Shown here: piece after piece, positions 1 through 15,658 of the stretch
How the letters are laid out: the number at the start of each line of letters is the position of its first letter
Numbering within the stretch: the stretch's first letter is position 1
Virus record (IMG/VR): IMGVR_UViG_2721755662_000003
Origin: a virus
Taxonomy: Duplodnaviria > Heunggongvirae > Uroviricota > Caudoviricetes
DNA length: 15,658 nucleotides
Direction: 5' to 3' (one strand)
Program-made: the position numbers and the translations under genes
The notes under the pieces: generated by a model
Told to the model about the DNA's origin: nothing
What the model saw: only the letters and a program-made list of their open reading frames with translations
The model's database searches: none

Positions 1-1218
1 ATGAACAAACTGAGCGATACCTTGCTAAGGAAACTTCATGGTAAGCCAGCGGAGAAAAACACGTTTTATAGTGATGGCGGAAACCTGAGCGTGAAATATT
101 TAACATCAGGGAAATTGACCTGGTATTTCACATACAGGGCCGGAACGGGAAGGGAGACACGACCCGAACGCATTAAGCTGGGAAGTTATCCTGATCTGAG
201 CCTGAAAGCAGCCAGGGAAAAAGCCGCACAGTGTCGCACATGGCTGGCTGAGGGGAAAAATCCACGTCATGAGATGAATTACACCGTACAGGAAGCGTTA
301 AAGCCCGTAACGGTTGGCGATGCGCTCACCTACTGGCTTGAGTATTACGTAAAGGAAAACCGCGTGGATTATATCGCCCTGAAAAGGCGACTTAATAATC
401 ACGTAATACAGCAGATTGGTGCTATGCCGCTGGATAAATGCGAGCTACGGCACTGGCTGGCCTGTTTTGACCAGGTGGCAAAGCGAACGCCTGTTACTGC
501 CGGATTCGTGCTACAGGCGTGCAAACAGGCGCTTAAGTTCTGCCGTAGGCGGCGCTATGCAATCAGCAACGTTCTGGACGATCTGAACGTTGCGGACGTT
601 GGGAAAAAACCGGATATAAGCGAACGTGTCTTAAGTAACAAAGAACTTGGCGAATTATTGCAGGCACTGGACAAAAAAATATTCTCCCCTTACTACGTCG
701 CGTTAATCCGCCTCCTGATTGTCTTCGGAGCCAGAACGGTAGAACTGAGGTTATCGGAGATCGGGGAGTGGGATTTTACGGAAATGCTATGGACCGTTCC
801 GAAGGAGCACAGCAAAACGAAGGTCGCAATATTCCGGCCCATACCGGAAGCGATCCTGCCGTTCGTCACGCAGCTGGTGGAGCAGAACAGGCACACGGGC
901 TTATTGCTGGGGGAAGTGAAACAGGAGGCCAGCGTATCGCAGTATGGAAGATTAGCGCACAGGAGGCTTAATCACCCTCACTGGTCACTGCATGACATCC
1001 GGCGCACCTTTACAACCATGCTGAACGATTTAGGCGTTGATCCGCATGTCGTGGAGCAGCTTACAGGCCACCAGATGCCAGGAATGCAGCGAGTTTATAA
1101 TCATTCCCGTTATCTGGATGCGAAACGCAATGCGCTGGATATGTGGACGGAGCGGTTAGGGATACTGGCGGGAACACATGAAAACGTAACCACGCTACCC
1201 GTAGCCAGAAGAAAATAA
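1..1218 (+). CDS. int: Tyrosine recombinase, P4-family integrase (405 aa)
   Basis: N-terminal arm-binding-like region (LSDTLLRKL..GKP..YSDGGNLSVKY..WYFTYR..IKLGSYPDLSLKAAREKA) and C-terminal catalytic region with HDIRRTF...GHQ...RVYNHSRY (His/Arg/Tyr pattern of tyrosine recombinases); ORF starts at window position 1. Confidence 0.9.
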   Translation: MNKLSDTLLRKLHGKPAEKNTFYSDGGNLSVKYLTSGKLTWYFTYRAGTGRETRPERIKLGSYPDLSLKAAREKAAQCRTWLAEGKNPRHEMNYTVQEALKPVTVGDALTYWLEYYVKENRVDYIALKRRLNNHVIQQIGAMPLDKCELRHWLACFDQVAKRTPVTAGFVLQACKQALKFCRRRRYAISNVLDDLNVADVGKKPDISERVLSNKELGELLQALDKKIFSPYYVALIRLLIVFGARTVELRLSEIGEWDFTEMLWTVPKEHSKTKVAIFRPIPEAILPFVTQLVEQNRHTGLLLGEVKQEASVSQYGRLAHRRLNHPHWSLHDIRRTFTTMLNDLGVDPHVVEQLTGHQMPGMQRVYNHSRYLDAKRNALDMWTERLGILAGTHENVTTLPVARRK

Positions 1219-1235
1219 TTTTTTTCGTGTTTTTT

Positions 1236-1251
1236 CAGTATGCGCATACTG
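1236..1251. promoter_or_regulatory. Perfect 16-bp palindrome CAGTATGCGCATACTG just downstream of int stop
   Basis: Read directly: cagtatgc/gcatactg is self-complementary; preceded by two T-runs; operator-like or hairpin. Confidence 0.4.
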
Positions 1252-1266
1252 GATATGCGAACAGAT

Positions 1267-1310
1267 ACAACGTGCAACAATGAGCAACAATGTGGAACAA
1301 CTACGAACAA
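1267..1310 (-). repeat. Five direct repeats of ACAA (minus-strand TTGT, mostly TTGTTC/G) with exact 10-bp phasing
   Basis: atACAA cgtgcaACAA tgagcaACAA tgtggaACAA ctacgaACAA at 1267,1277,1287,1297,1307; same motif as arrays at 7899-7949 and 15383-15408. Confidence 0.65.
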
Positions 1311-1405
1311 GAGGCGAAAAAGCGTACGGATTTATAAGTAGCTGATTTTTAATGTGTTACTGGTTTTTTGTACACTAGCGAATCACTCTTTAAAGAGCGA
1401 GAAAA

Positions 1406-1432
1406 AAGGCATGGAACAATATTTTATGCCTT
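1406..1432. terminator. Hairpin AAGGCAT-13 nt-ATGCCTT flanked by A-run and TTTGTATT; candidate bidirectional terminator between int and alpA
   Basis: 7-bp inverted repeat 1406-1412/1426-1432, T-rich flank on both strands. Confidence 0.35.
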
Positions 1433-1583
1433 TGTATTAACATGAATTTAAAAGATTTTATTCTTACTGTTTCATTTTCTGTAAATCATACATCCTCAGT
1501 ATTTGCCATTCATCACTCTAGCGGGAACAATACGACACAATAAGACACCTGATGACTCTTTAAGAAACGAAAGGGGGGCAATA

Positions 1584-1772
1584 GTGTTAAGCACTGATCG
1601 GTTTATACGTGAAAAAGAATGCGAAAAACTAACCGGCCTTAGCCGTACGTGTCGCTACCGCCTGGAAAAGGCCGGACAATTCCCATCACGTCGTAAACTT
1701 GGCGGTCGTTCCGTTGGCTGGTCTTTATCCGAGGTTCTGGCCTGGAAGGATAGCTGCAAGGCAGTTCATTAA
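1584..1772 (+). CDS. alpA: AlpA/Vis-family winged-helix regulator/excisionase (about 62 aa from GTG 1584; maximal ORF from ATG 1503)
   Basis: Sequence LSTDRFIREKECEKLTGLSRTCRYRLEKAGQFPSRRKLGGRSVGWSLSEVLAWKD matches the AlpA pattern; RBS aagggggg 5 nt upstream of GTG 1584. Confidence 0.85.
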   Translation: MLSTDRFIREKECEKLTGLSRTCRYRLEKAGQFPSRRKLGGRSVGWSLSEVLAWKDSCKAVH

Positions 1773-1922
1773 TCACGCTGGCGGCACGCAGCCGCCACAC
1801 ATCAATCATCTGAACACAGAGCTATAACCATGAAGATTGAATATACGCCAGAACGTGGGCGGGGATTCGTTCGCCCTGGTGAAACTGAAAAACAACAAAA
1901 TTGGGGTTTTTCAGGTATAAAA

Positions 1923-1950
1923 AAAGCGGCCCCGAAATGGAGCCGCCTTT
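1923..1950. terminator. GC hairpin (GCGGC-loop-GCCGC) with a 7-T run on the minus strand; probable terminator for the minus-strand small genes
   Basis: aaagcggc cccgaaatgga gccgccttt; A-run on + side gives T-run on minus strand. Confidence 0.4.
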
Positions 1951-2041
1951 CTGAACAGATAACCCGCTGCGCCGTTTGTGTGTGTGATCCCAAACATAAG
2001 CACGGGGATGATAGCCGTTATCAGGCTGGTGGGCAATGCAA

Positions 2042-2230
2042 TCAGTCTGGTTCAGTTCGTTGCCATACCTGCAATGAGCGCTTTTCCCTGTACTCTTTAA
2101 GGAATTGCTCAAGGGCAAAAGCACATGGCGCGAATCTTTCTGATTCATGCTCTATCTTTCTGCGCCGTCTTTTCCGTGCCGGTGATAATGTTTTGGTCAA
2201 TTCTTTATCGGTCATTGTGTTGTCCTGCAT
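2042..2230 (-). CDS. Hypothetical small basic protein (62 aa), in frame with and separated by a single TAA from the upstream RHH-like ORF
   Basis: ORF track; ARKRRRRK basic patch; no recognisable family. Confidence 0.35.
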   Translation of the reverse strand: MQDNTMTDKELTKTLSPARKRRRRKIEHESERFAPCAFALEQFLKEYREKRSLQVWQRTEPD

Positions 2231-2272
2231 AGCAATGCGCCGTAATACCTTACACCACGGCGCTGATGGTGA

Positions 2273-2452
2273 TTACTCTGGTTCTTTGGCCTTGCGCCGC
2301 TGGCGATATTCAACTTCTCGTTTTAATGCCGCAGTAACAAATTGCCCCGTACTTTCGCCAGGCATTTTTACCGCCTCAACATTGTTCATAACTTCATGCG
2401 GAACCCTTGCCGCAACGGTTTGTGATTTTGCGTTTACCGCTTTTGTCGCCAT
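2273..2452 (-). CDS. Small ribbon-helix-helix-like DNA-binding protein (59 aa), candidate island repressor; not in the ORF track because it is under 60 aa
   Basis: Hand translation of minus strand: MATKAVNAKSQTVAARVPHEVMNNVEAVKMPGESTGQFVTAALKREVEYRQRRKAKEPE; beta-strand then two helices pattern typical of RHH; SD GAGGGG 7 nt upstream of ATG; divergent from operator-bearing promoter. Confidence 0.5.
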   Translation of the reverse strand: MATKAVNAKSQTVAARVPHEVMNNVEAVKMPGESTGQFVTAALKREVEYRQRRKAKEPE

Positions 2453-2502
2453 GTGGTGTACCCCTCATAAAAAACAAATGCAGTATGCAGGAAAAAAAAT
2501 AA

Positions 2503-2555
2503 GTGTTCAACACTTGACGTGTTTAACACCTGGGTTTAAATTGGTGTTCAACACC
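2503..2555 (+). promoter_or_regulatory. Early promoter (TTGACG -35 at 2514-2519, 17-bp spacer, TAAATT -10 at 2537-2542) overlapped by three operator dyads GTGTTYAACAC
   Basis: Operators at 2503-2513, 2519-2529, 2544-2554, each GTGTT-N-AACAC; they cover the -35, spacer and start region. Confidence 0.55.
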
Positions 2556-2651
2556 TTGTTGGCGCAAGGTGCAGAAACGACGAAACCCGGCAGTGCGCTA
2601 ACACTAACCGGGCTTCTAACCACCAACGATAGCGAAAGTATCGAGGTAGCT

Positions 2652-2855
2652 ATGAGAAATCATACCACACACCCGCAAGGGCGGGACTCGCACAACCTGA
2701 ATAAATACATCTGGCGTTTTATCGCCCTGAGCACGGCACAACCGCGCGTGATTACCATTGAGGCCACCAGCGAACAGGAAGCACGCCAGCAATCTCCGGC
2801 TGGCTGCGTGATGGTATTCGCTGCCCGTATTCGCCAGGGGTCACATCATGCGTAA
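2652..2855 (+). CDS. Small protein (67 aa), possibly Icd-like/Ash-like family seen in P4-type elements; paralog of 3088-3309
   Basis: RBS gaggt 4 nt upstream of ATG 2652; C-terminal region KYIWRFIALS...IEATSEQEARQQ...VFAARIRQG mirrors second copy. Confidence 0.5.
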   Translation: MRNHTTHPQGRDSHNLNKYIWRFIALSTAQPRVITIEATSEQEARQQSPAGCVMVFAARIRQGSHHA

Positions 2856-2859
2856 AAAC

Positions 2860-3140
2860 CGCTTGCAAAAAATTATCACGGGGCTGTATGCTTCCCCCGT
2901 CGCCCACATGGCGACCGGGTTTGACAGCCTGAATACATCTGGCGGACAGCCGCCCACATCCGATAAGCGGTTTTTTTGTGTCCGTAAACCTACCCATACC
3001 CGCATTATGGCGGGGCGTAACGGGGGAGCCTTTGTGCTCGCTGGTTTCCAGATGACCAGTCTGTCAACCCTGTTACGTCTCGCCACCATGTTTGACAGCG
3101 TAGTAGCGAGACTCCTTAAAATTCATCTGGGAGCCTTTCA
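2860..3140 (+). promoter_or_regulatory. Structured leader between the two paralogous small genes: nested stem-loops, repeated GTTTGACAGC and GCCCACAT motifs, terminator-like GCGG+T7
   Basis: GGCTGT(2872)...CCCGTCGCC cacat GGCGACCGGG...ACAGCC(2930); GGCGG acag CCGCC (2932-2945); aagcgg ttttttt (2956-2967); CTGTCAA(3062)/TTGACAG(3092); GTCTCGC(3077)/GCGAGAC(3107). Confidence 0.35.
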
Positions 3141-3309
3141 CATGGCTGTATCCGCACGCCCTTATTTTGTCTGGCGCTTTATGCAGTGCCTGACAGACAG
3201 CATTGCAATATTCACCGTTACCGCTGCCACTGAGCGCGAAGCACGTGCACAGCTGCCGCACGCACATCTGATTTTTGTCGCCCGTATTCGTCAGGGGGTA
3301 GGCTTATGA
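3088..3309 (+). CDS. Small protein, paralog of 2652-2855 (start uncertain: ATG 3088 or ATG 3142)
   Basis: PYFVWRFMQCL...TVTAATEREARAQL...IFVARIRQG parallels first copy; the N-terminal half of the 153-aa track ORF is probably not coding. Confidence 0.5.
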   Translation: MFDSVVARLLKIHLGAFHMAVSARPYFVWRFMQCLTDSIAIFTVTAATEREARAQLPHAHLIFVARIRQGVGL

Positions 3310-3536
3310 GTCAGGAAATCACACTACAACAGGCAGCAGAACGCGCCCACCAAATCGAAGTTATTTGCGCACTGGCAGAGGATTACCCTGGCATGATGAC
3401 CGACAGCGAATCAGGGGCAATCATCGGCTTACTTAAACGCCTTAGCGGTGAGGTCTGCGTATTCCTGAGCGATGAACAGGAAAGAAGAACGCTTATTTCT
3501 AACGAAAAAAAATGCGGAGGGGTACATGTGCAATAA
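3306..3536 (+). CDS. Hypothetical protein (76 aa), early operon
   Basis: ORF track; start overlaps previous stop (ATGA coupling). Confidence 0.5.
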   Translation: MSQEITLQQAAERAHQIEVICALAEDYPGMMTDSESGAIIGLLKRLSGEVCVFLSDEQERRTLISNEKKCGGVHVQ

Positions 3537-3747
3537 AACCACACCGGACGCAGCCGCCGCCGCGCTCACTACGCTGATGCACGCGCTTATTGATATTTCT
3601 GTTATTGCTGACAGGGCGCATAAACACGCAGCCAGAGAATCAGAATGCATCTTCCATTTAGCATTTGTGCAGCTAAAAGCCGATCAGGCACTGGATAAGG
3701 CCGGAAAAATTATCATGGCTGATGTGCAGGAGGTGCACCATGCATAA
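3527..3747 (+). CDS. Hypothetical protein (about 73 aa from ATG 3527; track start 3472)
   Basis: SD ggagggg 7 nt upstream of ATG 3527; overlaps flanking genes by a few nt. Confidence 0.5.
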
Positions 3748-4105
3748 TCTGTCAATTTCTGACCTTAACAGCATTCAGTTTGATGAGAAATTTACCGGGC
3801 AGTTGCTGGTCAATGTGGAGAACGGGCGCATAGTGCGTAATTATCACCTGCCGGATGGTGCAATTGCCGGAAGCGTTGAAGCATTGCTGGAACTGGCGGA
3901 ACGTGCGCGACTGATTAAGCCGTCAACGAGCCATCACGATGATGATCTGCATTTTACCGGATGTATGGTGAGTCACTACGAAAACGGCGTCGAGGTATCC
4001 TGTGAACGGCTGCGTGATGATTGCTGTTTCGGCACACTGCCGGAATTTATCGAGTTGCTGACCAGTTGCGGTTATCAGGTCATTCAGGGGGGTAAACATG
4101 CGTGA
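3740..4105 (+). CDS. Hypothetical protein (about 121 aa from ATG 3740; track start 3722)
   Basis: SD aggagg 8 nt upstream of ATG 3740; stop overlaps next start. Confidence 0.55.
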   Translation: MHNLSISDLNSIQFDEKFTGQLLVNVENGRIVRNYHLPDGAIAGSVEALLELAERARLIKPSTSHHDDDLHFTGCMVSHYENGVEVSCERLRDDCCFGTLPEFIELLTSCGYQVIQGGKHA

Positions 4106-4331
4106 TGATCGTTTTAATTCCCTGAAACAGGAATTTTCCGGCGTTCCTGATGATGCGGCTGATGCGCTTTCGTCAATGCCAGAACTTATTAGAGCGGCTT
4201 TTTTCTTACTTTCCACGAGAGAATATAAATCAACGGGGCTTGATGTACTGAATATCGCCGCCGATTATGCGGAATATGTGGCAGAGGCGCGTTATAGAAG
4301 AAAATTTCCTGAGGATGTAAGCCATGCGTGA
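4098..4331 (+). CDS. Hypothetical protein (77 aa)
   Basis: ORF track; translational coupling to neighbours. Confidence 0.5.
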   Translation: MRDDRFNSLKQEFSGVPDDAADALSSMPELIRAAFFLLSTREYKSTGLDVLNIAADYAEYVAEARYRRKFPEDVSHA

Positions 4332-4557
4332 TATTTACCACGAAACAATAGACCGCGCATTTCTTGCACTTTCTCACAGTGAAAACATGCTGGAAATATT
4401 GCGCATATGGCTTGAAACACTTGGCGACAATGAACGCGACAAACAAAAATCAAGAATTGCCACGGCATCAATAACGCTTCTTGAGCCTGTAATAATGGAA
4501 CTGCAAGAAATAGATCTATTGCACGACAGATATAAAGAACAGCACACCGGAGAATAA
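4324..4557 (+). CDS. Hypothetical protein (77 aa)
   Basis: ORF track; translational coupling to neighbours. Confidence 0.5.
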   Translation: MRDIYHETIDRAFLALSHSENMLEILRIWLETLGDNERDKQKSRIATASITLLEPVIMELQEIDLLHDRYKEQHTGE

Positions 4558-4562
4558 AAATA

Positions 4563-4862
4563 ATGAAACTTAAATATTCTGGCTTAACTGCCAGTGGCAA
4601 CACTCACCCTAAATTTACGCGCGGCGATATTTACCGCGACCAGTACGGCGGCACGGTAATGATTAAGGGCGTGGAAGAACGGCGCGTAACCTACCGCCGT
4701 GAAGGTTACGAATATGATTGCGTGATGCCTGTTTATCAGTTCCGGCGTGATTTTTCTCTGGTACAGACCGCGCCGCATAACGTGTCCACCAGCAACGCCA
4801 GGGCACGGGCAAACATCCAGAAGCTGAAAACCATGATTAACGGATTCAGGGGTAAAAAATGA
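4563..4862 (+). CDS. Hypothetical protein (99 aa) immediately upstream of and overlapping primase start
   Basis: ORF track; stop overlaps primase ATG (ATGA). Confidence 0.5.
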   Translation: MKLKYSGLTASGNTHPKFTRGDIYRDQYGGTVMIKGVEERRVTYRREGYEYDCVMPVYQFRRDFSLVQTAPHNVSTSNARARANIQKLKTMINGFRGKK

Positions 4863-6613
4863 AACTGGCACCGAACGTAAAACAGCAGTCACGCGGCATA
4901 AAACACAAAGAAACAGAAGTCATTATTTTTGCGGGTAGTGATGCCTGGTCACACGCAAAACAATGGCAGGAACATGACGCGCGTATGGCCGGAGATAATG
5001 AGCCTCCTGTGTGGCTTGGGGAGCAGCAGTTATCCGAACTGGATAAGCTGCAAATTGTGCCGGAAGGCAGAAAATCCGTGCGCATATTCAGGGCCGGATA
5101 TCTTGCGCCAGTAATGATAAAGGCGATTGGTCAGAAGCTGGCGGCGGCAGGCGTACAGGATGCAAATTTTTACCCTGATGGTATGCACGGTCAGAAGGTG
5201 GAGAACTGGCGCGAATATCTGGCCCGTGAGCGCCAGAATCTTTCTGATGGTCTGGTCATTGAGCTTCCGGTAAAGCAAAAGGCGCAACTTTCGCAGATGG
5301 CGGACAGTGAGCGCGCGCAGCTGCTTGCCGATCGCTTTGATGGCGTTTGCGTACATCCTGAAAGTGAAATCGTTCACGTATGGCGCGGCGGGGTATGGTG
5401 TCCGGTCAGCACAATGGAACTTAGCCGCGAAATGGTGGCGATCTATTCAGAGCACAGGGCCACTTTCAGCAAGCGCGTAATCAATAACGCCGTGGAAGCG
5501 TTAAAAGTTATTGCCGAACCAATGGGCGAGCCGTCCGGCGATTTGTTGCCGTTCGCCAATGGTGCGCTTGACCTGAAAACGGGGGAATTTTCCCCGCACA
5601 CGCCGGAGAACTGGATCACCACGCACAACGGCATTGAGTACACGCCACCAGCACCAGGGGAGAACATCCGCGATAACGCGCCAAACTTTCATAAATGGCT
5701 TGAGCACGCAGCCGGAAAAGACCCGCGCAAGATGATGCGTATATGTGCCGCGCTGTACATGATTATGGCGAACCGGTACGACTGGCAGATGTTTATTGAG
5801 GCCACCGGAGACGGCGGGAGCGGTAAAAGTACATTCACACACATAGCCAGCCTTCTGGCAGGGAAACAGAACACGGTAAGCGCTGAAATGACATCGCTTG
5901 ATGATGCTGGTGGACGTGCGCAGGTTGTCGGGAGTCGTCTTATCGTCCTGGCTGACCAGCCGAAATATACAGGCGAAGGAACGGGCATCAAGAAAATCAC
6001 GGGCGGTGACCCCGTGGAAATTAACCCGAAATACGAAAAGCGTTTCACGGCGGTAATCAGGGCGGTGGTGCTGGCGACCAACAATAACCCGATGATATTC
6101 ACCGAACGGGCCGGAGGTGTGGCACGTCGTCGCGTGATTTTCCGTTTCGACAATATCGTCAGTGAGGCCGAAAAAGACAGGGAGCTACCGGAAAAGATCG
6201 CGGCTGAAATCCCTGTCATTATCCGCCGATTGCTGGCGAACTTTACCGACCCTGAGAAGGCACGGGCTTTACTACTGGAACAGCGTGACGGTGATGAAGC
6301 TCTGGCAATAAAGCAACAGACGGATCCGGTTATTGAGTTTTGCCAGTTCCTGAATTTTCTGGAGGAAGCACGCGGCCTGATGATGGGCGGCGGTGGCGAT
6401 TCAGTGAAGTACACGACCAGAAACAGCCTTTACCGCGTCTATCTGGCGTTTATGGCGTACGCAGGCAGGAGCAAACCGCTAAACGTAAATGACTTTGGCA
6501 AGGCTATGAAGCCAGCCGCGAAAGTTTACGGACATGAATATATTACGCGGAAAGTTAAGGGAGTAACGCAGACTAACGCAATAACAACAGACGAGTGCGA
6601 CGCGTTTTTATAA
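4859..6613 (+). CDS. Replication protein: P4-family primase C-terminal type (D5_N-like region plus SF3 helicase NTPase), 584 aa
   Basis: Walker A GDGGSGKST, Walker-B-like LIVLADQP, D5_N-like region LPFANGALDLKTGEFSPHTPENWITTHNGIEY; followed directly by iteron ori. Confidence 0.85.
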   Translation: MKLAPNVKQQSRGIKHKETEVIIFAGSDAWSHAKQWQEHDARMAGDNEPPVWLGEQQLSELDKLQIVPEGRKSVRIFRAGYLAPVMIKAIGQKLAAAGVQDANFYPDGMHGQKVENWREYLARERQNLSDGLVIELPVKQKAQLSQMADSERAQLLADRFDGVCVHPESEIVHVWRGGVWCPVSTMELSREMVAIYSEHRATFSKRVINNAVEALKVIAEPMGEPSGDLLPFANGALDLKTGEFSPHTPENWITTHNGIEYTPPAPGENIRDNAPNFHKWLEHAAGKDPRKMMRICAALYMIMANRYDWQMFIEATGDGGSGKSTFTHIASLLAGKQNTVSAEMTSLDDAGGRAQVVGSRLIVLADQPKYTGEGTGIKKITGGDPVEINPKYEKRFTAVIRAVVLATNNNPMIFTERAGGVARRRVIFRFDNIVSEAEKDRELPEKIAAEIPVIIRRLLANFTDPEKARALLLEQRDGDEALAIKQQTDPVIEFCQFLNFLEEARGLMMGGGGDSVKYTTRNSLYRVYLAFMAYAGRSKPLNVNDFGKAMKPAAKVYGHEYITRKVKGVTQTNAITTDECDAFL

Positions 6614-6619
6614 TTTTTT

Positions 6620-6860
6620 GTAATTGCTGTCTACCCTGTCTACCTGAGTAAAGAAAAATACATTTAATTCAGTGCATTAAGTTAGGTAGATAACCTTTTT
6701 TTACTGTCTACCCACTATCTACCCTCTCTACCTGATTTTACCTGAATCAGACAGGGAGGTAGACACGGGGTAGATAGTGGATAAAAGCACTCTACCCCGC
6801 TGAAAGCCGCGCCATTACTGGTATGAGGGCCACTAAGGTAGATAAGGTAGACAAGGGGAG
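6620..6860. repeat. Iteron-type replication origin: at least 11 copies of the core TCTACC/GGTAGA (octamer YRTCTACC) in both orientations with AT-rich spacers
   Basis: tgtctacc at 6628, 6637, 6706; tatctacc 6717; tctctacc 6726; ctctaccc 6791; inverted copies ggtaga at 6685, 6758, 6771, 6838, 6847; AT-rich tracts 6611-6620, 6650-6680, 6692-6702. Confidence 0.7.
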
Positions 6861-6901
6861 GCACAACTCAAAACTTTTTAAACGAGGGGGTAAAAATAAA
6901 T

Positions 6902-7180
6902 ATGCACACTTCAGGGAAATTTAATAAATCACTCAAAAAACGCAGAGACAGAACAGAACCGAAATATCGCGCGTTAGACATGACAGAGCACGCTTTAAAG
7001 GTGGCAATCAGAACGATAGACCGCCACGCGGGGGAAGGATACGCGAAAGCACATCCCGAACTGATAAGCGCATTCATGACCACGACGGCGGCAAATTTTG
7101 CCACGCTGACAGAGCGGGAGATTGCCGAAGCGGAACAGGTAACAACCATCAACGTTAAAACCGGAGAGGTGGAATCATGA
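6902..7180 (+). CDS. Hypothetical protein (92 aa), first gene of SSB operon
   Basis: SD gaggggg upstream of ATG 6902; stop overlaps ssb start. Confidence 0.5.
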   Translation: MHTSGKFNKSLKKRRDRTEPKYRALDMTEHALKVAIRTIDRHAGEGYAKAHPELISAFMTTTAANFATLTEREIAEAEQVTTINVKTGEVES

Positions 7181-7587
7181 CAGCACAGATAGCAGCTTAC
7201 GGGCGGCTGGTGGACGACCCGCAGGTAAAACAGACCAGCAAGGGTACACCGATGACGCTGGCGCGTATGGCGGTATCGCTGCCATGCAGCCAGGCACAGG
7301 ATGGACAGGCGACGTTATGGCTATCGGTCATCGCATTTGGTAAGCAGGCCGACTTCCTGGCTAAACATCAAAAAGGCGACGTTGCCAGCGTATCCGGCAC
7401 GATGCAGGTCAGCCAGTGGACCGGACAGAACGGGGAAACGCGGCAGGGTTATCAGGTTATTGCAGACAGCGTAATCAGTGCCCGTGCGGCACGTCCTGGT
7501 GGGAGCCGACGCAAGACCACAGGCACACAGGGTAATCAGCCACCAGCGGGAGGCGATGACCCTTACGGTGATGATATTCCGTTCTGA
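7177..7587 (+). CDS. ssb: Single-stranded DNA-binding protein (136 aa)
   Basis: OB-fold region similar to E. coli SSB (WLSVIAFGKQAD vs WHRVVLFGKLAE), Gly/Pro-rich linker, acidic C-terminal tip ending DDIPF. Confidence 0.85.
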   Translation: MTAQIAAYGRLVDDPQVKQTSKGTPMTLARMAVSLPCSQAQDGQATLWLSVIAFGKQADFLAKHQKGDVASVSGTMQVSQWTGQNGETRQGYQVIADSVISARAARPGGSRRKTTGTQGNQPPAGGDDPYGDDIPF

Positions 7588-7599
7588 GGGGTGGGGACG

Positions 7600-7872
7600 A
7601 TGGTACATGACCGCATAGCGGAAGAACTGGAGGCGAAAGGCTTTTACCGGAGAGCGTCGGCGCGATGGGGTGAAGTCATGCAACTGGTGGAGACAGACAA
7701 GGAACGGCATCACATCACGATGCGACGGCTGGAATGTTCCAGGAAGGCACAGAGGCCACCGGAGCCGCCGGATAACTACGGAGACCTGAAAAAGGCGGTC
7801 GATCGCACTTATGCCGAAATGGGTATGGATGGTGCTGGTAATGAAATATGGCGAAATTACCAGGACAGATAA
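7600..7872 (+). CDS. Probable PerC-family transcriptional activator (about 90 aa from ATG 7600)
   Basis: N-terminal MVHDRIAEELEAKGFYRRASARWGEVM matches my recollection of the PerC/Pch motif; SD gaggggtgggga upstream. Confidence 0.5.
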   Translation: MVHDRIAEELEAKGFYRRASARWGEVMQLVETDKERHHITMRRLECSRKAQRPPEPPDNYGDLKKAVDRTYAEMGMDGAGNEIWRNYQDR

Positions 7873-7878
7873 TCACAC

Positions 7879-7902
7879 AGCCGGAGCAATCCGGCTTTTT
7901 GT
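7879..7902 (+). terminator. Rho-independent terminator: AGCCGGA-GCAA-TCCGGCT then TTTTTGT
   Basis: 7-bp GC-rich stem, GNRA-type tetraloop, T-run immediately 3'. Confidence 0.75.
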
Positions 7903-7949
7903 CATGTTTTGTAAATTATTTGTTCGTGGTTGTTCCACGTTGTTCACTG
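7899..7949 (+). repeat. Five 10/11-bp-phased TTGT repeats (ttgtca, ttgtaa, ttgttc, ttgttc, ttgttc) upstream of the capsid operon
   Basis: TTGT at 7899, 7909, 7920, 7930, 7940; same motif as 1267-1310 (opposite strand) and 15383-15408. Confidence 0.65.
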
Positions 7950-8000
7950 AGCGGATCGGCATATTTTACCCGAACTGAATCATGATTATTCTCGCCCGTG

Positions 8001-8158
8001 GTGCCAGGACGCTGGGGCCACTTTTCCGCCTGTTAATGTTCTCGCCAATATTCATTACCAGGCGGGAAAACGATCGGTGCGATTGCTGATTTCCTTATGA
8101 AAAACGGTTGAGTTTTTGCCGCGTCCTGGAGTTCCTTACTTAACCCCAGGACTTTTTT
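8001..8158 (+). promoter_or_regulatory. Structured untranslated leader of the capsid operon: nested inverted repeats and a hairpin plus T7 run ending 2 nt before the capsid ATG; no SD
   Basis: TTTTCCGCCTG(8022-8032)/CAGGCGGGAAAA(8059-8070); CCAGGACGC(8004-8012)/GCGTCCTGG(8121-8129); TCCTGG(8124-8129)/CCAGGA(8146-8151) followed by CTTTTTTTA. Confidence 0.4.
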
Positions 8159-8159
8159 T

Positions 8160-9317
8160 ATGCCGAGAATAATCGAATTACGCCAGCAGAAAACCGCCAT
8201 TAAAAATCAGATGCGCGACATGCTGGAGAACGCGGAAAAAGAAAACCGCAGTCTTAACGATGCTGAGGGCGCAAAATTTGACGAATTACGCGCTAAAGCT
8301 GAATCCCTCGATAAAGACATTTCCCGCCTTGAAGCCATTGCAGACGAAGAGCGCAGCAAGCCAGGTAAAAGCAGTCAGACCACTGACCCAGCCGAACTAC
8401 GTCACTACATTCTGACAGGTGAAACCCGCGCATTAAGTACAGGCGTTCCCGCTGATGGTGGTTATACCGTTATCCCCGAACTGAACACCGAAATCATGCG
8501 AATGCTGACGGATGAATCCACCATGCGCCGCATCTGTACCGTGAAGAAAATCAGCAGCAACGAGTTTAAGCAGCTTGTTTCCGCTGGCGGTGCGACCGTT
8601 AACCACGGTGAAGAGGGTAAGGCACGCGAACAGACCAGCACCCCGCAGATTAACGAGGTGAGCATTAAGCTGTATCCGGTCTATGCGTACCCGCGCACCA
8701 CGCAGGAAATCGTGGATTTTTCCGATGTGGACATCCTTTCATGGCTGACGGGCGAGATTGGCGACAACTTCACGGAAACCGAAGAAAGCGATCTGGTTGT
8801 GGGCGACGGTGACAAAAAAGCAAAAGGCTTTTTATCCGTACCCCGTGCAGAGAAGAACGACAAAGAGCGTGATTTTGGTACGTTGCAGGTAATTAAACCT
8901 TCCGAATCTCTGGCGTGGACATCTGCGGACCCGCTGATCGACCTGAAATTTGCATTACGTAAAAAATACCGCAAAAACGCGGTCTGGGTGGTTAACTCCA
9001 CGACGGCGGCAAAACTTCAGAAGGTGAAGAACGCGAACGGTGATTACATCTGGCGCGACCGTTTACAGGCGGGTGATCCTGATACGTTACTGGGCCTTCC
9101 GGTCGAATATCTGGAGTTTATGCCGGATAACGTTATTGCCCTGGGTGACTTCAAACGCGGTTACTACATTGTTGATCACGAAACAGGTGTTCGCACCAGA
9201 CCGGACAACCTCACAGAGCCGGGCTTCATCAAAATTTTCACGCAGAAATATTTAGGCGGTGGCGTGGTGGATTCGAACGCGATCAAGATTCTGGAACTGC
9301 CACAGGACGACGATTAA
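8160..9317 (+). CDS. Major capsid protein, HK97 fold, with N-terminal coiled-coil delta (scaffold) domain; 385 aa
   Basis: N-terminal 100 aa charged/helical (delta-domain-like), remainder typical HK97-family MCP; same length as HK97 gp5; prohead protease gene follows. Confidence 0.9.
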   Translation: MPRIIELRQQKTAIKNQMRDMLENAEKENRSLNDAEGAKFDELRAKAESLDKDISRLEAIADEERSKPGKSSQTTDPAELRHYILTGETRALSTGVPADGGYTVIPELNTEIMRMLTDESTMRRICTVKKISSNEFKQLVSAGGATVNHGEEGKAREQTSTPQINEVSIKLYPVYAYPRTTQEIVDFSDVDILSWLTGEIGDNFTETEESDLVVGDGDKKAKGFLSVPRAEKNDKERDFGTLQVIKPSESLAWTSADPLIDLKFALRKKYRKNAVWVVNSTTAAKLQKVKNANGDYIWRDRLQAGDPDTLLGLPVEYLEFMPDNVIALGDFKRGYYIVDHETGVRTRPDNLTEPGFIKIFTQKYLGGGVVDSNAIKILELPQDDD

Positions 9318-9327
9318 CAGCATACAG

Positions 9328-9356
9328 AAGGGGCTTAAAAGCCCCTTTAGTGTTTT
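9328..9356 (+). terminator. Hairpin AAGGGGC-ttaaaa-GCCCCTT followed by T-rich tract after capsid gene (probably a partial terminator)
   Basis: 7-bp stem read directly; U-tract interrupted (TTTAGTGTTTTAT). Confidence 0.5.
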
Positions 9357-9929
9357 ATGGGTGAAAAAATTATGAAGAGTATGGAAATCCGGTCATCGGA
9401 AATCACTACCAGCGGAGCCGGTACGCTGACGGGCTACGTTGTTCGCTGGGATAAGCTTTCAGAACTGCTATGGGGGGAGTTTTACGAAAAATTCCAGCGG
9501 GGGGCGTTTACTGAGTGGCTTGCGGCGGGTAATGACGTTCGCGGCCTGTATGAGCATGACCACAGCATGTTACTGGGGCGCACCCGTTCCGGCACGCTGA
9601 AACTGGAAGAGGACGAAACAGGGTTACGCTTTGAACTGACCCCACCGGATACCAGTACAGGGCGCGACGTTATCGAACTGGTTAAGCGTGGGGACATCTC
9701 GGGGATGAGCTTTGGCTTTCGCTCCCGTAAGGATGTATGGGATACCACAACAGATCCATGCGTGCGCACCGTGCTGGTGGCGGAACTGTACGAAATTACC
9801 GTTACATCGGTACCGGCTTACCCCGATTCCGGCGTGGAGCTGGCCCGCCGTTCCCTGTATGAGCAGCACCCCGAAAAAATGCCGCGTGCGGATAATCGCC
9901 GCTGGTGGGTGGATTTAGCGGGGGTGTGA
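9357..9929 (+). CDS. Prohead maturation protease, HK97 family (start may be ATG 9372)
   Basis: Motifs YVVRWDK, GLYEHDH, GLRFEL, DISGMSFGF typical of HK97-type prohead proteases; positioned between capsid and portal. Confidence 0.85.
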   Translation: MGEKIMKSMEIRSSEITTSGAGTLTGYVVRWDKLSELLWGEFYEKFQRGAFTEWLAAGNDVRGLYEHDHSMLLGRTRSGTLKLEEDETGLRFELTPPDTSTGRDVIELVKRGDISGMSFGFRSRKDVWDTTTDPCVRTVLVAELYEITVTSVPAYPDSGVELARRSLYEQHPEKMPRADNRRWWVDLAGV

Positions 9930-9930
9930 T

Positions 9931-11142
9931 ATGTGGCCTTTCAGAAGAAAAAAAGAGCAGCGCAGCATGACGCTGGATGAATTTATGGCGCTGGCTGGCA
10001 CATCGAACACGGGGGCGGGTGAGTACGTATCATCGGGGACAGCGGAATCACTGCCCGCCGTCATGAACGCCGTGACGGTCATCTCTGAGGCGGTGGCTAC
10101 CATGCCGTGTTACCTGTACCTGGTACGCAATGAGAAGGGGAAGGAGGCCCGCGAGTGGCTTGATTCTCATCCGGTCGATCACATCCTCAACGAGCGCCCG
10201 AACGCATGGCAAACCCCCTACCAGTTTAAGCGAATGATGATCCGCCACTGCCTGTTAAACGGTAATGCTTATGCGGTGATTCAGTGGGGGCGTGATGGTT
10301 TTCCGGCGGCTTTACATCCTTACCCGCCGCAGTCGGTGAACGTGGAGCAGACAGGCGAACACAACTGGCGCTACTGCATCACTGACGCCTACACCGGAAA
10401 CACCCGCAACTATTTACCGTGGGAAGTACTTCACCTTCGTTACTCCACGGATGACGGCTTTATGGGGCGCTCACCTGTAACCATCTGCCGCGAATCGCTG
10501 GGGCTTGGGCTGGCCCAACAACGCCACGGCGCGAGCGTGATGCGTGATGGCATGATGGCGGCAGGGGTTATCACGTCAGGCGAATGGCTGGACGGCGTGA
10601 AGGGCAAACAGGCATTAGCCGCACTGGAACGCTACAAAGGGGCCAGAAACGCCGGAAAAACGCCCATCCTTGAAGGGGGTATGAGCTATCAGCAGCTGGG
10701 CATGAGTAATCAGGATGCTGAATGGCTGGCCTCCCGTCGCTTCACCATTGAAGACATCGCCCGAATGTTCAACGTCTCGCCGATTTTTTTGCAGGAATAC
10801 AGCAACAGCACCTACAGCAATTTCAGCGAGGCAAGCCGCGCATTTCTCACCATGACGATGCGCCCGTGGCTGGCGAACTTTGAGCAGCAGATAAAAAACG
10901 CCCTGCTGGTGGCCTCGCCTGTACCTGGTATCCGGTATCAGGTGGAGTTTGACAGCGCGGACCTGTTACGGGCCACACCTGGCGAACGCTTTGCCACCTA
11001 TGAGCGCGGCATCAAATCCGGCGTTATGTGTCCGAACGAAGCCCGCGAACGTGAAGGTCTGTCACCGCGTGATGGTGGTGATGAGTTCAGCCAGGCATGG
11101 AAACAGGAAGTAAAAATCAGCGAGGGAGAAAAACCGGAATGA
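9931..11142 (+). CDS. Portal protein, HK97 family (403 aa)
   Basis: Conserved portal segments NGNAYAVIQW, RRFTIEDIARMFNVSPIFL, MRPWLANFEQQI. Confidence 0.9.
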   Translation: MWPFRRKKEQRSMTLDEFMALAGTSNTGAGEYVSSGTAESLPAVMNAVTVISEAVATMPCYLYLVRNEKGKEAREWLDSHPVDHILNERPNAWQTPYQFKRMMIRHCLLNGNAYAVIQWGRDGFPAALHPYPPQSVNVEQTGEHNWRYCITDAYTGNTRNYLPWEVLHLRYSTDDGFMGRSPVTICRESLGLGLAQQRHGASVMRDGMMAAGVITSGEWLDGVKGKQALAALERYKGARNAGKTPILEGGMSYQQLGMSNQDAEWLASRRFTIEDIARMFNVSPIFLQEYSNSTYSNFSEASRAFLTMTMRPWLANFEQQIKNALLVASPVPGIRYQVEFDSADLLRATPGERFATYERGIKSGVMCPNEAREREGLSPRDGGDEFSQAWKQEVKISEGEKPE

Positions 11143-11477
11143 ACATAGGGCGACTGCGTGACAGGATAACGATTCAGACCCTGAAACAGACCAGGGATAT
11201 AACCGGCGAAATACTCGAAACGTGGGAGGACGGTCACACACTCTGGGCAAGCGTGAACATGGTCAGCAGCAAGGAGGCCATTTCATCGGGCGCAGAGCTG
11301 GCGATTGGTACCGTAAGGATCTGGATACGGTACCGGAAGGACATCAACGCCACCAGCCGGATAAAGGTCAGTACGGGGCCGCTGGCGGGGCGTGTACTGA
11401 ATATCATCGGGCAGCCGCTGCCGGATGCCGCCAGGACACGCCTTGAAATTCTTTGTCGTGAGGGCGCGGAAAAATGA
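11139..11477 (+). CDS. Head-tail adaptor / head closure protein (about 112 aa from ATG 11139 overlapping portal stop)
   Basis: MNIGRLRDRITIQ...WASV...IRYRKDI pattern of phage head-tail joining proteins; ATGA overlap with portal stop. Confidence 0.7.
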   Translation: MNIGRLRDRITIQTLKQTRDITGEILETWEDGHTLWASVNMVSSKEAISSGAELAIGTVRIWIRYRKDINATSRIKVSTGPLAGRVLNIIGQPLPDAARTRLEILCREGAEK

Positions 11478-11770
11478 CAGAAGAACTTATCACCCTGGAA
11501 GAAGTGAAACTCCATTGCCGCATCGATGGCGACGATGAAGACCAGTTAATCAGCGGATACATTGCCGCATCGCTTGAGGCGTGCCAGATACACATAGGCA
11601 GGCGCTTTGATGACGGGCTGGAGTTCACGCCAGCCATAAAGATTGGCTGCATGATGTTTATCGCTCACCTGTATGAAAATCGCCAGATTGTCGCGGATAA
11701 CGCAAAAACACGCGTACCCATGACGATAGGCGCACTCTGGACGGCTTACCGTGATGTGGGGGTGTACTGA
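11474..11770 (+). CDS. Head-tail connector protein, gp6-like (98 aa)
   Basis: LITLEEVKLHCRIDGDDEDQLISGYIAAS...YENRQ matches gp6-like connector N-terminal pattern. Confidence 0.7.
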   Translation: MTEELITLEEVKLHCRIDGDDEDQLISGYIAASLEACQIHIGRRFDDGLEFTPAIKIGCMMFIAHLYENRQIVADNAKTRVPMTIGALWTAYRDVGVY

Positions 11771-12210
11771 TGCCGTGGCAACCATTAAGACGATGCACAG
11801 AACCAGGCTGTAACAGGCGCGTTAAATCCGGCAAGTGTGAGGAGCACAGGCGGGCGGCATGGCGTGCAGAGGATGCCAGACGAGGACACCGCCGCGCGCG
11901 TGGATATTCCAGACAGTGGGACAAATACCGCGCCATGTATCTGAGTAAAAACCCGTTATGCGTGCGATGCCTTGAGAAGGGGATATATACGCCCGCCGTG
12001 GTGGTGGATCACATTATCCCGATTAATGGCGGTGATGATGTTCTCTTCTGGCCCGAATGGAACCATCAACCATTGTGCCAGGCGTGTCATAACCAGAAAA
12101 CGAAATGGCTTGATCCGGCAACAAAAAGCAAGCGTGCCGCAGGTGGATTTCGTGAAGAGGAAGAACGGGCCGCTAACCGCAATAACTGGATGTATGACGC
12201 TGATGAATGA
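11770..12210 (+). CDS. HNH endonuclease associated with terminase (146 aa)
   Basis: Cys pairs CxxC...C...C with VDHIIPI and NHQPLCQACHNQKT (HNH motif); sits immediately upstream of TerS as in cos-type HK97-like packaging modules. Confidence 0.85.
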   Translation: MPWQPLRRCTEPGCNRRVKSGKCEEHRRAAWRAEDARRGHRRARGYSRQWDKYRAMYLSKNPLCVRCLEKGIYTPAVVVDHIIPINGGDDVLFWPEWNHQPLCQACHNQKTKWLDPATKSKRAAGGFREEEERAANRNNWMYDADE

Positions 12211-12376
12211 GCGGGAACAAAACCGCCTTATCCGTGGACTTATAAGGCAGCGTGACGCATGGAAGACACAGGAAACAGGGCATAAAGATAAAGCGTCAGG
12301 ACGCGCAGAACGCATCACAGCGAAGCGATTAACCGACCGTGACCGCGAGGTTATGGAATGTTTCCGCAATCGCTGA
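12203..12376 (+). CDS. Possible small highly charged protein (57 aa) between HNH and TerS; low confidence
   Basis: 3' part of track ORF 11972-12376 lying outside HNH; MNEREQNRLIRGLIRQRDAWK...; no clear SD. Confidence 0.25.
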   Translation: MNEREQNRLIRGLIRQRDAWKTQETGHKDKASGRAERITAKRLTDRDREVMECFRNR

Positions 12377-12379
12377 TGA

Positions 12380-12440
12380 GGCTGTATGACGGGGTGGGGG
12401 GCGTTTTCAGGACAAACCCGACCCCGCCGGGCACCGAACG
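12380..12440. other. Candidate cos/packaging site: G-run and C-run rich segment between HNH and terS
   Basis: acggggtggggggcg ... cccgaccccgccgggc; position matches where cos lies in HK97-type phages that use HNH+TerS+TerL. Confidence 0.3.
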
Positions 12441-12498
12441 CCTCCTCAAATTTTTATGCACGGGAATTTTTTGAAAAATAATCTGACGAAAAATAAGC

Positions 12499-12855
12499 AT
12501 GGCAAGACCACCGAAAGCCCCCGCCTACCTGGATGACATCGCCGTGAAGCAGTGGCGGGAAAAATCGCGGCAGCTTGCGGAACGGGGAGACCTGACCCCC
12601 GCCGACTGGAGCAATCTGGAACTGTATTGTGTCAACTACTCCATTTACCGGAAAGCCGTCGCAGACCTTGCGGCGCGCGGGTTCAGCATTGTTAACAGTC
12701 AGGGCGGCGAGAGCAGAAACCCCGCATTAAGCGCGAAATCAGACGCTGAAAGGGTGATGATAAAAATGGCCTCCTTGCTCGGTTTTGACCCGATAAGCCG
12801 CCGTAAAAACCCACCGGAAACAGAAGAAGAGGACGAGCTTGACCGCCTGGAATAA
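12499..12855 (+). CDS. terS: Terminase small subunit, P27-like family (118 aa)
   Basis: WSNLELYCVNYSIYRKA...NPALS...GFDPISR pattern of P27-family TerS; overlaps terL start. Confidence 0.8.
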   Translation: MARPPKAPAYLDDIAVKQWREKSRQLAERGDLTPADWSNLELYCVNYSIYRKAVADLAARGFSIVNSQGGESRNPALSAKSDAERVMIKMASLLGFDPISRRKNPPETEEEDELDRLE

Positions 12856-14500
12856 GTACGCAGAAGACGTAAAAACGGGCAAAATTCCGGCCTGTAAACG
12901 GCTGAAACAGGCCGTTAAACGGTACTTTTCGGACCTTAAAAGCCCCCTTTACACGTTCGATCGTGAGGTTGTGGAGCGGTTTATTGCCTTTTCCAGGGTG
13001 TGCCCGCACGTAAAAGGACCGATGCGTGGCAGACCCATTGAGCTGGAGCCGTGGCAGCAGTTCGCCTTTGCGTGCATCCTCGGCTTTAAGGTTAAGGCCA
13101 CCGGACGGCGCAAATACACGAGCGCCTTTATCGAAGTGCCGCGCAAAAATGCGAAATCCACGACCGCCGCGATTCTGGCTAACTGGTTTCTGATTATGGA
13201 GAACGGTCAGCAGGATATCTACACCGCAGCGGTGAGCCGTGACCAGGCGCGGATCGTCTTTGATGATGCGCGTCAGATGTGCCTTTTATCCCGACCGTTA
13301 CGCAGGCGGGTGAATATTCAGGCGCATAAGGTGATACACCCGAAAAGCAACAGCCTGTTAAAGCCGCTGGCAGCAAAAGCGGCAACCATCGAGGGAACAA
13401 ACCCCAGCCTTTCCATCGTGGACGAATACCACTTGCACCCCGATAACGGCGTTTATTCCGCGCTTGAGCTGGGGATGGGCGCACGTCCCGAAGGGCTGTT
13501 ATTTGCCATTACCACATCAGGCAGCAACGTCGTTTCAGCCTGTAAGCAGCACTATGATTATTGCTGCCAGATCCTGGACGGCGAAGAGGTTAACGATTCA
13601 ATTTTTGTACTGATTTACGAACTGGACGACGAAAACGAGGTTGATGATCCGGCGATGTGGATAAAGGCGAACCCTAATATTGATGTTTCCGTCGATCGTG
13701 AAAAACTGGCCTCAACCATCCAGAAAGCGCGGGGTATTCCGTCGCAGTGGGTGGAGATGATGACAAAGCGATTTAATATCTGGTGCCAGGGGGCTACCCC
13801 GTGGATGGGTAACGGCGCATGGGCTGAGTGTGCCGGAACGTTCACGGAGGAAGATTTACACGGCCAGGAGTGTTACGCGGGGCTGGACTTATCATCAACC
13901 AGCGATATTTCCAGCGTGTGCTATGCCTTTCCGGTCGGTAAAACCATTATGCTGGTTTCCCGTCACTATCTGCCGGAATTTCAGCTACAGAACCCCGCCA
14001 ATAAAAACCGCGCCATCTATCGTCAGTGGGCTAAAGCAGGCTGGATACGCACAACGCCTGGCGACTGCATTGATTACGACCGGATCAGAGATGACATCAT
14101 GCAGGACGCGGAGAAATTTAATATCAGGCTGGTGGGCTTTGATACGTGGAACGCCACGCATCTCAGAACGCAATTACAGGGGGCAGGTTTTGAGGTGGAG
14201 CCGTTCCCGCAAACCTACCTCAGATTCAGTCCGGCGGCGAAATCGTTCGAAGTTTTTGTTAACCGCAGGGTGATTGTGCATCGTGGCGATCCGGTGTTGT
14301 CCTGGTCGATGAGTAACGTCGTGATGCAGAGTGACGCGAACGCCAATATCAAGCCGAACAAGAAAAAATCACCGAACAAGATAGACCCGAGCGTGGCGGC
14401 GCTGATGGCGTTTGGTACATTCCAGGCAGAGCATGAGGATTTTGCTTTTGATATAAGCGACAGCCACCGCCAGAAACTGGAAGAATTTAGCGGGGTGTAA
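12839..14500 (+). CDS. terL: Terminase large subunit (553 aa)
   Basis: N-terminal ATPase region then nuclease region, typical TerL layout; overlaps TerS; size typical. Confidence 0.9.
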   Translation: MTAWNKYAEDVKTGKIPACKRLKQAVKRYFSDLKSPLYTFDREVVERFIAFSRVCPHVKGPMRGRPIELEPWQQFAFACILGFKVKATGRRKYTSAFIEVPRKNAKSTTAAILANWFLIMENGQQDIYTAAVSRDQARIVFDDARQMCLLSRPLRRRVNIQAHKVIHPKSNSLLKPLAAKAATIEGTNPSLSIVDEYHLHPDNGVYSALELGMGARPEGLLFAITTSGSNVVSACKQHYDYCCQILDGEEVNDSIFVLIYELDDENEVDDPAMWIKANPNIDVSVDREKLASTIQKARGIPSQWVEMMTKRFNIWCQGATPWMGNGAWAECAGTFTEEDLHGQECYAGLDLSSTSDISSVCYAFPVGKTIMLVSRHYLPEFQLQNPANKNRAIYRQWAKAGWIRTTPGDCIDYDRIRDDIMQDAEKFNIRLVGFDTWNATHLRTQLQGAGFEVEPFPQTYLRFSPAAKSFEVFVNRRVIVHRGDPVLSWSMSNVVMQSDANANIKPNKKKSPNKIDPSVAALMAFGTFQAEHEDFAFDISDSHRQKLEEFSGV

Positions 14501-14513
14501 TGAGGTCAGCAGC

Positions 14514-14795
14514 ATGACAGAAGCCGAAATAACGGGATTAATCCGCCGCGTTGCCGGAATCAGCCAGCAGGCTGACGAACAGGCCACGCAGCCGGACAGC
14601 GTGACAGCCGAAAACTATGCGCGTGTTGTTGCTGAGGTGATGCGCCGTGATGGTATAGAACTTAATGGCGTGGATATGCGCAACATACGAACCAGAGTTC
14701 TTGAGTTGCTGGCCTACCGTCGCCGCGTGGAGATGTATCGGGAGAAGGAGAAAATAACGTACCACTGGAAGAAGCCGGAGCGGTTGCGGCGGTAA
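14514..14795 (+). CDS. Hypothetical protein (93 aa) after terL
   Basis: ORF track; Arg-rich C-terminus; no recognised family. Confidence 0.45.
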   Translation: MTEAEITGLIRRVAGISQQADEQATQPDSVTAENYARVVAEVMRRDGIELNGVDMRNIRTRVLELLAYRRRVEMYREKEKITYHWKKPERLRR

Positions 14796-14957
14796 CTGGT
14801 TGATATTCCCGACGGCCCAAAAATGGGTTGGCTACACCCCTCACAACTACGACATTTTCGCAGTTTAATTAATGGTCAGCTTAATCGCTAACCCGCTGAT
14901 ATTTTCGGAAACCTCAATTTGAGGAAGTCGGCGCGGTAACTCGCTGAACTTTAAGCA

Positions 14958-15313
14958 AAGCGCAAAATTGCGCTTGCTGAATAATCATTATGATTACGCA
15001 GATGATTAAGGAATGACCGAAGGCGGAAATTCGCCTGTGGTTAATGGGGGAGTTGCAGATCTGCAACTCGACCATGAAACTACGGAAACTACCCGTAGTT
15101 TGGGTAGTAAGAGTAACACCCAGATTTTGGGGCTTACTCGTGATACCCAAATTTGGGGTATCAGTGGCAACCATAACGACTTTCGTTACGGTTGATGCTT
15201 TTACCCCATTGGGGGAAAGGTATTACGATAATCATAACACCTACCGAACAGGTAAAGCCCACCAGCCTGATTAACGTTTAACCGGAAAAAAATTCCGGTA
15301 GGTGGGGATCCCC
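14958..15313. promoter_or_regulatory. Non-coding, palindrome-dense right arm
   Basis: AAGCGCAAAATTGCGCTT (14958-14975); TAATCATtATGATTA (14982-14996); perfect 18-bp AGTTGCAGATCTGCAACT (15051-15068); GAAACTAC x2 and 8-bp stem AACTACGG/CCGTAGTT (15076-15100); GATACCCAAATTTGGGGTATC (15142-15162); CCGGAA-aaaaa-TTCCGG (15282-15298); GGGGATCCCC (15304-15313). Confidence 0.4.
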
Positions 15314-15382
15314 ATATCGACATTAACGCCCCTCATGAATTGGTGTGCTTCCCCCTGGAAAGATGATCCGCCTGTATATTTC

Positions 15383-15447
15383 TTGTGTCTATTTGTTCCA
15401 CGTTGTTTCATACAGTGCACCGAACGGTGTAGTCACTGGTGTAGTCA
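15383..15447 (+). repeat. att-proximal direct repeats: TTGTGT/TTGTTC/TTGTTT (15383, 15394, 15403) and GGTGTAGTCA x2 (15426-15435, 15438-15447)
   Basis: Read directly; lies roughly 70-140 bp inside the inferred right junction, where arm-type and Xis-type sites usually sit. Confidence 0.45.
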
Positions 15448-15493
15448 TTTTGCGATTTTTGGCACTTTTTGCGGTGTTAATTATTTAATTAAA

Positions 15494-15658
15494 TCAATGT
15501 GTTATGCGAAATAAGTTATATATAACAGCAATAAATAATGCGAGAATAAACGGCACGATGATCTCGGCGGCAAAACGGATACCGCAGAGAATAATGACCA
15601 GCATTCCCAACATAATGACGATTTTTAGGCCATTGAGCGTGATGATCGGCTTTGCCAT
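15494..15658 (-). pseudogene. tqsA: Truncated 5' fragment of a tqsA (ydgG)-like AI-2 exporter gene: 46 host-like codons then 8 island-derived codons and stop
   Basis: Minus-strand translation [46 protein letters not shown] then YNLFRITH-stop; the first 46 residues match my recollection of the E. coli TqsA N-terminus. Confidence 0.55.

Follow-up and report, generated by a model that had tools for sequence, protein, structure and literature searches.

A probable intact capsid-forming PICI of the EcCIEDL933 lineage integrated in tqsA of Escherichia coli

The stretch of DNA analysed here (15,658 nucleotides, hereafter the window) is a piece of Escherichia coli chromosome, found at 100% identity in many complete genomes, and very probably represents an intact capsid-forming PICI (cf-PICI) that sits in the tqsA gene and belongs to the EcCIEDL933 lineage. 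The island belongs to an already described class, published between 2022 and 2025, and is close kin of its prototype, EcCIEDL933 of E. coli O157:H7 EDL933 (Alqurainy et al., bioRxiv 10.1101/2022.09.08.507074; He et al., bioRxiv 10.1101/2025.02.11.637232). Mutagenesis, EM, and cryo-EM established that EcCIEDL933 makes its own small capsids, of T=4 geometry, and depends on helper tails. The initial annotation had read the window as a capsid-forming, PICI-like satellite, and this reading is supported by the cfPICI components, the gene order, and the 96-100% protein identity to EcCIEDL933 described below. What we say about induction, excision, replication, capsid size, cos position, and tail use of the island is drawn from homology.

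In order to define the boundaries, we compared strain FORC_069, together with 8 kb of flanking sequence, with the empty tqsA site of K-12. The island, inserted within tqsA between two 9-bp cores (ATAACAGCA), measures 15,717 bp, compared with 15.4-15.5 kb for EcCIEDL933. The attR core (15522-15530) marks the end of the element, and positions 15522-15658 correspond to the 5' end of tqsA on the minus strand. The attL core, which the initial annotation had left to be located along with the element size, lies to the left of the window at -195 to -187; the proposal of an att-bounded unit within the window is thus correct for attR but not for attL. On its outer side, each core is flanked only by one half of tqsA and by core genes (pntAB to the left, ydgV and mdtJI to the right), and these flanks, including the 8 kb from FORC_069, contained no tail or lysis genes. 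Since core genes lie directly outside the att cores, the island is not an internal piece of a larger prophage, a possibility that the initial annotation had raised against its own reading. The whole window was retrieved at ≥80% coverage from 133 genomes, and copies that are 100% identical occur in isolates from people, dogs, and wastewater, from several countries and in several chromosomal orientations. We infer that the host of the island is E. coli.

The head and packaging genes are all on the plus strand and all intact. The HK97-fold major capsid protein (MCP; 8160-9317; Phage_capsid) has an N-terminal delta region of ~92 residues and an SxGxxAD maturation motif at residue 93. It is identical at 382 of 385 positions (99.2%) both to the EcCIEDL933 protein and to PDB entry 9gyi, a solved T=4 capsid, with the same three residues differing; a T=4 capsid of about 47.5 nm is predicted by this homology. 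The prohead serine protease (9357-9929; Peptidase_S78) and the portal (9931-11142; Phage_portal) are 97.4% and 99.3% identical to their EcCIEDL933 counterparts, respectively. Two head-tail proteins on which tails dock are encoded next: the head closure protein Hc1 (11139-11477; Phage_HCP, phrog_25), with 108 of 112 residues identical (96.4%), and the gp6-like adaptor Ad1 (11474-11770; Phage_connect_1, phrog_40), with 97 of 98 (99.0%). Adaptor and connector decide tail compatibility in the prototype experiments; the four substitutions in head closure could alter the choice of tail.

The packaging genes comprise an HNH endonuclease acting as terminase cofactor (11770-12210; HNH domain, phrog_144; 145/146 residues identical to EcCIEDL933, 99.3%), a 60-aa protein (12194-12376; phrog_3173; 60/60), a P27-family small terminase (TerS; 12499-12855; Terminase_4; 118/118), and a large terminase (TerL; 12839-14500; TerL_ATPase and TerL_nuclease; 98.7%). 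Counting gene numbers from the MCP as 1786, the 60-aa protein would correspond to gene 1792 of the prototype, which mutant data showed to be needed for efficient transfer. A putative cos site, GC-rich (GGGGTGGGGGGCG...CCCGACCCCGCCGGGC) and 98.4% identical to EcCIEDL933 (121/123), probably occupies the gap between the 60-aa ORF and terS (12377-12498), to judge from its position and conservation. HK97 presumably has its cos at this same HNH/terS position. The linear ends of vB_KppS-Ant, a 16.5-kb relative, also fall in the HNH/terS gap, a placement that may reflect depositor convention rather than mapped termini. Overall, the region spanning 7874-14807 shares 97.4% DNA identity with EcCIEDL933, and its ten proteins are 96-100% identical. 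When the head and packaging region was used as a query, 1,450 genomes matched some part of it, 410 of them at ≥80% coverage. The complete HK97-type head and packaging set proposed in the initial annotation was recovered gene by gene with Pfam and PHROGs, which likewise upheld the integrase, alpA, primase-helicase, and SSB, with a repeat count doing the same for the iteron origin.

The left half follows the prototype in its order of int and alpA, then replication genes, then the late operon, and differs from it in content. The tyrosine integrase (1-1218, plus strand; Arm-DNA-bind_3 and Phage_integrase domains) starts, according to PGAP, 12 nt upstream of the window and comprises 409 aa. It is 91.2% identical to that of EcCIEDL933, and the arm-binding domain (residues 1-100) accounts for 22 of the 36 differences. 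These changes match a difference in arm repeats: two copies of GGTGTAGTCA (GTCAC) at 15426-15447 are putative arm-type integrase sites of the P' arm, with a second pair of this type upstream of int beyond the window edge, whereas EcCIEDL933 carries GGTGTAGTTAA (GTTAA). The integration sites also differ, EcCIEDL933 being located in the roxA/phoQ intergenic region with the core GGACATATTT. The int-alpA intergenic control region (1219-1583, plus strand), the presumed target of helper induction, is 98.4% identical to that of EcCIEDL933, and the AlpA regulator/excisionase (1584-1772, plus strand; Phage_AlpA, E=1.5e-16) is identical at all 62 residues.

The gene following alpA is truncated by an accessory segment (2270-4548), absent from EcCIEDL933, that contains a C4/CI-like RNA and two Icd-like ORFs. 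Only the 5' part of this variable gene remains (1830-2270, plus strand), as homology to EcCIEDL933 stops at 2270 and PGAP calls a pseudogene; we therefore rejected the 341-aa ORF at 1830-2855 as a read-through artefact. The segment encodes a small YlcI/YnfO-family ORF (2273-2452, minus strand; PGAP, phrog_949), divergent from the Icd/C4 module. Three operator-like palindromes (GTGTTYAACAC; 2503-2554; 3 exact copies vs 0.03 expected) overlap a promoter-like TTGACG-17-TAAATT at 2514-2542. On the plus strand we found a first Icd-like ORF (2652-2855; PGAP, phrog_6196 and phrog_1743), an a1/b1 (seqA-like) C4 antisense RNA target (2886-2935; Rfam RF03163, 46.8 bits for a gathering threshold of 46.7), a full-length C4/P4 CI-like immunity RNA (3003-3090; RF01695, 72.6 bits, gathering threshold 45), a b2-like GTTTGACAGC at 3091-3100, and, after it, a second Icd-like ORF (3143-3309), read from the sequence with a PHROG match on residues 101-151 of ORF 2848-3309. 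Model scores above gathering, complementary sites on both sides, and an adjoining icd-like gene point to an RNA of the C4/P4 CI type, and CI/C4-like RNAs have already been noted in Gram-negative PICIs. The RNA of this island probably provides an extra layer of repression, acting on the Icd-like gene and on the operon leading to the primase. Five small ORFs follow in an accessory "Bro zone" (3306-4557, plus strand) that is absent from EcCIEDL933; they match only PHROGs of unknown function, and the PADLOC defence models matched none of the remaining ORFs, those of the Bro zone included.

Next come a DUF4222 protein (4563-4862, plus strand; Pfam, E=1.6e-24) and a primase-helicase, the replication initiator (4859-6613, plus strand; D5_N, DUF5906, Pox_D5; phrog_864 DNA primase, E=1e-175). 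This 584-aa protein is of the D5_N/DUF5906 type, whereas that of EcCIEDL933 is a 710-aa DUF927 protein sharing 33% identity with it, and the origins of the two islands differ as well; a Shigella relative encodes a protein 91% identical to ours. All 8 exact copies of YTRTCTACC, in both orientations (0.21 expected), are confined to 6627-6854, the iteron origin, and the composition window 6501-7000 is AT-rich (41.6% GC). Downstream, on the plus strand, are genes for a 92-aa hypothetical protein (6902-7180; phrog_1231), a single-strand DNA-binding protein (SSB; 7177-7587; Pfam SSB; 98.5% identical to EcCIEDL933), and a PerC-family regulator (7600-7872; Pfam PerC, E=4.6e-43) with a terminator-like hairpin at its 3' side (7879-7896).

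We judged class membership from Pfam and PHROG matches against the published SatelliteFinder model definition. All 11 core components of the cfPICI model were found, corresponding to Type A: five of PICI type (integrase, AlpA regulator, primase-replicase, capsid, and small terminase) and six specific to cf-PICIs (portal, protease, adaptor, connector/closure, HNH, and TerL; E ≤ 1e-8). Neither of the two forbidden components, tail and holin, was found among ORFs of at least 50 aa within the att cores, and profile annotation matched no tail, holin, or endolysin family, in line with the initial annotation. The order capsid-protease-portal-connectors-hnh-terS-terL is that of proteobacterial cf-PICIs, as is the att-bounded size of ~15 kb, and the similarity of the packaging module to EcCIEDL933, reported as 50-90% for the class, is exceeded by the identities given above. 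We infer that the functional definition of a cf-PICI, i.e. helper induction, own small capsids, packaging of self only, and use of helper tails, also applies to this island.

The same arrangement recurs in other proteobacterial cf-PICIs, both those of the literature (EcCIGN02175, KpCIDSM30104) and loci in Citrobacter, Erwinia, Gilliamella, and E. coli PEC414: MCP, protease, portal, closure in some cases, adaptor, HNH, TerS, and TerL lie 3' of the primase, with no tail genes after TerL. Head proteins of the Citrobacter, Erwinia, and Gilliamella loci are 38-81% identical to those of the island (66-69% for MCP); integrase, regulator, and head-tail proteins differ, the head-tail differences having been tied to different tail partners in the literature. 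With the Shigella relative included, MCP identity ranges from 66 to 98% in this tail-less layout, and TerL is followed by accessory HTH and DUF4145 genes or by host genes, e.g. rpoD and a UDG-family gene.

Could the island instead be a classical PICI or a P4-like satellite, reshaping the capsids of a helper rather than making its own? The resemblance is real: classical PICIs of the EcCICFT073 type share the int-alpA-Bro-replication left half, iteron origins, and the 93-aa gene at the right end, and some also share the hairpin cluster described below and C4/CI-like RNAs; in P4, a regulator resembling AlpA is found together with a primase-helicase and its iterons and with a CI/C4-type immunity RNA flanked by target sites. 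Yet P4 lacks capsid, portal, and terminase genes, and Sid and Psu remodel P2 capsids; no ORF of the island matches Rpp-, Psu-, Sid-, Delta-, or Epsilon-type families in Pfam or PHROGs, and it carries a complete capsid module. Classical PICIs rely on Rpp and a lambda-like cos to exploit the capsids and TerS/TerL of a helper, whereas the island encodes its own MCP, protease, portal, TerS, TerL, and HNH. Portal, TerL, closure, and adaptor are forbidden in, or distinguish it from, the PICI model, and no lambda cosN within 2 mismatches was found beyond chance in the island. We therefore regard this explanation as having almost no probability.

A decayed HK97-like prophage, i.e. a dead remnant from which deletions have removed the tail, lysis, and immunity regions, is only slightly less improbable. 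Cryptic prophages are numerous in E. coli genomes, and the genes for head and packaging derive from a phage (HK97 type), sharing with HK97/HK106 a delta-domain HK97-fold MCP, an S78 protease, a portal, a gp6-like adaptor, an HNH-dependent P27-type terminase, and cos packaging. However, the island places the capsid first and the terminase last, has a T=4 rather than a T=7 capsid by homology, and contains no tail, lysis, or lambdoid early/immunity region within its att sites. Its left half is organised like that of a PICI, with an inward-pointing integrase ahead of alpA, then the Bro/Icd zone and a primase with iterons, whereas a prophage integrase would face outward. Close DNA similarity to phages is lacking, none of 50,697 phage records covering more than 13% of the window. 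The intact module ORFs, the precise att cores with a 15.7-kb size that suits a T=4 head, the recurrence of the layout in four other genera, and the genome counts at a coverage of ≥80% (window, 133; head module, 410) further argue against decay. The most serious alternative, still unlikely, is a cf-PICI by descent that has become immobile in its present hosts through the truncated gene, the exchanged primase and origin, or want of a compatible helper, for example. The post-alpA gene is indeed truncated by the 2270-4548 segment, and the 17 prophages resident in the EcCIEDL933 strain itself are reported to mobilise that island poorly. Several points argue against immobility. The post-alpA gene is known to vary between functional cf-PICIs; the island keeps an intact primase-origin pair, matched at 91% identity in the Shigella relative; none of its packaging genes is disrupted; and identical islands occur across human, dog, and wastewater isolates of several countries and in several chromosomal orientations.

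Taking the island as an intact cf-PICI, its life cycle can be outlined from its near-identity to the experimentally characterised EcCIEDL933. Quiescent in the chromosome, it would have alpA switched on by an HK106/HK446-type helper; in EcCIEDL933, neither induction nor transfer occurs when alpA is mutated. AlpA would then drive excision by the integrase at the ATAACAGCA cores and expression of downstream genes, and the circle would be replicated from the iteron origin by the island primase-helicase with its own SSB. Procapsids built by the late operon from portal, protease, and delta-domain capsid protein would mature into T=4 heads with room for ~15.5 kb, not for a 40-kb phage genome. TerS, TerL, HNH, and the 60-aa protein would cleave island DNA at the putative cos and package it in unit lengths, and head closure and adaptor would finish the heads; in the prototype, the island needs every one of the packaging genes for its transfer, whereas phage transfer needs none. 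Since genes for tails and lysis are missing from the island, filled heads would be released through lysis by the helper or another phage, becoming infectious only once joined to free phage tails. This agrees with EcCIEDL933, for which release of tail-less capsids was reported and helper tail mutants abolish transfer. Given the near-identical head-tail proteins, HK106-type tails are predicted, and HK106/HK446-like phages are the likely helpers and tail donors. Because primase and origin are divergent, the post-alpA gene is truncated, and a C4/Icd module is added, regulation, and perhaps helper range, could differ from EcCIEDL933.

The right end begins with a gene for the 93-aa protein common to many E. 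coli PICIs (14514-14795, plus strand; phrog_1561); ~1,000 further genomes matched the head and packaging query only in this segment. As the initial annotation had stated, the remainder (14796-15521) appears non-coding, with no ORF that is annotated or matches a family. At 14790-14974 lie repeats of the unit CGGTAACTSGYTGAWMTT, in some cases with a AAGCGCAAAATTGCGC hairpin after it; these units are also repeated in EcCIEDL933. A conserved cluster of five hairpins (15030-15215, plus strand), absent from EcCIEDL933, yielded no Rfam match (E up to 0.1) and is unannotated. It has a minimum free energy of -90.5 kcal/mol, with folding z-scores of -9.2 on the plus strand and -8.8 on the minus strand, and 1,132 E. 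coli genomes contain homologues.

The ORFs of the window form a single long run on the + strand, and Pfam and PHROGs profiles assign them to a tyrosine integrase with an arm-binding domain (1-1218), AlpA (1584-1772), a DUF4222 protein (4563-4862), a D5_N/DUF5906/Pox_D5 primase-helicase (4859-6613), SSB (7177-7587), a PerC-family protein (7600-7872, E = 4.6e-43) and an HK97-type late operon. The late operon encodes the major capsid protein (MCP, 8160-9317), an S78 prohead protease (9357-9929), the portal (9931-11142), a head closure protein (11139-11477), a gp6-like head-tail adaptor (11474-11770), an HNH endonuclease (11770-12210), a 60-aa protein (12194-12376), a P27-family TerS (12499-12855) and TerL (12839-14500). 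A 93-aa protein (14514-14795) is encoded after it. In the AT-rich gap downstream of the primase gene, YTRTCTACC occurs eight times without mismatch (chance expectation 0.21), in either orientation and always within 6627-6854; this array is a typical iteron origin. Based on these profile identifications and on the iterons, every gene listed in the initial annotation is real and in its place. The absence of tail and lysis genes was also confirmed, as the remaining ORFs of the window gave no match to tail, holin, endolysin or spanin families in Pfam or PHROGs. No PADLOC defence model was matched by the accessory ORFs of the window, and no tRNA genes were found in it. Terminator-like hairpins occur directly 3' of the MCP gene (9327-9348) and after perC (7879-7896), but these are consensus matches only.

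Exactly this architecture is given by the literature on phage-inducible chromosomal islands that form capsids (cf-PICIs), whose prototype is EcCIEDL933 (bioRxiv 10.1101/2022.09.08.507074; bioRxiv 10.1101/2025.02.11.637232). A similarity search of the EDL933 chromosome placed EcCIEDL933 between roxA and phoQ, and the two elements were then compared. The head and packaging module (window 7874-14807) shows 97.4% DNA identity. At the protein level, AlpA, TerS and the 60-aa protein are 100% identical, followed by the portal and HNH (99.3% each), MCP (99.2%), the adaptor (99.0%), TerL (98.7%), SSB (98.5%), the protease (97.4%) and the head closure protein (96.4%, 4 substitutions). Identity is 98.4% for the int-alpA intergenic region and likewise for the gap that separates the 60-aa ORF from terS. 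The island MCP matches PDB entry 9gyi at 382 of 385 residues, and because the three differences are the same as those from the EDL933 protein, 9gyi is the EcCIEDL933 capsid protein. An SxGxxAD maturation motif lies at MCP residue 93, where the prototype protein is cleaved, which bears out the delta domain that had been proposed for the MCP. After 9gyi, the solved structures nearest in sequence are those of the Rhodobacter capsulatus gene transfer agent (GTA) capsid (6tb9 and 6tba, E ~1e-46), not HK97.

When the SatelliteFinder definition was applied by hand, the island had 11 of the 11 core components and none of the forbidden ones (tails, holins), corresponding to Type A. Its gene order is that of proteobacterial cf-PICIs, and it shows every defining feature of a cf-PICI that sequence can reveal. 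Together with the identity to the EcCIEDL933 module, these results uphold the initial reading of a capsid-forming, PICI-like satellite. As judged from sequence, the island is a cf-PICI and a mosaic allele of EcCIEDL933; its kind is already known and nothing is new at that level: descriptions of the family date from 2022-2023, and those of how it hijacks tails and of its capsid structure from 2025. According to the SatelliteFinder report, cfPICIs occur in 13% of Enterobacteriaceae genomes.

Other kinds of element were considered. A classical PICI was rejected because the island has portal, TerL and head-tail genes and lacks the lambda cosN, and a P4-like satellite because it carries capsid genes and is devoid of Psu, Sid and Delta genes. 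The Rhodobacter GTA capsid is the next-best structure, but a GTA was rejected because the island possesses int and replication genes of its own as well as a terminase set of the cos type. Nor is the island a decayed prophage. Among 50,697 phage records, none covers more than 13% of the window, and one of the two best-covering records, the 16.5-kb "induced prophage" vB_KppS-Ant, itself has a cf-PICI layout. The capsid protein led to relatives in Shigella flexneri (MCP 98% identical) and, at 66-69%, in Citrobacter amalonaticus, Erwinia psidii and Gilliamella; in all four genera the genes run primase … MCP-protease-portal-(closure)-adaptor-HNH-TerS-TerL. In the three distant relatives, the 1-5 kb past TerL hold small HTH and DUF4145 accessory genes and, belonging to the host, a UDG-family gene with rpoD and a gene for a PepSY_TM protein; tails do not occur there. 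The head module was present at 80% or more in 410 of 5,426 E. coli genomes.

The vB_KppS-Ant record (LR881103.1, 1-16548, "Escherichia phage vB_KppS-Ant") encodes int, primase, MCP … HNH, TerS and TerL. Past TerL it has a 765-aa ORF (2036-4333) annotated as a tape measure protein, which may be either a mis-annotated cargo gene or a real tail-related satellite gene.

Many complete E. coli chromosomes contain the entire window at 100% identity, and at least 80% of it is present in 133 of 5,426 E. coli genomes. In order to map the boundaries, we compared the locus of the carrier strain FORC_069, extended by 8 kb in both directions, to the uninterrupted tqsA locus of K-12. The insertion point is at nt 129-137 of tqsA, the AI-2 exporter gene, and a 9-bp core, ATAACAGCA, is duplicated with one copy at each island end; the restored attB site reads …GAATAACAGCAATAAAT…. 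The attR core is at window 15522-15530, within 10 bp of the end coordinate proposed initially, whereas attL lies 187-195 bp to the left of position 1 and therefore outside the window. Of the proposed att-bounded unit, the window thus includes the right boundary, with the left one, upstream of int, falling beyond it, and the island measures 15,717 bp. Its outer neighbours are the two tqsA fragments and, beyond them, pntB and pntA to one side and ydgV, mdtJ and mdtI to the opposite side. The 8 kb flanking either side in FORC_069 contain no tail or lysis genes, which would have pointed to a prophage, and the window is no inner fragment of a larger one. About 80-100 bp inward from each island end lie tandem GGTGTAGTCA(C) repeats, interpreted as arm-type integrase sites.

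The island splits tqsA (window 15522-15658 and 6907-7813 of the fetched locus L001) and supplies no replacement end. Since both halves are annotated as pseudogenes by PGAP, carriers should be without TqsA unless the island excises, and the insertion may place AI-2 export under the control of island excision. The gene is thereby inactivated in at least 133 sequenced E. coli strains, with a possible phenotype. Six attB sites are reported in the cf-PICI paper, and we found no mention of tqsA together with a PICI in the literature searched.

The island differs from the prototype in its integration site, its replication module, the segment 2270-4548 and its right end. EcCIEDL933 is integrated at roxA/phoQ with the core GGACATATTT, in contrast to ATAACAGCA in tqsA for the island. 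The two integrases are 91% identical, and 22 of their 36 differences fall in residues 1-100, the arm-binding domain (window 1-300). The putative arm repeats (window 15426-15447; 7940-7965 in L001 and 3159-3185 in the fetched locus L004) differ in step, being GGTGTAGTCAC (GTCAC) in the island and GGTGTAGTTAA (GTTAA) in EcCIEDL933. On these alignments, the integrase pair is a natural example of retargeting between close integrases. The 584-aa primase-helicase (D5_N/DUF5906) is only 33% identical to the 710-aa DUF927 protein of EcCIEDL933, whereas that of the Shigella island is 91% identical, and the replication origin also differs from that of the prototype.

EcCIEDL933 lacks the segment corresponding to 2270-4548. 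Because this segment truncates the gene 3' of alpA, the 341-aa ORF at 1830-2855, which PGAP annotates as a pseudogene, is a read-through artefact. The segment carries a divergent YlcI/YnfO-family ORF (2273-2452, - strand) and, beside it, GTGTTYAACAC palindromes, found three times without mismatch against an expectation of 0.03 and overlapping a promoter-like site; ORF and palindromes together span 2273-2554. It also contains two Icd-like ORFs and a full-length C4 (P4 CI-like) antisense RNA (3003-3090; RF01695, 72.6 bits against a gathering score of 45). An a1/b1 target (2886-2935, RF03163) lies upstream of the C4 RNA, and a b2-like sequence, GTTTGACAGC, downstream of it and directly before the second Icd-like ORF, so that the module spans 2886-3100. 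Weak matches to isrK and symR, both below the gathering score, were read as the same seqA/a1b1-like site and as chance, respectively. The YlcI/YnfO ORF and its palindromes look like a small repressor-operator switch ahead of the Icd/C4 module. The latter module probably places the operon that leads to the primase under added repression by RNA. No C4-type Rfam match was found in EcCIEDL933. The module is a known accessory feature, since Mageeney et al. had reported that C4 and isrK models match P4 CI/seqA-like immunity RNAs of the "Bro zone" in several Gram-negative PICIs (PMC10111431). In sequence, then, the island is a natural mosaic of the prototype in which the packaging module, alpA and the putative cos are nearly the same, the attachment specificity is retargeted, the replication module swapped and a P4-like RNA immunity module added.

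EcCIEDL933 is induced by helpers HK106 and HK446 via alpA, and each gene of its packaging module is required for island transfer and dispensable for phage transfer. Transfer still occurs with helper capsid or terminase mutants, but not with helper tail mutants. The T=4 capsid of 47.5 nm has room for about 15.5 kb but not for the helper genome of 41.5 kb. Filled heads that lack tails are set free, also when no inducing helper is present, and turn infectious once they encounter free tails that fit. The fit is decided by the adaptor and connector proteins; EcCIEDL933 accepts HK106 tails, but not those of HK022. As established with EcCIEDL933 and its relatives, cf-PICIs spread genes among enterobacteria by means of such DNA-filled heads, which can dock on the tails of different phages. 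Given its near-identity, the island would share the induction route, capsid geometry, self-packaging and HK106-type tail preference of EcCIEDL933, and its size of 15.7 kb fits a T=4 head. From its position between HNH and terS, as in HK97, cos is predicted to lie in the GC-rich 12377-12498. In the vB_KppS-Ant record, the equivalent gap is where the linear sequence begins and ends, although these termini may follow a depositor convention. The window adds no new principle to cf-PICI biology; being a natural mosaic of the prototype, this allele could help to separate the parts that set integration site, replication and repression with the capsid unchanged.

The right end had been described as non-coding. 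It contains repeated units at 14790-14974, then five consecutive hairpins at 15030-15215; a coding test of the hairpin cluster gave no clear signal. The units, CGGTAACTSGYTGAWMTT, some followed by a AAGCGCAAAATTGCGC-type hairpin, repeat 3' of the last ORF. EcCIEDL933 and the fetched locus L020 likewise have repeated copies of them, and the hairpin stem has compensatory variants between islands. A classical PICI cos was rejected for these repeats and hairpins because lambda-type cosN is absent.

On the + strand, the cluster has a minimum free energy of -90.5 kcal/mol, compared to -51.4 ± 4.3 in shuffles (z = -9.2), with z = -8.8 on the - strand. It matches no Rfam family and is annotated in no record. 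Of 5,426 complete E. coli genomes, 1,132 have homologues of its core (15045-15167), each at 1-6 sites, and a 16-mer of the cluster retrieved 116 IMG/VR stretches. Sequence comparison found it neither in EcCIEDL933 nor in the Shigella island. In all three other islands examined, it lies at the right end directly 3' of the last late-operon ORF, which is of the 93-aa type (a fragment in one); their packaging modules differ, one belonging to another cf-PICI lineage and two having lambda-like capsid or TerS genes. We aligned 41 sequences from IMG/VR and E. coli homologues, including the window, and the cluster was highly conserved among them. Covariation was nearly absent when RNAalifold was run on this alignment (term -0.18), with one pair changed on both sides. 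Changes to a single side of a pair were mostly GC to GU on the + strand (6 columns versus 2), not significant with few independent columns. For a small ORF, variant alleles at codon positions 3, 1 and 2 numbered 13, 5 and 10, a non-significant bias, and an in-frame stop occurs in one subgroup. A promoter-driven sRNA was rejected, as the homologues do not conserve the promoter-like sequence upstream. We tentatively raise the idea, which we consider rather unlikely, that the cluster is an undescribed functional element, either a structured RNA at the late operon's 3' end or a DNA site, common to many E. coli PICI-type satellites. Such an element could act in transcript stability, regulation or satellite-helper interplay.

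The PerC-family gene (7600-7872) is located between the replication genes and the late operon and is 86% identical to the EcCIEDL933 gene. PerC/Pch proteins are activators of the LEE virulence island in EPEC and EHEC, and a late-operon or virulence-regulatory role is possible for this gene, for which we found no discussion in the searched text of the cf-PICI literature. Finally, a fetched locus (NZ_OZ547086.1, 1-10200) holds a PICI with a TIR-domain gene and an abortive-infection gene. Its end abuts a lambdoid major capsid gene that lacks its N-terminal part and is followed by FI and tail genes. The arrangement resembles a PICI embedded in its helper, with the capsid gene of a prophage as insertion site, similar to those of Mageeney et al.

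What the first reader, a model, noticed from the sequence alone, without database searches (positions are those of the whole stretch)
1236..1310. Exactly 10-bp-phased ACAA/TTGTT array (5 copies) plus a perfect 16-bp palindrome between int and alpA
Five copies at 1267, 1277, 1287, 1297, 1307 place the motif on one face of the helix, the arrangement used by cooperative winged-helix binders such as Xis/Vis/AlpA-type proteins. The same motif recurs as phased arrays upstream of the capsid operon and near the right att end. I propose these are binding arrays for the island AlpA, linking excision control, alpA/int regulation and activation of the packaging operon. The adjacent palindrome CAGTATGCGCATACTG could be a second operator.
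Basis: partly seen in the sequence, partly recalled or inferred. Interest (0 to 1): 0.7.

Follow-up and report, generated by a model that had tools for sequence, protein, structure and literature searches.

The report
AlpA operator arrays of a capsid-forming island
The 10-bp-phased ACAA/TTGTT repeats are real and widely conserved, and are most likely the DNA sites where the island's small AlpA protein lines up to trigger excision, boost its own gene and switch on the island's capsid genes; the neighbouring palindrome is probably not functional.

Summary
Five ACAA cores lie exactly 10 bp apart (1267-1307), and the palindrome CAGTATGCGCATACTG is at 1236-1251. The array is far beyond chance; the palindrome is not. 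The window is an EcCIEDL933-type capsid-forming PICI inserted in E. coli tqsA. The same phased motif (TTGTTC on the other strand) recurs upstream of the capsid operon (7909-7945), in the right att arm (15383-15408), as a pair over the putative alpA -10 (1525-1540), and, outside the window, in two blocks in attL upstream of int. A second repeat, the tandem GGTGTAGTCACT pair in both att arms, co-varies with the Int N-terminal domain, so it is the Int arm-type site. Across 267 related loci the phased motif instead follows the AlpA recognition helix: TTGT with SR[S/T]CRYRL, GTTY with CRTTRY, and GTAY with CRMHRYN. The last switch appears at four separate sites and is independent of the Int arm type. 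This matches the TorI, P4 Vis and 186 Apl paradigm of an excisionase that also regulates transcription. The palindrome is confined to one lineage, carries mutations in some members and is absent from the sister lineage. Binding itself is untested. AlpA operators do not appear to have been defined for PICIs, so this is a useful new member of a known kind.

The parts
1..1218 (+). int, a P4-type tyrosine integrase with an N-terminal arm-binding domain (the annotated start is 12 nt upstream of the window)
   Evidence: Pfam Arm-DNA-bind_3 and Phage_integrase; RefSeq annotation in L001
1236..1251 (.). Perfect 16-bp palindrome CAGTATGCGCATACTG; lineage-specific and probably not functional
   Evidence: 34 of 53 spacers, mutated in L110/L126/L129, absent in the L004-L006 lineage; chance level
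1265..1310 (-). Array 1: five 10-bp-phased units (TTGTTC, TTGTTC, TTGTTG, TTGTTG, TTGTAT read on the - strand); proposed AlpA operator array, distal element of alpA autoregulation
   Evidence: present in 53 of 53 distinct E-type spacers; spacer bases vary; L141 gained exactly one 10-bp unit; T1 T2 G3 T4 97-100% over 114 units
1405..1433 (+). Conserved hairpin flanked by an A-run and a T-run (terminator-like in both directions), separating int/array 1 from the alpA promoter
   Evidence: fold -12.5 kcal/mol, z -3.1; stem kept through compensatory changes between lineages
1503..1531 (+). Candidate alpA promoter: -35 TTGCCA, 17 bp, -10 AACAAT
   Evidence: TTTGCCA-17-[A/C]ACAAT kept in 53 of 53 distinct spacers; TTTGCCA invariant in alignment A3
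1525..1540 (-). Promoter-proximal pair of units (GAACAA, ACACAA on the + strand), overlapping the -10 and the start region of the alpA promoter
   Evidence: equivalent pair GAAC-N6-GAAC upstream of alpA in 59 of 63 distinct class-D sequences
1584..1772 (+). alpA, a 62-aa winged-helix protein (alpha2 = residues 21-29, wing 37-47); proposed reader of the arrays
   Evidence: Pfam PF05930; AF2 model pLDDT 86.5; Foldseek best hits are excisionases 8C3T, RdfS, Pukovnik Xis, TorI
7879..7896 (+). Terminator-like hairpin after perC, which isolates the capsid operon as its own transcription unit
7909..7945 (+). Array 2: TTGTAA (11 bp before the next unit), then TTGTTC x3 at 10 bp; proposed AlpA-dependent upstream activating site of the capsid/packaging operon
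   Evidence: the module TTTGTAAATTA-TTTGTTC... is conserved upstream of capsid genes in Kosakonia, Serratia, Enterobacter, Phytobacter and Yersinia islands and absent from non-capsid PICI packaging operons
7965..7992 (+). Candidate capsid-operon promoter: -35 TTTACC, 16 bp, -10 TATTCT; the array then spans about -90 to -55
   Evidence: read (TTTAC[A/C/T]-16-TAnnTT conserved in all seven capsid-type loci compared); below the threshold of the scan tool, so inferred
15383..15408 (+). Array 3: TTGTGT, TTGTTC, TTGTTT at 10 bp in the right att arm; proposed AlpA (RDF) sites for excision
   Evidence: conserved in all six whole islands at three different att sites
15426..15449 (+). Int arm-type sites: tandem GGTGTAGTCACT GGTGTAGTCATT
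   Evidence: the variant co-varies with the Int N-terminal domain at both island ends
15522..15530 (.). attR core ATAACAGCA, shared with attL at L001 15706-15714; junction with the 5' fragment of tqsA

Best explanation
The phased ACAA/TTGTT units are operator sites for the island's own AlpA, a small winged-helix protein of the excisionase (RDF) type. It binds head-to-tail, one monomer per helical turn.

Inferred roles at each site:
(1) In attL (two blocks of about four units between the core and the Int arm-type pair) and in attR (three units next to the arm-type pair), AlpA filaments bend the arms so that Int, bound to GGTGTAGTCACT arm sites, carries out excision.
(2) Upstream of the capsid operon, a three- to four-unit array at about -90 to -55 recruits RNA polymerase to a weak promoter and turns on capsid and packaging genes.
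(3) Array 1, the reported finding, is the high-occupancy distal element of alpA autoregulation. It sits 220-224 bp (about 21 helical turns) upstream of a two-unit pair that overlaps the alpA -10. The two probably communicate by looping, which gives the positive feedback reported for EcCICFT073.

What is shown here: the existence, significance, conservation and positions of the arrays; their separation from the Int arm sites; and covariation with the AlpA recognition helix. What is inferred: physical binding, the sign of regulation at each promoter, and looping. The palindrome at 1236-1251 is not part of the system.
For: Existence and significance.

Conservation: array 1 is in 53 of 53 distinct E. 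coli/Shigella-type int-alpA spacers, with invariant cores and variable spacer bases, and one clean 10-bp unit gain. The attL and attR arrays are in all six whole islands at three chromosomal sites. Ten-bp periodic conservation is seen in an anchored stack of 21 loci from about 10 genera. The capsid-upstream module is conserved across genera.

Not Int: the tandem 12-bp repeat GTGTAGTC/GTGTAGTT/GTGTATCA/GTGCAGTC follows the Int N-terminal domain at both island ends, while the AlpA classes mix freely with arm types.

AlpA link, motif classes by alpha2 helix:
- SR[S/T]CRYRL goes with T1 T2 G3 T4 (97-100%, 114 units).
- CRTTRY[I/L/M/V][M/L] goes with G3 T4 T5 (95-100%, 72 units).
- CRMHRYNL plus wing RRQLG goes with G3 T4 A5 in the attL-proximal array, the core-proximal block, the alpA-proximal pair (TTAC-N6-rTAC in 4 of 5 distinct sequences, against GAAC-N6-rAAC in 59 of 63 class-D sequences) and attR of L189.
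- L024 shares its Int N-terminus and arm repeat with class-D islands L008, L046 and L084.

Structure: the AF2 model places the varying residues in alpha2 (21-29) and the wing; the nearest solved structures are excisionases.

Precedent: TorI has five GTTCG-type sites in two blocks in attL, overlapping PintS (PMC2951348). RDF sites are direct repeats one turn apart, and Apl is both RDF and regulator (PMC7498355). P4 and CP4-57 have the same layout of four phased units, a 12-bp arm pair, then int.

Function: in EcCICFT073 (region 100% identical to L004), AlpA activates PalpA and by itself causes excision and replication (PMC6092414). An alpA mutation abolishes EcCIEDL933 induction (bioRxiv 10.1101/2022.09.08.507074).

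Geometry: the distance from array 1 to the -10 is 220-224 bp in 51 of 53 spacers.
Against: No binding experiment exists, and the link to AlpA is correlative.

The covariation rests on few independent evolutionary events: one E/D split, one M lineage, and the deeper P4/CP4-57 GTCC group. Other island proteins also differ between those lineages.

The orientation of units relative to the regulated gene differs between sites. They point toward the gene at the capsid promoter and at int, and away from alpA in array 1 and the proximal pair. One simple activation geometry therefore cannot hold for all.

A pair of sites over the -10 would normally repress, whereas positive autoregulation was reported.

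The capsid promoter and the alpA -10 are weak consensus matches; the capsid one was not called by the scan tool.

Array 1 has no counterpart in class D and M islands, which carry an ORF there, so its role is lineage-specific.

The constant 220-bp distance could partly reflect shared ancestry.
Confidence: 0.72

Rival explanations
1. The arrays are bound by a different protein that co-evolves with the island lineage. Candidates are another island protein (PerC, an Icd-like or small hypothetical protein) or an Xis/activator of the helper phage that triggers induction. AlpA would then act elsewhere.
For: The inducer that turns on alpA is unknown (PMC6092414). Excisionase crosstalk between a PICI AlpA paralogue and a helper-phage Xis has been shown (PMC11773190). 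The covariation is lineage-level, so any co-inherited DNA-binding protein would fit. perC lies directly upstream of array 2.
Against: AlpA and Int are the only proteins shared by all array-bearing loci examined; many class-D loci gave no PerC hit. The substitutions that accompany the motif switches lie in the AlpA recognition helix and wing. AlpA alone, without a helper phage, causes excision in EcCICFT073 and in PICMI, which needs an RDF site in att, and the arrays are the only non-Int repeats there. Islands of classes D and M occur in related hosts.
Confidence: 0.13
2. The phased units are additional arm-type sites for the integrase N-terminal domain.
For: They lie in both att arms next to int, and Int has an arm-binding domain. 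Lambda P'1-P'3 arm sites are also closely spaced direct repeats (established knowledge).
Against: A separate tandem 12-bp repeat accounts for the arm sites and co-varies with the Int N-terminus at both ends, 11-15 kb apart. The phased motif stays the same across three Int N-terminal/arm variants, and it changes (GTT to GTA) between islands with the same variant. Arrays also sit at the capsid and alpA promoters, 1.4-8 kb from the core.
Confidence: 0.03
3. Array 1 has no function of its own. It would be a relic, for example a duplicated att-arm segment or slippage product, carried along between int and alpA. Alternatively the phasing reflects intrinsic DNA curvature or a host nucleoid protein.
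For: Array 1 is absent from class D and M islands. Unit number varies from 5 to 6, with one slippage-like gain. Its orientation is inverted relative to the att arrays.
Against: It is present in 53 of 53 distinct spacers spanning about 25% sequence divergence, with 97-100% conservation of four core positions while the six intervening positions vary freely. Its distance to the alpA -10 is held to 220-224 bp. The motif switches with the AlpA helix, which a host factor or curvature would not explain.
Confidence: 0.07
4. The palindrome CAGTATGCGCATACTG is a second operator for a dimeric regulator.
For: It is perfect, intergenic and adjacent to array 1. In a 365-bp spacer alone such a palindrome is expected in under 1% of simulations.
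Against: Window-wide it is within chance (26% of simulations; a second one is at 15052). It is present only in the lineage that shares this int 3' end, is disrupted by point mutations in L110, L126 and L129, and is replaced by CAGGATGCGGACAACG in the sister lineage, where the array starts 21 bp earlier. No T-run follows it on either strand, so it is not a terminator either.
Confidence: 0.07

Closest known systems
TorI (RDF) sites in attL of the KplE1/CPS-53 prophage
   Same: A small winged-helix excisionase. It has five cooperative sites in two blocks between the core and int, with a block of three at a 10-bp period. The site core is GTTCG/GATCG/GTCCG, close to the GTTC of these arrays. The sites are interleaved with Int arm-type sites and overlap the int promoter region (PMC2951348; PMC3509656). 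TorI is among the structural neighbours of the AlpA model.
   Different: TorI sites are described only in attL, and TorI represses intS. Here arrays lie in both att arms and also at two promoters far from att, and published data show no AlpA effect on Pint.
P4 Vis and CP4-57 AlpA (PF05930) with P4-type integrases
   Same: Same protein family and the same att layout: four 10-bp-phased units, then a 12-bp tandem arm-type pair, then int (P4: TCGTCC/TCTTCC/TTGTCC/AAATCC then TTGGGGGCATAA x2; CP4-57: TTGTCC/AAGTCC/AGAACT/AAATCC then TAGGCCCATTGA x2). The P4 record annotates ORF88 (Vis) as 'excisionase and transcriptional regulator'. From my own knowledge (Polo 1996, Cali 2004; not read here), Vis also acts on the P4 late promoters.
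   Different: The unit core is GTCC with a ...TIY... helix, against TTGT/GTTC with ...[T/C]RY.... P4 does not encode a capsid, so there is no capsid-operon array. The Vis footprints were not checked here.
Dual-purpose RDF/regulators 186 Apl and P2 Cox
   Same: One small protein binds arrays of direct repeats one helical turn apart, both at att (directing excision) and at promoters (switching the transcription programme) (PMC7498355; PMC3936717 listed).
   Different: The protein fold family is unrelated to AlpA in sequence. Their promoter role is mainly repression at the lysis-lysogeny switch, whereas AlpA is reported to be an activator.
Lambda Xis X1-X1.5-X2 microfilament and BldC/RdfS filaments
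   Same: Head-to-tail winged-helix multimers, one per DNA turn, that bend DNA (RdfS paper PMC11963761). RdfS, Pukovnik Xis and BldC are structural neighbours of the AlpA model.
   Different: Lambda Xis sites are in one arm only and have no known role at a structural-gene promoter.

Membership tests
RDF (excisionase) operator arrays of the winged-helix Xis/TorI/Vis/AlpA type | Direct, head-to-tail repeats spaced one helical turn (10-11 bp) apart | tested here: met
   Exact 10-bp spacing of 5, 3(+1), 3 and 4+4 units; beyond chance
RDF (excisionase) operator arrays of the winged-helix Xis/TorI/Vis/AlpA type | Located in an att arm, between the core and the Int arm-type sites | tested here: met
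   attL L001 15737-15833 and attR window 15383-15408, each followed by the arm-type pair; cores defined at three att sites
RDF (excisionase) operator arrays of the winged-helix Xis/TorI/Vis/AlpA type | The element encodes a cognate small winged-helix RDF | tested here: met
   alpA 1584-1772, PF05930; AF2 model and excisionase structural neighbours
RDF (excisionase) operator arrays of the winged-helix Xis/TorI/Vis/AlpA type | Site sequence follows the DNA-reading residues of the RDF, not those of Int | tested here: met
   Three motif classes track the AlpA alpha2/wing; arm types are independent. Few independent events.
RDF (excisionase) operator arrays of the winged-helix Xis/TorI/Vis/AlpA type | The protein physically binds the sites and is needed for excision | not testable with these tools
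   The requirement of AlpA for excision and induction is published for EcCICFT073, EcCIEDL933 and PICMI; binding sites are not defined in any paper found
Integrase arm-type sites | Sequence co-varies with the Int N-terminal arm-binding domain and occurs in both arms | tested here: not met
   Not met for the ACAA/TTGTT arrays; met for GGTGTAGTnnnT
Dual-function RDF/transcription regulator systems (Apl, Cox, Vis) | The same repeat arrays occur at promoters outside att | tested here: met
   Arrays at the capsid-operon control region and in the alpA upstream region; the promoters themselves are inferred
Dual-function RDF/transcription regulator systems (Apl, Cox, Vis) | Transcription from those promoters changes with the RDF | not testable with these tools
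   Only PalpA activation by AlpA is published; nothing on the capsid operon
Replication-origin iterons | Repeats next to the initiator gene, matching the island's ori repeats | tested here: not met
   The island's iterons (CTGTCTACC and TAAGGTAGA types) lie at 6627-6856, after the primase gene, and are unrelated in sequence
Capsid-forming PICI (EcCIEDL933 type), for the element as a whole | int-alpA-primase backbone plus its own capsid, protease, portal, connectors, HNH and terminase | tested here: met
   Pfam and annotation; 99% identical to the O157:H7 copy; description in bioRxiv 10.1101/2022.09.08.507074
Palindromic operator of a dimeric regulator (for 1236-1251) | Conserved as a palindrome in homologous islands | tested here: not met
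   34 of 53 spacers, one lineage only, with disrupting mutations

The most novel reading that the evidence does not exclude
Array 1 and the two-unit pair over the alpA -10, held about 21 helical turns apart, form an AlpA-bridged loop. The loop makes alpA a threshold, all-or-none switch. The same operator grammar could be read by Xis-type proteins of helper phages, so that a helper excisionase binding these arrays is the long-sought signal that first turns alpA on. One short motif would then couple helper induction, island excision and capsid production.
Probability: 0.12. Interest if true: 0.8.

Novelty: new member of a known kind. Interest (0 to 1): 0.5.

Why it matters
AlpA is the master switch of Gram-negative phage-inducible islands, which are present in about a fifth of complete E. 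coli genomes searched here, yet none of the papers I could find defines where it binds. This analysis gives:
- a concrete operator (TTGTTC units at a 10-bp period);
- a predicted regulon (both att arms, the alpA promoter, the capsid-operon promoter);
- a separate assignment of the Int arm-type sites;
- natural specificity variants (GTT against GTA) that make a clean swap experiment possible.

It also explains how capsid modules can move between islands: their array uses the full TTGTTC consensus, which both AlpA classes accept. And it makes the unknown induction step directly testable at defined DNA sites.

Tried and rejected
1. A strict ACAA-chain search in distant loci found nothing. I first read this as absence, but inspection and an anchored stack showed the motif is yyGTTy there.
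2. The word-indexed protein search for AlpA gave only 19 hits; loci were obtained through pattern scans instead.
3. I looked for phased GTA arrays elsewhere in L024 and L027. Only the int-proximal one passed the strict filter. GTAC-containing repeats in L024 gap 2 are ori iterons, not AlpA-type arrays.
4. The promoter scan found no sigma-70 match for int, for the capsid operon, or for a leftward promoter next to array 1. The capsid promoter was inferred from cross-genus conservation instead. No promoter immediately downstream of array 1 is conserved.
5. The palindrome as a terminator was rejected: no T-run follows it on either strand.
6. The search for the 8C3T paper gave unrelated hits. The Mol Cell 2019 and 2025 bioRxiv cf-PICI papers say nothing on AlpA sites.
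7. Rfam found no known RNA in the int-alpA spacer.
8. The weak hairpin around the alpA Shine-Dalgarno in the window is not better than shuffles (z 0.17).

Full report
**Observation.** The sequence is as described. CAGTATGCGCATACTG occupies 1236-1251 and is a perfect palindrome. ACAA begins at 1267, 1277, 1287, 1297 and 1307, as units ATACAA, CAACAA, CAACAA, GAACAA, GAACAA. The pattern ACAA-N6-ACAA-N6-ACAA occurs five times in the window against 0.00 expected. The matches fall at exactly three places: 1267-1310 on the + strand, and 7920-7943 and 15383-15406 on the - strand. In 500 simulated windows no 4-mer formed a chain longer than three at a 10-bp period. The palindrome is less special: 26% of simulated windows contain a perfect 16-bp palindrome, and this window has a second one at 15052.

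**Context.** The window encodes the following genes:
- a P4-type integrase (1-1218)
- AlpA (1584-1772)
- a D5-type primase (4859-6613)
- SSB
- PerC (7591-7872)
- major capsid protein (8160-9317)
- prohead protease
- portal
- connectors
- HNH
- small and large terminase

It is 100% identical to a segment of E. coli FORC_069 and about 99% identical to the O157:H7 copy. That copy is EcCIEDL933, the prototype capsid-forming PICI (bioRxiv 10.1101/2022.09.08.507074). The island splits tqsA, so attL lies about 190 bp left of the window and attR is at about 15522-15530 (shared core ATAACAGCA).

- Upstream of int, outside the window, attL carries TTGTTC-N4-TTGTTT-N4-TTGTAG-N4-TTGTGC (L001 15800-15833). 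A second phased block lies nearer the core (15737-15775).
- A two-unit pair lies at 1525-1540.
- In both attL and attR the array is followed, after about 10-20 bp, by a tandem 12-bp repeat: GGTGTAGTCACT GGTGTAGTCA[C/T]T.

**Two repeat systems, two proteins.** Six whole islands at three chromosomal sites have 91-100% identical AlpA and keep all the ACAA arrays. The sites are tqsA, roxA/phoQ and abgR/smrA. The 12-bp repeat is GTGTAGTCACT in L001 and L002 and GTGTAGTTAAT in L003-L006, at both ends of each island. This matches two variants of the Int N-terminal arm-binding domain. L003 has the tqsA core and a catalytic region 96% identical to L001, but the other N-terminus and the other repeat at both ends, which are about 11 kb apart in L003.

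In a wider set the pattern holds:
- GTGCAGTC goes with ...SQRIKLG.
- GTGTAGTC goes with ...PQRxKLG (8 versus 8 distinct sequences).
- GTGTATCAC goes with SDKKL...KLERL.

The 12-bp pair is therefore the Int arm-type site, as annotated for P4. The phased units belong to another protein.

**The phased motif follows AlpA.** I collected 267 loci. Reading the units at fixed offsets from the arm-type anchor, or from the int stop codon, gives three classes:

| Class | AlpA alpha2 helix | Hosts or loci | Conserved unit positions |
|---|---|---|---|
| E | SR[S/T]CRYRL | E. coli, Shigella, this window | T1 T2 G3 T4 at 97-100% (114 units of array 1); position 5 only 70% T |
| D | CRTTRY[I/L/M/V][M/L] | Kosakonia, Serratia, Enterobacter, Yersinia, Raoultella, Hafnia and others | G3 T4 T5 at 95-100% (72-78 units); positions 1-2 relaxed |
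| M | CRMHRYNL, wing RRQLG in place of RRKLG | L023, L024, L027, L028, L188, L189 | G3 T4 A5 |

The M-class switch is seen at four separate sites:
- the attL-proximal array (CCGTAC, TTGTAT, CGGTAC)
- the core-proximal block (GGTAT, GGTAA, GGTAT)
- the pair just upstream of alpA (TTAC-N6-rTAC in 4 of 5 distinct sequences, against GAAC-N6-rAAC in 59 of 63 class-D sequences)
- attR of L189 (GTTC, GTAT, GTAC)

L024 shares its Int N-terminus and arm repeat with class-D islands L008, L046 and L084. Class D islands use all three arm types. The motif is therefore independent of Int.

The AlphaFold model (pLDDT 86.5) puts the varying residues in helix alpha2 (21-29) and in the beta-hairpin wing. The nearest solved structures are excisionases: GIsul2 8C3T with TM 0.83-0.90, then RdfS, Pukovnik Xis and TorI. 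At greater distance, P4 (Vis helix SRSTIYEL) and CP4-57 (AlpA helix ARATIYDW) have the same layout with GTCC-type units.

*Caveat:* these are few independent evolutionary events and the evidence is correlative.

**Array 1 itself.**
- It is present in all 53 distinct class-E int-alpA spacers (66 loci), with five or six in-phase units and freely varying 6-bp spacers.
- L141 has gained exactly one 10-bp unit.
- The rest of the spacer holds a conserved hairpin at 1405-1433 (-12.5 kcal/mol, z -3.1, stem kept by compensatory changes, U-rich tails on both strands).
- It also holds an invariant TTTGCCA followed 17 bp later by [A/C]ACAAT in 53 of 53 spacers. This is a plausible alpA promoter whose -10 overlaps the first unit of the proximal pair.
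- The last unit of array 1 lies 220-224 bp from that unit in 51 of 53 spacers. This is about 21 turns, and it holds across two lineages that differ by several indels.
- Class D and M islands have an ORF overlapping the int stop in place of array 1. They keep only the proximal pair, which is embedded in a hairpin that also contains the alpA Shine-Dalgarno sequence.

**Array 2.** A terminator-like hairpin follows perC (7879-7896). Then come TTGTAA and three TTGTTC units (7909-7945). About 20 bp further lies TTTACC-16-TATTCT (7965-7992). The module TTTGTAAATTA-TTTGTTC... and a TTTAC[A/C/T]-16-TAnnTT promoter-like pair are conserved upstream of capsid genes in several genera. Classical PICIs with the same AlpA but a different packaging operon lack it. 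The array uses the full TTGTTC consensus, which satisfies both class-E and class-D preferences.

**Link to experiments.** L004's int-alpA region is 100% identical to CFT073. In EcCICFT073, AlpA activates its own promoter, does not affect Pint, and by itself causes excision and replication (PMC6092414). An alpA mutation abolishes EcCIEDL933 induction. In PICMI, AlpA is necessary and sufficient for excision (PMC10803314). None of the papers I could find defines an AlpA binding site.

The closest precedent is TorI. It has five cooperative sites with cores GTTCG/GATCG/GTCCG, in two blocks in attL, overlapping the intS promoter (PMC2951348). Dual-purpose RDFs such as 186 Apl bind direct repeats one turn apart at att and at promoters (PMC7498355).

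**The palindrome.** It occurs in 34 of 53 spacers, all in one lineage. It is point-mutated in L110, L126 and L129. In the sister lineage it is replaced by CAGGATGCGGACAACG, and there the array begins 21 bp closer to int. It is not followed by a T-run. I regard it as non-functional or at most lineage-specific.

**Verdict.** The arrays are real, highly non-random and conserved across genera. They are best explained as AlpA operator arrays of the RDF/regulator type. They serve excision in both att arms, alpA autoregulation (array 1 plus the proximal pair) and activation of the capsid operon. Confidence that AlpA is the binder is about 0.7. Confidence in the specific looping and activation role of array 1 is lower, about 0.4. 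This is a new, well-defined member of a known kind of system.

Noticed in passing
window 2886-3090: Rfam finds a C4 antisense RNA (3003-3090, 72.6 bits) and its a1/b1 target element (2886-2935), next to genes annotated as Icd-like. This looks like a P1/P7/P4-type c4-icd immunity module inside the island.
   Followed up: no
window 6605-6856: Clusters of short direct and inverted repeats (CTGTCTACC x2, CTATCTACC, TAAGGTAGA x2.6, AGACACGGAGGT x2) just after the primase gene. These are probably the island's replication-origin iterons. L024 has analogous CCTGTACCA/CCTATACCA repeats after its replicase.
   Followed up: partly
window 8000-8159: The capsid-operon leader is highly structured. 8000-8070 folds at -33.6 kcal/mol (z -5.2). 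A hairpin at 8123-8152 contains the likely Shine-Dalgarno AGGA in its 3' arm and is followed by U7 and then the capsid ATG. The sequence differs, but a leader hairpin next to the start codon is also present in the capsid-type islands of other genera.
   Followed up: partly
L008-L025, L027, L188, L189 (class D and M islands), about 20-110 nt upstream of alpA: alpA is preceded by a hairpin (GCCCTCG...CGAGGGC) with compensatory stem changes between loci. Its 3' arm holds the Shine-Dalgarno GAGG and its loop holds the two AlpA-type units. Upstream of it are one or two copies of a lineage-specific palindrome (GTGATATCAC or GGAAATTTCC), possibly the operator of another regulator or of the helper-phage inducer.
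   Followed up: partly
L008-L025, directly after int: Class D and M islands have an ORF of about 240 aa that overlaps the int stop codon by ATGA. This resembles the int-overlapping gene iolg, which is essential for PICMI excision (PMC10803314). The E. coli-type islands, including this window, lack it and carry array 1 at that position.
   Followed up: no
window 15052-15067 and 14123-14140 / 15254-15271: A second perfect 16-bp palindrome (GTTGCAGATCTGCAAC) lies in the right-hand accessory region. An 18-nt perfectly complementary inverted repeat (ATCAGGCTGGTGGGCTTT) links the 3' part of the large terminase gene with the region just before attR. Both are unexplained.
   Followed up: no
L002-L006, about 100-250 nt after perC: Classical (non-capsid) PICIs with the same AlpA have a different control region before their packaging operon. 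It has TTGCAAC/ATTGC/TGCAAT repeats around a near-consensus TATAAT and no TTGTTC array, which suggests a different activator, perhaps PerC.
   Followed up: no
window 1-12 and L001 15890-15902: RefSeq starts int at a GTG 12 nt upstream of the window's first base, so the window begins at an internal ATG of int. The island insertion leaves tqsA split into two pseudogene fragments.
   Followed up: yes

What the first reader, a model, noticed from the sequence alone, without database searches (positions are those of the whole stretch)
2273..2555. Compact genetic switch: divergent RHH-like gene and three GTGTTYAACAC operators over the early promoter
Three near-identical dyads (2503-2513, 2519-2529, 2544-2554) overlap the -35 (TTGACG), spacer and start region of a promoter reading rightward into the early operon. 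A 59-aa ORF with an RHH-like pattern and a good SD is transcribed divergently from the same region. This looks like the master repressor and operator of the island, the point at which a helper phage would have to derepress it. The repressor is too small for the ORF track and would be missed by length-filtered annotation.
Basis: partly seen in the sequence, partly recalled or inferred. Interest (0 to 1): 0.65.

Follow-up and report, generated by a model that had tools for sequence, protein, structure and literature searches.

The report
Small repressor switch in a phage satellite
A 59-residue DNA-binding protein and its three binding sites form the on/off switch of the early promoter in an E. 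coli phage satellite (PICI). This makes it a strong candidate for the repressor that Gram-negative PICIs were thought to lack, although the helper phage probably bypasses it rather than attacking it.

Summary
Three exact GTGTTYAACAC dyads (2503, 2519, 2544) bracket a TTGACG-17-TAAATT promoter, and a 59-aa gene (2273-2452, minus strand) diverges from it.

The window is an E. coli capsid-forming PICI. The small gene is real and conserved: RefSeq calls it 'YlcI/YnfO family', substitutions run 13 synonymous to 1 non-synonymous, and the predicted fold is RHH-type.

In about 35 related islands, a repeated motif sits at fixed positions and changes together with beta-strand residues 11-15 of this protein. 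I found at least 10 protein/motif pairs. AlpA, the Icd-like gene and other neighbours can stay identical while the pair changes. This is strong comparative evidence for a cognate repressor-operator pair that is exchanged as an immunity cassette. EcCICFT073 and an EcCIEDL933-type island carry the module, and the literature calls a global repressor in such islands 'unclear'.

It is probably not where the helper phage acts, because published work shows that AlpA expression alone induces these islands. The switch lies inside a long plus-strand ORF (1830-2855). That ORF has no stop codon over the operators in 27 of 30 loci, as in P4 eta, so translated read-through from the alpA promoter probably bypasses the repressed promoter (inferred). 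A C4 antisense RNA (3003-3090) adds a second layer of control here.

The parts
2273..2452 (-). rhh: 59-aa ribbon-helix-helix-type repressor gene (RefSeq 'YlcI/YnfO family protein' WP_000201461.1)
   Evidence: Against E. coli variants with 93% DNA identity, 13/14 and 12/13 CDS differences fall at codon position 3, and changed codons are 13:1 and 11:1 synonymous:non-synonymous. There are 74 homologues across Enterobacterales.
2461..2466 (-). Shine-Dalgarno GAGGGG of rhh, 8 nt before the ATG
   Evidence: Read from the sequence.
2503..2513 (.). Operator O1, GTGTTCAACAC. It abuts the -35 of the rightward promoter and covers the putative -35 (TTGAAC, 2505-2510) of the leftward promoter.
   Evidence: This copy (+51 from the rhh ATG) is particular to window-type islands and L004.
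2519..2529 (.). Operator O2, GTGTTTAACAC, in the spacer of the rightward promoter (+67 from the rhh ATG, a position shared by nearly all related islands)
2544..2554 (.). Operator O3, GTGTTCAACAC, over the expected rightward transcription start (+92, a conserved position)
2514..2542 (+). Rightward early promoter P_R: TTGACG, 17 nt, TAAATT
   Evidence: TTGA(C/A/G) sits at the same position in nearly all related loci. No substitutions occur in the -35, the -10 or the dyads among the 93% variants.
2482..2510 (-). Putative leftward promoter P_L for rhh: -35 TTGAAC (2505-2510), 17 nt, -10 CATACT (2482-2487). It matches 8 of 12 consensus positions, so it is inferred.
   Evidence: Read from the sequence. 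The -10 is TATACT in most relatives. It falls below the threshold of the scan.
2042..2215 (-). orf57, a small basic protein gene co-oriented with rhh and downstream of it. It is not annotated in the window's own record.
   Evidence: It is identical to WP_000130015.1, annotated in L036 and in CFT073. It was not detected by tblastn outside E. coli.
1920..1947 (-). Intrinsic terminator of the leftward rhh-orf57 unit (hairpin plus U7)
   Evidence: -22.4 kcal/mol, z = -4.6, and 0 of 200 shuffles fold as well.
1830..2855 (+). Long 341-aa ORF (P4 eta-like). It starts 57 nt after alpA, runs antisense through orf57 and rhh and across the operators and P_R, and ends with the Icd-like domain.
   Evidence: Over 30 loci, stops in the 180 nt right of the rhh ATG total 11 in this frame, against 143 and 161 in the other two. 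27 of 30 loci have no stop over +1..+96. The open stretch starts right after the alpA stop. Long forms with Phage_ASH or Bro-N N-termini exist. EcCICFT073 has a 428-aa equivalent.
1584..1772 (+). alpA (Phage_AlpA HTH), the published activator of Gram-negative PICIs
   Evidence: Pfam PF05930, E = 5e-17; WP_000953272.1.
2552..2643 (+). Structured leader of the P_R transcript: hairpins at 2552-2571, 2584-2614 (followed by the invariant UCUAACCA) and 2627-2643 (next to the SD)
   Evidence: 13 of 16 predicted pairs show compensatory changes. No Rfam match on this strand.
2652..2855 (+). Icd-like gene 1 (67 aa), the first cistron of the P_R transcript and the C-terminal part of the long ORF
   Evidence: NCBIfam NF033153, E = 1e-19.
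2886..2935 (+). a1/b1 target sites of the C4 antisense RNA
   Evidence: Rfam RF03163, 46.8 bits against a gathering score of 46.7.
3003..3090 (+). C4 antisense RNA (P1/P7 immI type), a second immunity layer. It lies inside ORF 2848-3309, whose last 73 codons (from ATG 3088) form Icd-like gene 2.
   Evidence: Rfam RF01695, 72.6 bits against a gathering score of 45. The Icd-like domain covers aa 107-149. The RNA is absent from EcCICFT073, L033-L037 and 12 other loci.

Best explanation
The 59-aa protein is a ribbon-helix-helix repressor. As a dimer it recognises 11-13 bp sites of the form (G)GTG-N5-CAC(C). Bound at O2 (spacer) and O3 (start), it shuts the rightward early promoter P_R (icd-like, then replication genes). 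Through O1 (over the leftward -35), or in most relatives a site next to the leftward -10, it limits its own synthesis. It acts as the immunity or maintenance repressor of the island. Its DNA-reading part and its operators are exchanged together between islands, which gives many specificities. Induction most likely does not remove it. [quoted passage not shown] This is the P4 P_LL/vis/eta design, and it bypasses P_R and probably silences rhh. Shown here by comparison: the protein-site pairing, the fixed architecture, purifying selection and the open frame. Inferred: binding itself, repression, and the read-through mechanism.
For: 1. The dyads are non-random and occur nowhere else in the island or in the 12 other loci scanned with their own motif.
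2. The gene is under purifying selection and is conserved in Enterobacterales.
4. There are at least 10 distinct pairs of beta-strand sequence and repeated motif, at fixed distances (+22, +67, +92) from the ATG.
5. Natural swaps: the window, L033 and L036 share an identical AlpA (WP_000953272.1) but carry three different RHH/motif pairs. L036 also has a 94% identical Icd-like protein and an identical orf57, while its RHH is only 61% identical. The divergent block spans roughly 2300-2600.
6. Two tandem islands in L019 carry different pairs.
7. The long-ORF frame is almost free of stops across the switch. P4 eta is described in the same terms in PMC10111431.
8. AlpA alone suffices for induction of EcCICFT073, which has the module.
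Confidence: 0.72

Rival explanations
1. One reading: the RHH protein is the master repressor, and induction requires a helper-phage protein that binds and inactivates it (SaPI Stl style).
For: The repressor-operator pairing is real. The many specificities could reflect an arms race with helper-encoded anti-repressors. The helper-encoded inducer of Gram-negative PICIs is still unidentified (PMC6092414).
Against: AlpA expressed from a plasmid, without any helper, induces EcCICFT073, which carries the module. Helper phages activate an alpA reporter in strains without the island. alpA overexpression drives EcCIEDL933. No operator lies near alpA.
Confidence: 0.12
2. The RHH protein is the antitoxin of a toxin-antitoxin pair with the downstream orf57, and the dyads serve only for autoregulation of that pair.
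Against: tblastn did not detect orf57 in the 31 loci from other genera. In Xenorhabdus islands only about 240 nt separate rhh from the convergent alpA. Two of the three conserved sites lie on the spacer and start of the divergent promoter, not on the rhh promoter. At 59 aa, the protein has no toxin-binding extension.
Confidence: 0.04
3. The dyads are read by another factor (AlpA, the Icd-like protein, the long-ORF product or a host protein), and the small ORF is incidental.
For: None specific. The long ORF overlaps the sites, and AlpA is a DNA-binding protein.
Against: The motif differs among islands with identical AlpA, near-identical Icd-like protein and identical orf57, and it follows the RHH beta strand. 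A host factor cannot explain at least 10 motif types within one host range. The near-match at the alpA start (1584-1594) is identical in islands with other motif types, so it is coincidental.
Confidence: 0.03
4. The RHH-operator complex mainly acts as a roadblock or insulator. It stops basal read-through from the int/alpA side from reaching the replication genes, rather than (or as well as) repressing P_R.
For: Three closely spaced sites lie in the path of the long + strand ORF and transcript. Sites downstream of a transcription start are typical roadblocks.
Against: The strict placement of the sites relative to the -35 and -10 of P_R in all loci argues that promoter occlusion is under selection. 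The two functions are not exclusive.
Confidence: 0.15

Closest known systems
Phage P22 immI region (Mnt and Arc, RHH repressors of Pant)
   Same: A very small RHH repressor is transcribed divergently from the promoter it represses. Its operator overlaps the -35 and spacer of that promoter and touches the repressor's own promoter. In relatives the controlled operon is of the 'antirepressor/icd' type.
   Different: There is no significant sequence similarity (pairwise hhalign E about 0.01). Here there are three separate 11-bp sites rather than one 17-21 bp operator. The element is a satellite, not a phage, and the gene lies antisense inside another ORF. The tetramerisation domain of Mnt is absent.
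Satellite phage P4 immunity region (P_LL - vis - eta, with internal P_LE, kil and CI RNA)
   Same: An alpA/vis homologue is followed by a long ORF that contains an internal early promoter and ends in a short nested cell-division or killing gene. The second long ORF (2848-3309) contains a C4/CI-type RNA. PMC10111431 describes the P4 logic: the full ORF is translated only from the upstream activated promoter, and its translation prevents termination.
   Different: In P4 the internal promoter is constitutive and immunity is RNA-only. Here the internal promoter carries operators for a protein repressor whose gene is embedded antisense in the same ORF. tblastn found the RHH family in only one of 50,697 phage-collection records, a 16.5-kb element. 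I assume that collection includes P4 but did not check.
Phage P1/P7 immI (c4 RNA - icd - ant)
   Same: C4 RNA and the a1/b1 targets are above Rfam gathering scores, and an Icd-like gene starts at the 3' end of C4. As at P1 Op51, a protein repressor also controls the operon's promoter (from my own knowledge).
   Different: The repressor is a 59-aa RHH protein, not C1. No ant gene follows in this window. Most RHH-bearing islands lack C4.
SaPI/Gram-positive PICI master repressor Stl/Rpr
   Same: The repressor is transcribed divergently at the boundary between the int side and the replication side of a PICI, and it probably keeps the island silent.
   Different: The protein family is different (Stl proteins are larger HTH proteins). 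Stl is inactivated by helper proteins, whereas here published data point to AlpA activation instead.
E. coli K-12 YlcI (DLP12) and YnfO (Qin), namesakes of NCBIfam NF041551
   Same: They share the 42-residue N-terminal domain model. YlcI also reads as strand, helix, G-S turn, helix.
   Different: YlcI lies next to cos/nohD at the end of a lambdoid prophage, not at a divergent early promoter. I found no function in the literature.

Membership tests
Ribbon-helix-helix (MetJ/Arc/CopG) superfamily | N-terminal beta strand followed by two helices joined by a G-x-S/T/N turn | tested here: met
Ribbon-helix-helix (MetJ/Arc/CopG) superfamily | Significant sequence match to an RHH family model | tested here: inconclusive
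   The window protein has no Pfam RHH hit. hhalign against Arc and CopG gives only E = 0.0075 and 0.012. A distant relative found with the family profile (P0271) reaches RHH_1 exactly at its cut-off of 20.5 bits.
Ribbon-helix-helix (MetJ/Arc/CopG) superfamily | Homodimer with a two-stranded antiparallel sheet inserted in the major groove | not testable with these tools
Indirect support: the variable residues 12 and 14 on the strand change together with the central 5 bp of the sites.
Ribbon-helix-helix (MetJ/Arc/CopG) superfamily | Binds repeated or palindromic operators at its own or a divergent promoter | tested here: met
   Shown by comparison only: at least 10 co-varying protein/motif pairs, plus cassette swaps. 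No binding assay was done.
YlcI/YnfO family (NCBIfam NF041551) | Score above the curated cut-off of the family model | tested here: met
   59.7 bits against a cut-off of 30, E = 2e-16.
Capsid-forming PICI (cf-PICI) | int, alpA and a primase, plus its own capsid, protease, portal, connectors, HNH and TerS/TerL, with no tail or lysis genes, in about 15 kb | tested here: met
   RefSeq annotation of the identical island in FORC_069, inserted in tqsA.
P1/P7-type immI (C4 antisense RNA system) | C4 RNA and its upstream a1/b1 targets above Rfam gathering scores, followed by an icd gene | tested here: met
   RF01695 at 72.6 bits (gathering score 45), RF03163 at 46.8 bits (gathering score 46.7). The Icd-like domain is at 3166-3294.
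P1/P7-type immI (C4 antisense RNA system) | Antirepressor (ant) gene downstream of icd | tested here: not met
   Ant is not annotated among the genes after 3309 in the identical record. Related islands carry AntA/AntB elsewhere.
P4 eta-type nested regulatory ORF | Long ORF after the alpA/vis homologue that contains an internal early promoter and a nested short C-terminal gene | tested here: met
   ORF 1830-2855 contains P_R and icd-like 1. The frame is kept open in 27 of 30 loci. There is a 428-aa equivalent in EcCICFT073. Homologous long forms have Phage_ASH or Bro-N N-termini.
P4 eta-type nested regulatory ORF | Translation of the long ORF from the upstream activated promoter suppresses termination or immunity | not testable with these tools
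   This needs transcript and translation data. Only the depletion of stop codons speaks for translation.
Type II toxin-antitoxin (RHH antitoxin) | Conserved cognate toxin gene in the same operon | tested here: not met
   orf57 was found only in the E. coli islands, with no tblastn hit in 31 loci from other genera. It has no Pfam or NCBIfam match.

The most novel reading that the evidence does not exclude
Gram-negative PICIs, including the prototypes EcCICFT073 and EcCIEDL933, do have a protein repressor. It is a 59-aa RHH immunity protein whose gene is hidden antisense inside a translated eta-like ORF. The same DNA encodes the repressor on one strand, and on the other strand the translated read-through path that AlpA uses to override it. 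Convergent transcription and translation, rather than an anti-repressor, flip the switch. Swapping the rhh-operator cassette creates heteroimmune island lineages that can share one cell.
Probability: 0.4. Interest if true: 0.8.

Novelty: new variant of a known kind. Interest (0 to 1): 0.68.

Why it matters
[quoted passage not shown] The papers on cf-PICIs that I could read never mention a repressor.

This module is present in 639 of 5426 complete E. coli genomes at the DNA level for this type alone. It is also in EcCICFT073 and in an EcCIEDL933-type island. It gives a concrete, testable candidate together with predicted operators and predicted specificity residues.

It would explain three things:
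- how the replication genes stay silent before AlpA appears;
- why several related islands can coexist, through different immunities;
- why earlier maps show only unidirectional genes, since the long + strand ORF was annotated instead of the small antisense gene.

The natural set of at least 10 matched protein/operator pairs is also a ready-made series of orthogonal small repressors.

Tried and rejected
- PDB sequence searches with the single protein and with the family profile gave only chance hits.
- A fourth operator at the alpA start (1584-1594, one mismatch) is rejected. The same sequence is present in islands with other operator types, and it is simply the alpA N-terminal coding sequence.
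- The TA antitoxin reading is rejected because the partner gene is not conserved.
- I first treated the 341-aa + strand ORF as an annotation artefact. The stop-codon counts across 30 loci made me reverse that.
- The C4 RNA is not an obligatory partner of the RHH module. It is absent from 18 other loci, including the prototypes.
- K-12 YlcI was looked at for functional clues. It sits in a different context, next to cos, and has no known function.
- Eight literature searches found no description of an RHH repressor in Gram-negative PICIs. Subscription-only papers are not covered.
- I did not verify that L033 (O157:H7 strain TB21-1) is base-for-base EcCIEDL933.

Full report
WHAT THE WINDOW IS. 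The window is 100% identical over 1800-3000 to a chromosomal island inserted in tqsA of E. coli FORC_069 and many other strains. RefSeq annotates the island with an integrase, an AlpA-type HTH protein, several small genes, a primase, SSB, PerC, and then a capsid, prohead protease, portal, connectors, HNH, TerS and TerL. That is a capsid-forming PICI (cf-PICI).

THE OBSERVATION. With one mismatch allowed, the pattern gives 7 strand-matches against 0.43 expected, and 0 of 200 shuffles reach that number. The consensus scan finds TTGACG-17-TAAATT at 2514-2542 on the + strand. The dyads therefore flank the -35, fill the spacer and cover the start. The 59-aa ORF (2273-2452, minus) has a GAGGGG Shine-Dalgarno 8 nt upstream. 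Contrary to the finding, RefSeq does annotate it, as 'YlcI/YnfO family protein' (NCBIfam NF041551, E = 2e-16). No function is attached to that name.

IS THE GENE REAL, AND WHAT FOLD DOES IT HAVE? Seventy-four homologues of 57-64 aa occur in E. coli, Salmonella, Klebsiella, Pectobacterium, Serratia, Proteus, Xenorhabdus and others. An exhaustive profile search finds only 81 clusters at 50% identity, so the family is small. Against E. coli variants with 93% DNA identity, 13 of 14 and 12 of 13 coding differences are at third codon positions. Changed codons are 13 synonymous to 1 non-synonymous, and 11 to 1. These positions are also third positions in the overlapping + strand frame, so this test cannot say which strand is under selection. 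The conserved RHH-like protein across genera is the stronger evidence.

DOES THIS PROTEIN READ THE DYADS? This is the main result. I fetched 31 loci from other genera and several E. coli islands. The region upstream of the gene has a rigid architecture:
- a repeated 11-mer about 22 nt from the ATG, next to a TATACT (the leftward -10);
- a second copy at +67, immediately after a TTGAC(G) -35;
- a third copy at +88 to +93, just after the rightward -10.

The sequence of the repeated 11-mer differs between loci, and it does so together with residues 11-15 of the protein:

| Beta-strand residues 9-16 | Repeated motif |
|---|---|
| KSQT[VLI]AAR | GTGTTCAACAC |
| KS[KR]KLEAR | GTGGCTGACAC |
| KSQ[SA]LK[SA]R | GTGGGCCACAC |
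| KSQK[LV]Q[AT]R | GTGGAGTCCAC |
| KSKRFDVR | GTGTCCGACAC |
| KSQSVTAR | GTGTAAGACAC |
| KSQKMSAR | TGGGTGCCAGT |
| KSQKIQAR | TGGAATCCAGT |
| KSQQLNAR | GTGCGATTCAC |
| KSAQKKIR | GTGTACCCCCA |

Residue 13 is always hydrophobic, and residues 12 and 14 vary most. That is what an RHH strand with alternate residues facing the DNA would show (inference).

Natural swaps exclude other readers of the dyads. The window, an O157:H7 island at the same tqsA site (L033) and L036 all encode the identical AlpA protein, WP_000953272.1, yet they carry three different RHH/motif pairs. L036 also has a 94% identical Icd-like protein and an identical orf57, while its RHH is 61% identical. The divergent block runs from about 2300 to about 2600, which is the DNA-reading part of rhh plus the operators, and the flanks are about 100% identical. 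Two tandem islands in one Pectobacterium genome have different pairs. In the 13 sequences scanned, including the window, each motif occurs only in this region. I take this as strong comparative evidence for a cognate repressor-operator pair that behaves like a lambdoid immunity cassette. Binding itself has not been shown.

HOW THE SWITCH IS BUILT IN THIS WINDOW. O2 and O3 sit in the spacer and on the start of P_R, which is the classical geometry for promoter occlusion. The window type lacks the usual site next to the leftward -10. It has O1 instead, which covers a possible leftward -35 (TTGAAC, 17 nt, CATACT, 8 of 12 consensus positions). Kosakonia L004 has both sites. Among the 93% variants no substitution falls in a dyad, the -35 or the -10. 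The leftward unit is rhh, then a 57-aa basic ORF (2042-2215) that is annotated elsewhere as WP_000130015.1 but not in this record, and then a strong terminator (1920-1947).

EcCICFT073, the prototype Gram-negative PICI, carries the module: RHH KSQALKAR with GTGGGCCACAC sites. For that island, Fillol-Salom et al. showed four things: AlpA activates its own promoter; plasmid-borne alpA without any helper causes excision and runaway replication; helper phages switch on an alpA reporter in strains lacking the island; and a global repressor was 'unclear' (PMC6092414). alpA overexpression is also used to produce EcCIEDL933 particles, and an alpA mutant is not inducible. The helper therefore acts at alpA, not at this repressor.

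THE LONG ORF. The + strand frame that ends in Icd-like gene 1 is open from the alpA stop codon (1773; first ATG at 1830) to 2855. It runs antisense through orf57 and rhh and across the operators. I first took this for an artefact. However, over 30 loci the 180 nt to the right of the rhh ATG contain 11 stops in this frame (8 of them in one locus), against 143 and 161 in the other two frames. Taking only +1..+96, which lies upstream of the P_R start, 27 of 30 loci have no stop, where base composition predicts a 5-15% chance per locus. In a few islands, including L033, the frame closes just before the icd start, but it still spans the operators. EcCICFT073 has a 428-aa equivalent. It may be the 'ORF3' of the 2018 paper (I did not check this), which would explain why the antisense gene was overlooked. 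Homologous long forms are annotated as 'Icd-like', 'ash family' or 'Bro-N' proteins, some with Pfam Phage_ASH or Bro-N N-termini.

This is the design described for P4. There, eta follows the alpA homologue vis, contains the internal promoter P_LE, the CI RNA and the nested kil gene, is translated in full only from the activated upstream promoter, and by being translated prevents termination (summary in PMC10111431).

My reading, which is inference: P_R corresponds to P_LE and is kept shut by the RHH protein. PalpA corresponds to P_LL. AlpA-driven, translated read-through crosses the switch, expresses the early genes regardless of the repressor, and runs head-on into rhh transcription.

THE SECOND LAYER. 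The window also holds a C4 antisense RNA (3003-3090, 72.6 bits) and its a1/b1 targets (2886-2935). Both lie inside ORF 2848-3309, whose last 73 codons (from ATG 3088) form a second Icd-like gene. That is a P1 immI or P4-type block. It is missing from EcCICFT073, L033-L037 and 12 other loci. The RHH module is therefore the constant element and C4 is an add-on. C4/IsrK-type RNAs in Gram-negative PICIs have been noted before (PMC10111431).

COMPARISON AND NOVELTY. Functionally, the closest analogue is P22 Mnt at Pant. Architecturally, it is P4's vis-eta-P_LE region, with a protein repressor in place of, or in this island added to, the RNA. The RHH family appears in only one of 50,697 phage-collection records, a 16.5-kb element, so it looks satellite-specific. 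I found no paper describing it, but subscription journals are not covered. I rate it a new variant of a known kind. The repressor-operator logic is ordinary. Three aspects are not ordinary: its presence in Gram-negative PICIs, its many specificities, and its antisense nesting in a translated ORF. The first of these bears directly on a question the field has stated is open.

CONFIDENCE.

| Claim | Confidence |
|---|---|
| The gene is real and RHH-like | about 0.9 |
| It represses P_R | about 0.75 |
| AlpA read-through bypasses it | about 0.45 |
| A helper anti-repressor acts on it | about 0.12 |

Noticed in passing
window 2886-2935 and 3003-3090 (+), inside ORF 2848-3309: A C4 antisense RNA (P1/P7 immI type) and its a1/b1 targets lie inside a 153-aa ORF whose last 73 codons (ATG 3088) form a second Icd-like gene. 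This block is absent from EcCICFT073, the O157:H7 island and 16 other related loci.
   Followed up: partly
window 2552-2643 (+): The leader of the rightward transcript has three conserved hairpins. The middle one (2584-2614) is followed by an invariant UCUAACCA, and 13 of 16 pairs show compensatory changes across 16 loci. It has no Rfam family on this strand. It may be an RNase P-type processing signal like those of C4/CI precursors.
   Followed up: partly
window 2042-2215 (-): A 57-aa basic ORF lies downstream of rhh. It is identical to WP_000130015.1, annotated in other E. coli genomes including CFT073, but it is not annotated in this island's own record. There PGAP calls the opposite strand (1830-2277) an 'Icd-like pseudogene'.
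   Followed up: partly
window 1920-1947: A strong hairpin is followed by U7 on the minus strand (z = -4.6). It looks like the terminator of the leftward rhh-orf57 unit. On the + strand it is followed only by CUUUCU, so it may let alpA-side transcripts pass.
   Followed up: partly
window 1274-1300 (and 1527-1548): Repeats in 10-bp phase (GCAACAATGA x2.7, ACAATAAGAC x2.2) lie between int and alpA. They are candidate AlpA or integrase arm-type binding sites upstream of the alpA promoter.
   Followed up: no
L002 (Edwardsiella hoshinae NZ_BAUC01000010.1) 5800-6171: The RHH protein (57/57 aligned residues identical) and all three operators are the same as in the E. coli window. The neighbouring Icd-like protein, primase and integrase are only 55%, 52% and 24% identical. 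The cassette has therefore moved between genera and between island backbones.
   Followed up: partly
L019 (Pectobacterium betavasculorum) 6001-6168 and 10565-10747: Two islands in tandem each have their own RHH gene and their own operator type (GTGTCCGACAC and GTGCGATTCAC). They look like heteroimmune co-residents.
   Followed up: partly
L003, L005, L007, L035 (between int and alpA): The Rfam int-alpA RNA motif (RF02996) is present in several related islands but was not detected in the window, even at E <= 1.
   Followed up: no
L038 (E. coli K-12 DLP12) 6252-6446: YlcI, namesake of the family, also has an RHH-like sequence pattern. It lies immediately upstream of the cos site and nohD of a lambdoid prophage, so its context is quite different.
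   Followed up: partly

Follow-up and report, generated by a model that had tools for sequence, protein, structure and literature searches.

A predicted P1/P4-type antisense RNA switch between two tandem Icd-like genes of a capsid-forming phage satellite in E. coli

Two small genes with closely similar C-terminal ends lie in tandem at positions 2652 to 3309 of the window, the 15,658-nucleotide stretch of DNA analysed here, and raise the question of what such a pair is for. The sequence-only reading that first pointed to them had quoted two similar 45-residue ends and likened the products to Icd-like or Ash-like small proteins found near the primase of P4-type elements, while it took the duplication as a divergence towards different host or helper targets. 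As a check it had proposed a profile search. Its coordinates were right and both quoted peptides are exact translations of the following frames.

2652–2855, plus strand: Icd-like gene 1 (ORF1, 67 aa; here Icd1), with its own Shine-Dalgarno (SD) sequence
2848–3309, plus strand: long 'eta-like' open frame (ORF2, 153 aa, WP_032346737.1), which crosses the RNA cassette described below and ends in frame as Icd2
3142–3309, plus strand: short nested Icd-like gene 2 (55 aa, MAVSARPYFVWRF...; here Icd2), with the SD sequence GGGAG 8 nt upstream

By profile and pairwise comparison, ORF1 and ORF2 are genuine paralogues within the phage Icd/Kil 'cell-division inhibitor' family, and the Icd-like part of the earlier assignment proved sound. 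The NCBIfam model NF033153 phage_ICD_like (48-position domain, cutoff 25 bits) recognised ORF1 with 69.8 and ORF2 with 49.9 bits, while the same model gave 52.6 bits for P1 Icd, the founding member, and 73.9 bits for the P4 'cI' ORF ending in Kil, which bears out the earlier remark that such genes occur near the P4 primase. The block common to ORF1 and ORF2 shows 42% identity over 45 aa (BLASTP, E=1e-10), and both ORFs are already named in RefSeq. A Pfam scan of the two ORFs and their neighbours, in contrast to the NCBIfam search, returned no match for either ORF, and the Ash-like assignment found no backing, Phage_ASH (PF10554) being absent at E<=1. BLASTP of ORF1 and ORF2 against the P4 cI/kil ORF produced weak or no alignments (P4 Kil is about 28% identical to ORF1), so the relationship to P4 is one shown by the profile. 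A tblastn search of ORF1 against 50,697 phage records yielded a single match, a 16.5-kb record that is presumably another satellite; P1 was not recovered by this search and its Icd was tested directly instead.

The pair also proved to be conserved, being found with the same spacing of about 457 nt in 29 of the 31 related IMG/VR loci. An AlphaFold model of the short Icd2 shows a beta-beta-alpha-beta fold (pLDDT 84), for which a Foldseek search of the PDB returned nothing better than E=0.28 at a TM-score of about 0.5 and gave no functional clue. By analogy with P1 Icd and P4 Kil, the only family members known to have such an effect, the Icd peptides probably arrest host division or growth.

The element that carries the pair is not of the P4 type, as its gene content shows. 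According to the RefSeq annotation of an identical region, it is inserted in tqsA and encodes int, alpA and a primase together with its own capsid, protease, portal, connectors, HNH, TerS and TerL, while none of the P4-like genes sid, delta, psu and epsilon is annotated there. Comparing this annotation with the published description, the set expected of a capsid-forming PICI (cf-PICI; about 15 kb, own capsid-to-terminase genes) is present, and on its annotated genes the element is a cf-PICI in E. coli tqsA and not a P4-like satellite. Gene set and gene order are the same as in the cf-PICI EcCIEDL933 family, whose size is about 15.5 kb (bioRxiv 10.1101/2022.09.08.507074). That paper names alpA, though it makes no mention of icd, a repressor or an immunity RNA. 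Identity of the window with EcCIEDL933 itself is unlikely, since a 3.6-kb query (1400–5000) reached a coverage of 80% or more in just 97 of 5426 genomes.

What lies between the two Icd domains gives the arrangement a different meaning from the one first proposed. Sequence and predicted structure point there to a previously unannotated antisense RNA switch of the P1/P4 type, in the order internal promoter, a1/b1 module with weak terminator, C4/CI RNA and a2/b2 module.

2863–2892, plus strand: putative internal promoter, homologous to P1 P1c4 (P51b) and P4 PLE (TTGCAA 2863–2868, 18-nt spacer, TATGCT 2887–2892)
2886–2977, plus strand: upstream target module, corresponding to P1 a1/b1, P4 seqA and Gifsy-1 IsrK (a1 TTGACAG 2921–2927, b1 CATCTGG 2936–2942)
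3003–3090, plus strand: predicted C4/CI-type antisense RNA gene (b' loop 3045–3055, a' junction CUGUCAA 3061–3067)
3092–3133, plus strand: downstream target module (a2 TTGACAG 3092–3098, b2 TCATCTGG 3123–3130)

The C4 gene is recognised by Rfam RF01695 (clan CL00128) with 72.6 bits (GA 45, E=1.9e-13) over model positions 1–87 of 87, close to the 74.9 bits of P4 CI itself. Its minimum free energy of -47 kcal/mol (z=-6.5) corresponds to the same structure as the Rfam model, and its internal helices are 96–100% paired in 24 variants. The upstream target module is matched by Rfam c4-a1b1 RF03163 at 2886–2935 with 46.8 bits against a GA of 46.7, a borderline score beside which its pairing with C4 covaries independently, and by isrK RF01394 at 2899–2977 with 35.2 bits, below the GA of 50; a weak terminator-like hairpin with a U7 run follows at 2948–2977. 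The internal promoter matches the consensus at just 8 of 12 positions and was not called by the promoter scan. It lines up collinearly with the promoter annotated in P1 (3196–3224 of the P1 record), its -10 element T-A-T-n-n-T is invariant in 24 of 24 variants, and its predicted start near 2899 falls downstream of the ATG at 2848.

Evidence for the switch also comes from pairing between C4 and its targets. Loop and junction of C4 are exactly complementary to both target sets, and b2 overlaps the SD sequence (GGGAG, 3129–3133) of the short Icd2. An 18-nt pattern (16 specified bases) searched on genome contigs yielded hits that were nearly all due to chance; a longer pattern with gaps, applied to IMG/VR, took its place. 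Among 78 related sequences the loop occurs in 20 alleles and the junction in 2. Every one of these always matches both its targets, and in the 24 allele combinations the pairing sites covary. For b'-b2, six of the eight pairs tested changed on both sides, covering all four Watson-Crick types, with 95.8% of cells paired; a'-a2 was paired in 100% of cells, compared to 36–49% in slid controls. Over the helices counted, 95.8–100% of cells are paired, with 4–6 covarying pairs in each b helix. Comparing the 20 loop alleles with each other, cognate matches extend over at least 7 nt and non-cognate matches over at most 5 nt in 377 of 380 comparisons.

The cassette also changes how ORF2 has to be read. 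Its length is 153–155 aa in 120 homologues, while codons 1–104, where the RNA elements sit, show a dN/dS of 0.8–1.6 at low synonymous divergence, and judged by substitution patterns the behaviour of a conserved protein is limited to the last 55 or so codons (3142–3309). This Icd2 domain is under purifying selection (dN/dS=0.26), the context of its ATG is invariant in 25 sequences and it shares 50% identity over 44 aa with P1 Icd. In all 81 contexts, C4 is followed by an Icd domain at a distance of 113–122 nt (164 nt in one). By position and sequence, Icd2, starting at 3142, corresponds to P1 icd and P4 kil and has a predicted C4-controlled start. An upstream Icd is absent in 48 of 76 C4-icd contexts, so that Icd1 is not essential to the cassette.

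Icd1 lies in a different setting, which is listed here together with the genes that follow the cassette.

1830–2651, plus strand: upstream open frame fused to Icd1, part of a 341-aa ORF (1830–2855) and in frame with alpA
2273–2452, minus strand: YlcI/YnfO gene, divergent from the upstream promoter region
2503–2554, plus strand: predicted, maybe regulated upstream promoter of the rightward operon (TTGACG 2514–2519, 17-nt spacer, TAAATT 2537–2542)
2503–2513, 2519–2529 and 2544–2554: three copies of the 11-bp palindrome GTGTT[C/T]AACAC around the upstream promoter
2579–2653, minus strand: cis-antisense RNA candidate (SymR-like), covering the Icd1 SD (GAGG 2643–2646) and start codon
2836–2855, plus strand: coupling junction between Icd1 and the long frame (SD-like AGGGG 2836–2840, ATG 2848 overlapping the TAA stop 2853–2855)
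3306–6613, plus strand: genes 3' of the cassette, comprising five small ORFs, a DUF4222 gene and a P4-alpha-type primase (4859–6613), from RefSeq annotation and ORF list

The start of Icd1 was found to be well defined. Its ATG and SD are kept in 29 loci despite five different leader sequences, with the upstream open frame varying from 69 to 471 aa, and its dN/dS of 0.40 indicates purifying selection. The 341-aa ORF was rejected as the true Icd1 or a conserved protein, given this variable length and the constant SD and ATG at 2652. PGAP labels 1830–2277 as an 'Icd-like pseudogene'; a third Icd copy was rejected as well, since just two domains were detected in the window and the stretch so labelled is the beginning of the 341-aa frame. 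The upstream open frame runs antisense to the YlcI/YnfO gene and to a 62-aa ORF, and all 17 alleles keep the frame antisense to YlcI open, though the length of the upstream frame is not conserved. To assess the coding strand opposite YlcI, amino-acid conservation was compared, codon-position periodicity being unusable where the third positions of both frames coincide. PF10554 is present in the extra N-terminal part of some longer homologues of the upstream frame. The upstream promoter scored 9 of 12 in the promoter scan, and the three palindromes around it presumably serve as operators.

Opposite the start of Icd1, the minus strand may encode a small RNA. The candidate has a minimum free energy of -36.5 kcal/mol (z=-6.05) and a putative extended -10 element TGgTATGAT at plus-strand positions 2659–2667, both of its hairpins are kept in eleven variants with compensatory changes in 8 pairs, and it contains invariant G-U pairs that are valid on the minus strand only. 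Its score with Rfam RF01809 is 33.3 bits, below the GA of 61, and we would hypothesise an antisense RNA that is SymR-like in position and shape only. If Icd1 is toxic, its expression from the upstream promoter would need separate control; the SymR-like candidate remains sub-threshold in Rfam.

At its other end, Icd1 runs into the long frame. The overlap of the ORF1 stop and the ORF2 ATG reads ATGCGTAA, a sequence that is present as such or as a one-base variant in 27 of 29 loci, and the AGGGG preceding it is encoded by codons of the conserved C-terminal RQG. The CAGGGG-ATGA design occurs again at 3293–3309 and in P1 icd/ant1, and the two start/stop overlaps of 8 nt and 4 nt each have an SD-like CAGGGG 7 nt upstream. 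From this sequence design we infer that the Icd-like genes are translationally coupled to the next gene. Further downstream, seven of the eight gene junctions in 3306–6613 overlap by 4–11 nt, the remaining one being a 5-nt gap (4557/4563), and this group of genes is presumably gated by the RNA switch.

We consider it reasonably likely that the two Icd-like genes mark the two ends of an RNA switch of the P1-immI/P4-immunity type at the head of the early (replication) operon and are not two inhibitors with different targets, the switch probably keeping the replication genes of this phage-parasitic island silent. As judged from experiments on P1 and P4, the resting island would transcribe a leader from the internal promoter, and processing of this leader, presumably by RNase P, would release C4. 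Acting in trans as the immunity factor, C4 would pair with a2/b2 and block translation of Icd2, and the untranslated transcript would then be terminated, presumably with the help of Rho, leaving the primase operon off. Upon a helper-triggered, AlpA-dependent induction, transcripts would begin further upstream, and Icd1 could be translated on them owing to its own SD and the absence of a C4 target at its start. Reinitiation at the overlapping ATG 2848 would then send ribosomes along the long frame across a1b1, C4 and a2b2. As in P4 eta, this translation would prevent C4 pairing and termination, so that the coupled replication genes would be expressed and immunity overridden. We infer this override by coupled translation across C4 by analogy, and three precedents favour the explanation as a whole. 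The P4 eta/kil logic is described in PMC10111431, which cites Forti et al. 1999 and also mentions that PICI 'Bro' genes contain homologues of CI and seqA; translation of orf45 in Gifsy-1 runs across a processed RNA and is coupled to that of anrP, with conservation of the nucleotide but not of the amino-acid sequence (PMC4825925); and the P1 record annotates b2 with 'repression of icd ant translation' and Icd as 'inhibitor of cell division; apparently required for expression of ant'. Speaking against the mechanism, an open long frame could also persist by descent, the RNA sequence itself being conserved. In P1, the c4 ORF is dispensable.

A wider form of this proposal can be put forward only tentatively. 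In this island family, selection might act on the translation of the ORFs and not on what they encode, giving an unbroken coupled translation from alpA through the frame of about 340 codons antisense to YlcI/YnfO, Icd1, the frame across C4 and Icd2 to the primase, by which the helper-induced transcript would become insensitive to two antisense-RNA locks, the SymR-like RNA on Icd1 and C4 on Icd2. If this were true, the tandem Icd copy would be a device handing ribosomes into the immunity region, and the C4 specificities, more than 20 in number, would set apart satellite lineages that lack immunity to one another.

As an alternative to this override, ORF2 may be an over-extended gene call across conserved RNA genes, with C4 and the 55-aa Icd2 being real, Icd1 being independent with its own control, and immunity being overcome otherwise, for example by a burst of target transcripts titrating C4 or by an antirepressor-like factor; we give this explanation a minor though appreciable chance. 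A dN/dS of about 1 in the extension is in line with it, as are the short frame of P1-type loci, which ends before icd, the segment from b1 to the C4 loop that is open in two frames, one locus (L026) in which the long frame is broken and the separate antisense RNA candidate opposite Icd1. N-terminal lengths of 0–591 aa across the Icd-like family likewise resemble over-extension by gene callers. The stop codons, however, speak against it: the region holds none in the ORF2 frame versus 4 and 7 in the other two plus-strand frames, and 25 of 28 unique variants are free of in-frame stops, while the other frames contain 1–10 stops per variant that differ between variants. Over all 28 variants together, the ORF2 frame has 9 stop triplets, and the other two frames have 146 and 186. 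Where b1 carries a -1 indel, a +1 indel downstream restores the frame, the ATG/stop overlap and its SD-like AGGGG are conserved, and experimental precedents are provided by P4 eta (PMC10111431) and Gifsy-1 orf45 (PMC4825925).

Compatible with the RNA switch, yet unlikely on present grounds, is that the Icd-like proteins act as superinfection-exclusion or programmed-cell-death effectors triggered by incoming-phage proteins. This is suggested by a prophage-borne system in ECOR61 studied by Silas et al. (bioRxiv 10.1101/2023.04.06.535777), whose locus may correspond to this one. The transposon hits reported there in the 'extension' could equally have landed in a C4-type RNA.

The divergence originally proposed for the duplication, which would make the two genes effectors for different host or helper targets and their arrangement devoid of regulatory meaning, appears improbable to us. 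The two domains are only about 40% identical, yet both are under purifying selection, and the pair is kept in nearly all related loci. This explanation nevertheless leaves unaccounted for the RNA cassette exactly between the copies, the overlap of b2 with the SD, the coupling junction and the 20-allele covariation. Recombinants carrying just one, hybrid icd occur naturally (L032), one copy alone is present in those 48 of 76 C4-icd cassettes, and we know of no target for any Icd protein. We found no evidence for divergent targets, and the C4 cassette between the domains explains the arrangement best. That the proteins are transcriptional repressors, as the labels of PHROG 6196 and 1743 would have it (154.7 and 82.2 bits, 'transcriptional repressor'), is hardly credible, as the label most probably stems from the obsolete P4 'cI gene product' CDS, which is CI RNA plus Kil, and the Icd2 model has neither a DNA-binding fold nor a structural neighbour.

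The RNA switch as the preferred explanation bears on a poorly described step, namely the silencing of replication genes in Gram-negative PICIs, including capsid-forming ones, until the helper arrives. Our data suggest that the island carries an RNA-based immunity of the P1/P4 type with many mutually exclusive specificities, and the C4 specificities would predict which satellites coexist or exclude each other in one cell. New here is that the first 100 or so codons of ORF2 hold, by the covariation and substitution patterns, RNA genes and not conserved protein, and the 'long N-terminal extensions' of Icd-like proteins appear, across the family, to be mostly not conserved protein either. This corrects a systematic annotation error, the C4 gene being covered only by an 'Icd-like protein' CDS in the 122 complete E. 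coli genomes in which this C4 region occurs, and it matters for experiments in which transposon hits or deletions are mapped to such extensions.

The locus is a variant of the known P1/P4-type system, not a new one, and its biology extends the well-studied P1 and P4 mechanisms. In P1 immI, the elements follow each other as in the island (P1c4 promoter-a1/b1-c4-a2/b2-icd-ant1/2), with a collinear sequence of recognisable homology, an identical a allele (UUGACAG) and a b2 that overlaps the icd SD. The P1 icd also ends in CAGGGG...ATGA, coupling it to the next gene as predicted for the Icd genes of the island. P1 differs in having no upstream Icd copy, and its frame through c4 stops 2 nt before icd, whereas the island frame is fused to Icd2. 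What the switch gates is an antirepressor in P1 and, presumably, small ORFs plus primase in the island, and the host element is a phage-plasmid in the one case and a cf-PICI satellite in the other.

P4 immunity (PLL, PLE, seqA, cI RNA, seqC, timm) shares with the island a short kil (65 aa) that is nested in frame in a longer ORF spanning the immunity RNA, just as 3142–3309 lies in frame at the end of 2848–3309. The P4 CDS at 8168–8584 holds C4/CI at 8420–8507 and an Icd domain at aa 85–132, and this 'cI' CDS contains all three RNA elements found in ORF2. Both elements have an alpA/vis homologue upstream and a primase operon downstream. The model adopted here is that of P4 as given in PMC10111431, with an internal promoter that is sensitive to immunity and, from further upstream, an immunity-insensitive transcript that is translated across the RNA region. 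P4 eta has its own N-terminal part, while the start of the island's long frame overlaps a second Icd gene that is separate from it; the island, unlike P4, lacks sid/delta/psu and encodes its own capsid and terminase, and its switch logic is read from sequence where that of P4 comes from experiments.

The isrK-orf45-anrP locus of Gifsy-1 (PMC4825925) offers a further parallel. It differs from the island in that its short RNA acts in trans as an activator of translation and its ORF was not described as Icd-like. An IsrK-like a1b1 and terminator module is present in the island as well, the isrK model giving a sub-GA score there and 60.8 bits in P4, and Gifsy-1 has, as predicted for the island, an ORF translated across a stable processed RNA; the nucleotide sequence of this ORF is conserved while its amino acids are not. 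The Gifsy-1 ORF is coupled to the next gene via AUGA (PMC4825925), as the frames of the island probably are.

The two small ORFs singled out by a sequence-only reading, ORF1 (Icd#1, 2652-2855, 67 aa) and ORF2 (2848-3309, 153 aa), had been delimited correctly, and the similar blocks at their C-termini share 42% identity across 45 aa (E=1e-10). The proposed Icd-like assignment was confirmed by NCBIfam NF033153 'phage_ICD_like', which ORF1 and ORF2 match with 69.8 and 49.9 bits (cutoff 25), while the Ash-like alternative was dropped, as a Pfam search with both ORFs gave zero matches, Phage_ASH included. The name is deserved because the experimentally named Icd of phage P1 (L002 3471-3692, 52.6 bits; 50% identical to the ORF2 domain over 44 aa) and the last 50 residues of the P4 CDS labelled 'cI gene product' (73.9 bits) match the same profile. 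Read from Met-74, this P4 CDS gives a 65-aa protein, matching P4 Kil in size. In the P4 record (NC_001609, 8168-8584) the 137-aa CDS is still called 'cI gene product / transcriptional repressor', its actual content being CI RNA (Rfam C4, 74.9 bits) and Kil, a member of the Icd family; the 'transcriptional repressor' label of PHROG families 6196 and 1743 probably traces to this CDS, most likely inherited from an outdated annotation of P4 cI as a protein. Only 247 clusters came up when 1.84 billion representative proteins were searched with a profile. Among the best 150 of these 247, the domain ends no more than 10 residues from the C-terminus in 130, has a Met in the 20 residues before it in 138, and is preceded by 0 to 591 residues. 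For the short Icd#2, the 55-aa Icd nested at the in-frame 3' end of ORF2 (3142-3309), AlphaFold gave a confident beta-beta-alpha-beta unit (pLDDT 84), for which a PDB structure search returned no informative neighbour.

Conservation across relatives, on which the earlier reading had staked itself, was found for both Icd domains in 29 of the 31 IMG/VR loci retrieved with ORF2, at a spacing of about 457-460 nt. ORF1 keeps its ATG and Shine-Dalgarno sequence behind five differing leader sequences, and in 28 of 29 loci the resulting protein has 62-67 aa; upstream of it, the frame measured from stop to stop varies from 69 to 471 aa. ORF2, whose ATG overlaps the ORF1 stop, is steady at 153-155 aa in 120 database homologues. 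Its dN/dS is 0.26 in the Icd domain and 0.8-1.6 in codons 1-104, a stretch that also shows less synonymous divergence, which argues for constraint at the nucleotide rather than the protein level. Judged from these comparisons, the N-terminal extensions of ORF1 and ORF2 are no ordinary proteins.

Upstream of Icd#1 and inside ORF2 we located the following features, the Rfam scan covering window 1200-5000 and the a and b sites being read directly from the sequence:

2514-2542: predicted upstream promoter, TTGACG-17-TAAATT, amid three GTGTT[C/T]AACAC palindromes
2579-2653, minus strand: strongly structured antisense RNA candidate, covering the Shine-Dalgarno sequence and start codon of Icd#1
2863-2868 and 2887-2892: putative internal promoter, TTGCAA and TATGCT with an 18-nt spacer, aligned with P1c4
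2886-2935: c4-a1b1 target motif (Rfam 46.8 bits, GA 46.7)
2899-2977: IsrK-like match (Rfam 35.2 bits, below GA), its 3' end a weak hairpin plus U7
2921-2927 and 3092-3098: upstream and downstream target sites a1 and a2, UUGACAG, complementary to a'
2936-2942 and 3123-3130: target sites b1, CAUCUGG, and b2, UCAUCUGG, complementary to b'
3003-3090: full-length C4 antisense RNA (RF01695, 72.6 bits, GA 45, E=1.9e-13)
3045-3055: b', the hairpin-2 loop of C4
3061-3067: a', the junction of C4, CUGUCAA

C4 folds at -47 kcal/mol (z=-6.5) into the structure given by Rfam. Its target b2 extends into GGGAG (3129-3133), 8 nt upstream of the in-frame ATG 3142 that starts Icd#2 (MAVSARPYFVWRF...), parallel to P1 Icd (MVNANPCTRPEFIWRF...). 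The match of the putative internal promoter to consensus is weak; its -10 core T-A-T-n-n-T shows no change across 24 variants, and its predicted start at ~2899 falls where the IsrK-like match has its 5' end. In phage P1, the annotated P1c4 promoter, a1/b1, c4, a2/b2 and icd are collinear with this stretch, and P4 holds the same three RNA elements within its 'cI' CDS (C4 74.9, isrK 60.8, c4-a1b1 44.1 bits). ORF1 itself carries CATCTGG, the b-target heptamer of the window's own C4 allele, at 2708-2714, where the conserved WRF motif has its Y-I-W codons, the P1 icd counterpart being TTCATCTGG; this could be a coincidence, an additional C4 contact or a relic of the allele's origin.

Complementarity between C4 and its targets is maintained through allelic change. 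In a first set of 25 unique sequences with 7 loop and 2 junction alleles, the loop complement occurs at both b1 and b2 and the junction complement at both a1 and a2 throughout. Widening the set to P1-like phage-plasmids and other islands by a C4-core pattern scan of IMG/VR gave 78 contexts with 20 loop alleles and 24 loop/junction combinations; cognate loops match b1 and b2 over at least 7 nt in all 78, and non-cognate loop-target matches reach at most 5 nt in 377 of 380 combinations. Formal pair counting in an alignment of 24 sequences showed 8 pairs for b'-b2 (95.8% of cells paired), 6 of them changed on both sides with all four Watson-Crick types, while b1-b' is 100% paired with 4 of the 5 gap-free pairs tested covarying, and a'-a1 and a'-a2 are 100% paired with 2 covarying pairs in each. 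Slid controls paired at 35-49%, and a covariation score as high as observed was reached in 0 of 500 shuffles. An Icd domain follows C4 on its 3' side in 81/81 contexts, at 113-122 nt with a single exception of 164 nt; the tandem form, with Icd also upstream of C4, occurs in 28 of 76 unique contexts, whereas P1-type loci lack the upstream Icd. One related locus (L032:3380-3526 and upstream) has a single hybrid icd, an ORF1-type leader and N-terminus fused to an ORF2-type domain, with the C4 cassette missing; this appears to be a recombinational deletion between the two paralogues, and an island of this type should be without C4 immunity.

In all variants the frame that crosses C4 is open. Within the window the long frame of ORF2 has 0 in-frame stops and the remaining plus frames 4 and 7; over 28 unique island-type sequences the totals are 9 against 146 and 186, the long frame being stop-free in 25 of them and the other frames carrying 1 to 10 stops each. 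Where b1 has a -1 indel, a +1 indel in the terminator loop or the C4 loop offsets it. The C4-spanning frame is fused to Icd#2 in island-type loci, whereas in P1-type loci it ends 2 nt short of the icd ATG.

Computation established the RNA elements with their complementarity and covariation, the overlap with the Shine-Dalgarno sequence, the way the frames nest and overlap, and the pattern of selection; how these would work as a switch we infer from homology with P1 and P4. C4, supplied by the putative internal promoter, would cover the ribosome binding site of Icd#2, and the transcript left untranslated would terminate, so that the five small genes, the DUF4222 gene and the primase gene downstream, of which all junctions but one overlap by 4-11 nt, would stay silent. 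AlpA-dependent induction would yield transcripts started upstream, possibly also from alpA itself, that carry Icd#1, whose ribosome binding site would be no C4 target. Ribosomes ending Icd#1 at TAA 2853-2855 would reinitiate at ATG 2848, which is preceded by the SD-like AGGGG (2836-2840) made by conserved RQG codons, and would then cross the cassette and override immunity, with Icd#1 in the place that eta's N-terminal portion has in P4. Icd#2 (3293-3309) and P1 icd (L002 3671-3692) both end in the same CAGGGG...ATGA arrangement, which fits the note in the P1 record that icd is 'apparently required for expression of ant'. In both Icd genes and P1 icd, CAGGGG lies in conserved ...RQG or ...QGG codons, 7 nt upstream of the next ORF's overlapping ATG; because of this position, the RQG/QGG part of the C-terminal signature seen earlier may be kept as a Shine-Dalgarno sequence. 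The peptides' effect on the cell would be that of P1 Icd and P4 Kil, and may be connected with the growth arrest that Silas et al. (bioRxiv 10.1101/2023.04.06.535777) reported as Icd-dependent.

The main rival departs from this switch solely at the bypass step, holding that the long frame is only an over-extended gene call and Icd#1 an independent gene with its own control; we consider it rather improbable. Bearing on such control, the candidate antisense RNA at 2579-2653 is SymR-like (Rfam 33.3 bits, below GA 61; MFE z=-6.05), keeps two hairpins in eleven variants with 8 compensatory pairs, and has G-U pairs valid on the minus strand only. A putative extended -10, TGgTATGAT, lies at plus-strand coordinates 2659-2667 within ORF1 codons 3-6 and reads TATAAT in the related locus L003. 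These features suggest type-I-toxin-like control of Icd#1. The earlier idea of duplicated Icd genes with different targets accounts for no part of the RNA anatomy.

Further observations concern the region 5' of Icd#1. A 341-aa ORF (360 codons stop-to-stop, 1773-2855, plus strand) ends as Icd#1 and is in frame with alpA, separated from it solely by the alpA stop (1770-1772); it runs antisense to the YlcI/YnfO gene (2273-2452, minus strand) and to a conserved 62-aa ORF (2042-2230, minus strand). The frame antisense to YlcI is stop-free in 17/17 YlcI alleles (35-100% identical), the long frame often being broken elsewhere; the two frames have their third codon positions in common, with conservation slightly better for the minus frame. 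Database entries for long 'Icd-like' proteins of this kind number 2298; any translation of the 341-aa frame would be eta-like. The 62-aa ORF (MQDNTMTDKELTKTLSPARKRRRRK...) matches phrog_21027, is 100% conserved in many related loci and is unannotated in RefSeq, where an 'Icd-like pseudogene' covers the stretch. The 11-bp palindrome GTGTT[C/T]AACAC occurs at 2503, 2519 and 2544 (2503-2554), flanking the -35 of the rightward promoter, which diverges from YlcI/YnfO, and covering its predicted start; the three copies look like putative repressor operators, with YlcI/YnfO possibly the repressor acting there.

The island, about 15.6 kb at E. coli tqsA, is 100% identical over window 1400-5000 (3.6 kb) to FORC_069, where RefSeq annotates in the identical region and its flanks an integrase, an AlpA-type regulator, a minus-strand YlcI/YnfO gene, two CDS labelled 'host cell division inhibitor Icd-like', five small hypothetical genes, a DUF4222 gene, a P4-alpha-type primase, SSB, PerC, major capsid, prohead protease, portal, head closure, connector, HNH, TerS and TerL. 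Going by these annotations, the content is the capsid-forming PICI set as published (bioRxiv 10.1101/2022.09.08.507074), unlike that of P4-like satellites.

RefSeq already makes the Icd-like assignment, C4 and c4-a1b1 have been Rfam families since 2010, and the eta/kil logic is known from P4, its occurrence in PICIs being noted in PMC10111431. The papers searched do not describe a tandem icd-C4-icd whose upstream paralogue is joined by coupling to the frame that spans the RNA genes, nor the breadth of C4 specificity alleles; in all 122 complete E. coli genomes carrying it, the C4 region is labelled as CDS only. RNA-target covariation follows the same principle as P1/P7 heteroimmunity (review PMC12197685), but with a much larger allele set. 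According to PMC10111431, P4 Kil is the truncated form of eta, an upstream promoter is the only source of full-length eta, whose translation is coupled to that of the alpA homologue and prevents termination, and CI and seqA homologues lie within PICI 'Bro' genes. Translation of Gifsy-1 orf45, which is coupled to anrP, crosses a region giving a stable processed RNA, with conserved nucleotides and unconserved amino acids (PMC4825925). P4 eta and Gifsy-1 orf45 are experimental precedents for a frame whose openness is conserved and whose amino acids are unconstrained, as found in ORF2.

What the first reader, a model, noticed from the sequence alone, without database searches (positions are those of the whole stretch)
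2860..3140. Structured leader with mutually exclusive stem-loops and a terminator-like element inside the early transcript
Between the paralogs the long track ORF is unconvincing as protein, but the DNA is rich in RNA-level structure: nested stem GGCTGT...CCCGTCGCC-cacat-GGCGACCGGG...ACAGCC, hairpin GGCGG-acag-CCGCC, GCGG followed by T7 (2958-2967), and downstream CTGTCAA/TTGACAG and GTCTCGC/GCGAGAC pairs. GTTTGACAGC occurs twice (2920-2929, 3089-3098) and GCCCACAT twice. P4 controls its early operon by RNA-mediated premature termination (a small CI RNA pairing with repeated target sequences); the repeated complementary segments here could be an analogous attenuation or immunity checkpoint.
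Basis: partly seen in the sequence, partly recalled or inferred. Interest (0 to 1): 0.6.

Follow-up and report, generated by a model that had tools for sequence, protein, structure and literature searches.

The report
Known C4 antisense-RNA immunity module
The flagged stretch is a copy of the small-RNA "immunity" switch already known from phages P1 and P4: a roughly 79-base RNA that pairs with two sites before and two sites after its own gene to keep the early genes of an E. coli phage-satellite island silent.

Summary

- **Rfam matches.** Window 3003-3090 (+) matches C4 antisense RNA (RF01695, 72.6 bits, cut-off 45). Window 2886-2935 matches its a1/b1 target motif (RF03163, 46.8 against 46.7). 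P4's own CI RNA hits the same C4 model.
- **P1 similarity.** The segment is 78% identical and collinear with the P1 immI region: promoter, a1, b1, hairpin, GCGG-U7, C4, a2, b2 with the ribosome site, then an icd-like gene.
- **Covariation.** In 65 distinct related modules I found 16 b-box and 2 a-box specificities. The RNA loop and both of its targets always change together.
- **Terminator.** Blocking b1 in silico switches the fold from hairpin GGCGG/CCGCC to a CCGC/GCGG hairpin ahead of the U-tract. That would be a terminator that depends on the antisense RNA. This step is inferred, not shown.
- **Long ORF.** Its N-terminal 98 residues match no protein family. Even so, the frame is open in all 18 distinct satellite segments and closed in most P1-like phages, as with P4's nested eta/kil genes.
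- **Not supported.** The outer GGCTGT/ACAGCC stem and the GCCCACAT repeat are not conserved.

This is a new member, with its own specificity, of a well-known kind. Interest is low.

The parts
2514..2542 (+). Upstream sigma-70-like promoter TTGACG-17-TAAATT. It is overlapped by three GTGTTYAACAC operator-like palindromes (2503-2556). Proposed regulated promoter, positionally like P4 PLL or P1 P51a, for transcripts that are translated through the RNA module.
   Evidence: the only promoter-like site called in 2250-3400; the repeats. The role is inferred.
2652..2855 (+). icd-like gene 1 (67 aa). Its stop overlaps the start of the long ORF (ATGCGTAA).
   Evidence: NCBIfam NF033153 phage_ICD_like, 69.8 bits. 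RefSeq annotation.
2848..3309 (+). Long ORF of 153 aa, annotated by PGAP as 'Icd-like'. It runs through all the RNA elements and is in frame with icd-like gene 2. It is the counterpart of P4 eta nested over kil.
   Evidence: The Icd domain covers only residues 107-149 and there is no Pfam hit. The frame is open at least 330 nt upstream of the icd ATG in all satellite modules, despite compensating -1/+1 indels. Stops in the frame: 0 in 18 of 18 unique satellite segments, against a mean of 3.3 in P1-like phages. P4 has a 197-aa ORF nested over a 65-aa one.
2863..2892 (+). Internal promoter TTGCAA-18-TATGCT, with a predicted transcription start near 2899. It aligns with P1's annotated promoter P1c4 (former P51b) and is positionally like P4 PLE inside eta.
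   Evidence: Alignment with P1 and P1 annotation. The -10 T/A/T positions are invariant in 65 modules. It matches 8 of 12 consensus positions, so the scan did not list it. The isrK model starts at 2899.
2899..2915 (+). Leader hairpin 1, GUCGCC-CACAU-GGCGAC.
   Evidence: RF03163 and isrK alignments. Compensatory changes relative to the P1 and P4-like clades (helix 1).
2916..2931 (+). Small hairpin CGGG/CCUG presenting target box a1. Box a1 is GGGUUUGACAG at 2917-2927 and is complementary to a' with one bulged U.
   Evidence: 99.6% paired; I2. Duplex energy -15.9 kcal/mol.
2936..2942 (+). Target box b1, CAUCUGG. It forms 7 Watson-Crick pairs with the C4 loop b'. Its last two bases are also the first two bases of hairpin A.
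   Evidence: I10. Duplex energy -10.6 kcal/mol.
2941..2954 (+). Hairpin A, GGCGG-ACAG-CCGCC. Proposed anti-terminator.
   Evidence: 97.8% paired in 65 modules. The closing pair is UA in 37, AU in 12 and GC in 9, tracking the b1 type. Energy -8.1 kcal/mol.
2948..2977 (+). Terminator-like element. The alternative hairpin AGCCGC...GCGGUU (13-nt loop) runs into the U7 run at 2971-2977. It is positionally equivalent to the IsrK terminator and to P4 t1.
   Evidence: isrK model alignment. It becomes the minimum-energy fold when b1 is blocked, in the window, P1, P7, L125 and L028. The core pairs are invariant, so they carry no covariation signal. The canonical terminator scan did not call it.
2973..2990 (+). 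Highly conserved spacer TTTTTGTGTCCGTAAACC between the U-tract and C4. Its function is unknown; it may be the 5' leader of the precursor.
   Evidence: Nearly invariant among the window, P1 and P7. I used it as the search anchor.
3003..3090 (+). C4/CI-type antisense RNA gene. The mature RNA is predicted at about 3009-3087 by alignment with the annotated 77-nt P1 C4. Loop b' is UUUCCAGAUGA at 3045-3055. The single-stranded box a' is CUGUCAACCC at 3061-3070.
   Evidence: RF01695, 72.6 bits, E = 8e-13, full length. z = -6.4. All helices are 100% paired with compensatory changes. P1 annotation.
3088..3099 (+). Target box a2, AUGUUUGACAGC, immediately 3' of C4.
   Evidence: I5. Duplex energy -8.9 kcal/mol. 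Same position as the annotated P1 a2.
3103..3112 (+). Spacer segment GUAGCGAGAC, complementary to the 3' strand of the C4 closing stem (3077-3086). This is a possible alternative helix in the unprocessed transcript.
   Evidence: I7: 10 nt, 90% complementary. Support across clades is partial, with 9-10 bp retained in satellites and 5 bp in P1. The function was not tested.
3123..3135 (+). Target box b2, UCAUCUGGGAGCC. It includes the Shine-Dalgarno sequence GGGAG (3129-3133) of icd-like gene 2.
   Evidence: 13-bp duplex with C4 3043-3055, -22.0 kcal/mol (I4, 78). The cognate match is 7-10 bp in all 65 modules.
3142..3309 (+). icd-like gene 2 (55 aa). It is the counterpart of P1 icd and P4 kil, and the first gene under C4 control. 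The early and replication genes follow, with the primase at 4859-6613.
   Evidence: NF033153, 53.8 bits. P4 Kil and P1 Icd hit the same model. Annotation.

Best explanation
The region is the RNA-based immunity module of an E. coli phage-satellite island. The island has the gene content of a capsid-forming PICI and is inserted in tqsA. The module is homologous to P1/P7 immI (c4-icd) and to P4 seqA-cI-seqC.

Shown here:
- A C4-family RNA gene lies at 3003-3090.
- Its two exposed boxes are complementary to two upstream sites (a1 at 2917-2927, b1 at 2936-2942) and two downstream sites (a2 at 3088-3099, b2 at 3123-3135). The boxes are b' (CCAGAUGA) and a' (CUGUCAACCC).
- b2 covers the ribosome-binding site of the icd-like gene at 3142.
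- All three copies of each box co-vary across relatives.

Inferred by homology and folding:
- A weak internal promoter (2863-2892) makes an untranslated leader starting near 2899.
- Read-through transcripts are processed to a stable C4 RNA of about 79 nt. In P1 and P4 the 5' end is cut by RNase P.
- C4 acts in trans on later transcripts in two ways. (i) Pairing at a1/b1 opens the base of hairpin GGCGG/CCGCC, so that CCGC pairs with the downstream GCGG ahead of U7 and transcription stops before C4. This would autoregulate C4, like P4 t1. (ii) Pairing at a2/b2 hides the Shine-Dalgarno sequence of icd-like gene 2. The untranslated RNA is then terminated, which keeps the toxic Icd/Kil-like protein and the downstream replication genes off.
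- On induction, transcripts from the regulated upstream promoter (2514-2542) are translated from icd-like gene 1 into the overlapping 153-codon ORF. Ribosomes crossing the targets and the terminator make these transcripts insensitive to C4, as described for P4 eta.
For: - Rfam: C4 at 72.6 bits (cut-off 45) and c4-a1b1 at 46.8 bits (cut-off 46.7). P4 CI, P1 c4 and P7 c4 hit the same C4 model at 69-75 bits.
- The region is 78% and 76% identical and collinear with P1 and P7 immI, whose c4, a1, b1, a2, b2, icd and promoters are annotated.
- In 65 unique modules there are 16 b types and 2 a types in 23 combinations. Cognate b1 and b2 always give at least 7 perfect pairs with the loop, and non-cognate pairs give at most 6, mostly 2-5. 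The a boxes are cognate in 65 of 65.
- C4 helices are 100% paired with compensatory changes. The closing pair of hairpin A is UA, AU or GC, following the b1 type.
- Blocking b1 switches the minimum-energy fold to the pre-U-tract hairpin in five variants from four clades.
- The b'-b2 duplex of 13 bp includes GGGAG.
- The icd frame is open upstream in all satellite modules and closed in most P1-like phages. P4 shows the same 197/65-codon nesting.
- Icd-like domains are confirmed for both paralogs, for P4 Kil and for P1 Icd.
- Literature: IsrK and C4 are the homologues of P4 seqA and CI (PMC3632133). The IsrK terminator is leaky and a processed downstream RNA exists (PMC4825925). C4 and isrK Rfam hits are reported in Gram-negative PICIs, with a summary of the P4 eta/kil mechanism (PMC10111431).
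Against: - There are no expression data. The promoter, the transcription start, the processing and the termination are all inferred.
- The internal promoter matches only 8 of 12 consensus positions and the promoter scan did not call it.
- The terminator hairpin is weak (-6.0 kcal/mol, 13-nt loop) and the terminator scan did not call it. Its core pairs never vary, so covariation can neither support nor refute it.
- The c4-a1b1 score is only 0.1 bit over its threshold, and isrK is below threshold (35.2 against 50).
- The downstream genes are not ant, so the regulated output differs from P1.
- The related sequences are close (two or three clades), so the count of independent evolutionary events is smaller than the count of sequences.
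- The P4 t1 and RNase P facts come from memory. The primary papers could not be retrieved.
Confidence: 0.85

Rival explanations
1. IsrK-type activator. The short leader RNA (about 2899-2977, ending at U7) is the main trans-acting product. It pairs with the C4 region of read-through transcripts, or sponges C4. This opens the ribosome site and activates translation of the downstream gene, as shown for Gifsy-1 IsrK.
For: The isrK model aligns over 2899-2977, including the terminator. PMC4825925 shows that short IsrK binds the long isoform and switches on orf45/anrP translation. The a1/b1 boxes are necessarily complementary to C4, so a free leader could titrate it.
Against: The isrK score is below threshold (35.2 against 50). 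The module is much closer to P1 c4 (78% identity), where C4 is the repressor. This reading complements C4 repression rather than replacing it. It does not explain why a2/b2 co-vary and why b2 overlaps the Shine-Dalgarno sequence.
Confidence: 0.15
2. Addiction module of the type I toxin-antitoxin kind. The main job of C4 is to keep the cell-division inhibitor Icd/Kil-like protein untranslated, which stabilises the island, rather than to control island replication or immunity.
For: The gene directly under b2 control carries the Icd-like domain shared with P1 Icd and P4 Kil. From my own knowledge, both of those are toxic when expressed. C4 occludes its Shine-Dalgarno sequence.
Against: The icd-like gene heads an operon that runs on to the primase and other early genes. 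In P1 and P4 the same arrangement governs downstream gene expression by polarity. A second icd-like gene (2652-2855) lies outside C4 control.
Confidence: 0.1
3. Plain protein-coding sequence. The 153-aa ORF, as annotated in RefSeq, is the functional product, and the RNA structures are incidental.
For: PGAP annotates 2848-3309 as a single CDS. The frame is open in all satellite relatives.
Against: Only residues 107-149 match any protein family. The N-terminal part changes its amino acids wholesale wherever the a/b boxes change, and it tolerates internal -1/+1 frame excursions. Two Rfam models and strong RNA covariation explain the conservation.
Confidence: 0.04

Closest known systems
Phage P1/P7 immI: c4 antisense RNA with targets a1, b1, a2, b2 upstream of icd-ant
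   Same: It is 76-78% identical at DNA level and collinear: promoter (P51b position), hairpin, a1, b1, hairpin A, GCGG-U run, conserved spacer, C4, a2, b2 over the Shine-Dalgarno sequence, then an icd-like gene. It falls in the same Rfam families. The a box is the same as in P1 (UUGACAG).
   Different: The b specificity is different: CAUCUGG here, UUAGUG in P1 and AUUGUG in P7. There is no ant gene downstream; the satellite's early and replication genes follow instead. No C1 operator was identified. A second icd-like gene lies upstream. The frame through the module is open here and closed in most P1-like phages. The element is a chromosomal satellite island, not a plasmid prophage.
Satellite phage P4 immunity: seqA - CI RNA (seqB) - seqC, terminators t1, t4 and timm, nested eta/kil genes
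   Same: CI RNA belongs to the same Rfam C4 family (74.9 bits), and seqA matches isrK and c4-a1b1. Kil is an Icd-like protein. A long ORF is nested in frame over the kil-like gene and spans the RNA elements. A U-run terminator sits between the first target and the RNA gene. The module heads an operon that ends in a primase.
   Different: The sequence is much more diverged than from P1. P4 has an insertion of about 75 nt before cI and a canonical strong t1 hairpin without the hairpin-A competitor. The island carries its own capsid, portal and terminase genes instead of sid/psu/delta.
Salmonella Gifsy-1 IsrK / STnc1160 (orf45) / anrP locus
   Same: A short leader RNA carries a1/b1-like hairpins and a leaky terminator. 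Read-through produces a processed C4-like RNA and the downstream gene (PMC4825925). The isrK model aligns over 2899-2977.
   Different: The score is below the isrK threshold. In Gifsy-1 the short RNA was shown to activate translation, and the downstream gene is an anti-repressor.

Membership tests
Rfam RF01695 C4 antisense RNA (P1 c4 / P4 CI) | Full-length match to the covariance model above the curated gathering score | tested here: met
   72.6 bits against a cut-off of 45, E = 8e-13, model positions 1-87 of 87, window 3003-3090 (+).
Rfam RF01695 C4 antisense RNA (P1 c4 / P4 CI) | Long closing stem enclosing two hairpins, supported by compensatory changes | tested here: met
   The minimum-energy fold equals the model structure, z = -6.4. 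Helices 4-5 are 100% paired in 65 modules, with AU-to-GC and GC-to-AU double changes.
Rfam RF01695 C4 antisense RNA (P1 c4 / P4 CI) | Two exposed boxes (a', b'), each complementary to one site upstream and one site downstream of the RNA gene | tested here: met
   a' 3061-3070 pairs with a1 at 2917-2927 and a2 at 3090-3098. b' 3048-3055 pairs with b1 at 2936-2942 and b2 at 3123-3130. Cognate-only complementarity holds in 65 of 65 modules.
Rfam RF01695 C4 antisense RNA (P1 c4 / P4 CI) | Stable RNA of about 77 nt processed from a longer transcript (5' end cut by RNase P) and acting in trans as a repressor | not testable with these tools
   No expression data are available. The ends are predicted only by alignment with the annotated P1 C4.
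Rfam RF03163 c4-a1b1 target motif | Match above the gathering score: hairpin followed by a small hairpin presenting the a1 box | tested here: met
   46.8 bits against 46.7, which is borderline. It is backed by 78% DNA identity to the annotated P1 a1/b1 region and 99.6% pairing of helix 2.
Rfam RF01394 isrK (P4 seqA-type leader sRNA with terminator) | Match above the gathering score, including a Rho-independent terminator | tested here: not met
   35.2 bits against 50. The terminator scan finds no canonical terminator. P4's own leader passes at 60.8 bits. The architecture is similar, but I do not claim membership.
P1-type immI operon (c4-icd-ant) | An icd gene immediately downstream, with b2 over its ribosome-binding site | tested here: met
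   NF033153 phage_ICD_like, 53.8 bits, for 3142-3306. GGGAG at 3129-3133 lies inside the b2 duplex.
P1-type immI operon (c4-icd-ant) | ant1/ant2 anti-repressor translationally coupled to icd, and a C1 operator at the promoter | tested here: not met
   The downstream CDSs are small hypothetical proteins followed by a primase, with no Pfam hits. None is annotated as an anti-repressor. No dedicated Ant search was run. The upstream operator-like repeats (GTGTTYAACAC) were not compared with the P1 C1 operator.
P4-type immunity with nested eta/kil | A long ORF in frame with, and containing, the kil/icd-like gene. It starts upstream of the internal promoter and spans the RNA targets. | tested here: met
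   ORF 2848-3309 starts 15 nt before the -35 box. The frame is open in every satellite module. There are no stops in 18 of 18 unique 294-nt satellite segments. P4 has 197 codons nested over 65.
P4-type immunity with nested eta/kil | An antisense-RNA-dependent terminator (t1) between the first target and the RNA gene | tested here: inconclusive
   Constraint folding predicts the switch in five variants. The hairpin is weak, its pairs are invariant, and there are no transcript data.
P4-type immunity with nested eta/kil | Constitutive internal promoter plus a regulated upstream promoter whose transcripts escape immunity through translation | tested here: inconclusive
   Candidate promoters lie at 2863-2892 (by homology to P1 P51b) and at 2514-2542. 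Their activity and regulation cannot be tested here.
Capsid-forming PICI (context of the module) | An island with integrase, AlpA-like HTH protein and primase, plus its own capsid, protease, portal, head-tail and terminase genes but no tail genes | tested here: met
   RefSeq annotation of the identical locus in FORC_069, inserted in tqsA. Met by gene content only. Induction and packaging were not tested.

The most novel reading that the evidence does not exclude
In satellites (capsid-forming PICIs and P4-like elements) the C4 module may be a three-layer switch whose parts are jointly constrained.

- A combinatorial two-box address code sets mutually orthogonal immunities. At least 16 b types and 2 a types are seen, with no b type shared between the P1-like, island and P4-like lineages.
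- The last bases of b1 double as the base of an anti-terminator hairpin. Antisense pairing would therefore create the terminator directly. The closing pair tracks the b type.
- An open reading frame is kept through the whole RNA module by compensating indels. It would serve only so that ribosomes coming from an inducible upstream promoter can override the RNA immunity.

None of these points has been described for capsid-forming PICIs.
Probability: 0.4. Interest if true: 0.4.

Novelty: new member of a known kind. Interest (0 to 1): 0.25.

Why it matters
- **Annotation.** RefSeq labels 2848-3309 as one 153-aa 'Icd-like' protein and lists no RNA gene. A C4 RNA, four target sites and a 55-aa icd/kil-like gene actually occupy that stretch.
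- **Biology.** This family of capsid-forming islands seems to use P1/P4-type RNA immunity for its early operon. The cf-PICI paper I checked does not mention it. A PICI survey only notes C4 and isrK Rfam hits in Gram-negative PICIs in passing (PMC10111431).
- **Specificity catalogue.** The co-varying box types give a ready-made set of predicted orthogonal antisense/target pairs. They also predict which resident elements should be cross-immune.
- **Limits.** None of this changes how the system is understood to work.

Tried and rejected
1. **Third C4 target in the portal gene.** GTTTGACAGC recurs at 10947, with CACCTGG 16 nt downstream. Islands L086 and L089 carry the other a type (UUAGCAG) but keep GTTTGACAGC there. 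I treat it as chance within coding sequence.
2. **Outer nested stem GGCTGT/ACAGCC.** It pairs in 51% of cells, occurs only in the island clade, shows no covariation, and its 5' arm abuts the -10 box. Not a conserved structure.
3. **GCCCACAT repeat.** The second copy changes to CTTACAT or CCCATAT in close relatives. Not a feature.
4. **A second, degenerate C4 module under the upstream 'pseudo Icd-like' CDS (1830-2277).** There is no C4, a1b1 or isrK hit even at E = 1, and no protein similarity apart from icd-like gene 1 itself.
5. **An ORF starting at the AUG inside C4 (3007), by analogy with IsrK orf45.** It is closed after 14-41 codons in most P1-like modules and after 29 codons in one island type. 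What is conserved is the icd frame, not that start.
6. **Whole-molecule RNAduplex of C4 against its flanks.** This ignores intramolecular structure, so I replaced it with box-level duplexes.
7. **Long-range 11-nt inverted repeat 2854-2864 / 2965-2975 as an anti-terminator for long transcripts.** The upstream arm is altered in L018. Left unresolved.
8. **Pfam scan of ten neighbouring ORFs.** Nothing was found.
9. **Primary P4 papers.** Briani 2000, Sabbattini 1995 and Forti 1999 could not be retrieved. What I say about t1 and RNase P comes from memory. What I say about the eta/kil mechanism rests on the summary in PMC10111431.
Full report
**What is in the sequence.** GTTTGACAGC is at 2919-2928 and 3090-3099. 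GCGG followed by T7 is at 2967-2977, not 2958-2967. The 10-mer occurs three times in the window against 0.02 expected. CATCTGG at 2936-2942 and 3124-3130 is complementary to CCAGATG at 3048-3054. The a-type box GGTTTGACAGCCTG is complementary to CAGTCTGTCAACCC at 3057-3070. A 23-nt inverted repeat at 3003-3025 / 3068-3090 closes a compact RNA.

**Identification.** A scan against Rfam at curated thresholds gives two hits.
- C4 antisense RNA (RF01695) lies at 3003-3090 (+), at 72.6 bits against a cut-off of 45, full length.
- Its target motif c4-a1b1 (RF03163) lies at 2886-2935, at 46.8 against 46.7.
- The isrK model (RF01394) aligns over 2899-2977, including the GCGG-U7 element, but stays below threshold (35.2 against 50).
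- The 79-nt core 3009-3087 folds into the family structure at -45.9 kcal/mol, z = -6.4.

BLAST against phage genomes shows that window 2911-3100 is 78% identical to the P1 c4 region and 76% identical to P7. Aligned against the annotated P1 record, the module is collinear element by element. The order is:
1. the promoter at the P51b position (window TTGCAA-18-TATGCT, 2863-2892);
2. a hairpin;
3. a1;
4. b1;
5. a GCGG-ACAR-CCGC hairpin;
6. GCGG followed by a U run;
7. an almost invariant spacer, TTTTTGTGTCCGTAAACC;
8. C4;
9. a2;
10. b2 abutting the Shine-Dalgarno sequence;
11. an icd-like gene.

In P1 nomenclature the UUUGACAG box is 'a' and the CAUCUGG box is 'b'.

P4's CI RNA scores 74.9 bits on the same C4 model. 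The P4 seqA leader matches isrK (60.8 bits) and c4-a1b1 (44.1 bits). This equivalence is already in the literature:
- IsrK and C4 are equated with seqA and CI (PMC3632133).
- The c4 and c4-a1b1 motifs were described in PMC2864571.
- C4 and isrK hits are noted in Gram-negative PICIs (PMC10111431).

**Context.** The window is 100% identical to a chromosomal island inserted in tqsA in E. coli FORC_069 and other strains. Its genes are an integrase, an AlpA-like HTH protein, a divergent YlcI/YnfO gene, two icd-like genes, small ORFs, a primase, SSB, PerC, and then capsid, protease, portal, head-tail, HNH and terminase genes. That is the gene content of a capsid-forming PICI. RefSeq annotates 2848-3309 as one 153-aa 'Icd-like' CDS and lists no RNA gene. 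The Icd-like domain (NF033153) covers only residues 107-149 of that ORF. The same model matches the upstream paralog (2652-2855), P4 Kil and P1 Icd.

**Comparative test of the pairing.** I anchored on the conserved spacer and collected 120 IMG/VR loci. To these I added four P4-like E. coli satellites that carry the same module. This gave 65 distinct modules in three lineages: P1-like plasmid prophages, the island clade of the window, and P4-like satellites.
- There are 16 different b loops and 2 a boxes, in 23 combinations.
- In every module the cognate b1 and b2 form at least 7 perfect Watson-Crick pairs with the loop. Non-cognate combinations give at most 6, mostly 2-5.
- Both a targets match a' in 65 of 65 modules.
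- The window carries b = CAUCUGG and a = UUGACAG. No b type is shared between lineages.

This three-site co-variation is the strongest evidence that the RNA pairs with both target sets here. The intramolecular helices of C4 are 100% paired with compensatory double changes.

**The terminator-like element and the 'mutually exclusive' hairpins.** Hairpin A (GGCGG/CCGCC, 2941-2954) is 97.8% paired. Its closing pair is UA, AU or GC depending on the b type, because its 5' base is the penultimate base of b1. The same CCGC can instead pair with GCGG at 2967-2970, directly ahead of U7.
- In the free leader the minimum-energy fold contains hairpin A (-8.1 kcal/mol).
- When b1 is made unavailable, as it would be when C4 is bound, the fold switches to AGCCGC...GCGGUU followed by the U run (-6.0 kcal/mol).
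- The same switch is predicted for P1, P7, a P4-like satellite and another island type.

This fits a terminator that depends on the antisense RNA and lies upstream of the RNA gene. From memory (Briani et al. 2000, not retrievable), P4's t1 terminator has that property and autoregulates CI.

There are caveats. The hairpin is weak and has a 13-nt loop. The terminator scan does not call it. Its core pairs never vary, so there is no covariation evidence either way.

Downstream, the b'-b2 duplex can extend to 13 bp (-22 kcal/mol) and swallows GGGAG at 3129-3133, 8 nt before the ATG at 3142. This is the P1 mechanism of translational repression of icd.

**The long ORF.** Its first 98 codons match no protein family. 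Their amino acids change wherever the boxes change. An ORF counted from the AUG inside C4 is closed in most P1-like modules and in one island type.

The frame that contains the icd-like gene behaves differently.
- It is open for at least 330 nt upstream in every satellite module, with a start codon at -294 (island clade) or -354 (P4-like).
- This holds even for a box type that carries a -1 indel in b1 and a +1 indel in b'.
- Stops in that frame number 0 in 18 of 18 unique satellite segments. The other two frames average 5.3 and 6.7 stops. The same frame in P1-like phages averages 3.3 stops and is open in only 3 of 39.
- P4 itself has a 197-codon ORF nested over the 65-codon kil.

According to the summary of Forti et al. 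1999 in PMC10111431, translation of P4 eta from the upstream late promoter prevents immunity-specific termination. Here the 153-codon ORF starts 15 nt upstream of the internal promoter and overlaps the stop of icd-like gene 1 (ATGCGTAA). Only transcripts from the upstream promoter could be translated through the targets. That promoter lies at 2514-2542 and is overlapped by three GTGTTYAACAC palindromes.

**What is not supported.**
- The outer stem GGCTGT/ACAGCC pairs in only 51% of cells and only in one clade.
- The GCCCACAT repeat is not conserved.
- The third GTTTGACAGC, in the portal gene, does not follow the a type of its island.
- The GTCTCGC/GCGAGAC complementarity is retained at 9-10 bp in satellites and 5 bp in P1-like phages, with partial compensation. 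It may be an alternative helix of the unprocessed transcript, but I could not establish this.

**Mechanism, with status.**

Shown:
- family membership;
- collinearity with P1 immI;
- exposed boxes complementary to four sites;
- b2 lying over the Shine-Dalgarno sequence;
- co-variation of the boxes;
- conserved open frame in satellites.

Inferred:
- the internal promoter and a transcription start near 2899;
- processing to an RNA of about 79 nt;
- C4-induced termination at about 2977;
- translational repression of icd-like gene 2, with polarity on the early and replication genes;
- override by translation from the upstream promoter on induction.

Rivals: an IsrK-like activating role for the short leader (PMC4825925), which may coexist with repression; a toxin-antitoxin-like role; and a purely protein-coding reading.

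**Verdict.** This is a correct and well-observed finding of an already known kind of regulator. It is a new member, with its own a/b specificity, of the C4/CI antisense immunity family, sitting in a capsid-forming PICI where RefSeq annotates only a protein. It is widespread: 705 of 5426 complete E. coli genomes have a relative of the 281-nt segment, mostly on P1-like plasmids. Interest is low. Its value lies in correcting the annotation and in a possible catalogue of orthogonal specificities.

Noticed in passing
window 2503-2556: Three copies of the palindrome GTGTTYAACAC (2503-2515, 2519-2531, 2544-2556) overlap the promoter-like site TTGACG-17-TAAATT (2514-2542). They lie in the divergent region between the YlcI/YnfO gene (-) and icd-like gene 1 (+). 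They look like operators for an unidentified repressor.
   Followed up: partly
window 2579-2651 (- strand): A sub-threshold Rfam match to the SymR antitoxin RNA (33.3 bits, cut-off 61, E about 4e-4). It is antisense to the 5' UTR and ribosome site of icd-like gene 1. It may be a second antisense RNA or may be chance.
   Followed up: no
window 1822-2277: RefSeq calls a 'pseudo Icd-like' CDS at 1830-2277 (+), but no Icd similarity lies there. On the minus strand an unannotated 108-aa ORF (2148 to 1822) ends at a strong hairpin plus T7 (about 1918-1950), downstream of the YlcI/YnfO gene. This is probably a misannotated leftward operon.
   Followed up: partly
window 10947-10956 (portal gene): A third exact copy of GTTTGACAGC, with a near-b box CACCTGG 16 nt downstream. 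Islands with the other a type keep the same sequence, so it is not a co-varying C4 target.
   Followed up: yes
window 2854-2864 and 2965-2975: A perfect 11-nt inverted repeat, AAAAACCGCTT / AAGCGGTTTTT. The upstream arm lies before the internal transcription start. Only long transcripts could use it to sequester the 3' half of the terminator. The arm is altered in relative L018.
   Followed up: partly
window 3024-3033 and 3129-3138: GGGAGCCTTT occurs both in hairpin 1 of C4 and at the Shine-Dalgarno region of icd-like gene 2. Shorter versions of this identity recur in the P1 and P4-like clades. The meaning is unknown.
   Followed up: no
L114 (IMG/VR locus), module region: It has an island-type a1/b1 leader and terminator, but the sequence diverges inside the C4 gene. 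The immunity module looks disrupted or recombinant.
   Followed up: no
L124 (P4, NC_001609) 8168-8584: The reference P4 record still annotates a 137-aa 'cI gene product' CDS over the CI RNA. The same kind of ORF-over-RNA annotation recurs in RefSeq E. coli islands, as 153- to 175-aa 'Icd-like' proteins.
   Followed up: partly

What the first reader, a model, noticed from the sequence alone, without database searches (positions are those of the whole stretch)
3306..4862. Six translationally coupled genes of unknown function upstream of the primase
Six ORFs of 73-121 aa with overlapping stop/start codons (ATGA-type junctions at 3306, 3536, 3747, 4105, 4331, 4862) form one operon with the primase. 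I recognise none of the products. In P4 and PICIs this position carries helper-manipulation functions (derepression of the helper, redirection of packaging, interference with helper reproduction). These are the most likely place for new phage-interference or anti-defence activities in the window.
Basis: inference. Interest (0 to 1): 0.65.

Follow-up and report, generated by a model that had tools for sequence, protein, structure and literature searches.

The report
Early small-gene array of phage satellite
Six tightly packed small genes ahead of the replication gene of an E. coli capsid-forming phage satellite are real and form one operon, but the last is the already published regulator RgdR. 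The other five are catalogued, uncharacterised, swappable modules, so this is an ordinary known kind of locus with a few new leads, not a demonstrated anti-phage arsenal.

Summary
The window is a capsid-forming PICI (EcCIEDL933 family) inserted in E. coli tqsA. It is 100% identical to many sequenced strains.

The six ORFs exist:
- O1 3306-3536
- O2 3526-3747
- O3 3740-4105
- O4 4098-4331
- O5 4324-4557
- O6 4563-4862

They are annotated by PGAP. Each matches a PHROG family (E 1e-28 to 1e-49), and O3, O4 and O6 show purifying selection. Only two junctions are true ATGA. Three are 8-11 nt overlaps, and O5/O6 has a 5-nt gap.

O6 is the ortholog of RgdR (80% identity, RGD motif, same slot). RgdR is a published DUF4222 regulator of LEE/T3SS and motility.

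DUF4222 genes sit directly upstream of replication initiators of at least six unrelated families. In satellites the 4-nt overlap is kept. The O6 model is an SH3/Tudor-like barrel with a basic helix.

O1-O5 are small and mostly acidic (pI 4.8-5.1; O2 6.3). They have no match to P4 epsilon or Cnr, to PADLOC, or to PDB sequences. O1-O4 are mosaic cassettes. O2/O4 and O3/O4 occur fused through poly-G length changes.

In this element the operon lies behind a P4/P1-type C4 antisense RNA-icd cassette.

A helper-manipulation role remains possible for O1-O4 but is unsupported. The prototype island does not block its helper.

The parts
1584..1772 (+). alpA-type HTH activator gene of the island
   Evidence: 98% identical to the annotated HTH regulator in L001 and in Sakai Sp7, and 45% to P4 orf88/Vis. 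AlpA activates downstream PICI genes in EcCICFT073 (PMC6092414).
2273..2452 (-). YlcI/YnfO-family small gene, read here as ribbon-helix-helix-like, divergent from the operon
   Evidence: PGAP annotation. A homolog sits in the same place in the Serratia element (56% identity). The RHH assignment and any regulatory role are inferred.
2497..2555 (+). Candidate operon promoter (TTGACG 2514-2519, 17-nt spacer, TAAATT 2537-2542) bracketed by three palindromes GTGTT(C/T)AACAC at 2503-2513, 2519-2529 and 2544-2554
   Evidence: Promoter scan, direct repeat D4 and reading of the sequence. Function is inferred.
2652..2855 (+). icd-like ORF 1
   Evidence: NCBIfam NF033153 phage_ICD_like, E 1.4e-19.
2886..2935 (+). 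a1/b1 target element of C4 RNA
   Evidence: Rfam RF03163, 46.8 bits against a gathering score of 46.7.
2950..2977 (+). Hairpin plus T-run (isrK-like 3' end), a possible attenuator
   Evidence: isrK match of 35 bits, below the gathering score. Fold is weak: z = -1.7 for 2940-2985.
3003..3090 (+). C4/CI-type antisense RNA
   Evidence: Rfam RF01695, 72.6 bits against a gathering score of 45, E 8e-13. Fold -47 kcal/mol, z = -6.5. P4 CI RNA scores 74.9 bits with the same model.
3091..3135 (+). b2/a2 target sites overlapping the icd-2 ribosome-binding site
   Evidence: Repeat D3 and inverted repeat I19. Bipartite duplex with the C4 loops of -27.7 kcal/mol; 6 of 300 shuffles did as well.
3142..3309 (+). 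icd-like ORF 2, ATGA-coupled to O1
   Evidence: NF033153, E 1.5e-14; sequence.
3306..3536 (+). O1: 76 aa, acidic, predicted helical from sequence; phrog_1478
   Evidence: Homologs are ECs1579 in Sp7 (51%) and Fels-1 STM0898.6n (41%). Present in 260 of 5426 E. coli genomes.
3526..3747 (+). O2: 73 aa; phrog_5146 and the N-terminal half of phrog_2512
   Evidence: Occurs fused to O4 as a 154-aa protein in L011. Present in 572 genomes.
3740..4105 (+). O3: 121 aa, tandem duplication of a ~55-aa beta-beta-(beta)-alpha domain; phrog_340
   Evidence: Single-domain relatives sit directly upstream of DUF4222 in L010, L015 and L027. dN/dS 0.08. Present in 347 genomes.
4098..4331 (+). O4: 77 aa, acidic; phrog_24341 and the C-terminal half of phrog_2512
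   Evidence: dN/dS 0.18. Present in 768 genomes. The poly-G tract at 4087-4092 precedes its start.
4324..4557 (+). O5: 77 aa, acidic, predicted helical from sequence; phrog_2196; conserved W-L-x3-L-x3-E core
   Evidence: Homologs are ECs1580 in Sp7 and the L012 71-aa ORF. Present in 715 genomes.
4563..4862 (+). O6: RgdR ortholog (DUF4222), 99 aa, pI 10.2, ATGA-coupled to the primase
   Evidence: Pfam DUF4222, 1.6e-24. 80% identical to ECs1581 in the same slot. R20-G21-D22 and K35 are present. AF2 model has a barrel core with pLDDT about 91. Present in 1238 genomes.
4859..6613 (+). pri-rep gene: conserved ~140-aa N-terminal domain followed by D5_N/DUF5906/Pox_D5
6624..6860 (.). Iteron field (CTGTCTACC in direct and inverted copies), the likely ori
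   Evidence: Repeats D1, D8, D13, I1, I8, I22 and I23. The position after rep matches the PICI layout (PMC6092414).

Best explanation
The six ORFs are the protein-coding body of the early operon of a capsid-forming PICI. The operon runs icd-like, O1-O6, pri-rep. It has two layers.

Layer 1 is a conserved, replication-proximal pair, O5 and O6. O6 is the RgdR ortholog. It is a small basic protein with an SH3/Tudor-like barrel and a C-terminal basic helix. It is made by translational coupling with the replication initiator. It most likely acts as a protein- and DNA-binding cofactor or modulator of initiation. This role would be analogous in position to P4 Cnr, without homology. Its published effects on LEE1, motility and Congo-red binding would then be spill-over onto host transcription.

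Layer 2 is a promoter-proximal set of exchangeable cassettes, O1-O4. They encode small, non-enzymatic cytoplasmic proteins, mostly acidic. O2 and O4 behave as two halves of one protein. O3 is a duplicated-domain insert between them. These are most plausibly stoichiometric binders of host or helper proteins, with unknown targets.

Expression (inferred): the operon starts from an operator-flanked promoter at about 2514-2542. It is boosted after the helper triggers AlpA. In this particular element it is additionally gated by a C4/CI-type antisense RNA that pairs with the icd-2 ribosome-binding site. Translation and transcription of everything downstream would therefore stay low in the integrated state.

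Shown: the gene structure, family memberships, synteny, mosaicism and the RNA element.
Inferred: the regulatory logic, the replication-cofactor role and the binding functions.
For: Identity of the element:
- int, alpA, pri-rep, SSB, PerC, capsid, protease, portal, connectors, HNH, TerS and TerL are present, with no tail genes. The element is inserted in tqsA.
- The gene content matches EcCIEDL933/Sp7 (10.1101/2022.09.08.507074).

The genes are real.

O6 is RgdR:
- 80% identity to ECs1581, in the same position, with a 4-nt overlap with the Rep gene.
- RgdR is reported in all analysed E. coli PICIs (PMC6092414).

DUF4222 is linked to initiators:
- Five of five distant homologs (27-38% identity) overlap by 4 nt a D5_N/DUF5906, DUF927 or Zn-ribbon/Toprim primase gene.
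- E. coli alleles precede AAA_25 RepA, DUF927, DUF5906 or primase genes.
- In the annotated lambdoid phages core-only DUF4222 ORFs lie between the cII-position gene and the O-like initiator. In the unannotated Stx2a phage a second DUF4222-like ORF overlaps a 313-aa O-like gene by 4 nt.

Fold of O6:
- Residues 20-70 have pLDDT about 91 and form five strands. A helix spans 77-96.
- RgdR shows weak non-specific DNA binding (PMC3378721).

O5 is conserved in Sp7 and in the distant element L012.

Prevalence rises towards the primase: O1 260, O3 347, O2 572, O5 715, O4 768 and O6 1238 of 5426 genomes. All six occur together in 131.

Cassette behaviour and fusions.

Regulation. AlpA is an activator (PMC6092414).
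Against: - No experiment or complex prediction links O6 or O5 to the Rep protein. Conserved adjacency could reflect shared regulation only.
- RgdR deletion changes T3S in an uninduced lysogen (PMC3378721). O6 is therefore expressed without island induction and may be selected for host regulation.
- The O3 model is poor (pLDDT 61) and has no fold match.
- O1-O5 have no informative homolog, so 'protein binder' is a default inference from size, charge and lack of domains.
- The C4 cassette is absent from most relatives, including Sp7, so it is not part of the general mechanism.
- The C4-target duplex is only moderately better than shuffles.
Confidence: 0.55

Rival explanations
1. One reading: the six genes are helper-manipulation, phage-interference or anti-defence genes. 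They would be functional counterparts of P4 epsilon or of PICI interference genes.
For: - The slot matches that of epsilon/orf151/cnr in the P4 left operon, behind a C4/CI RNA.
- O1-O4 are mosaic, small and mostly acidic (pI 4.8-6.3). They are present in only 5-14% of genomes.
- O1 has homologs in the early-left operons of real temperate phages: Fels-1 and Klebsiella phages, beside recombination genes.
Against: - No match to PF25738 (epsilon), DUF5375 (Cnr), PADLOC or NCBIfam. hhalign probabilities against epsilon, Cnr and orf151 are below 1%.
- EcCIEDL933 has O1-, O5- and O6-type genes and does not block its helpers (10.1101/2022.09.08.507074).
- The expected immune hot spots of cf-PICIs are elsewhere (10.1101/2025.02.11.637232).
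- O5 and O6 are core genes, not accessory genes.
Confidence: 0.2
2. The operon, or at least O6, is lysogenic-conversion cargo. Its selected function would be regulation of host genes (LEE/T3SS, flagella, curli), and proximity to the primase would be incidental.
For: - Deleting ecs1581 lowers T3S, adherence and sheep colonisation. The orthologs from CFT073 act alike (PMC3378721).
- The island also carries a PerC/PchE homolog.
- O6 keeps R20 and K35, residues shown to matter for T3S activation (PMC3378721).
Against: - RgdR is present in all analysed E. coli PICIs, including LEE-negative strains (PMC6092414; PMC3378721).
- DUF4222 keeps its ATGA overlap with Rep at 27-38% identity in unrelated islands with other cargo, and occurs before O genes in lambdoid phages.
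- Such conserved synteny is not expected for a virulence moron.
Confidence: 0.2
3. Some of the six ORFs are not independent functional genes. They would be decaying fragments or split pieces of larger genes: O2 plus O4 of a 154-aa gene, and O3 plus O4 of a 196-aa gene.
For: In-frame fusions exist in complete genomes and in many assemblies. They differ by one G in a poly-G tract. Frameshifted or truncated copies occur: O4 in Shigella L004 and DUF4222 in L010.
Against: - Both the split and fused states recur in diverged alleles with intact downstream frames.
- dN/dS is low for O3 and O4.
- Each split gene has its own start and Shine-Dalgarno-like run.
- The split arrangement is 100% conserved in at least 19 listed genomes, and 106 records match at 99% identity or more.
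Confidence: 0.1

Closest known systems
RgdR (ECs1581) locus of O-island 51 / CP-933C / Sakai prophage Sp7, the EcCIEDL933-type cf-PICI
   Same: - Same element type and same operon order: alpA, icd-like, small ORFs, DUF4222, pri-rep, SSB, PerC, capsid module.
- O6 is 80% identical to RgdR, with the RGD motif and the ATGA overlap with Rep.
- O1 resembles ECs1579 (51%) and O5 resembles ECs1580 (27%).
   Different: - Sp7 lacks O2, O3 and O4 and has an unrelated 61-aa gene (ECs1578) instead.
- Its Rep is a DUF927 type that shares only the N-terminal ~160 aa.
- Rfam detects no C4 RNA in it, and it sits at a different attachment site.
P4 left operon (orf88/vis, CI RNA, epsilon, orf151, cnr, alpha)
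   Same: An AlpA/Vis-type regulator, a C4/CI-type RNA (72.6 against 74.9 bits with the same Rfam model), then several small ORFs, then the primase. A small gene sits immediately before the primase.
   Different: No sequence or profile similarity between O1-O6 and epsilon (PF25738), orf151 or Cnr (DUF5375). The primase differs: there is no Zn-ribbon/Toprim N-terminus here. The island builds its own capsids instead of remodelling P2's.
P1/P7 immI module (c4 RNA, icd, ant)
   Same: a1/b1 sites, C4 RNA, downstream a2/b2 sites at the icd ribosome-binding site, and an icd-like ORF translationally coupled to the next gene.
   Different: The coupled downstream genes are O1-O6 and a primase, not the Ant antirepressor. 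None of the six has an AntA/AntB or KilA domain.
DUF4222 'pre-initiator' ORFs of lambdoid phages (mEp460, vB_EcoS-733R5, Klebsiella ST147-VIM1phi7.2, Stx2a phages)
   Same: A DUF4222 barrel gene lies directly upstream of, and often overlaps, the replication initiator gene.
   Different: The phage versions are core-only (55-75 aa). They lack the N-terminal MKxKxSGLTASG peptide and the C-terminal basic helix of the RgdR subfamily. Their function is also unknown.

Membership tests
Capsid-forming PICI (cf-PICI, EcCIEDL933 type) | PICI-type int, alpA and pri-rep genes at the left end | tested here: met
   int is 91%, alpA 98% and the Rep N-terminus 82% identical to Sp7.
Capsid-forming PICI (cf-PICI, EcCIEDL933 type) | Own HK97-type capsid, protease, portal, connectors, HNH, TerS and TerL; no tail genes; about 15 kb | tested here: met
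   PGAP annotation of the identical locus. The major capsid protein is 99% identical to that of Sp7.
Capsid-forming PICI (cf-PICI, EcCIEDL933 type) | Helper-dependent induction and transfer with helper tails | not testable with these tools
   Experimental property (10.1101/2022.09.08.507074).
RgdR / DUF4222 | Pfam DUF4222 domain above the gathering score | tested here: met
   85.7 bits against 27, E 1.6e-24.
RgdR / DUF4222 | Orthology to ECs1581: full-length similarity and the same genomic slot | tested here: met
   79.8% identity over 99 aa. Both overlap the Rep start by 4 nt.
RgdR / DUF4222 | RGD motif at residues 20-22 and K35, residues shown to affect activity | tested here: met
   ...KFT-R20-G21-D22-IYRDQYGGTVMI-K35 (PMC3378721).
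RgdR / DUF4222 | Activates LEE1/T3S and represses motility | not testable with these tools
   Phenotype known only for ECs1581 and C1493 (PMC3378721).
P4 epsilon (helper derepression protein, PF25738) | Match to the Derepression family profile or to P4 epsilon | tested here: not met
   P4 epsilon hits PF25738 at 2.9e-50, while none of O1-O6 does. BLASTP and hhalign are negative.
P4 Cnr (DUF5375) | Match to DUF5375 or to P4 Cnr | tested here: not met
   Only the position, immediately upstream of the primase, is shared.
C4/CI antisense-RNA immunity module (P1 immI / P4) | C4 RNA above the Rfam gathering score | tested here: met
   72.6 bits against 45. Fold z = -6.5.
C4/CI antisense-RNA immunity module (P1 immI / P4) | Upstream a1/b1 and downstream a2/b2 complementary sites, the latter at the icd translation start | tested here: met
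   RF03163 at 46.8 bits against 46.7, which is borderline. Repeats D3 and I19. Duplex of -27.7 kcal/mol covering the Shine-Dalgarno-like GGGAG at 3130-3134.
C4/CI antisense-RNA immunity module (P1 immI / P4) | icd-like ORF coupled to a downstream effector gene | tested here: met
   NF033153, 1.5e-14. ATGA junction with O1. The effector is not Ant or epsilon.
C4/CI antisense-RNA immunity module (P1 immI / P4) | The RNA actually represses downstream expression | not testable with these tools
   Needs a reporter or Northern experiments.
Known anti-phage defence systems (PADLOC-DB) | Any component model matched | tested here: not met
   No hit at E <= 0.1 for any of the six.

The most novel reading that the evidence does not exclude
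DUF4222/RgdR may not be a virulence regulator by design. It may be a widespread, previously unrecognised partner of replication initiators in satellites and lambdoid phages. In this reading it is a Tudor/SH3-like adaptor, co-translated with the initiator, that couples it to RNA polymerase, nucleoid proteins or DNA at the origin. The LEE and motility phenotypes would be collateral. The neighbouring O2/O3/O4 modules would form a complex whose architecture is toggled between split and fused states by poly-G slippage, giving a phase-variable host- or helper-targeting device.
Probability: 0.25. Interest if true: 0.6.

Novelty: new member of a known kind. Interest (0 to 1): 0.38.

Why it matters
E. 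coli PICIs and cf-PICIs are present in a large share of genomes. Part of this locus matches 1842 of 5426 complete E. coli genomes. They influence virulence gene expression in EHEC through RgdR and PerC homologs.

If RgdR-family proteins are built-in partners of the replication initiator, this would explain why every E. coli PICI carries one. It would give a testable native function for a regulator known only by its side effects. It would also point to a conserved target for blocking satellite spread.

The five remaining small proteins are abundant but unstudied. The map of which are core (O5, O6) and which are swappable (O1-O4, with natural fusions) tells experimenters which deletions and pairings to test first.

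As it stands, the finding is largely a correct description of a known kind of locus, not a new system.

Tried and rejected
- Homology of O1-O6 to P4 epsilon, orf151 or Cnr. BLASTP, Pfam and hhalign were all negative. The weak O6/orf151 BLASTP hit (E 0.047) was not backed by Pfam.
- Paralogy among the four ORFs read as helical (O1, O2, O4, O5). hhalign probabilities were at most 3.8%. One wrong-frame sequence contaminated the O1 profile, so that test is weak for O1.
- The apparent phrog_2512 link between O2, O3 and O4 is explained by natural O2::O4 fusion proteins, not by homology.
- Defence or anti-defence assignment through PADLOC, NCBIfam and Pfam: nothing.
- PDB sequence searches returned nothing meaningful. 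O3 and O6 were searched as single sequences, O1 and O5 as profiles, O2 and O4 through the natural 154-aa fusion protein, and the Rep N-terminal domain as a profile.
- BFVD search with the O6 model returned only uncharacterised or DUF1653 phage proteins. The afdb50 library was unavailable.
- The search for related loci with the primase gave only three loci.
- Literature search for ECs1578-1580, z1840/1841 or c1492 found no functional work.
- The idea that the C4 cassette is a general cf-PICI feature was rejected. Rfam finds it in P4 and in this window, but not in Sp7, L004, L005 or L008-L012.
Full report
**What the window is.** The 15.7-kb window carries these genes in order: a tyrosine integrase, an AlpA-type regulator, icd-like ORFs, six small ORFs, a D5_N/DUF5906/Pox_D5 primase-helicase, an SSB, a PerC homolog and a complete HK97-type head and packaging module. 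That module comprises capsid, protease, portal, two connectors, HNH, TerS and TerL. There are no tail genes. The window is 100% identical to a chromosomal island inserted in tqsA (ydgG) of E. coli FORC_069 and many other strains, where PGAP annotates the same genes. This is the architecture of capsid-forming PICIs, whose prototype is EcCIEDL933 (10.1101/2022.09.08.507074). The Sakai counterpart of that prototype is prophage Sp7, also known as O-island 51 or CP-933C. It shows the same order and near-identical SSB and capsid genes. Equating Sp7 with EcCIEDL933 is my inference from gene content, size and the O-island 51 literature.

**Checking the observation.** The six ORFs are real:
- O1 3306-3536 (76 aa)
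- O2 3526-3747 (73 aa)
- O3 3740-4105 (121 aa)
- O4 4098-4331 (77 aa)
- O5 4324-4557 (77 aa)
- O6 4563-4862 (99 aa)

The primase starts at 4859. The junction types differ from the finding. ATGA overlaps occur only at icd/O1 and O6/primase. O1/O2 overlap by 11 nt and O2/O3 by 8 nt. O3/O4 and O4/O5 overlap by 8 nt with the same string, ATGCGTGA. O5/O6 are separated by 5 nt. Each start has its own purine-rich Shine-Dalgarno-like run.

All six match PHROG families of unknown function at E 3e-28 to 2e-49. O6 matches Pfam DUF4222. dN/dS against diverged alleles is 0.08 for O3, 0.18 for O4 and 0.27-0.38 for O6; O5 is uninformative. The consensus scan lists no promoter-like site on the + strand between 2542 and 8200. 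It lists no terminator-like site on the + strand between 2079 and 5218. No Rfam family matches inside 3306-4862. The 'one operon with the primase' reading is therefore well supported by sequence.

**O6 is already known.** In Sakai Sp7, the gene in exactly this slot is ECs1581. It is 99 aa and overlaps the Rep start by 4 nt. O6 is 80% identical to it. ECs1581 is RgdR. It activates LEE1 and type III secretion, represses motility and increases Congo-red binding. It binds DNA weakly and non-specifically. Residues R20 of an RGD motif and K35 matter for its activity (PMC3378721; PMC10877973). O6 has R20-G21-D22 and K35. RgdR is reported in all analysed E. coli PICIs (PMC6092414). That work also notes a related element between ydgD and ydgG in strain ED1a, the attachment site seen here.

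**What travels with what.** Some part of 2450-5350 is found in 1842 of 5426 complete E. coli genomes, but at least 80% of it in only 96. Per-gene megablast prevalence rises towards the primase: O1 260, O3 347, O2 572, O5 715, O4 768 and O6 1238 genomes. All six occur together in 131. Sampled loci show cassette behaviour:
- O1-O2-O3-O4'-O5'-O6 before a RepA (AAA_25) helicase (L008).
- O1-O2'-O4-O5-O6 without O3 (L009).
- O2-O3-O4, then a single-domain O3 relative, then a frameshifted DUF4222 before a DUF5906 gene (L010).
- An in-frame O2'::O4 fusion of 154 aa, then O5 and O6 (L011).
- O2'-O4(truncated)-O5-O6 in Shigella (L004).

Sp7 has an unrelated 61-aa gene, then O1-like, O5-like and RgdR genes.

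The 154-aa fusion explains why phrog_2512 hit O2 and O4. The split and fused states differ by one G. The tract is G8 in L009 and L004 and G7 in L011. O3::O4 fusions in several diverged alleles all read ...VIQGVNMRDDRF, which is one G fewer than the G6 tract at 4087-4092. I read this as evidence that O2, O3 and O4 work together. This is Rosetta-stone logic and an inference.

O3 is a tandem duplication of a ~55-aa domain. Single-domain relatives and inter-repeat deletion variants exist.

**DUF4222 and replication initiators.** Five distant DUF4222 proteins (27-38% identity) were traced to their contigs. Every one overlaps by 4 nt the start of a replication gene: DUF927, D5_N/DUF5906 or a P4-alpha-like Zn-ribbon/Toprim primase. 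Four of the five contigs are integrase-AlpA islands with otherwise different cargo. The fifth contig is too short to show its flanks. One representative is even fused to a primase zinc ribbon (P0240).

In E. coli the same gene precedes primase, RepA-helicase, DUF927 and DUF5906 genes. In the annotated lambdoid phages, core-only DUF4222 ORFs sit between the gene in the cII position and the O-like initiator. In the unannotated Stx2a phage, a second DUF4222-like ORF overlaps by 4 nt a 313-aa O-like gene that is followed by a DnaC-like gene.

In the satellites, the initiators share a conserved ~140-aa N-terminal domain regardless of their catalytic engine. The alpha-type primase of L015 is the exception. 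This domain has no Pfam or PDB sequence match.

The slot immediately upstream of DUF4222 holds one of two things. It is either an O5-like protein, read as helical (window, L004, L007-L009, L011, L012), or a single O3-like domain (L010, L015, L027). O5 and O6 are therefore core, replication-linked genes, not cargo.

The O3 model is poor (pLDDT 61; two beta-beta-(beta)-alpha units) and has no credible fold match. O1-O5 have pI 4.8-6.3 and O6 has pI 10.2. None has a match to a PDB sequence.

**How the operon is controlled in this element.**
- A promoter-like site (TTGACG-17-TAAATT, 2514-2542) lies between a divergent YlcI/YnfO gene and the first icd-like ORF. Three GTGTT(C/T)AACAC palindromes bracket it.
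- Between icd-1 and O1 there is a module typical of P4 and P1 immunity. It has an a1/b1 element at 2886-2935 (RF03163, at threshold). A hairpin with a T-run follows. Next is a C4-type RNA at 3003-3090 (72.6 bits against a gathering score of 45; fold z = -6.5). Then come b2/a2 sites complementary to the C4 loops and covering the icd-2 ribosome-binding site. Last is icd-2, ATGA-coupled to O1.
- P4's own CI RNA scores 74.9 bits with the same model.

By analogy with P1 c4-icd-ant and P4 cI-eps-alpha (established knowledge), the RNA should hold down translation and transcription of everything downstream in the integrated state. AlpA, shown to activate downstream genes in EcCICFT073 (PMC6092414), would raise transcription after the helper signal. 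This logic is inferred.

The cassette is itself optional. It is present in 122 of 5426 genomes. Rfam does not detect it in Sp7, L004, L005 or L008-L012.

- Topologically, the operon is the counterpart of the P4 left operon.
- None of O1-O6 resembles epsilon (PF25738), orf151 or Cnr (DUF5375) by BLASTP, Pfam or hhalign.
- There is no PADLOC or NCBIfam hit.
- EcCIEDL933 carries O1-, O5- and O6-type genes and does not block helper reproduction (10.1101/2022.09.08.507074).
- The regions where the cf-PICI authors expect immune systems flank the packaging module (10.1101/2025.02.11.637232).

O1 has homologs in the early-left operons of Fels-1 and Klebsiella phages, so it is a generic temperate-phage early gene. 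A helper- or host-directed role remains possible for O1-O4, and especially for the untested O2-O3-O4 block, but nothing here supports it positively.

**Verdict.** The locus is a new allele combination of a known kind of operon in a known satellite family, and one gene has already been characterised.

Three leads seem worth following:
1. The conserved DUF4222-initiator coupling, which suggests a native replication-linked role for RgdR. Its LEE-up, motility-down and Congo-red-up effects resemble an hns-like perturbation. This is my own reading and is untested.
2. The poly-G-mediated split and fused states of O2/O3/O4.
3. The presence of a P4/P1-type antisense immunity cassette in a subset of cf-PICIs.

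Noticed in passing
window 2886-3135, with icd-like ORF 3142-3309: A complete P4/P1-type antisense immunity module lies directly upstream of O1: a1/b1, a hairpin with T-run, C4 RNA (72.6 bits), and b2/a2 sites over the icd-2 RBS. It is present in 122 of 5426 E. coli genomes. Rfam does not detect it in the EcCIEDL933-type Sp7 or in other sampled relatives.
   Followed up: partly
window 2497-2555: A sigma-70-like promoter (TTGACG-17-TAAATT) is bracketed by three palindromes GTGTT(C/T)AACAC. It lies between a divergent YlcI/YnfO gene (2273-2452, minus strand) and icd-like ORF 1. It is the candidate operator and promoter of the whole operon.
   Followed up: partly
window 4087-4092; L009 3725-3732; L011 3623-3629: Poly-G tracts just before the ATGCGTGA junctions act as the downstream gene's SD. 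By losing one G they fuse O3 with O4 or O2' with O4 in frame. Fused forms recur in diverged alleles, which suggests slippage-driven switching between split and fused states.
   Followed up: partly
window 4859-5280 (primase residues 1-140); L007, L008, L010, L012, L023, L025, L027: A conserved N-terminal domain (MK.APNVK...E.IIFAG.DA.AHA..W) is shared by initiators with different engines (D5_N/DUF5906, AAA_25 RepA, DUF927). Wherever that domain was seen with an intact upstream region, a DUF4222 gene precedes it; in Serratia L005 only an apparent remnant is left. The domain has no Pfam or PDB sequence match.
   Followed up: partly
window 6624-6860: A field of CTGTCTACC iterons in direct and inverted orientation lies just downstream of the primase gene. 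It is the likely origin of replication.
   Followed up: no
window 7591-7872: A PerC-family gene (87% identical to PchE of Sp7) lies immediately upstream of the capsid operon. It is a second homolog of a LEE-regulator family in the same island, and possibly the activator of the packaging module.
   Followed up: no
window 15494-15658 (minus strand) and L001 9708-10613: The island interrupts tqsA (ydgG, the AI-2 transporter gene). The 5' fragment of the gene is at the right end of the window. This is the same attachment site reported for the RgdR-carrying element of strain ED1a.
   Followed up: partly
window 4330-4343 and 4626-4639: The O5 N-terminus (MRDIYHE) and the RgdR motif region (RGDIYRD) share 13 of 14 nt. 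In L015 the RgdR N-terminal peptide is attached to an O3-like domain. These may be recombination scars between modules.
   Followed up: no
L012 7570-9877; L023 6739-7706; L027 6747-7346: Distant satellites with the same int-alpA-icd-DUF4222-Rep backbone carry toxin-type cargo downstream of Rep: PAAR/pyocin S with CdiI, Hcp with Tlde1, and ParE with PhdYeFM.
   Followed up: no
P0206 (metagenomic protein): A 797-aa repetitive protein gives five weak DUF4222-like stretches (E 9e-10). This is probably a convergent beta-repeat and not a true relative.
   Followed up: no

What the first reader, a model, noticed from the sequence alone, without database searches (positions are those of the whole stretch)
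4859..6860. Primase-helicase with its iteron origin immediately 3' of the gene
The 584-aa protein has the P4-family primase C-terminal architecture (D5_N-like region plus Walker A GDGGSGKST helicase). Within 250 bp downstream, the hexamer core TCTACC/GGTAGA occurs at least 11 times in both orientations between AT-rich tracts, the layout of PICI/SaPI-type origins. The N-terminal 200 aa of the protein is not a primase domain I recognise and could be a novel priming or ori-recognition domain.
Basis: partly seen in the sequence, partly recalled or inferred. Interest (0 to 1): 0.5.

Follow-up and report, generated by a model that had tools for sequence, protein, structure and literature searches.

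The report
Known PICI replication initiator and origin
This is the replication module of an E. coli phage satellite (a helicase-initiator gene followed by its repeat-built origin); it is 99% identical to one already shown by experiment to drive replication, so it is real but ordinary.

Summary
A 584-aa ORF (4859-6613, +) has D5_N, a P-loop NTPase (Walker A GDGGSGKST) and a Pox_D5-type C-terminal domain. Exactly 11 TCTACC/GGTAGA cores lie at 6630-6851, where about 0.1 are expected.

The module is already known. The protein is 581/584 identical to the "Pri-Rep" of EcCICFT073, and the intergenic region aligns closely with all 11 cores kept. Fillol-Salom et al. 2018 showed that this pri-ori segment supports plasmid replication and needs both gene and ori. 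The window itself is a capsid-forming PICI inserted in tqsA.

Residues 141-579 are 40% identical to phage P4 alpha residues 324-762 (helicase plus the solved origin-binding winged helix, PDB 1KA8).

The unrecognised N-terminus (about 130 aa, not 200) replaces alpha's Zn-ribbon/Toprim primase. It is a small alpha/beta fold with only a weak Toprim resemblance and no conserved catalytic acidic residues.

It does not set origin specificity. The same N-domain (91% identical) on a DUF927 helicase goes with TAACCCGCA iterons, while Reps with a 43% identical N-domain but the same helicase and C-terminal domain keep TCTACC. This domain is fused to four helicase families, and its function is unknown.

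Low interest; already known.

The parts
4563..4862 (+). DUF4222 gene. Its stop overlaps the rep start by 4 nt (ATGA), so it is probably translationally coupled to rep. Function unknown.
   Evidence: ORF list. Pfam DUF4222 E 1.6e-24. Overlap read from the sequence. A DUF4222 gene sits directly upstream of the N-domain Rep in 10 of 11 E. coli loci examined (not in L008).
4859..6613 (+). rep ('pri-rep'): 584-aa replication initiator and SF3-type helicase of the island.
   Evidence: 581/584 identical to EcCICFT073 Pri-Rep. 40% identical to P4 alpha aa 324-762. Matches SaPI5 PriRep5 (PDB 7OLA) over aa 194-432.
4859..5248 (+). N-terminal domain (aa 1-130). An uncatalogued alpha/beta domain with a weak Toprim resemblance and no conserved catalytic acidic residues. 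It is shared among four helicase families.
5315..5704 (+). D5_N domain (aa 153-282).
   Evidence: Pfam PF08706, E 1.1e-15.
5804..6109 (+). P-loop NTPase core (DUF5906, aa 316-417), with Walker A GDGGSGKST at nt 5807-5833.
   Evidence: Pfam PF19263, E 5e-10. Sequence.
6320..6595 (+). C-terminal winged-helix domain (aa 488-579). Predicted to be the iteron-binding domain.
   Evidence: phmmer match to PDB 1KA8, deposited as 'putative P4-specific DNA primase', E 7e-7. Its identity as the P4 alpha origin-binding domain is from my own knowledge. Pfam Pox_D5. The domain is 58-99% identical in every island with TCTACC iterons and 33% identical in the TGTTCACC island.
6614..6901 (.). Intergenic region that forms the replication origin (ori).
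   Evidence: Aligns closely with the region 3' of EcCICFT073 pri-rep (3-sequence alignment, mean column identity 98%). That pri-ori segment was shown to be needed for plasmid replication (PMC6092414). No terminator and no convincing promoter.
6628..6732 (+). Left iteron arm. Cores at 6630+, 6639+, 6685-, 6707+, 6718+, plus an extra central copy at 6727+.
6645..6684 (.). AT-rich 40-bp spacer (GC 22%). Probable DNA-unwinding element.
   Evidence: An AT-rich stretch lies at the same position in related origins. Fillol-Salom 2018 proposed the AT-rich region between iteron sets as the melting site.
6723..6759 (.). Central inverted repeat (arms 6723-6737 and 6745-6759) at the dyad centre of the array.
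   Evidence: I5. Sub-threshold hairpin-like Rfam hits reflect only this palindrome.
6758..6853 (-). Right iteron arm, the mirror image of the left arm. Cores at 6758-, 6769-, 6791+, 6837-, 6846-.
   Evidence: Start-to-start spacings are 9, 46, 22, 11, 9, 31, 11, 22, 46, 9.
6800..6820 (.). Conserved GC-rich block CTGAAAGCCGCGCCATTACTG inside the right 46-bp spacer. Role unknown.
   Evidence: 19 of 21 positions are invariant across five origins whose other spacers have diverged. No conserved hairpin.
6902..7180 (+). 92-aa gene of unknown function (phrog_1231), first gene after ori.
   Evidence: Found at the same position in related islands.
7177..7587 (+). Island-encoded single-stranded DNA-binding protein.
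   Evidence: NCBIfam TIGR00621, E 1.7e-15. Annotated as SSB.

Best explanation
This is the autonomous replication module of a phage-inducible chromosomal island (PICI). Here the island is a capsid-forming PICI inserted in tqsA. The 584-aa protein is the island's Rep, a P4-alpha-type SF3 helicase that also acts as initiator.

Proposed mechanism:
- The C-terminal winged-helix domain (aa 488-579) recognises the repeat T-R-TCTACC-Y.
- Eleven copies lie directly 3' of the gene as two mirror-image arms. Copies within an arm are 9-11 bp apart.
- Rep subunits bound to the arms assemble into hexamers, probably one per arm, melt the AT-rich 40-bp spacer (6645-6684) and load themselves on the DNA without a separate loader.
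- Host DnaG and Pol III, helped by the island's own SSB, then copy the excised circle.

The first ~130 aa stand where P4 alpha has its Zn-ribbon/Toprim primase. They form a separate, uncatalogued alpha/beta module with at best a degenerate Toprim fold and no conserved metal-binding acidic residues. It does not set origin specificity. It most likely acts as a non-catalytic adaptor or regulatory module common to PICI initiators.

Shown by published experiment on a 99%-identical module: the gene and the ori are both needed for plasmid replication. Shown here: homologies, repeat statistics and the way iterons follow the modules. Inferred: iteron binding by the C-terminal domain, double-hexamer assembly, melting site, priming by the host, and the role of the N-domain.
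For: Identity with the tested system:
- EcCICFT073 coordinates come from Table S1 of PMC6092414 and were fetched as L003.
- The protein is 581/584 identical, and all 11 cores are kept in the aligned ori.
- The paper reports that pri-ori on pKO3-blue gives colonies at 44 C, that the rep mutant gives none and that the ori deletion significantly reduces them. [quoted passage not shown]

Helicase and initiator homology:
- 40% identity to P4 alpha aa 324-762.
- PDB 1KA8 aligns to aa 488-579, and SaPI5 PriRep5 (7OLA) to aa 194-432.
- SaPI Reps are SF3 self-loading helicases whose C-terminal winged helix binds iterons just downstream of rep, around an AT-rich centre (PMC9371898).

Repeats behave as protein-binding units:
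- 11 cores where 0.11 are expected.
- The cores are invariant in origins whose spacers have diverged.
- In the O157 Anguil island all 11 copies changed their flank together, from T-R to C-C, while the C-terminal domain differs only at N544A, G547S and E579D; E579D is shared with CFT073.

Specificity follows the helicase and C-terminal module:
- N-domain 91% identical on a DUF927 helicase: TAACCCGCA x11.
- N-domain 66% identical on RepA/AAA_25: GTGGG-core repeats x9-11 (8-mers such as AGTGGGGA x5-7).
- N-domain 65% identical on a closer P4-alpha homologue: TGTTCACC.
- N-domain only 43-49% identical on the same helicase and C-terminal domain: TCTACC x11.

N-domain:
- Control: Pfam finds Zn_Ribbon_Prim and Toprim_3 in P4 alpha and in the Morganella protein, and nothing in the window's N-terminus.
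- Across the family only E20, I23, A25, G26, A29, P50, L53, L58, G80 and I90 are invariant. In the model, the positions after strand 1 (A25-G26) and strand 3 (A79-G80-Y81), where Toprim enzymes carry Glu and DxD, hold no acidic residue.
Against: No experiment was done on this exact sequence. There are 3 aa differences and some ori substitutions relative to CFT073. The published ori deletion reduced colony numbers rather than abolishing them, and I did not recover its exact limits.

Iteron binding by the C-terminal domain is inferred from homology and covariation, not measured.

Absence of canonical residues does not prove absence of priming activity.

The double-hexamer model rests only on the dyad layout. 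The two arms are also unequal: one spacer is AT-rich, the other GC-rich.
Confidence: 0.85

Rival explanations
1. The N-terminal domain is a working but unconventional primase, so the protein really is a primase-helicase as annotated.
For: The domain sits where P4 alpha has its primase. The best structural neighbours, though weak, are DnaG-type primases. There is a weak profile hit to a phage 'DNA primase' PHROG. The literature calls the gene pri-rep. E20 is invariant and E115 nearly so.
Against: There is no Zn-ribbon. There is no Toprim Glu or DxD at the structurally expected positions, and no acidic cluster is conserved across the family. There is no Pfam Toprim hit at E<=10, while the positive controls score 1e-13. 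At about 130 aa the domain is too small to hold a DnaG-type RNA-polymerase core. The 'primase' names derive from helicase-region models.
Confidence: 0.12
2. The N-terminal domain is the origin-recognition domain.
For: It has no assigned function, and it lies in a protein that must recognise the origin.
Against: A 91%-identical N-domain goes with completely different iterons (TAACCCGCA) on a DUF927 helicase. N-domains only 43-49% identical go with the same TCTACC iterons when the helicase and C-terminal domain are the same. The C-terminal domain matches the solved chain 1KA8, which I know as the P4 alpha origin-binding winged helix.
Confidence: 0.03
3. The repeat array is not the origin itself. 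It would be a P4 crr-like replication enhancer, or an operator array that controls the downstream SSB/packaging operon, with initiation elsewhere.
For: In P4 the iteron cluster directly 3' of alpha is crr, not ori. The array sits just upstream of the next gene and no terminator intervenes.
Against: The window holds the whole island and has only one other TCTACC, inside int at 738, so there is no second cluster to serve as ori. The CFT073 rep-plus-ori fragment supported plasmid replication and its ori deletion reduced it. The same iterons accompany Rep in islands with different packaging modules: lambda-like capsid in CFT073 and Nissle, HK97-like here. No convincing promoter was found.
Confidence: 0.05

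Closest known systems
EcCICFT073 Pri-Rep and ori (E. coli PICI; Fillol-Salom et al. 2018, ISME J, PMC6092414)
   Same: The protein is 581/584 identical. The ori region aligns closely, with all 11 TCTACC cores at the same spacing. The neighbouring genes are the same: DUF4222 upstream, a small gene of unknown function and SSB downstream. Replication function was shown by experiment for that element.
   Different: The host island differs. The window is a capsid-forming PICI in tqsA with HK97-type capsid, protease, portal, HNH, TerS and TerL. EcCICFT073 is a classical cos-type PICI between ycfD and phoQ.
Phage P4 alpha protein with ori/crr
   Same: The helicase and C-terminal winged-helix domain are homologous (40% identity over 440 aa; the 1KA8 chain aligns to aa 488-579). 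Short iterons occur in both orientations, and one cluster (crr) lies immediately 3' of the gene.
   Different: P4 alpha has a 323-aa Zn-ribbon plus Toprim primase at its N-terminus, while the window protein has an unrelated-looking 130-aa domain. The iteron is TCTACC, not TGTTCACC. There is one cluster instead of ori plus crr.
SaPI Rep / PriRep5 self-loading SF3 helicases and SaPI ori (PMC9371898)
   Same: SF3 helicase-initiator with a C-terminal winged helix. 6-12 iterons lie immediately downstream of rep around an AT-rich region, with opposite orientations on the two sides. The ATPase region shows sequence homology (7OLA, E 4e-15).
   Different: Sequence relationship is distant. SaPI5 PriRep5 (797 aa) is described as a fusion with a putative primase. 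The SaPI AT-rich region is central, whereas here it lies inside the left arm.
Human Twinkle N-terminal primase-like domain (analogy only)
   Different: Twinkle is an SF4 (DnaB/T7 gp4-like) helicase, not SF3. The structural match is weak and no sequence similarity was found.

Membership tests
Gram-negative PICI replication module (rep followed by ori; Fillol-Salom 2018) | Replication initiator/helicase gene in a unidirectionally transcribed island that starts with int and alpA | tested here: met
   int at 1-1218, then an HTH (AlpA-position) gene, Icd-like genes, DUF4222 and rep, all on the + strand.
Gram-negative PICI replication module (rep followed by ori; Fillol-Salom 2018) | [quoted passage not shown] | tested here: met
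   11 cores at 6630-6851 in two mirror-image arms, with an AT-rich tract at 6645-6705.
Gram-negative PICI replication module (rep followed by ori; Fillol-Salom 2018) | The rep-ori fragment drives autonomous replication and needs both parts | not testable with these tools
   Published for EcCICFT073, whose Rep is 99% identical and whose ori aligns closely. Not tested on this exact sequence.
Capsid-forming PICI (cf-PICI, EcCIEDL933 type) | The island encodes major capsid, protease, portal, head-tail connectors, HNH, TerS and TerL but no tail genes | tested here: met
   RefSeq annotation of the identical FORC_069 locus. The capsid protein is 99% identical over the 278 aa compared to that of another E. 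coli island (FORC_044, L004) with the same major-capsid type. Family definition from the bioRxiv paper.
P4 alpha-type primase-helicase | N-terminal Zn-ribbon and Toprim primase domain (EGYATA / DxD motifs) | tested here: not met
   BLASTP aligns only aa 141-579 to alpha 324-762. Pfam finds Zn_Ribbon_Prim and Toprim_3 in alpha and in the Morganella homologue but nothing in the window's aa 1-140.
P4 alpha-type primase-helicase | D5_N plus SF3 P-loop helicase core | tested here: met
P4 alpha-type primase-helicase | C-terminal winged-helix origin-binding domain | tested here: met
   The 1KA8 chain aligns to aa 488-579, E 7e-7. This is sequence homology only; binding was not measured.
P4 alpha-type primase-helicase | Type I iteron TGTTCACC, and a bipartite ori plus crr | tested here: not met
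   The iteron is TCTACC and forms a single cluster. Relatives L008, L014 and L015 do use TGTTCA-type iterons.
Toprim domain (DnaG / topoisomerase type) | Alternating strand-helix alpha/beta fold | tested here: inconclusive
Toprim domain (DnaG / topoisomerase type) | Conserved Glu after strand 1 and DxD after strand 3 | tested here: not met
   Those positions hold A25-G26 and A79-G80-Y81. No acidic residue is conserved there across the family.

The most novel reading that the evidence does not exclude
The ~130-aa N-terminal module may be a previously undescribed, PICI-restricted domain. It has taken the place of the P4-alpha primase, and it has been shuffled onto four different replicative NTPase families: P4-alpha-type D5_N/SF3, DUF927, VapE-like and RepA/AAA_25. 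On this reading it is a helicase-independent adaptor. It would couple any satellite initiator to a shared partner, such as host DnaG or another replisome protein, the co-translated DUF4222 protein, or a helper-phage signal. That coupling would be the common control point of PICI replication.
Probability: 0.3. Interest if true: 0.45.

Novelty: already known. Interest (0 to 1): 0.15.

Why it matters
The finding itself adds little, because this rep-ori module has been described and functionally tested in EcCICFT073.

Three things here may be of modest use.
1. The 'primase' annotation of these PICI Reps rests on helicase-region models. The protein lacks any recognisable primase catalytic domain, so satellite replication probably depends on host priming.
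2. Natural module swaps give a clean genetic argument that iteron specificity lies in the helicase and C-terminal winged-helix part. They also point to two candidate specificity residues, N544 and G547.
3. The conserved N-domain, shared by four helicase families, is an unassigned piece of PICI biology that could be tested directly.

Tried and rejected
- Phage collection (megablast): no match. The element is chromosomal and satellite-borne, not a catalogued phage.
- hhalign of the N-domain alignment against P4 alpha: only the D5_N overhang aligned, so no sequence bridge to alpha's primase was found.
- Foldseek against PDB: no significant hit.
- BFVD: one significant hit, an uncharacterised 112-aa phage protein, plus weak Toprim primases.
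- The afdb50 library was unavailable.
- Full-library phmmer with the N-domain: only 76 clusters, all N-terminal, and none bridging to canonical primases.
- Rfam on 6300-7200: only far-sub-threshold miRNA-precursor hits caused by the central palindrome. Rejected as an RNA gene.
- Promoter and terminator scan: nothing above the shuffle expectation.
- Folding the conserved GC block 6788-6842 as ssDNA, as a possible priming-site hairpin: not better than shuffles in the window, and no structure shared among islands. Rejected.
- A DnaA-box-like TTATCCACT at 6776-6784 is not conserved in the 13P477T or O157 origins, so it is not counted as part of the origin.
- Packaging-site reading of the repeats: rejected, because the same repeats accompany Rep in islands with unrelated packaging modules.
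Full report
**1. Observation.**
The ORF at 4859..6613 (+) is real and 584 aa long. Its translation carries GDGGSGKST at aa 317-325. Pfam places D5_N at aa 153-282, the P-loop family DUF5906 at 316-417 and Pox_D5 at 487-576. NCBIfam TIGR01613 (primase_Cterm, P4 family) covers aa 229-495.

TCTACC/GGTAGA occurs 12 times in the window, and 11 of these lie between 6630 and 6851. Shuffles of the whole window give a mean of 3.7. About 0.11 are expected in those 222 bp, P about 7e-19.
- The unrecognised N-terminal part is about 140 aa, not 200.
- Only the left spacer is AT-rich (6645-6705, GC 22-30%). Its mirror-image partner is GC-rich.
- The repeat unit extends to about T-R-TCTACC-Y.

**2. Where the window comes from.**
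The region is 100% identical to many E. coli chromosomes and has no match among deposited phages. In strain FORC_069 the element interrupts tqsA. Its genes run in this order:
- integrase, an HTH gene, Icd-like genes and small ORFs;
- DUF4222, the 'DNA primase family protein', a small gene of unknown function, SSB and PerC;
- major capsid, prohead protease, portal, head closure, connector, HNH, TerS and TerL.

This is the gene set that defines capsid-forming PICIs (bioRxiv 10.1101/2022.09.08.507074). The capsid protein is 99% identical over the 278 aa compared to that of another E. coli island, in strain FORC_044 next to roxA (L004). The window spans the whole island.

**3. The module is already characterised.**
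Fillol-Salom et al. [quoted passage not shown] They cloned the EcCICFT073 rep gene with the putative ori into a temperature-sensitive plasmid. The rep-ori plasmid gave colonies at the restrictive temperature, the rep mutant did not, and the ori deletion significantly reduced them.

Their Table S1 gives the EcCICFT073 coordinates, and I fetched that locus as L003. Its protein is 581/584 identical to the window protein. The region after the gene aligns closely (three-sequence alignment, mean column identity 98%), with all 11 cores at identical spacing. The Nissle 1917 island at yejM/tRNA-Pro carries the same module at 98% nucleotide identity.

**4. What the protein is.**
Residues 141-579 align to P4 alpha residues 324-762 at 40% identity, E 7e-113. 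This is the helicase and C-terminal part of alpha. A sequence search of the PDB returns two hits:
- 1KA8 aligns to aa 488-579 (E 7e-7). From my own knowledge this is the P4 alpha origin-binding winged-helix domain.
- 7OLA aligns to aa 194-432. This is the SaPI5 PriRep5 cryo-EM structure.

The SaPI literature describes these Reps as SF3 self-loading helicases. Their C-terminal winged helix binds iterons placed directly downstream of rep around an AT-rich region, and ATP is not needed for binding or melting (PMC9371898). The window protein fits that description on every point that can be checked by sequence.

**5. The N-terminus.**
P4 alpha's first 323 aa contain Zn_Ribbon_Prim and Toprim domains. 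So does a 794-aa alpha-like protein from Morganella (L015). The window's aa 1-140 give no Pfam hit even at E<=10, and hhalign finds no similarity to alpha's N-terminus.

An AlphaFold model built on 20 homologues is confident over aa 1-130 (pLDDT 83.6, pTM 0.76). It shows strands and helices alternating over aa 20-129. The structural searches gave the following:
- Foldseek against PDB again puts 2au3 first but is not significant, E 0.064.
- BFVD gives one significant but uncharacterised hit, plus weak Toprim primases.
- One PHROG annotated 'DNA primase' matches aa 43-146 at E 4e-5.

The Toprim relationship is therefore a lead, not a result. What is clear is that the residues a Toprim enzyme needs are absent. 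After strand 1 the family has an invariant A25-G26. After strand 3 it has A79-G80-Y81. Across the diverged family the only invariant residues are E20, I23, A25, G26, A29, P50, L53, L58, G80 and I90. The 'primase' label comes from models of the helicase region. I consider priming by this protein unlikely and priming by host DnaG likely; this is inference.

**6. The N-domain is a mobile module and does not set origin specificity.**
A full scan of 1.84 billion representative proteins finds only 76 clusters with this domain, and it is always at the N-terminus. The full-length members combine it with four NTPase types:
- D5_N/DUF5906/Pox_D5, as in the window protein;
- DUF927;
- VapE-like;
- AAA_25 (RepA-like).

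I fetched eleven E. coli loci and three from other genera, and compared the repeats 3' of each rep gene.

| Islands | N-domain identity to window | Helicase / C-terminal module | Repeats 3' of rep |
|---|---|---|---|
| Window, CFT073, Nissle 1917 | 98-100% | same | TCTACC x11 |
| Shigella flexneri L013 | not computed (whole protein 91%) | same | TCTACC x11 |
| 13P477T, 382634_2f | 43-44% | helicase 92-98%, C-terminal domain 82% | TCTACC x11, same orientations and spacing |
| PapRG-04-4 | 49% | C-terminal domain 58% | TCTACC x11, arms in a different order; a RepA helicase fragment lies downstream |
| FORC_044 | 91% | DUF927 helicase | TAACCCGCA x11 |
| WCHEC020032, 2013C-4225 | 66% | RepA-type | GTGGG-core repeats x9-11 (8-mers such as AGTGGGGA x5-7) |
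| 2013C_3963 | 65% | 49% identical to P4 alpha | TGTTCACC, P4's own type I iteron |
| Serratia aquatilis | N-domain present | P4-alpha-like | CTGTTCAC |
| Morganella morganii | none (true primase domain) | P4-alpha-like, 794 aa | TGTTCAT |

Iteron sequence thus follows the helicase and C-terminal module and is uncoupled from the N-domain in both directions.

In the O157 Anguil island all 11 copies have changed their flank together, from T-R-TCTACC to C-C-TCTACC. Its C-terminal domain differs from the window's at only three positions: N544A, G547S and E579D, and E579D is shared with CFT073.

**7. Anatomy of the origin.**
The core orientations read ++-+++--+--, and the start-to-start spacings are 9, 46, 22, 11, 9, 31, 11, 22, 46, 9. 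The array therefore consists of:
- two mirror-image arms of five copies each (6630-6723 and 6758-6851);
- one extra central copy at 6727;
- a short palindrome at the centre (6723-6759).

This pattern is the same in CFT073 and, within 1 bp, in 13P477T. Paired copies lie 9-11 bp apart, about one helical turn.

The left 46-bp spacer is the AT-rich tract. The right one holds the block CTGAAAGCCGCGCCATTACTG (6800-6820). Of its 21 positions, 19 are invariant in origins whose other spacers have diverged. I could not give this block a role; it does not form a conserved hairpin. No terminator or convincing promoter lies in the intergenic region. The only Rfam hits are far below threshold and reflect the palindrome.

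**8. Mechanism, and how sure each step is.**
- Shown by published experiment on a 99%-identical module: rep and ori are both needed for plasmid replication.
- Strongly inferred: the C-terminal winged helix binds T-R-TCTACC-Y. The evidence is homology to 1KA8, the covariation above and the SaPI precedent.
- Inferred from layout and from SF3 precedents: Rep oligomerises on each arm, melts the AT-rich spacer and loads itself.
- Inferred from domain content: the host supplies priming and polymerisation, and the island's SSB (7177-7587) coats the unwound DNA.
- Unknown: the role of the N-domain. My best guess is a non-catalytic adaptor or regulatory module, possibly a degenerate Toprim. It may work with the DUF4222 protein, whose gene overlaps the rep start (ATGA at 4859-4862) and precedes N-domain Reps in 10 of 11 E. 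coli loci.

**9. Rivals.**
- An unconventional active primase: possible but unlikely, about 0.12.
- N-domain as the origin reader: contradicted by the module comparison.
- A crr-like enhancer or an operator array instead of the origin: unlikely. The island has no second iteron cluster, the CFT073 rep-plus-ori fragment supported plasmid replication, and the repeats travel with Rep rather than with the downstream packaging genes.

**10. Verdict.**
The finding is real and its main interpretation is correct, but it describes an already published and functionally tested PICI replication module. Novelty: already known. Interest is low (0.15). What remains of interest is the uncatalogued N-terminal module shared by four helicase families, together with the observation that these 'primases' lack a primase domain.

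Noticed in passing
window 1-15658 (same as L001 6143-21800); compare L003 and L004: Replication and packaging modules reassort among E. coli PICIs. The window has the EcCICFT073-type Rep and ori joined to a capsid-forming (HK97-type capsid, HNH, TerS, TerL) packaging module. The FORC_044 island has a 99%-identical capsid protein but a DUF927 Rep with TAACCCGCA iterons.
   Followed up: partly
window 6800-6820: The GC-rich block CTGAAAGCCGCGCCATTACTG lies in the right 46-bp spacer of the origin. 19 of its 21 positions are invariant in five origins whose other spacers have diverged. It forms no conserved hairpin and no function could be assigned.
   Followed up: partly
window 6630-6851: The iteron array is a large imperfect dyad. 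Orientations read ++-++ + --+-- and spacings read the same in both directions (9, 46, 22, 11 ... 11, 22, 46, 9). The two 46-bp spacers are unequal: the left one is AT-rich, the right one GC-rich.
   Followed up: yes
window 6776-6784 (minus strand): TTATCCACT matches the DnaA-box consensus at 8 of 9 positions. It is present in the CFT073 and Shigella origins but not in the 13P477T or O157 Anguil origins, so it is probably incidental.
   Followed up: partly
L007 4250-4599 and Rep aa 544, 547: In the O157:H7 Anguil island all 11 iterons carry CC instead of T-R before TCTACC. The Rep C-terminal domain differs from the window's only by N544A, G547S and E579D, and E579D is shared with CFT073. N544 and G547 are therefore candidate specificity residues.
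   Followed up: partly
L008 5816-6110; L014 4268-4560; L015 3863-4150: PICI-like Reps in E. coli 2013C_3963 and Serratia aquatilis, and a full-length alpha-like primase-helicase in Morganella morganii, all have TGTTCA-type (P4 type I-like) iterons immediately 3' of the gene. The layout resembles the window's.
   Followed up: partly
window 4563-4862: The DUF4222 gene overlaps the rep start codon (ATGA). It directly precedes N-domain-bearing Reps of three different helicase types in 10 of 11 E. coli loci examined. It may be a functional partner of the N-domain.
   Followed up: no
one search hits P0033, P0037, P0047, P0083, P0088: Some database proteins join the Rep N-domain directly to an SSB or a PerC domain. 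These probably arise from deletions that remove the helicase and ori, which would make them decayed islands.
   Followed up: no
L010 4217-4940: In the PapRG-04-4 island the two iteron arms are in a different order (orientation -----++-+++), and a RepA helicase fragment follows. This looks like a recombination scar between two Rep/ori types.
   Followed up: no

What the first reader, a model, noticed from the sequence alone, without database searches (positions are those of the whole stretch)
6902..7587. Island-encoded SSB with canonical DDIPF tail co-transcribed with an unknown 92-aa protein
The SSB is short (136 aa) but keeps the acidic C-terminal tip that recruits host replication/repair proteins. 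An element-borne SSB could support island replication, protect packaged ssDNA intermediates or compete with host SSB interactions. The preceding 92-aa ORF is unknown and coupled to ssb (ATGA overlap).
Basis: partly seen in the sequence, partly recalled or inferred. Interest (0 to 1): 0.45.

Follow-up and report, generated by a model that had tools for sequence, protein, structure and literature searches.

The report
Satellite-island SSB gene with small partner
The region holds a real single-stranded-DNA-binding protein gene and a small helical partner gene, which sit just after the replication origin of a known E. coli phage satellite (a capsid-forming PICI); the SSB is already annotated and ordinary, and the partner belongs to a widespread uncharacterised family that sits next to replication genes.

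Summary
ORFs 6902-7180 (92 aa) and 7177-7587 (136 aa, ending DDIPF) exist and overlap by ATGA. The 136-aa protein is a genuine OB-fold SSB: Pfam PF00436 E=4e-17, TIGR00621 above cutoff, and the EcSSB W54/F60/W88 equivalents are invariant.

The window is 100% identical to a ~15.5-kb capsid-forming PICI inserted in tqsA of E. coli FORC_069. The same gene trio is present in the prototype cf-PICI EcCIEDL933.

The two genes open a compact module: iteron origin (6621-6858), orf92, ssb, perC, then a conserved hairpin terminator (7879-7896). The pair matches in 1412 of 5426 complete E. coli genomes. It has no close homologue in deposited phage genomes. It recombines freely with two replicase types and with capsid and non-capsid islands.

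RefSeq already annotates the SSB, and one paper files PICI SSBs under "Replication". Published pri-ori constructs replicate alone, so the SSB is accessory.

The 92-aa protein is phrog_1231, a helical hairpin with no Pfam or PDB relative. It has 601 distant relatives, usually next to primases, helicases or polymerases but without an SSB.

Best reading: an accessory replication module. Novelty is low for the SSB and modest for the partner family.

The parts
6621..6858 (.). Putative island replication origin (context, upstream of the finding). It is an array of TCTACC/GGTAGA iterons in both orientations, with an AT-rich stretch at about 6650-6705, between the primase stop (6613) and the orf92 start (6902).
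   Evidence: 11 of the 12 TCTACC copies in the 15.7-kb window fall in 6630-6851; 3.7 are expected for the whole window and 0 of 200 shuffles reach 12. Repeat families are and the sequence. [quoted passage not shown] Function is inferred, not tested.
6902..7180 (+). orf92: a 92-aa protein of family phrog_1231. It has a basic disordered N-terminal tail (residues 1-19) and an alpha-helical hairpin (helices about 20-43 and 52-90). The family motif ID..(F)G.GYAK.HPELI.AFM.TAA lies at the hairpin turn.
   Evidence: phrog_1231 E=2.9e-51. No Pfam, NCBIfam, PADLOC or PDB sequence match. A profile search finds 601 relatives at E<=1e-3. AlphaFold2 with a 90-sequence alignment gives mean pLDDT 81, with block means of 91-98 over residues 21-70. 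dN/dS is 0.095. RefSeq CDS WP_000557476.1.
7177..7587 (+). ssb: a 136-aa single-stranded DNA-binding protein. OB domain about residues 1-103, short basic linker about 104-126, acidic tip DDPYGDDIPF at 127-136.
   Evidence: PF00436 E=4.2e-17; TIGR00621 above its cutoff. PDB SSBs hit down to E=4e-12, with the tail aligned to the Thermus SSB tail. It is 26% identical to E. coli SSB. W48, F54 and W81 (= EcSSB W54, F60, W88) are invariant. dN/dS is 0.048. RefSeq CDS WP_000126693.1.
7177..7180 (+). ATGA overlap of the orf92 stop codon and the ssb start codon (translational coupling). A GGAGAGGTGG Shine-Dalgarno-like run lies inside the end of orf92.
   Evidence: Sequence. The overlap is conserved in 69 of 82 related loci.
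7555..7584 (+). Codons for the SSB C-terminal tip DDPYGDDIPF.
   Evidence: In the 14 PICI SSBs of the alignment the terminal P-F is invariant while the linker before it varies by insertions and deletions. Across these and the variants listed the tips read DDIPF, DNIPF, DGIPF or DDVPF.
7600..7872 (+). perC-family gene, third gene of the cluster (context). The ATG at 7600 is the RefSeq start; an upstream in-frame GTG lies at 7591.
   Evidence: PF06069 PerC E=4.6e-43. RefSeq CDS WP_000233313.1. It starts 12 nt after the ssb stop.
7879..7901 (+). Intrinsic-terminator-like hairpin AGCCGGA-GCAA-TCCGGCT followed by TTTTT; it marks the 3' end of the orf92-ssb-perC cluster.
   Evidence: Terminator scan. 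RNA fold -14.4 kcal/mol, z=-3.85. The exact 22-nt sequence is present in 49 related loci and follows whichever gene is last in the cluster: perC, ssb or orf92.

Best explanation
The segment is the start of a small accessory replication module of a capsid-forming phage-inducible chromosomal island (cf-PICI) inserted in E. coli tqsA.

Shown here:
- The 136-aa protein is a bona fide OB-fold SSB of a lineage carried by enterobacterial PICIs. It keeps the ssDNA-stacking aromatic residues and the host-type acidic ...D(D/N/G)(I/V)PF tip.
- It lies 4 nt-overlapped behind a 92-aa helical-hairpin protein (phrog_1231).
- Both lie directly downstream of the island's primase-helicase gene and iteron origin. 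With perC they are closed off by a conserved hairpin terminator.

Inferred:
- After a helper phage switches on the island's rightward transcription through AlpA, orf92 and ssb are made together with the replicase.
- The SSB coats the single strands opened at the island origin and at its forks. Through its tip it engages the host partners that normally dock on host SSB (for example Pol III chi, PriA, DnaG).
- This tops up SSB capacity at a time when helper phage and island replicate together.
- The role is helpful rather than essential, because a related PICI pri-ori segment replicates on its own.
- The 92-aa protein is most likely a replication-module accessory factor, such as a partner of the replicase, the origin or the SSB. 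Distant relatives sit next to primases, helicases or DNA polymerases of many unrelated families in satellites and phages.
For: Identity of the SSB.

Identity of the island:
- The window is 100% identical to FORC_069, split tqsA, 23-bp att repeats.
- Gene set int-alpA-primase...capsid-protease-portal-connectors-HNH-TerS-TerL.
- Same trio and same order in EcCIEDL933, the published cf-PICI prototype (papers).

Position next to the origin: iterons, matching the published PICI origin layout (PMC6092414).

Module boundaries:
- No sigma-70-like + strand promoter in 6500-8300, and a terminator at 7879.
- The terminator is conserved in 49 loci after whichever gene is last and folds stably.

Coupling:
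- Of the 80 IMG/VR loci, 77 have a recognisable ssb after orf92 (three of them truncated or cut by the contig end), one has only a short ssb remnant (L036), and two have none (L026, L058).
- ATGA overlap in 69 of 82 loci.
- 63 further loci with an SSB, nearly all in the same 4-nt overlap and a few behind the ~310-bp insert.

Selection and prevalence: strong purifying selection on both genes; present in 1412 of 5426 complete E. coli genomes.

Literature: SSB, Primase and DUF5906 genes of Gram-negative PICIs colocalise with mapped origins and are classed as Replication (PMC10111431).

The orf92 family beside replication genes in distant taxa:
- DUF927/Toprim/Zn-ribbon primase-helicases
- CHC2 primase
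- VapE
- AAA_25
- D5_N/DUF5906
- Prim-Pol
- family-A DNA polymerases
- an SNF2-type helicase
Against: - No experiment or expression data were available. ssDNA binding, oligomeric state, timing of expression and any effect on island copy number are all inferred.
- pri-ori of EcCICFT073 alone supports replication in DH5alpha (PMC6092414), so the SSB is dispensable for initiation.
- SSB variants do not co-vary with replicase type. All combinations of D5-type or DUF927-type replicase with either SSB variant occur. This argues against a specific SSB-replicase partnership.
- orf92 variants and SSB variants also recombine: L002 has 100% orf92 with 72% SSB.
- Distant phrog_1231 members have no SSB within 5 kb in about 38 loci. 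A Xenorhabdus cf-PICI-like element has the orf92 homologue but no SSB.
- The orf92-SSB link is therefore clade-specific, and orf92 does not need an SSB.
- EcSSB W40 and the tetramer-interface H55 are replaced by Cys37 and Leu49.
Confidence: 0.55

Rival explanations
1. The SSB acts mainly as a decoy or competitor rather than a replication helper. Its host-type tip sequesters or redirects host SSB partners (ExoI/SbcB, RecJ, RecQ, PriA, Ung). This could protect replicating or cos-cut island DNA, bias resources against the helper phage, or modulate defence systems that sense SSB-like proteins.
For: - The tip is the most conserved part of the tail while the linker is free to vary.
- The lineage is distinct from host SSB (26% identity) and from SSBs of deposited phages (at most 35% identity), so it is not a simple dosage copy.
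- A genome can carry up to 6 matching places.
- Precedent: a phage SSB-like protein with an FDDDIPF tip is required to trigger the DRT10 defence system, which host ExoI modulates (bioRxiv 10.64898/2026.04.29.721553).
Against: - The OB-fold DNA-binding residues are under strong purifying selection (dN/dS 0.048), which a pure tip decoy would not need.
- EcCIEDL933, which carries the same genes, does not reduce helper phage reproduction (bioRxiv 10.1101/2022.09.08.507074).
- No PADLOC defence-system model matches any of the three genes.
Confidence: 0.2
2. orf92 and the SSB form an obligate two-protein unit. Examples would be an SSB loader or adaptor that bridges the island helicase-primase and the SSB, or a priming complex analogous to the small-protein plus SSB pairs of SCC elements.
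For: - The 4-nt overlap is conserved in 69 of 82 loci.
- The pair is kept together across two replicase types and across capsid and non-capsid islands.
- orf92 has a basic N-terminal tail that could contact DNA or the acidic SSB tip (sequence; disordered in the model).
- Precedent of Pol-like small protein plus SSB pairs next to a helicase in mobile elements (bioRxiv 10.1101/2022.12.02.518924).
Against: - The family exists widely without any SSB.
- orf92 and SSB variants are shuffled relative to each other.
- 9 loci tolerate another gene inserted between them.
- L026 and L058 keep orf92 without ssb.
- orf92 is a helical hairpin, not a polymerase-like fold.
Confidence: 0.15
3. The cluster is regulatory cargo rather than replication machinery. 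In this reading orf92 (with PerC) controls the switch to the downstream packaging operon or host genes, and the SSB is incidental.
For: - The cluster lies between the replication and packaging modules and ends in a terminator.
- No sigma-70-like promoter is seen before the capsid gene, so some activator or antiterminator is needed.
- PerC is a transcription-factor family.
- A PICI PerC homologue represses LEE (PMC11773190).
Against: - orf92 has no recognisable DNA-binding fold or family.
- Its relatives sit next to replication genes, not at late-operon boundaries, in most distant loci.
- Many islands have orf92-ssb and the terminator without perC.
Confidence: 0.08

Closest known systems
The orf-ssb-perC trio of EcCIEDL933, the prototype capsid-forming PICI of E. 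coli O157:H7 EDL933
   Same: Same three genes in the same order, between the replicase/origin and the capsid operon. The region is 94% identical in DNA. The terminal hairpin is the same, and some packaging proteins are identical (for example TerS WP_000113645.1).
   Different: EcCIEDL933 sits between roxA and phoQ, not in tqsA. It has a DUF927 replicase of 710 aa instead of the 584-aa D5_N/DUF5906 replicase here. Its orf92 homologue is annotated 83 aa long. It has extra small ORFs after perC. The papers on it that I could read do not mention the SSB.
E. coli chromosomal SSB (PDB 1EYG/1EQQ)
   Same: OB fold; W54, F60 and W88 equivalents; disordered linker; acidic tip ending in IPF.
   Different: Only 26% identical. 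It is 136 aa rather than 178 aa because the linker is about 24 residues and basic rather than long and Gly/Gln/Pro-rich. W40 is replaced by Cys and H55 by Leu. Oligomeric state is unknown.
SSBs of conjugative plasmids and of phages (F-plasmid Ssf type, NCBIfam PRK13732; staphylococcal phage SSBs)
   Same: Mobile-element copies of SSB with a host-like tip, thought to supplement host SSB (own knowledge for the plasmid proteins).
   Different: Not the same lineage. PRK13732 scores 25 bits against a cutoff of 265. The best matches in deposited phage genomes are 29-35% identical and come mostly from Firmicutes phages. Plasmid SSBs serve DNA that enters as a single strand, whereas this island is packaged by a terminase as double-stranded DNA.
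Pol-like small protein plus SSB pairs (CcPol-MP) next to a helicase in SCCmec-type elements (bioRxiv 10.1101/2022.12.02.518924)
   Same: A small protein gene and an SSB-fold gene are paired beside the replicative helicase of an integrative element.
   Different: There the partner is a truncated family-A polymerase fold and the SSB uses lineage-specific tails. Here the partner is a helical hairpin and the SSB keeps the canonical host tip.
Phage SSB-like protein Bas52_0087 with an FDDDIPF tip (DRT10 trigger; bioRxiv 10.64898/2026.04.29.721553)
   Same: A mobile-element SSB-fold protein carrying the host SSB tip motif.
   Different: It has two OB folds, comes from a virulent phage, and is known as a defence trigger. 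No such role was tested or indicated here.
Satellite phage P4 Cnr (ORF106, DUF5375), the small replication regulator encoded just upstream of the alpha primase
   Same: A small protein encoded next to the primase-helicase of an E. coli satellite.
   Different: No detectable relationship to orf92 (hhalign probability 0.3%).

Membership tests
Bacterial/phage SSB family (Pfam PF00436, TIGR00621) | OB-fold domain matching the family profile above the curated threshold | tested here: met
   PF00436 62.5 bits (cutoff 26), residues 5-99. TIGR00621 57.7 bits (cutoff 53.95). 25 PDB SSB sequences at E<=1e-3.
Bacterial/phage SSB family (Pfam PF00436, TIGR00621) | Aromatic residues that stack on ssDNA (EcSSB W40, W54, F60, W88) | tested here: met
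   W48, F54 and W81 align with W54, F60 and W88 and are invariant in 14 PICI SSBs. W40 is replaced by a nearly invariant Cys37. Three of four are kept.
Bacterial/phage SSB family (Pfam PF00436, TIGR00621) | Disordered linker followed by an acidic C-terminal tip ending in Pro-Phe | tested here: met
   The protein ends ...GGDDPYGDDIPF. The terminal P-F is invariant in the alignment. Tips DDIPF, DNIPF, DGIPF and DDVPF occur in the family while the linker varies by indels.
Bacterial/phage SSB family (Pfam PF00436, TIGR00621) | Homotetramer (or equivalent four-OB assembly) | tested here: inconclusive
   The tetramer-interface His55 of EcSSB is Leu49 here. No multimer prediction or experiment was possible.
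Bacterial/phage SSB family (Pfam PF00436, TIGR00621) | Binds single-stranded DNA; complements an ssb mutant | not testable with these tools
   Needs EMSA or fluorescence titration and ssb-1(ts) or plasmid-shuffle complementation.
Capsid-forming PICI (cf-PICI) | Integrase, AlpA, a primase-helicase replicase and an iteron origin 3' of it, all transcribed rightward | tested here: met
   int 1-1218, AlpA PF05930, D5_N/DUF5906/Pox_D5 primase 4859-6613. Iterons at 6621-6858.
Capsid-forming PICI (cf-PICI) | Own HK97 capsid, protease, portal, head-closure and connector proteins, HNH, TerS and TerL, but no tail or lysis genes; about 15 kb between att repeats | tested here: met
   RefSeq products for the identical segment. 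ORFs 8160-14500. 23-bp direct repeats about 15.5 kb apart. Gene order and several proteins are identical to EcCIEDL933. Absence of tail and lysis genes is judged from the annotation only.
Capsid-forming PICI (cf-PICI) | Induction by a helper phage through AlpA, and transfer in own capsids joined to helper tails | not testable with these tools
   Shown experimentally for EcCIEDL933 (bioRxiv 10.1101/2022.09.08.507074), not for this island.
phrog_1231 (the 92-aa protein) | Match to the family profile over its full length | tested here: met
   E=2.9e-51, residues 12-92 on profile positions 3-83 of 83. All 90 aligned near and distant relatives hit the same PHROG. The family has no assigned function.
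P4 Cnr / DUF5375 | Sequence or profile similarity to P4 ORF106 | tested here: not met
   hhalign probability 0.3%, E=0.24. No Pfam hit for orf92.
Plasmid leading-region SSB (NCBIfam PRK13732) | Score above the subfamily cutoff | tested here: not met
   25 bits against a cutoff of 265.
Known anti-phage defence systems (PADLOC-DB) | Any of orf92, SSB or PerC matching a defence-system protein model | tested here: not met
   No family at E<=0.01 for any of the three.

The most novel reading that the evidence does not exclude
The 92-aa protein represents an unrecognised, phylum-spanning family (phrog_1231, helical hairpin with a conserved GxGYAxxHPEL turn) of accessory replication factors of phage satellites and phages. 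In the enterobacterial PICI clade it has become functionally wedded to a satellite-specific SSB. The two would act as a unit, for instance an adaptor linking the island helicase-primase or origin to the SSB, or a modulator of what the SSB tip recruits.
Probability: 0.3. Interest if true: 0.55.

Novelty: already known. Interest (0 to 1): 0.3.

Why it matters
About a quarter of complete E. coli genomes (1412 of 5426) carry one or more copies of this pair. Many cells therefore hold extra SSB genes with an intact host-type interaction tip, presumably silent until a helper phage induces the island. If the SSB boosts satellite replication or diverts host SSB partners, it would be a lever in the three-way contest between host, helper phage and satellite, and it could be a trigger for SSB-sensing defences. 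The more useful lead is the partner. A short, strongly conserved helical protein found beside primases, helicases and polymerases in very different bacteria has no assigned function. The E. coli cf-PICI system (EcCIEDL933 with helper HK106) is an established genetic system in which to test it.

Tried and rejected
- Function for orf92 by sequence: no Pfam, NCBIfam, PADLOC or PDB sequence hit, either as a single sequence or as a 90-sequence profile.
- P4 Cnr as a homologue of orf92: rejected.
- Phage origin of the pair: tblastn of orf92 against 50,697 phage records gave no match. The SSB gave only matches of 35% identity or less.
- A general orf92-SSB linkage: rejected. None of about 38 distant loci has an SSB within 5 kb.
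- SSB-replicase or SSB-orf92 co-variation: not seen; all combinations occur.
- A promoter between the origin and orf92: none found on the + strand with the simple sigma-70 scan.
- Searches that failed or were uninformative: P0121+ ids from the first protein search were not retrievable; alignment A4 was too diverse for locus finding; P0250 gave no viral loci.
- 'Protection of packaged ssDNA': rejected because the island has a terminase/portal/HK97 head set, and such heads package double-stranded DNA (established knowledge).
Full report
OBSERVATION. The ORF table and the sequence show an ATG-initiated ORF at 6902-7180 (92 aa) and another at 7177-7587 (136 aa). The second ends ...GGDDPYGDDIPF. 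The stop of the first and the start of the second share ATGA at 7177-7180. A GGAGAGGTGG run lies just upstream of the second start. RefSeq annotates these same two CDSs in the identical chromosome segment.

THE SSB.
- The 136-aa protein matches Pfam SSB (PF00436) at E=4.2e-17 over residues 5-99. It passes the curated TIGR00621 cutoff (57.7 against 53.95 bits).
- It hits 25 solved SSBs. The best are the Thermus and Thermotoga proteins (E=4e-12 and 4e-11), and its tail aligns with the Thermus tail.
- It is only 26% identical to E. coli SSB.
- In an alignment of 14 PICI SSBs with E. coli SSB, the equivalents of W54, F60 and W88 (W48, F54, W81) are invariant. W40 is replaced by a nearly invariant Cys37, and the tetramer-interface His55 by Leu49.
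- The OB domain ends near residue 103. It is followed by a short, basic linker of about 24 residues and then the acidic tip.
- In the alignment the linker changes by insertions and deletions while the terminal Pro-Phe is invariant. Across the family the tips read DDIPF, DNIPF, DGIPF or DDVPF.
- Median dN/dS of the OB domain is 0.048.
ssDNA binding and oligomeric state remain untested.

THE ELEMENT.
- The 1.2-kb region around the finding is 100% identical to many E. coli chromosomes, and the whole window is identical to FORC_069.
- In FORC_069 the window lies between a 23-bp direct repeat (CGGTGTAGTCACTGGTGTAGTCA; the right copy is at window 15425-15447). It splits tqsA.
- The gene set is integrase, AlpA, Icd-like ORFs, DUF4222, a 584-aa D5_N/DUF5906/Pox_D5 primase-helicase, the cluster under study, then HK97 capsid, prohead protease, portal, head closure, connector, HNH, TerS and TerL. 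No tail or lysis genes are annotated.
- This is the architecture of the capsid-forming PICIs described for EcCIEDL933 (bioRxiv 10.1101/2022.09.08.507074).
- EcCIEDL933 itself carries the same hypothetical-SSB-PerC trio at 94% DNA identity, between its replicase and capsid operon.

THE MODULE.
- Upstream boundary. Between the primase stop (6613) and orf92 (6902), 11 of the 12 TCTACC hexamers of the whole window occur in both orientations, around an AT-rich stretch. Only 3.7 are expected for the whole window, and no shuffle reached 12. This is the layout reported for Gram-negative PICI origins, immediately 3' of rep (PMC6092414).
- Promoters. No sigma-70-like + strand promoter is found from 6500 to 8300.
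- Downstream boundary. perC (7600-7872, PF06069 E=4.6e-43) starts 12 nt after ssb. Seven bases after perC comes a hairpin, AGCCGGA-GCAA-TCCGGCT, followed by a T-run (-14.4 kcal/mol, z=-3.85).
- Conservation of the hairpin. The exact 22-nt hairpin is present in 49 related loci. It follows whichever gene is last in the cluster: perC in islands like this one, ssb in islands without perC, and orf92 in L026, which has no ssb.
- The unit is therefore: origin, orf92, ssb, optional perC, terminator.

DISTRIBUTION AND MOSAICISM.
- The 686-bp pair matches in 1412 of 5426 complete E. coli genomes. 870 of them have at least 80% coverage, and one genome has up to six places.
- Among 80 IMG/VR loci found with orf92, 77 have a recognisable SSB gene after it (three of them truncated or cut off by the contig end). 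L036 keeps only a short ssb remnant, and L026 and L058 have none.
- The ATGA overlap is kept in 69 of 82 loci. Nine have one extra 101-aa ORF inserted between the two genes; it overlaps the orf92 stop by ATGA and ends 9 nt before the ssb start.
- The pair occurs with the D5-type replicase and with a second type that shares only the N-terminal ~120 residues (DUF927 in EcCIEDL933). It occurs in islands with and without capsid genes, and all combinations of orf92 variant and SSB variant are seen.
- The SSB linker type co-varies with the presence of perC downstream, not with the replicase.
- Neither protein has a close homologue in 50,697 deposited phage genomes. orf92 gave no tblastn hit, and the SSB gave at most 35% identity, mostly to Firmicutes phages. 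This is a satellite lineage, not a recent capture from the host or from a helper phage.

THE 92-AA PROTEIN.
- It matches phrog_1231 (unknown function) at E=2.9e-51 and nothing in Pfam, NCBIfam, PADLOC or PDB.
- Close relatives (69-100% identity) are confined to Escherichia, Shigella and Citrobacter. They differ mainly in a basic N-terminal tail.
- A profile search of 1.84 billion representatives finds 601 relatives at E<=1e-3. They share ID..FG.GYAK.HPELIAAFM.TAA.DF, and all 90 that I aligned hit phrog_1231.
- With that alignment AlphaFold2 gives a confident helical hairpin (mean pLDDT 81, block means of 91-98 over residues 21-70; helices 20-43 and 52-90), with the conserved motif at the turn.
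- Structure searches return only generic hairpins or uncharacterised phage proteins.
- P4 Cnr, the small replication regulator next to the P4 primase, is unrelated.
- Core dN/dS is 0.095.

CONTEXT OF DISTANT RELATIVES.
- I examined 21 genome loci (Nitrosomonas, Verrucomicrobia, Desulfobulbaceae, Xenorhabdus, Achromobacter, Bacteroides, Raoultella and others) and about 17 distant viral contigs. None has an SSB within 5 kb.
- Of 20 neighbouring ORFs that I scanned with Pfam (mostly the large ones), 13 (in 12 of the loci) are replication proteins of unrelated families: DUF927/Toprim/Zn-ribbon, a CHC2 DnaG-like primase, VapE, AAA_25, D5_N/DUF5906, Prim-Pol/DUF5906, two family-A DNA polymerases and an SNF2-type helicase. 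Of the remaining seven, one is AlpA, one a C-5 DNA methylase, one a portal-type protein, and four had no Pfam match.
- A Xenorhabdus element has primase, the orf92 homologue and then an HK97 capsid operon, with no SSB or PerC.
- The family thus tracks replication modules of satellites and phages in general. The coupling to an SSB is a derived feature of the enterobacterial PICI clade. This sample is small and hand-picked by ORF size, so the association is indicative, not quantified.

WHAT IS ALREADY KNOWN.
- RefSeq names the protein a single-stranded DNA-binding protein in thousands of genomes.
- A survey of Gram-negative PICIs states that Primase, SSB and DUF5906 genes colocalise with mapped origins, and places them in a Replication category (PMC10111431).
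- The cf-PICI papers I could read do not mention the SSB or its partner.
- The pri-ori segment of EcCICFT073 alone supports replication in DH5alpha (PMC6092414), so an island SSB is not required for initiation.
- I found no experimental work on the PICI SSB.

INTERPRETATION.
- Best supported: the pair belongs to an accessory replication module that is expressed with the replicase after AlpA-dependent induction. The SSB supplements host SSB on island DNA and uses its tip to engage host replisome partners. orf92 is a replication-associated accessory factor of unknown activity.
- Shown: identity, position, coupling, conservation and distribution.
- Inferred: timing, ssDNA binding, partner recruitment and any benefit.
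- Rival: tip-mediated decoy of host SSB partners or interplay with defence systems. A precedent exists. Against it stand the conserved DNA-binding residues, the lack of helper interference by EcCIEDL933 and the absence of PADLOC hits.
- Rival: an obligate orf92-SSB complex. A Pol-SSB pair precedent exists. Against it stand SSB-less relatives and shuffled variants.
- Rival: a regulatory role for the cluster.

VERDICT. The finding is real and correctly described, but the SSB is an already annotated and already catalogued component of a known satellite family, so interest is low. The modest new point is that its 92-aa partner belongs to a broad, uncharacterised helical-hairpin family that sits beside replication genes across phyla. 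It is tightly and specifically coupled to a satellite-type SSB in enterobacterial PICIs.

Noticed in passing
window 6621-6858: Dense array of TCTACC/GGTAGA iterons in both orientations, with an AT-rich stretch at about 6650-6705, immediately after the primase gene. This is probably the island replication origin. 11 of the window's 12 copies lie here.
   Followed up: partly
window 7879-7901; also 49 related loci: An exactly conserved 22-nt hairpin plus T-run ends the cluster whatever the last gene is (perC, ssb or orf92), even where the genes themselves have diverged to 70-90% identity. It looks like an intrinsic terminator. Exact conservation suggests it may also be a module-exchange boundary or a regulated (antiterminated) site.
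   Followed up: partly
window 7600-8160: The PerC-family gene sits directly before the capsid operon. The 260-bp gap between the terminator and the capsid gene has no sigma-70-like promoter in the simple scan. The packaging operon may need an activator or read-through, and PerC is a candidate. Many islands lack perC, however.
   Followed up: no
window 2886-2935 and 3003-3090: Rfam finds a C4 antisense RNA (72.6 bits) and its a1/b1 target sites (46.8 bits), next to ORFs annotated as Icd-like cell-division inhibitors. This is a P1/P4-type RNA immunity module in the island's early region.
   Followed up: no
L038 6243-6548 (also L036, L037, L039, L040, L049-L051, L066): In nine related islands an extra 101-aa ORF (MSEPKFGEKFYKHNGRITILQ...) is inserted between the orf92 homologue and ssb. 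It overlaps the orf92 stop by ATGA and ends 9 nt before the ssb start. Its function is unknown.
   Followed up: no
window 4859-6613 versus L104 6500-8632: Two different replicases serve the same downstream module: a 584-aa D5_N/DUF5906/Pox_D5 protein here and a 710-aa DUF927 protein in EcCIEDL933. They share only the N-terminal ~120 residues (45-64% identity), and both follow a DUF4222 gene. This suggests a common N-terminal docking domain on exchangeable helicase bodies.
   Followed up: partly
window 15425-15447 and 59 bp upstream of the window start (L001 3242 and 18726): A 23-bp direct repeat CGGTGTAGTCACTGGTGTAGTCA flanks the island, which interrupts the AI-2 transporter gene tqsA. These are the probable attL and attR.
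   Followed up: yes
L105 1545-1790 and 5001-5255: One viral contig carries two phrog_1231 genes. One is followed by ssb as usual. The second, diverged copy (about 55% identity) is in a different context with no ssb after it.
   Followed up: no
proteins P0319, P0298, P0291: Some distant phrog_1231 relatives are fused to other domains. P0319 has an N-terminal segment that by eye resembles a T5orf172/GIY-YIG-like domain, and a similar protein is encoded next to the family member in L098. This was not tested with any profile.
   Followed up: no
L091 (Xenorhabdus sp. TCT-1) 1820-8730: A cf-PICI-like element in Xenorhabdus has a DUF927 primase, then the phrog_1231 gene, then an 84-aa ORF and an HK97 capsid-protease-portal operon, with no SSB or PerC. 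The SSB is therefore not a universal part of capsid-forming satellites.
   Followed up: partly
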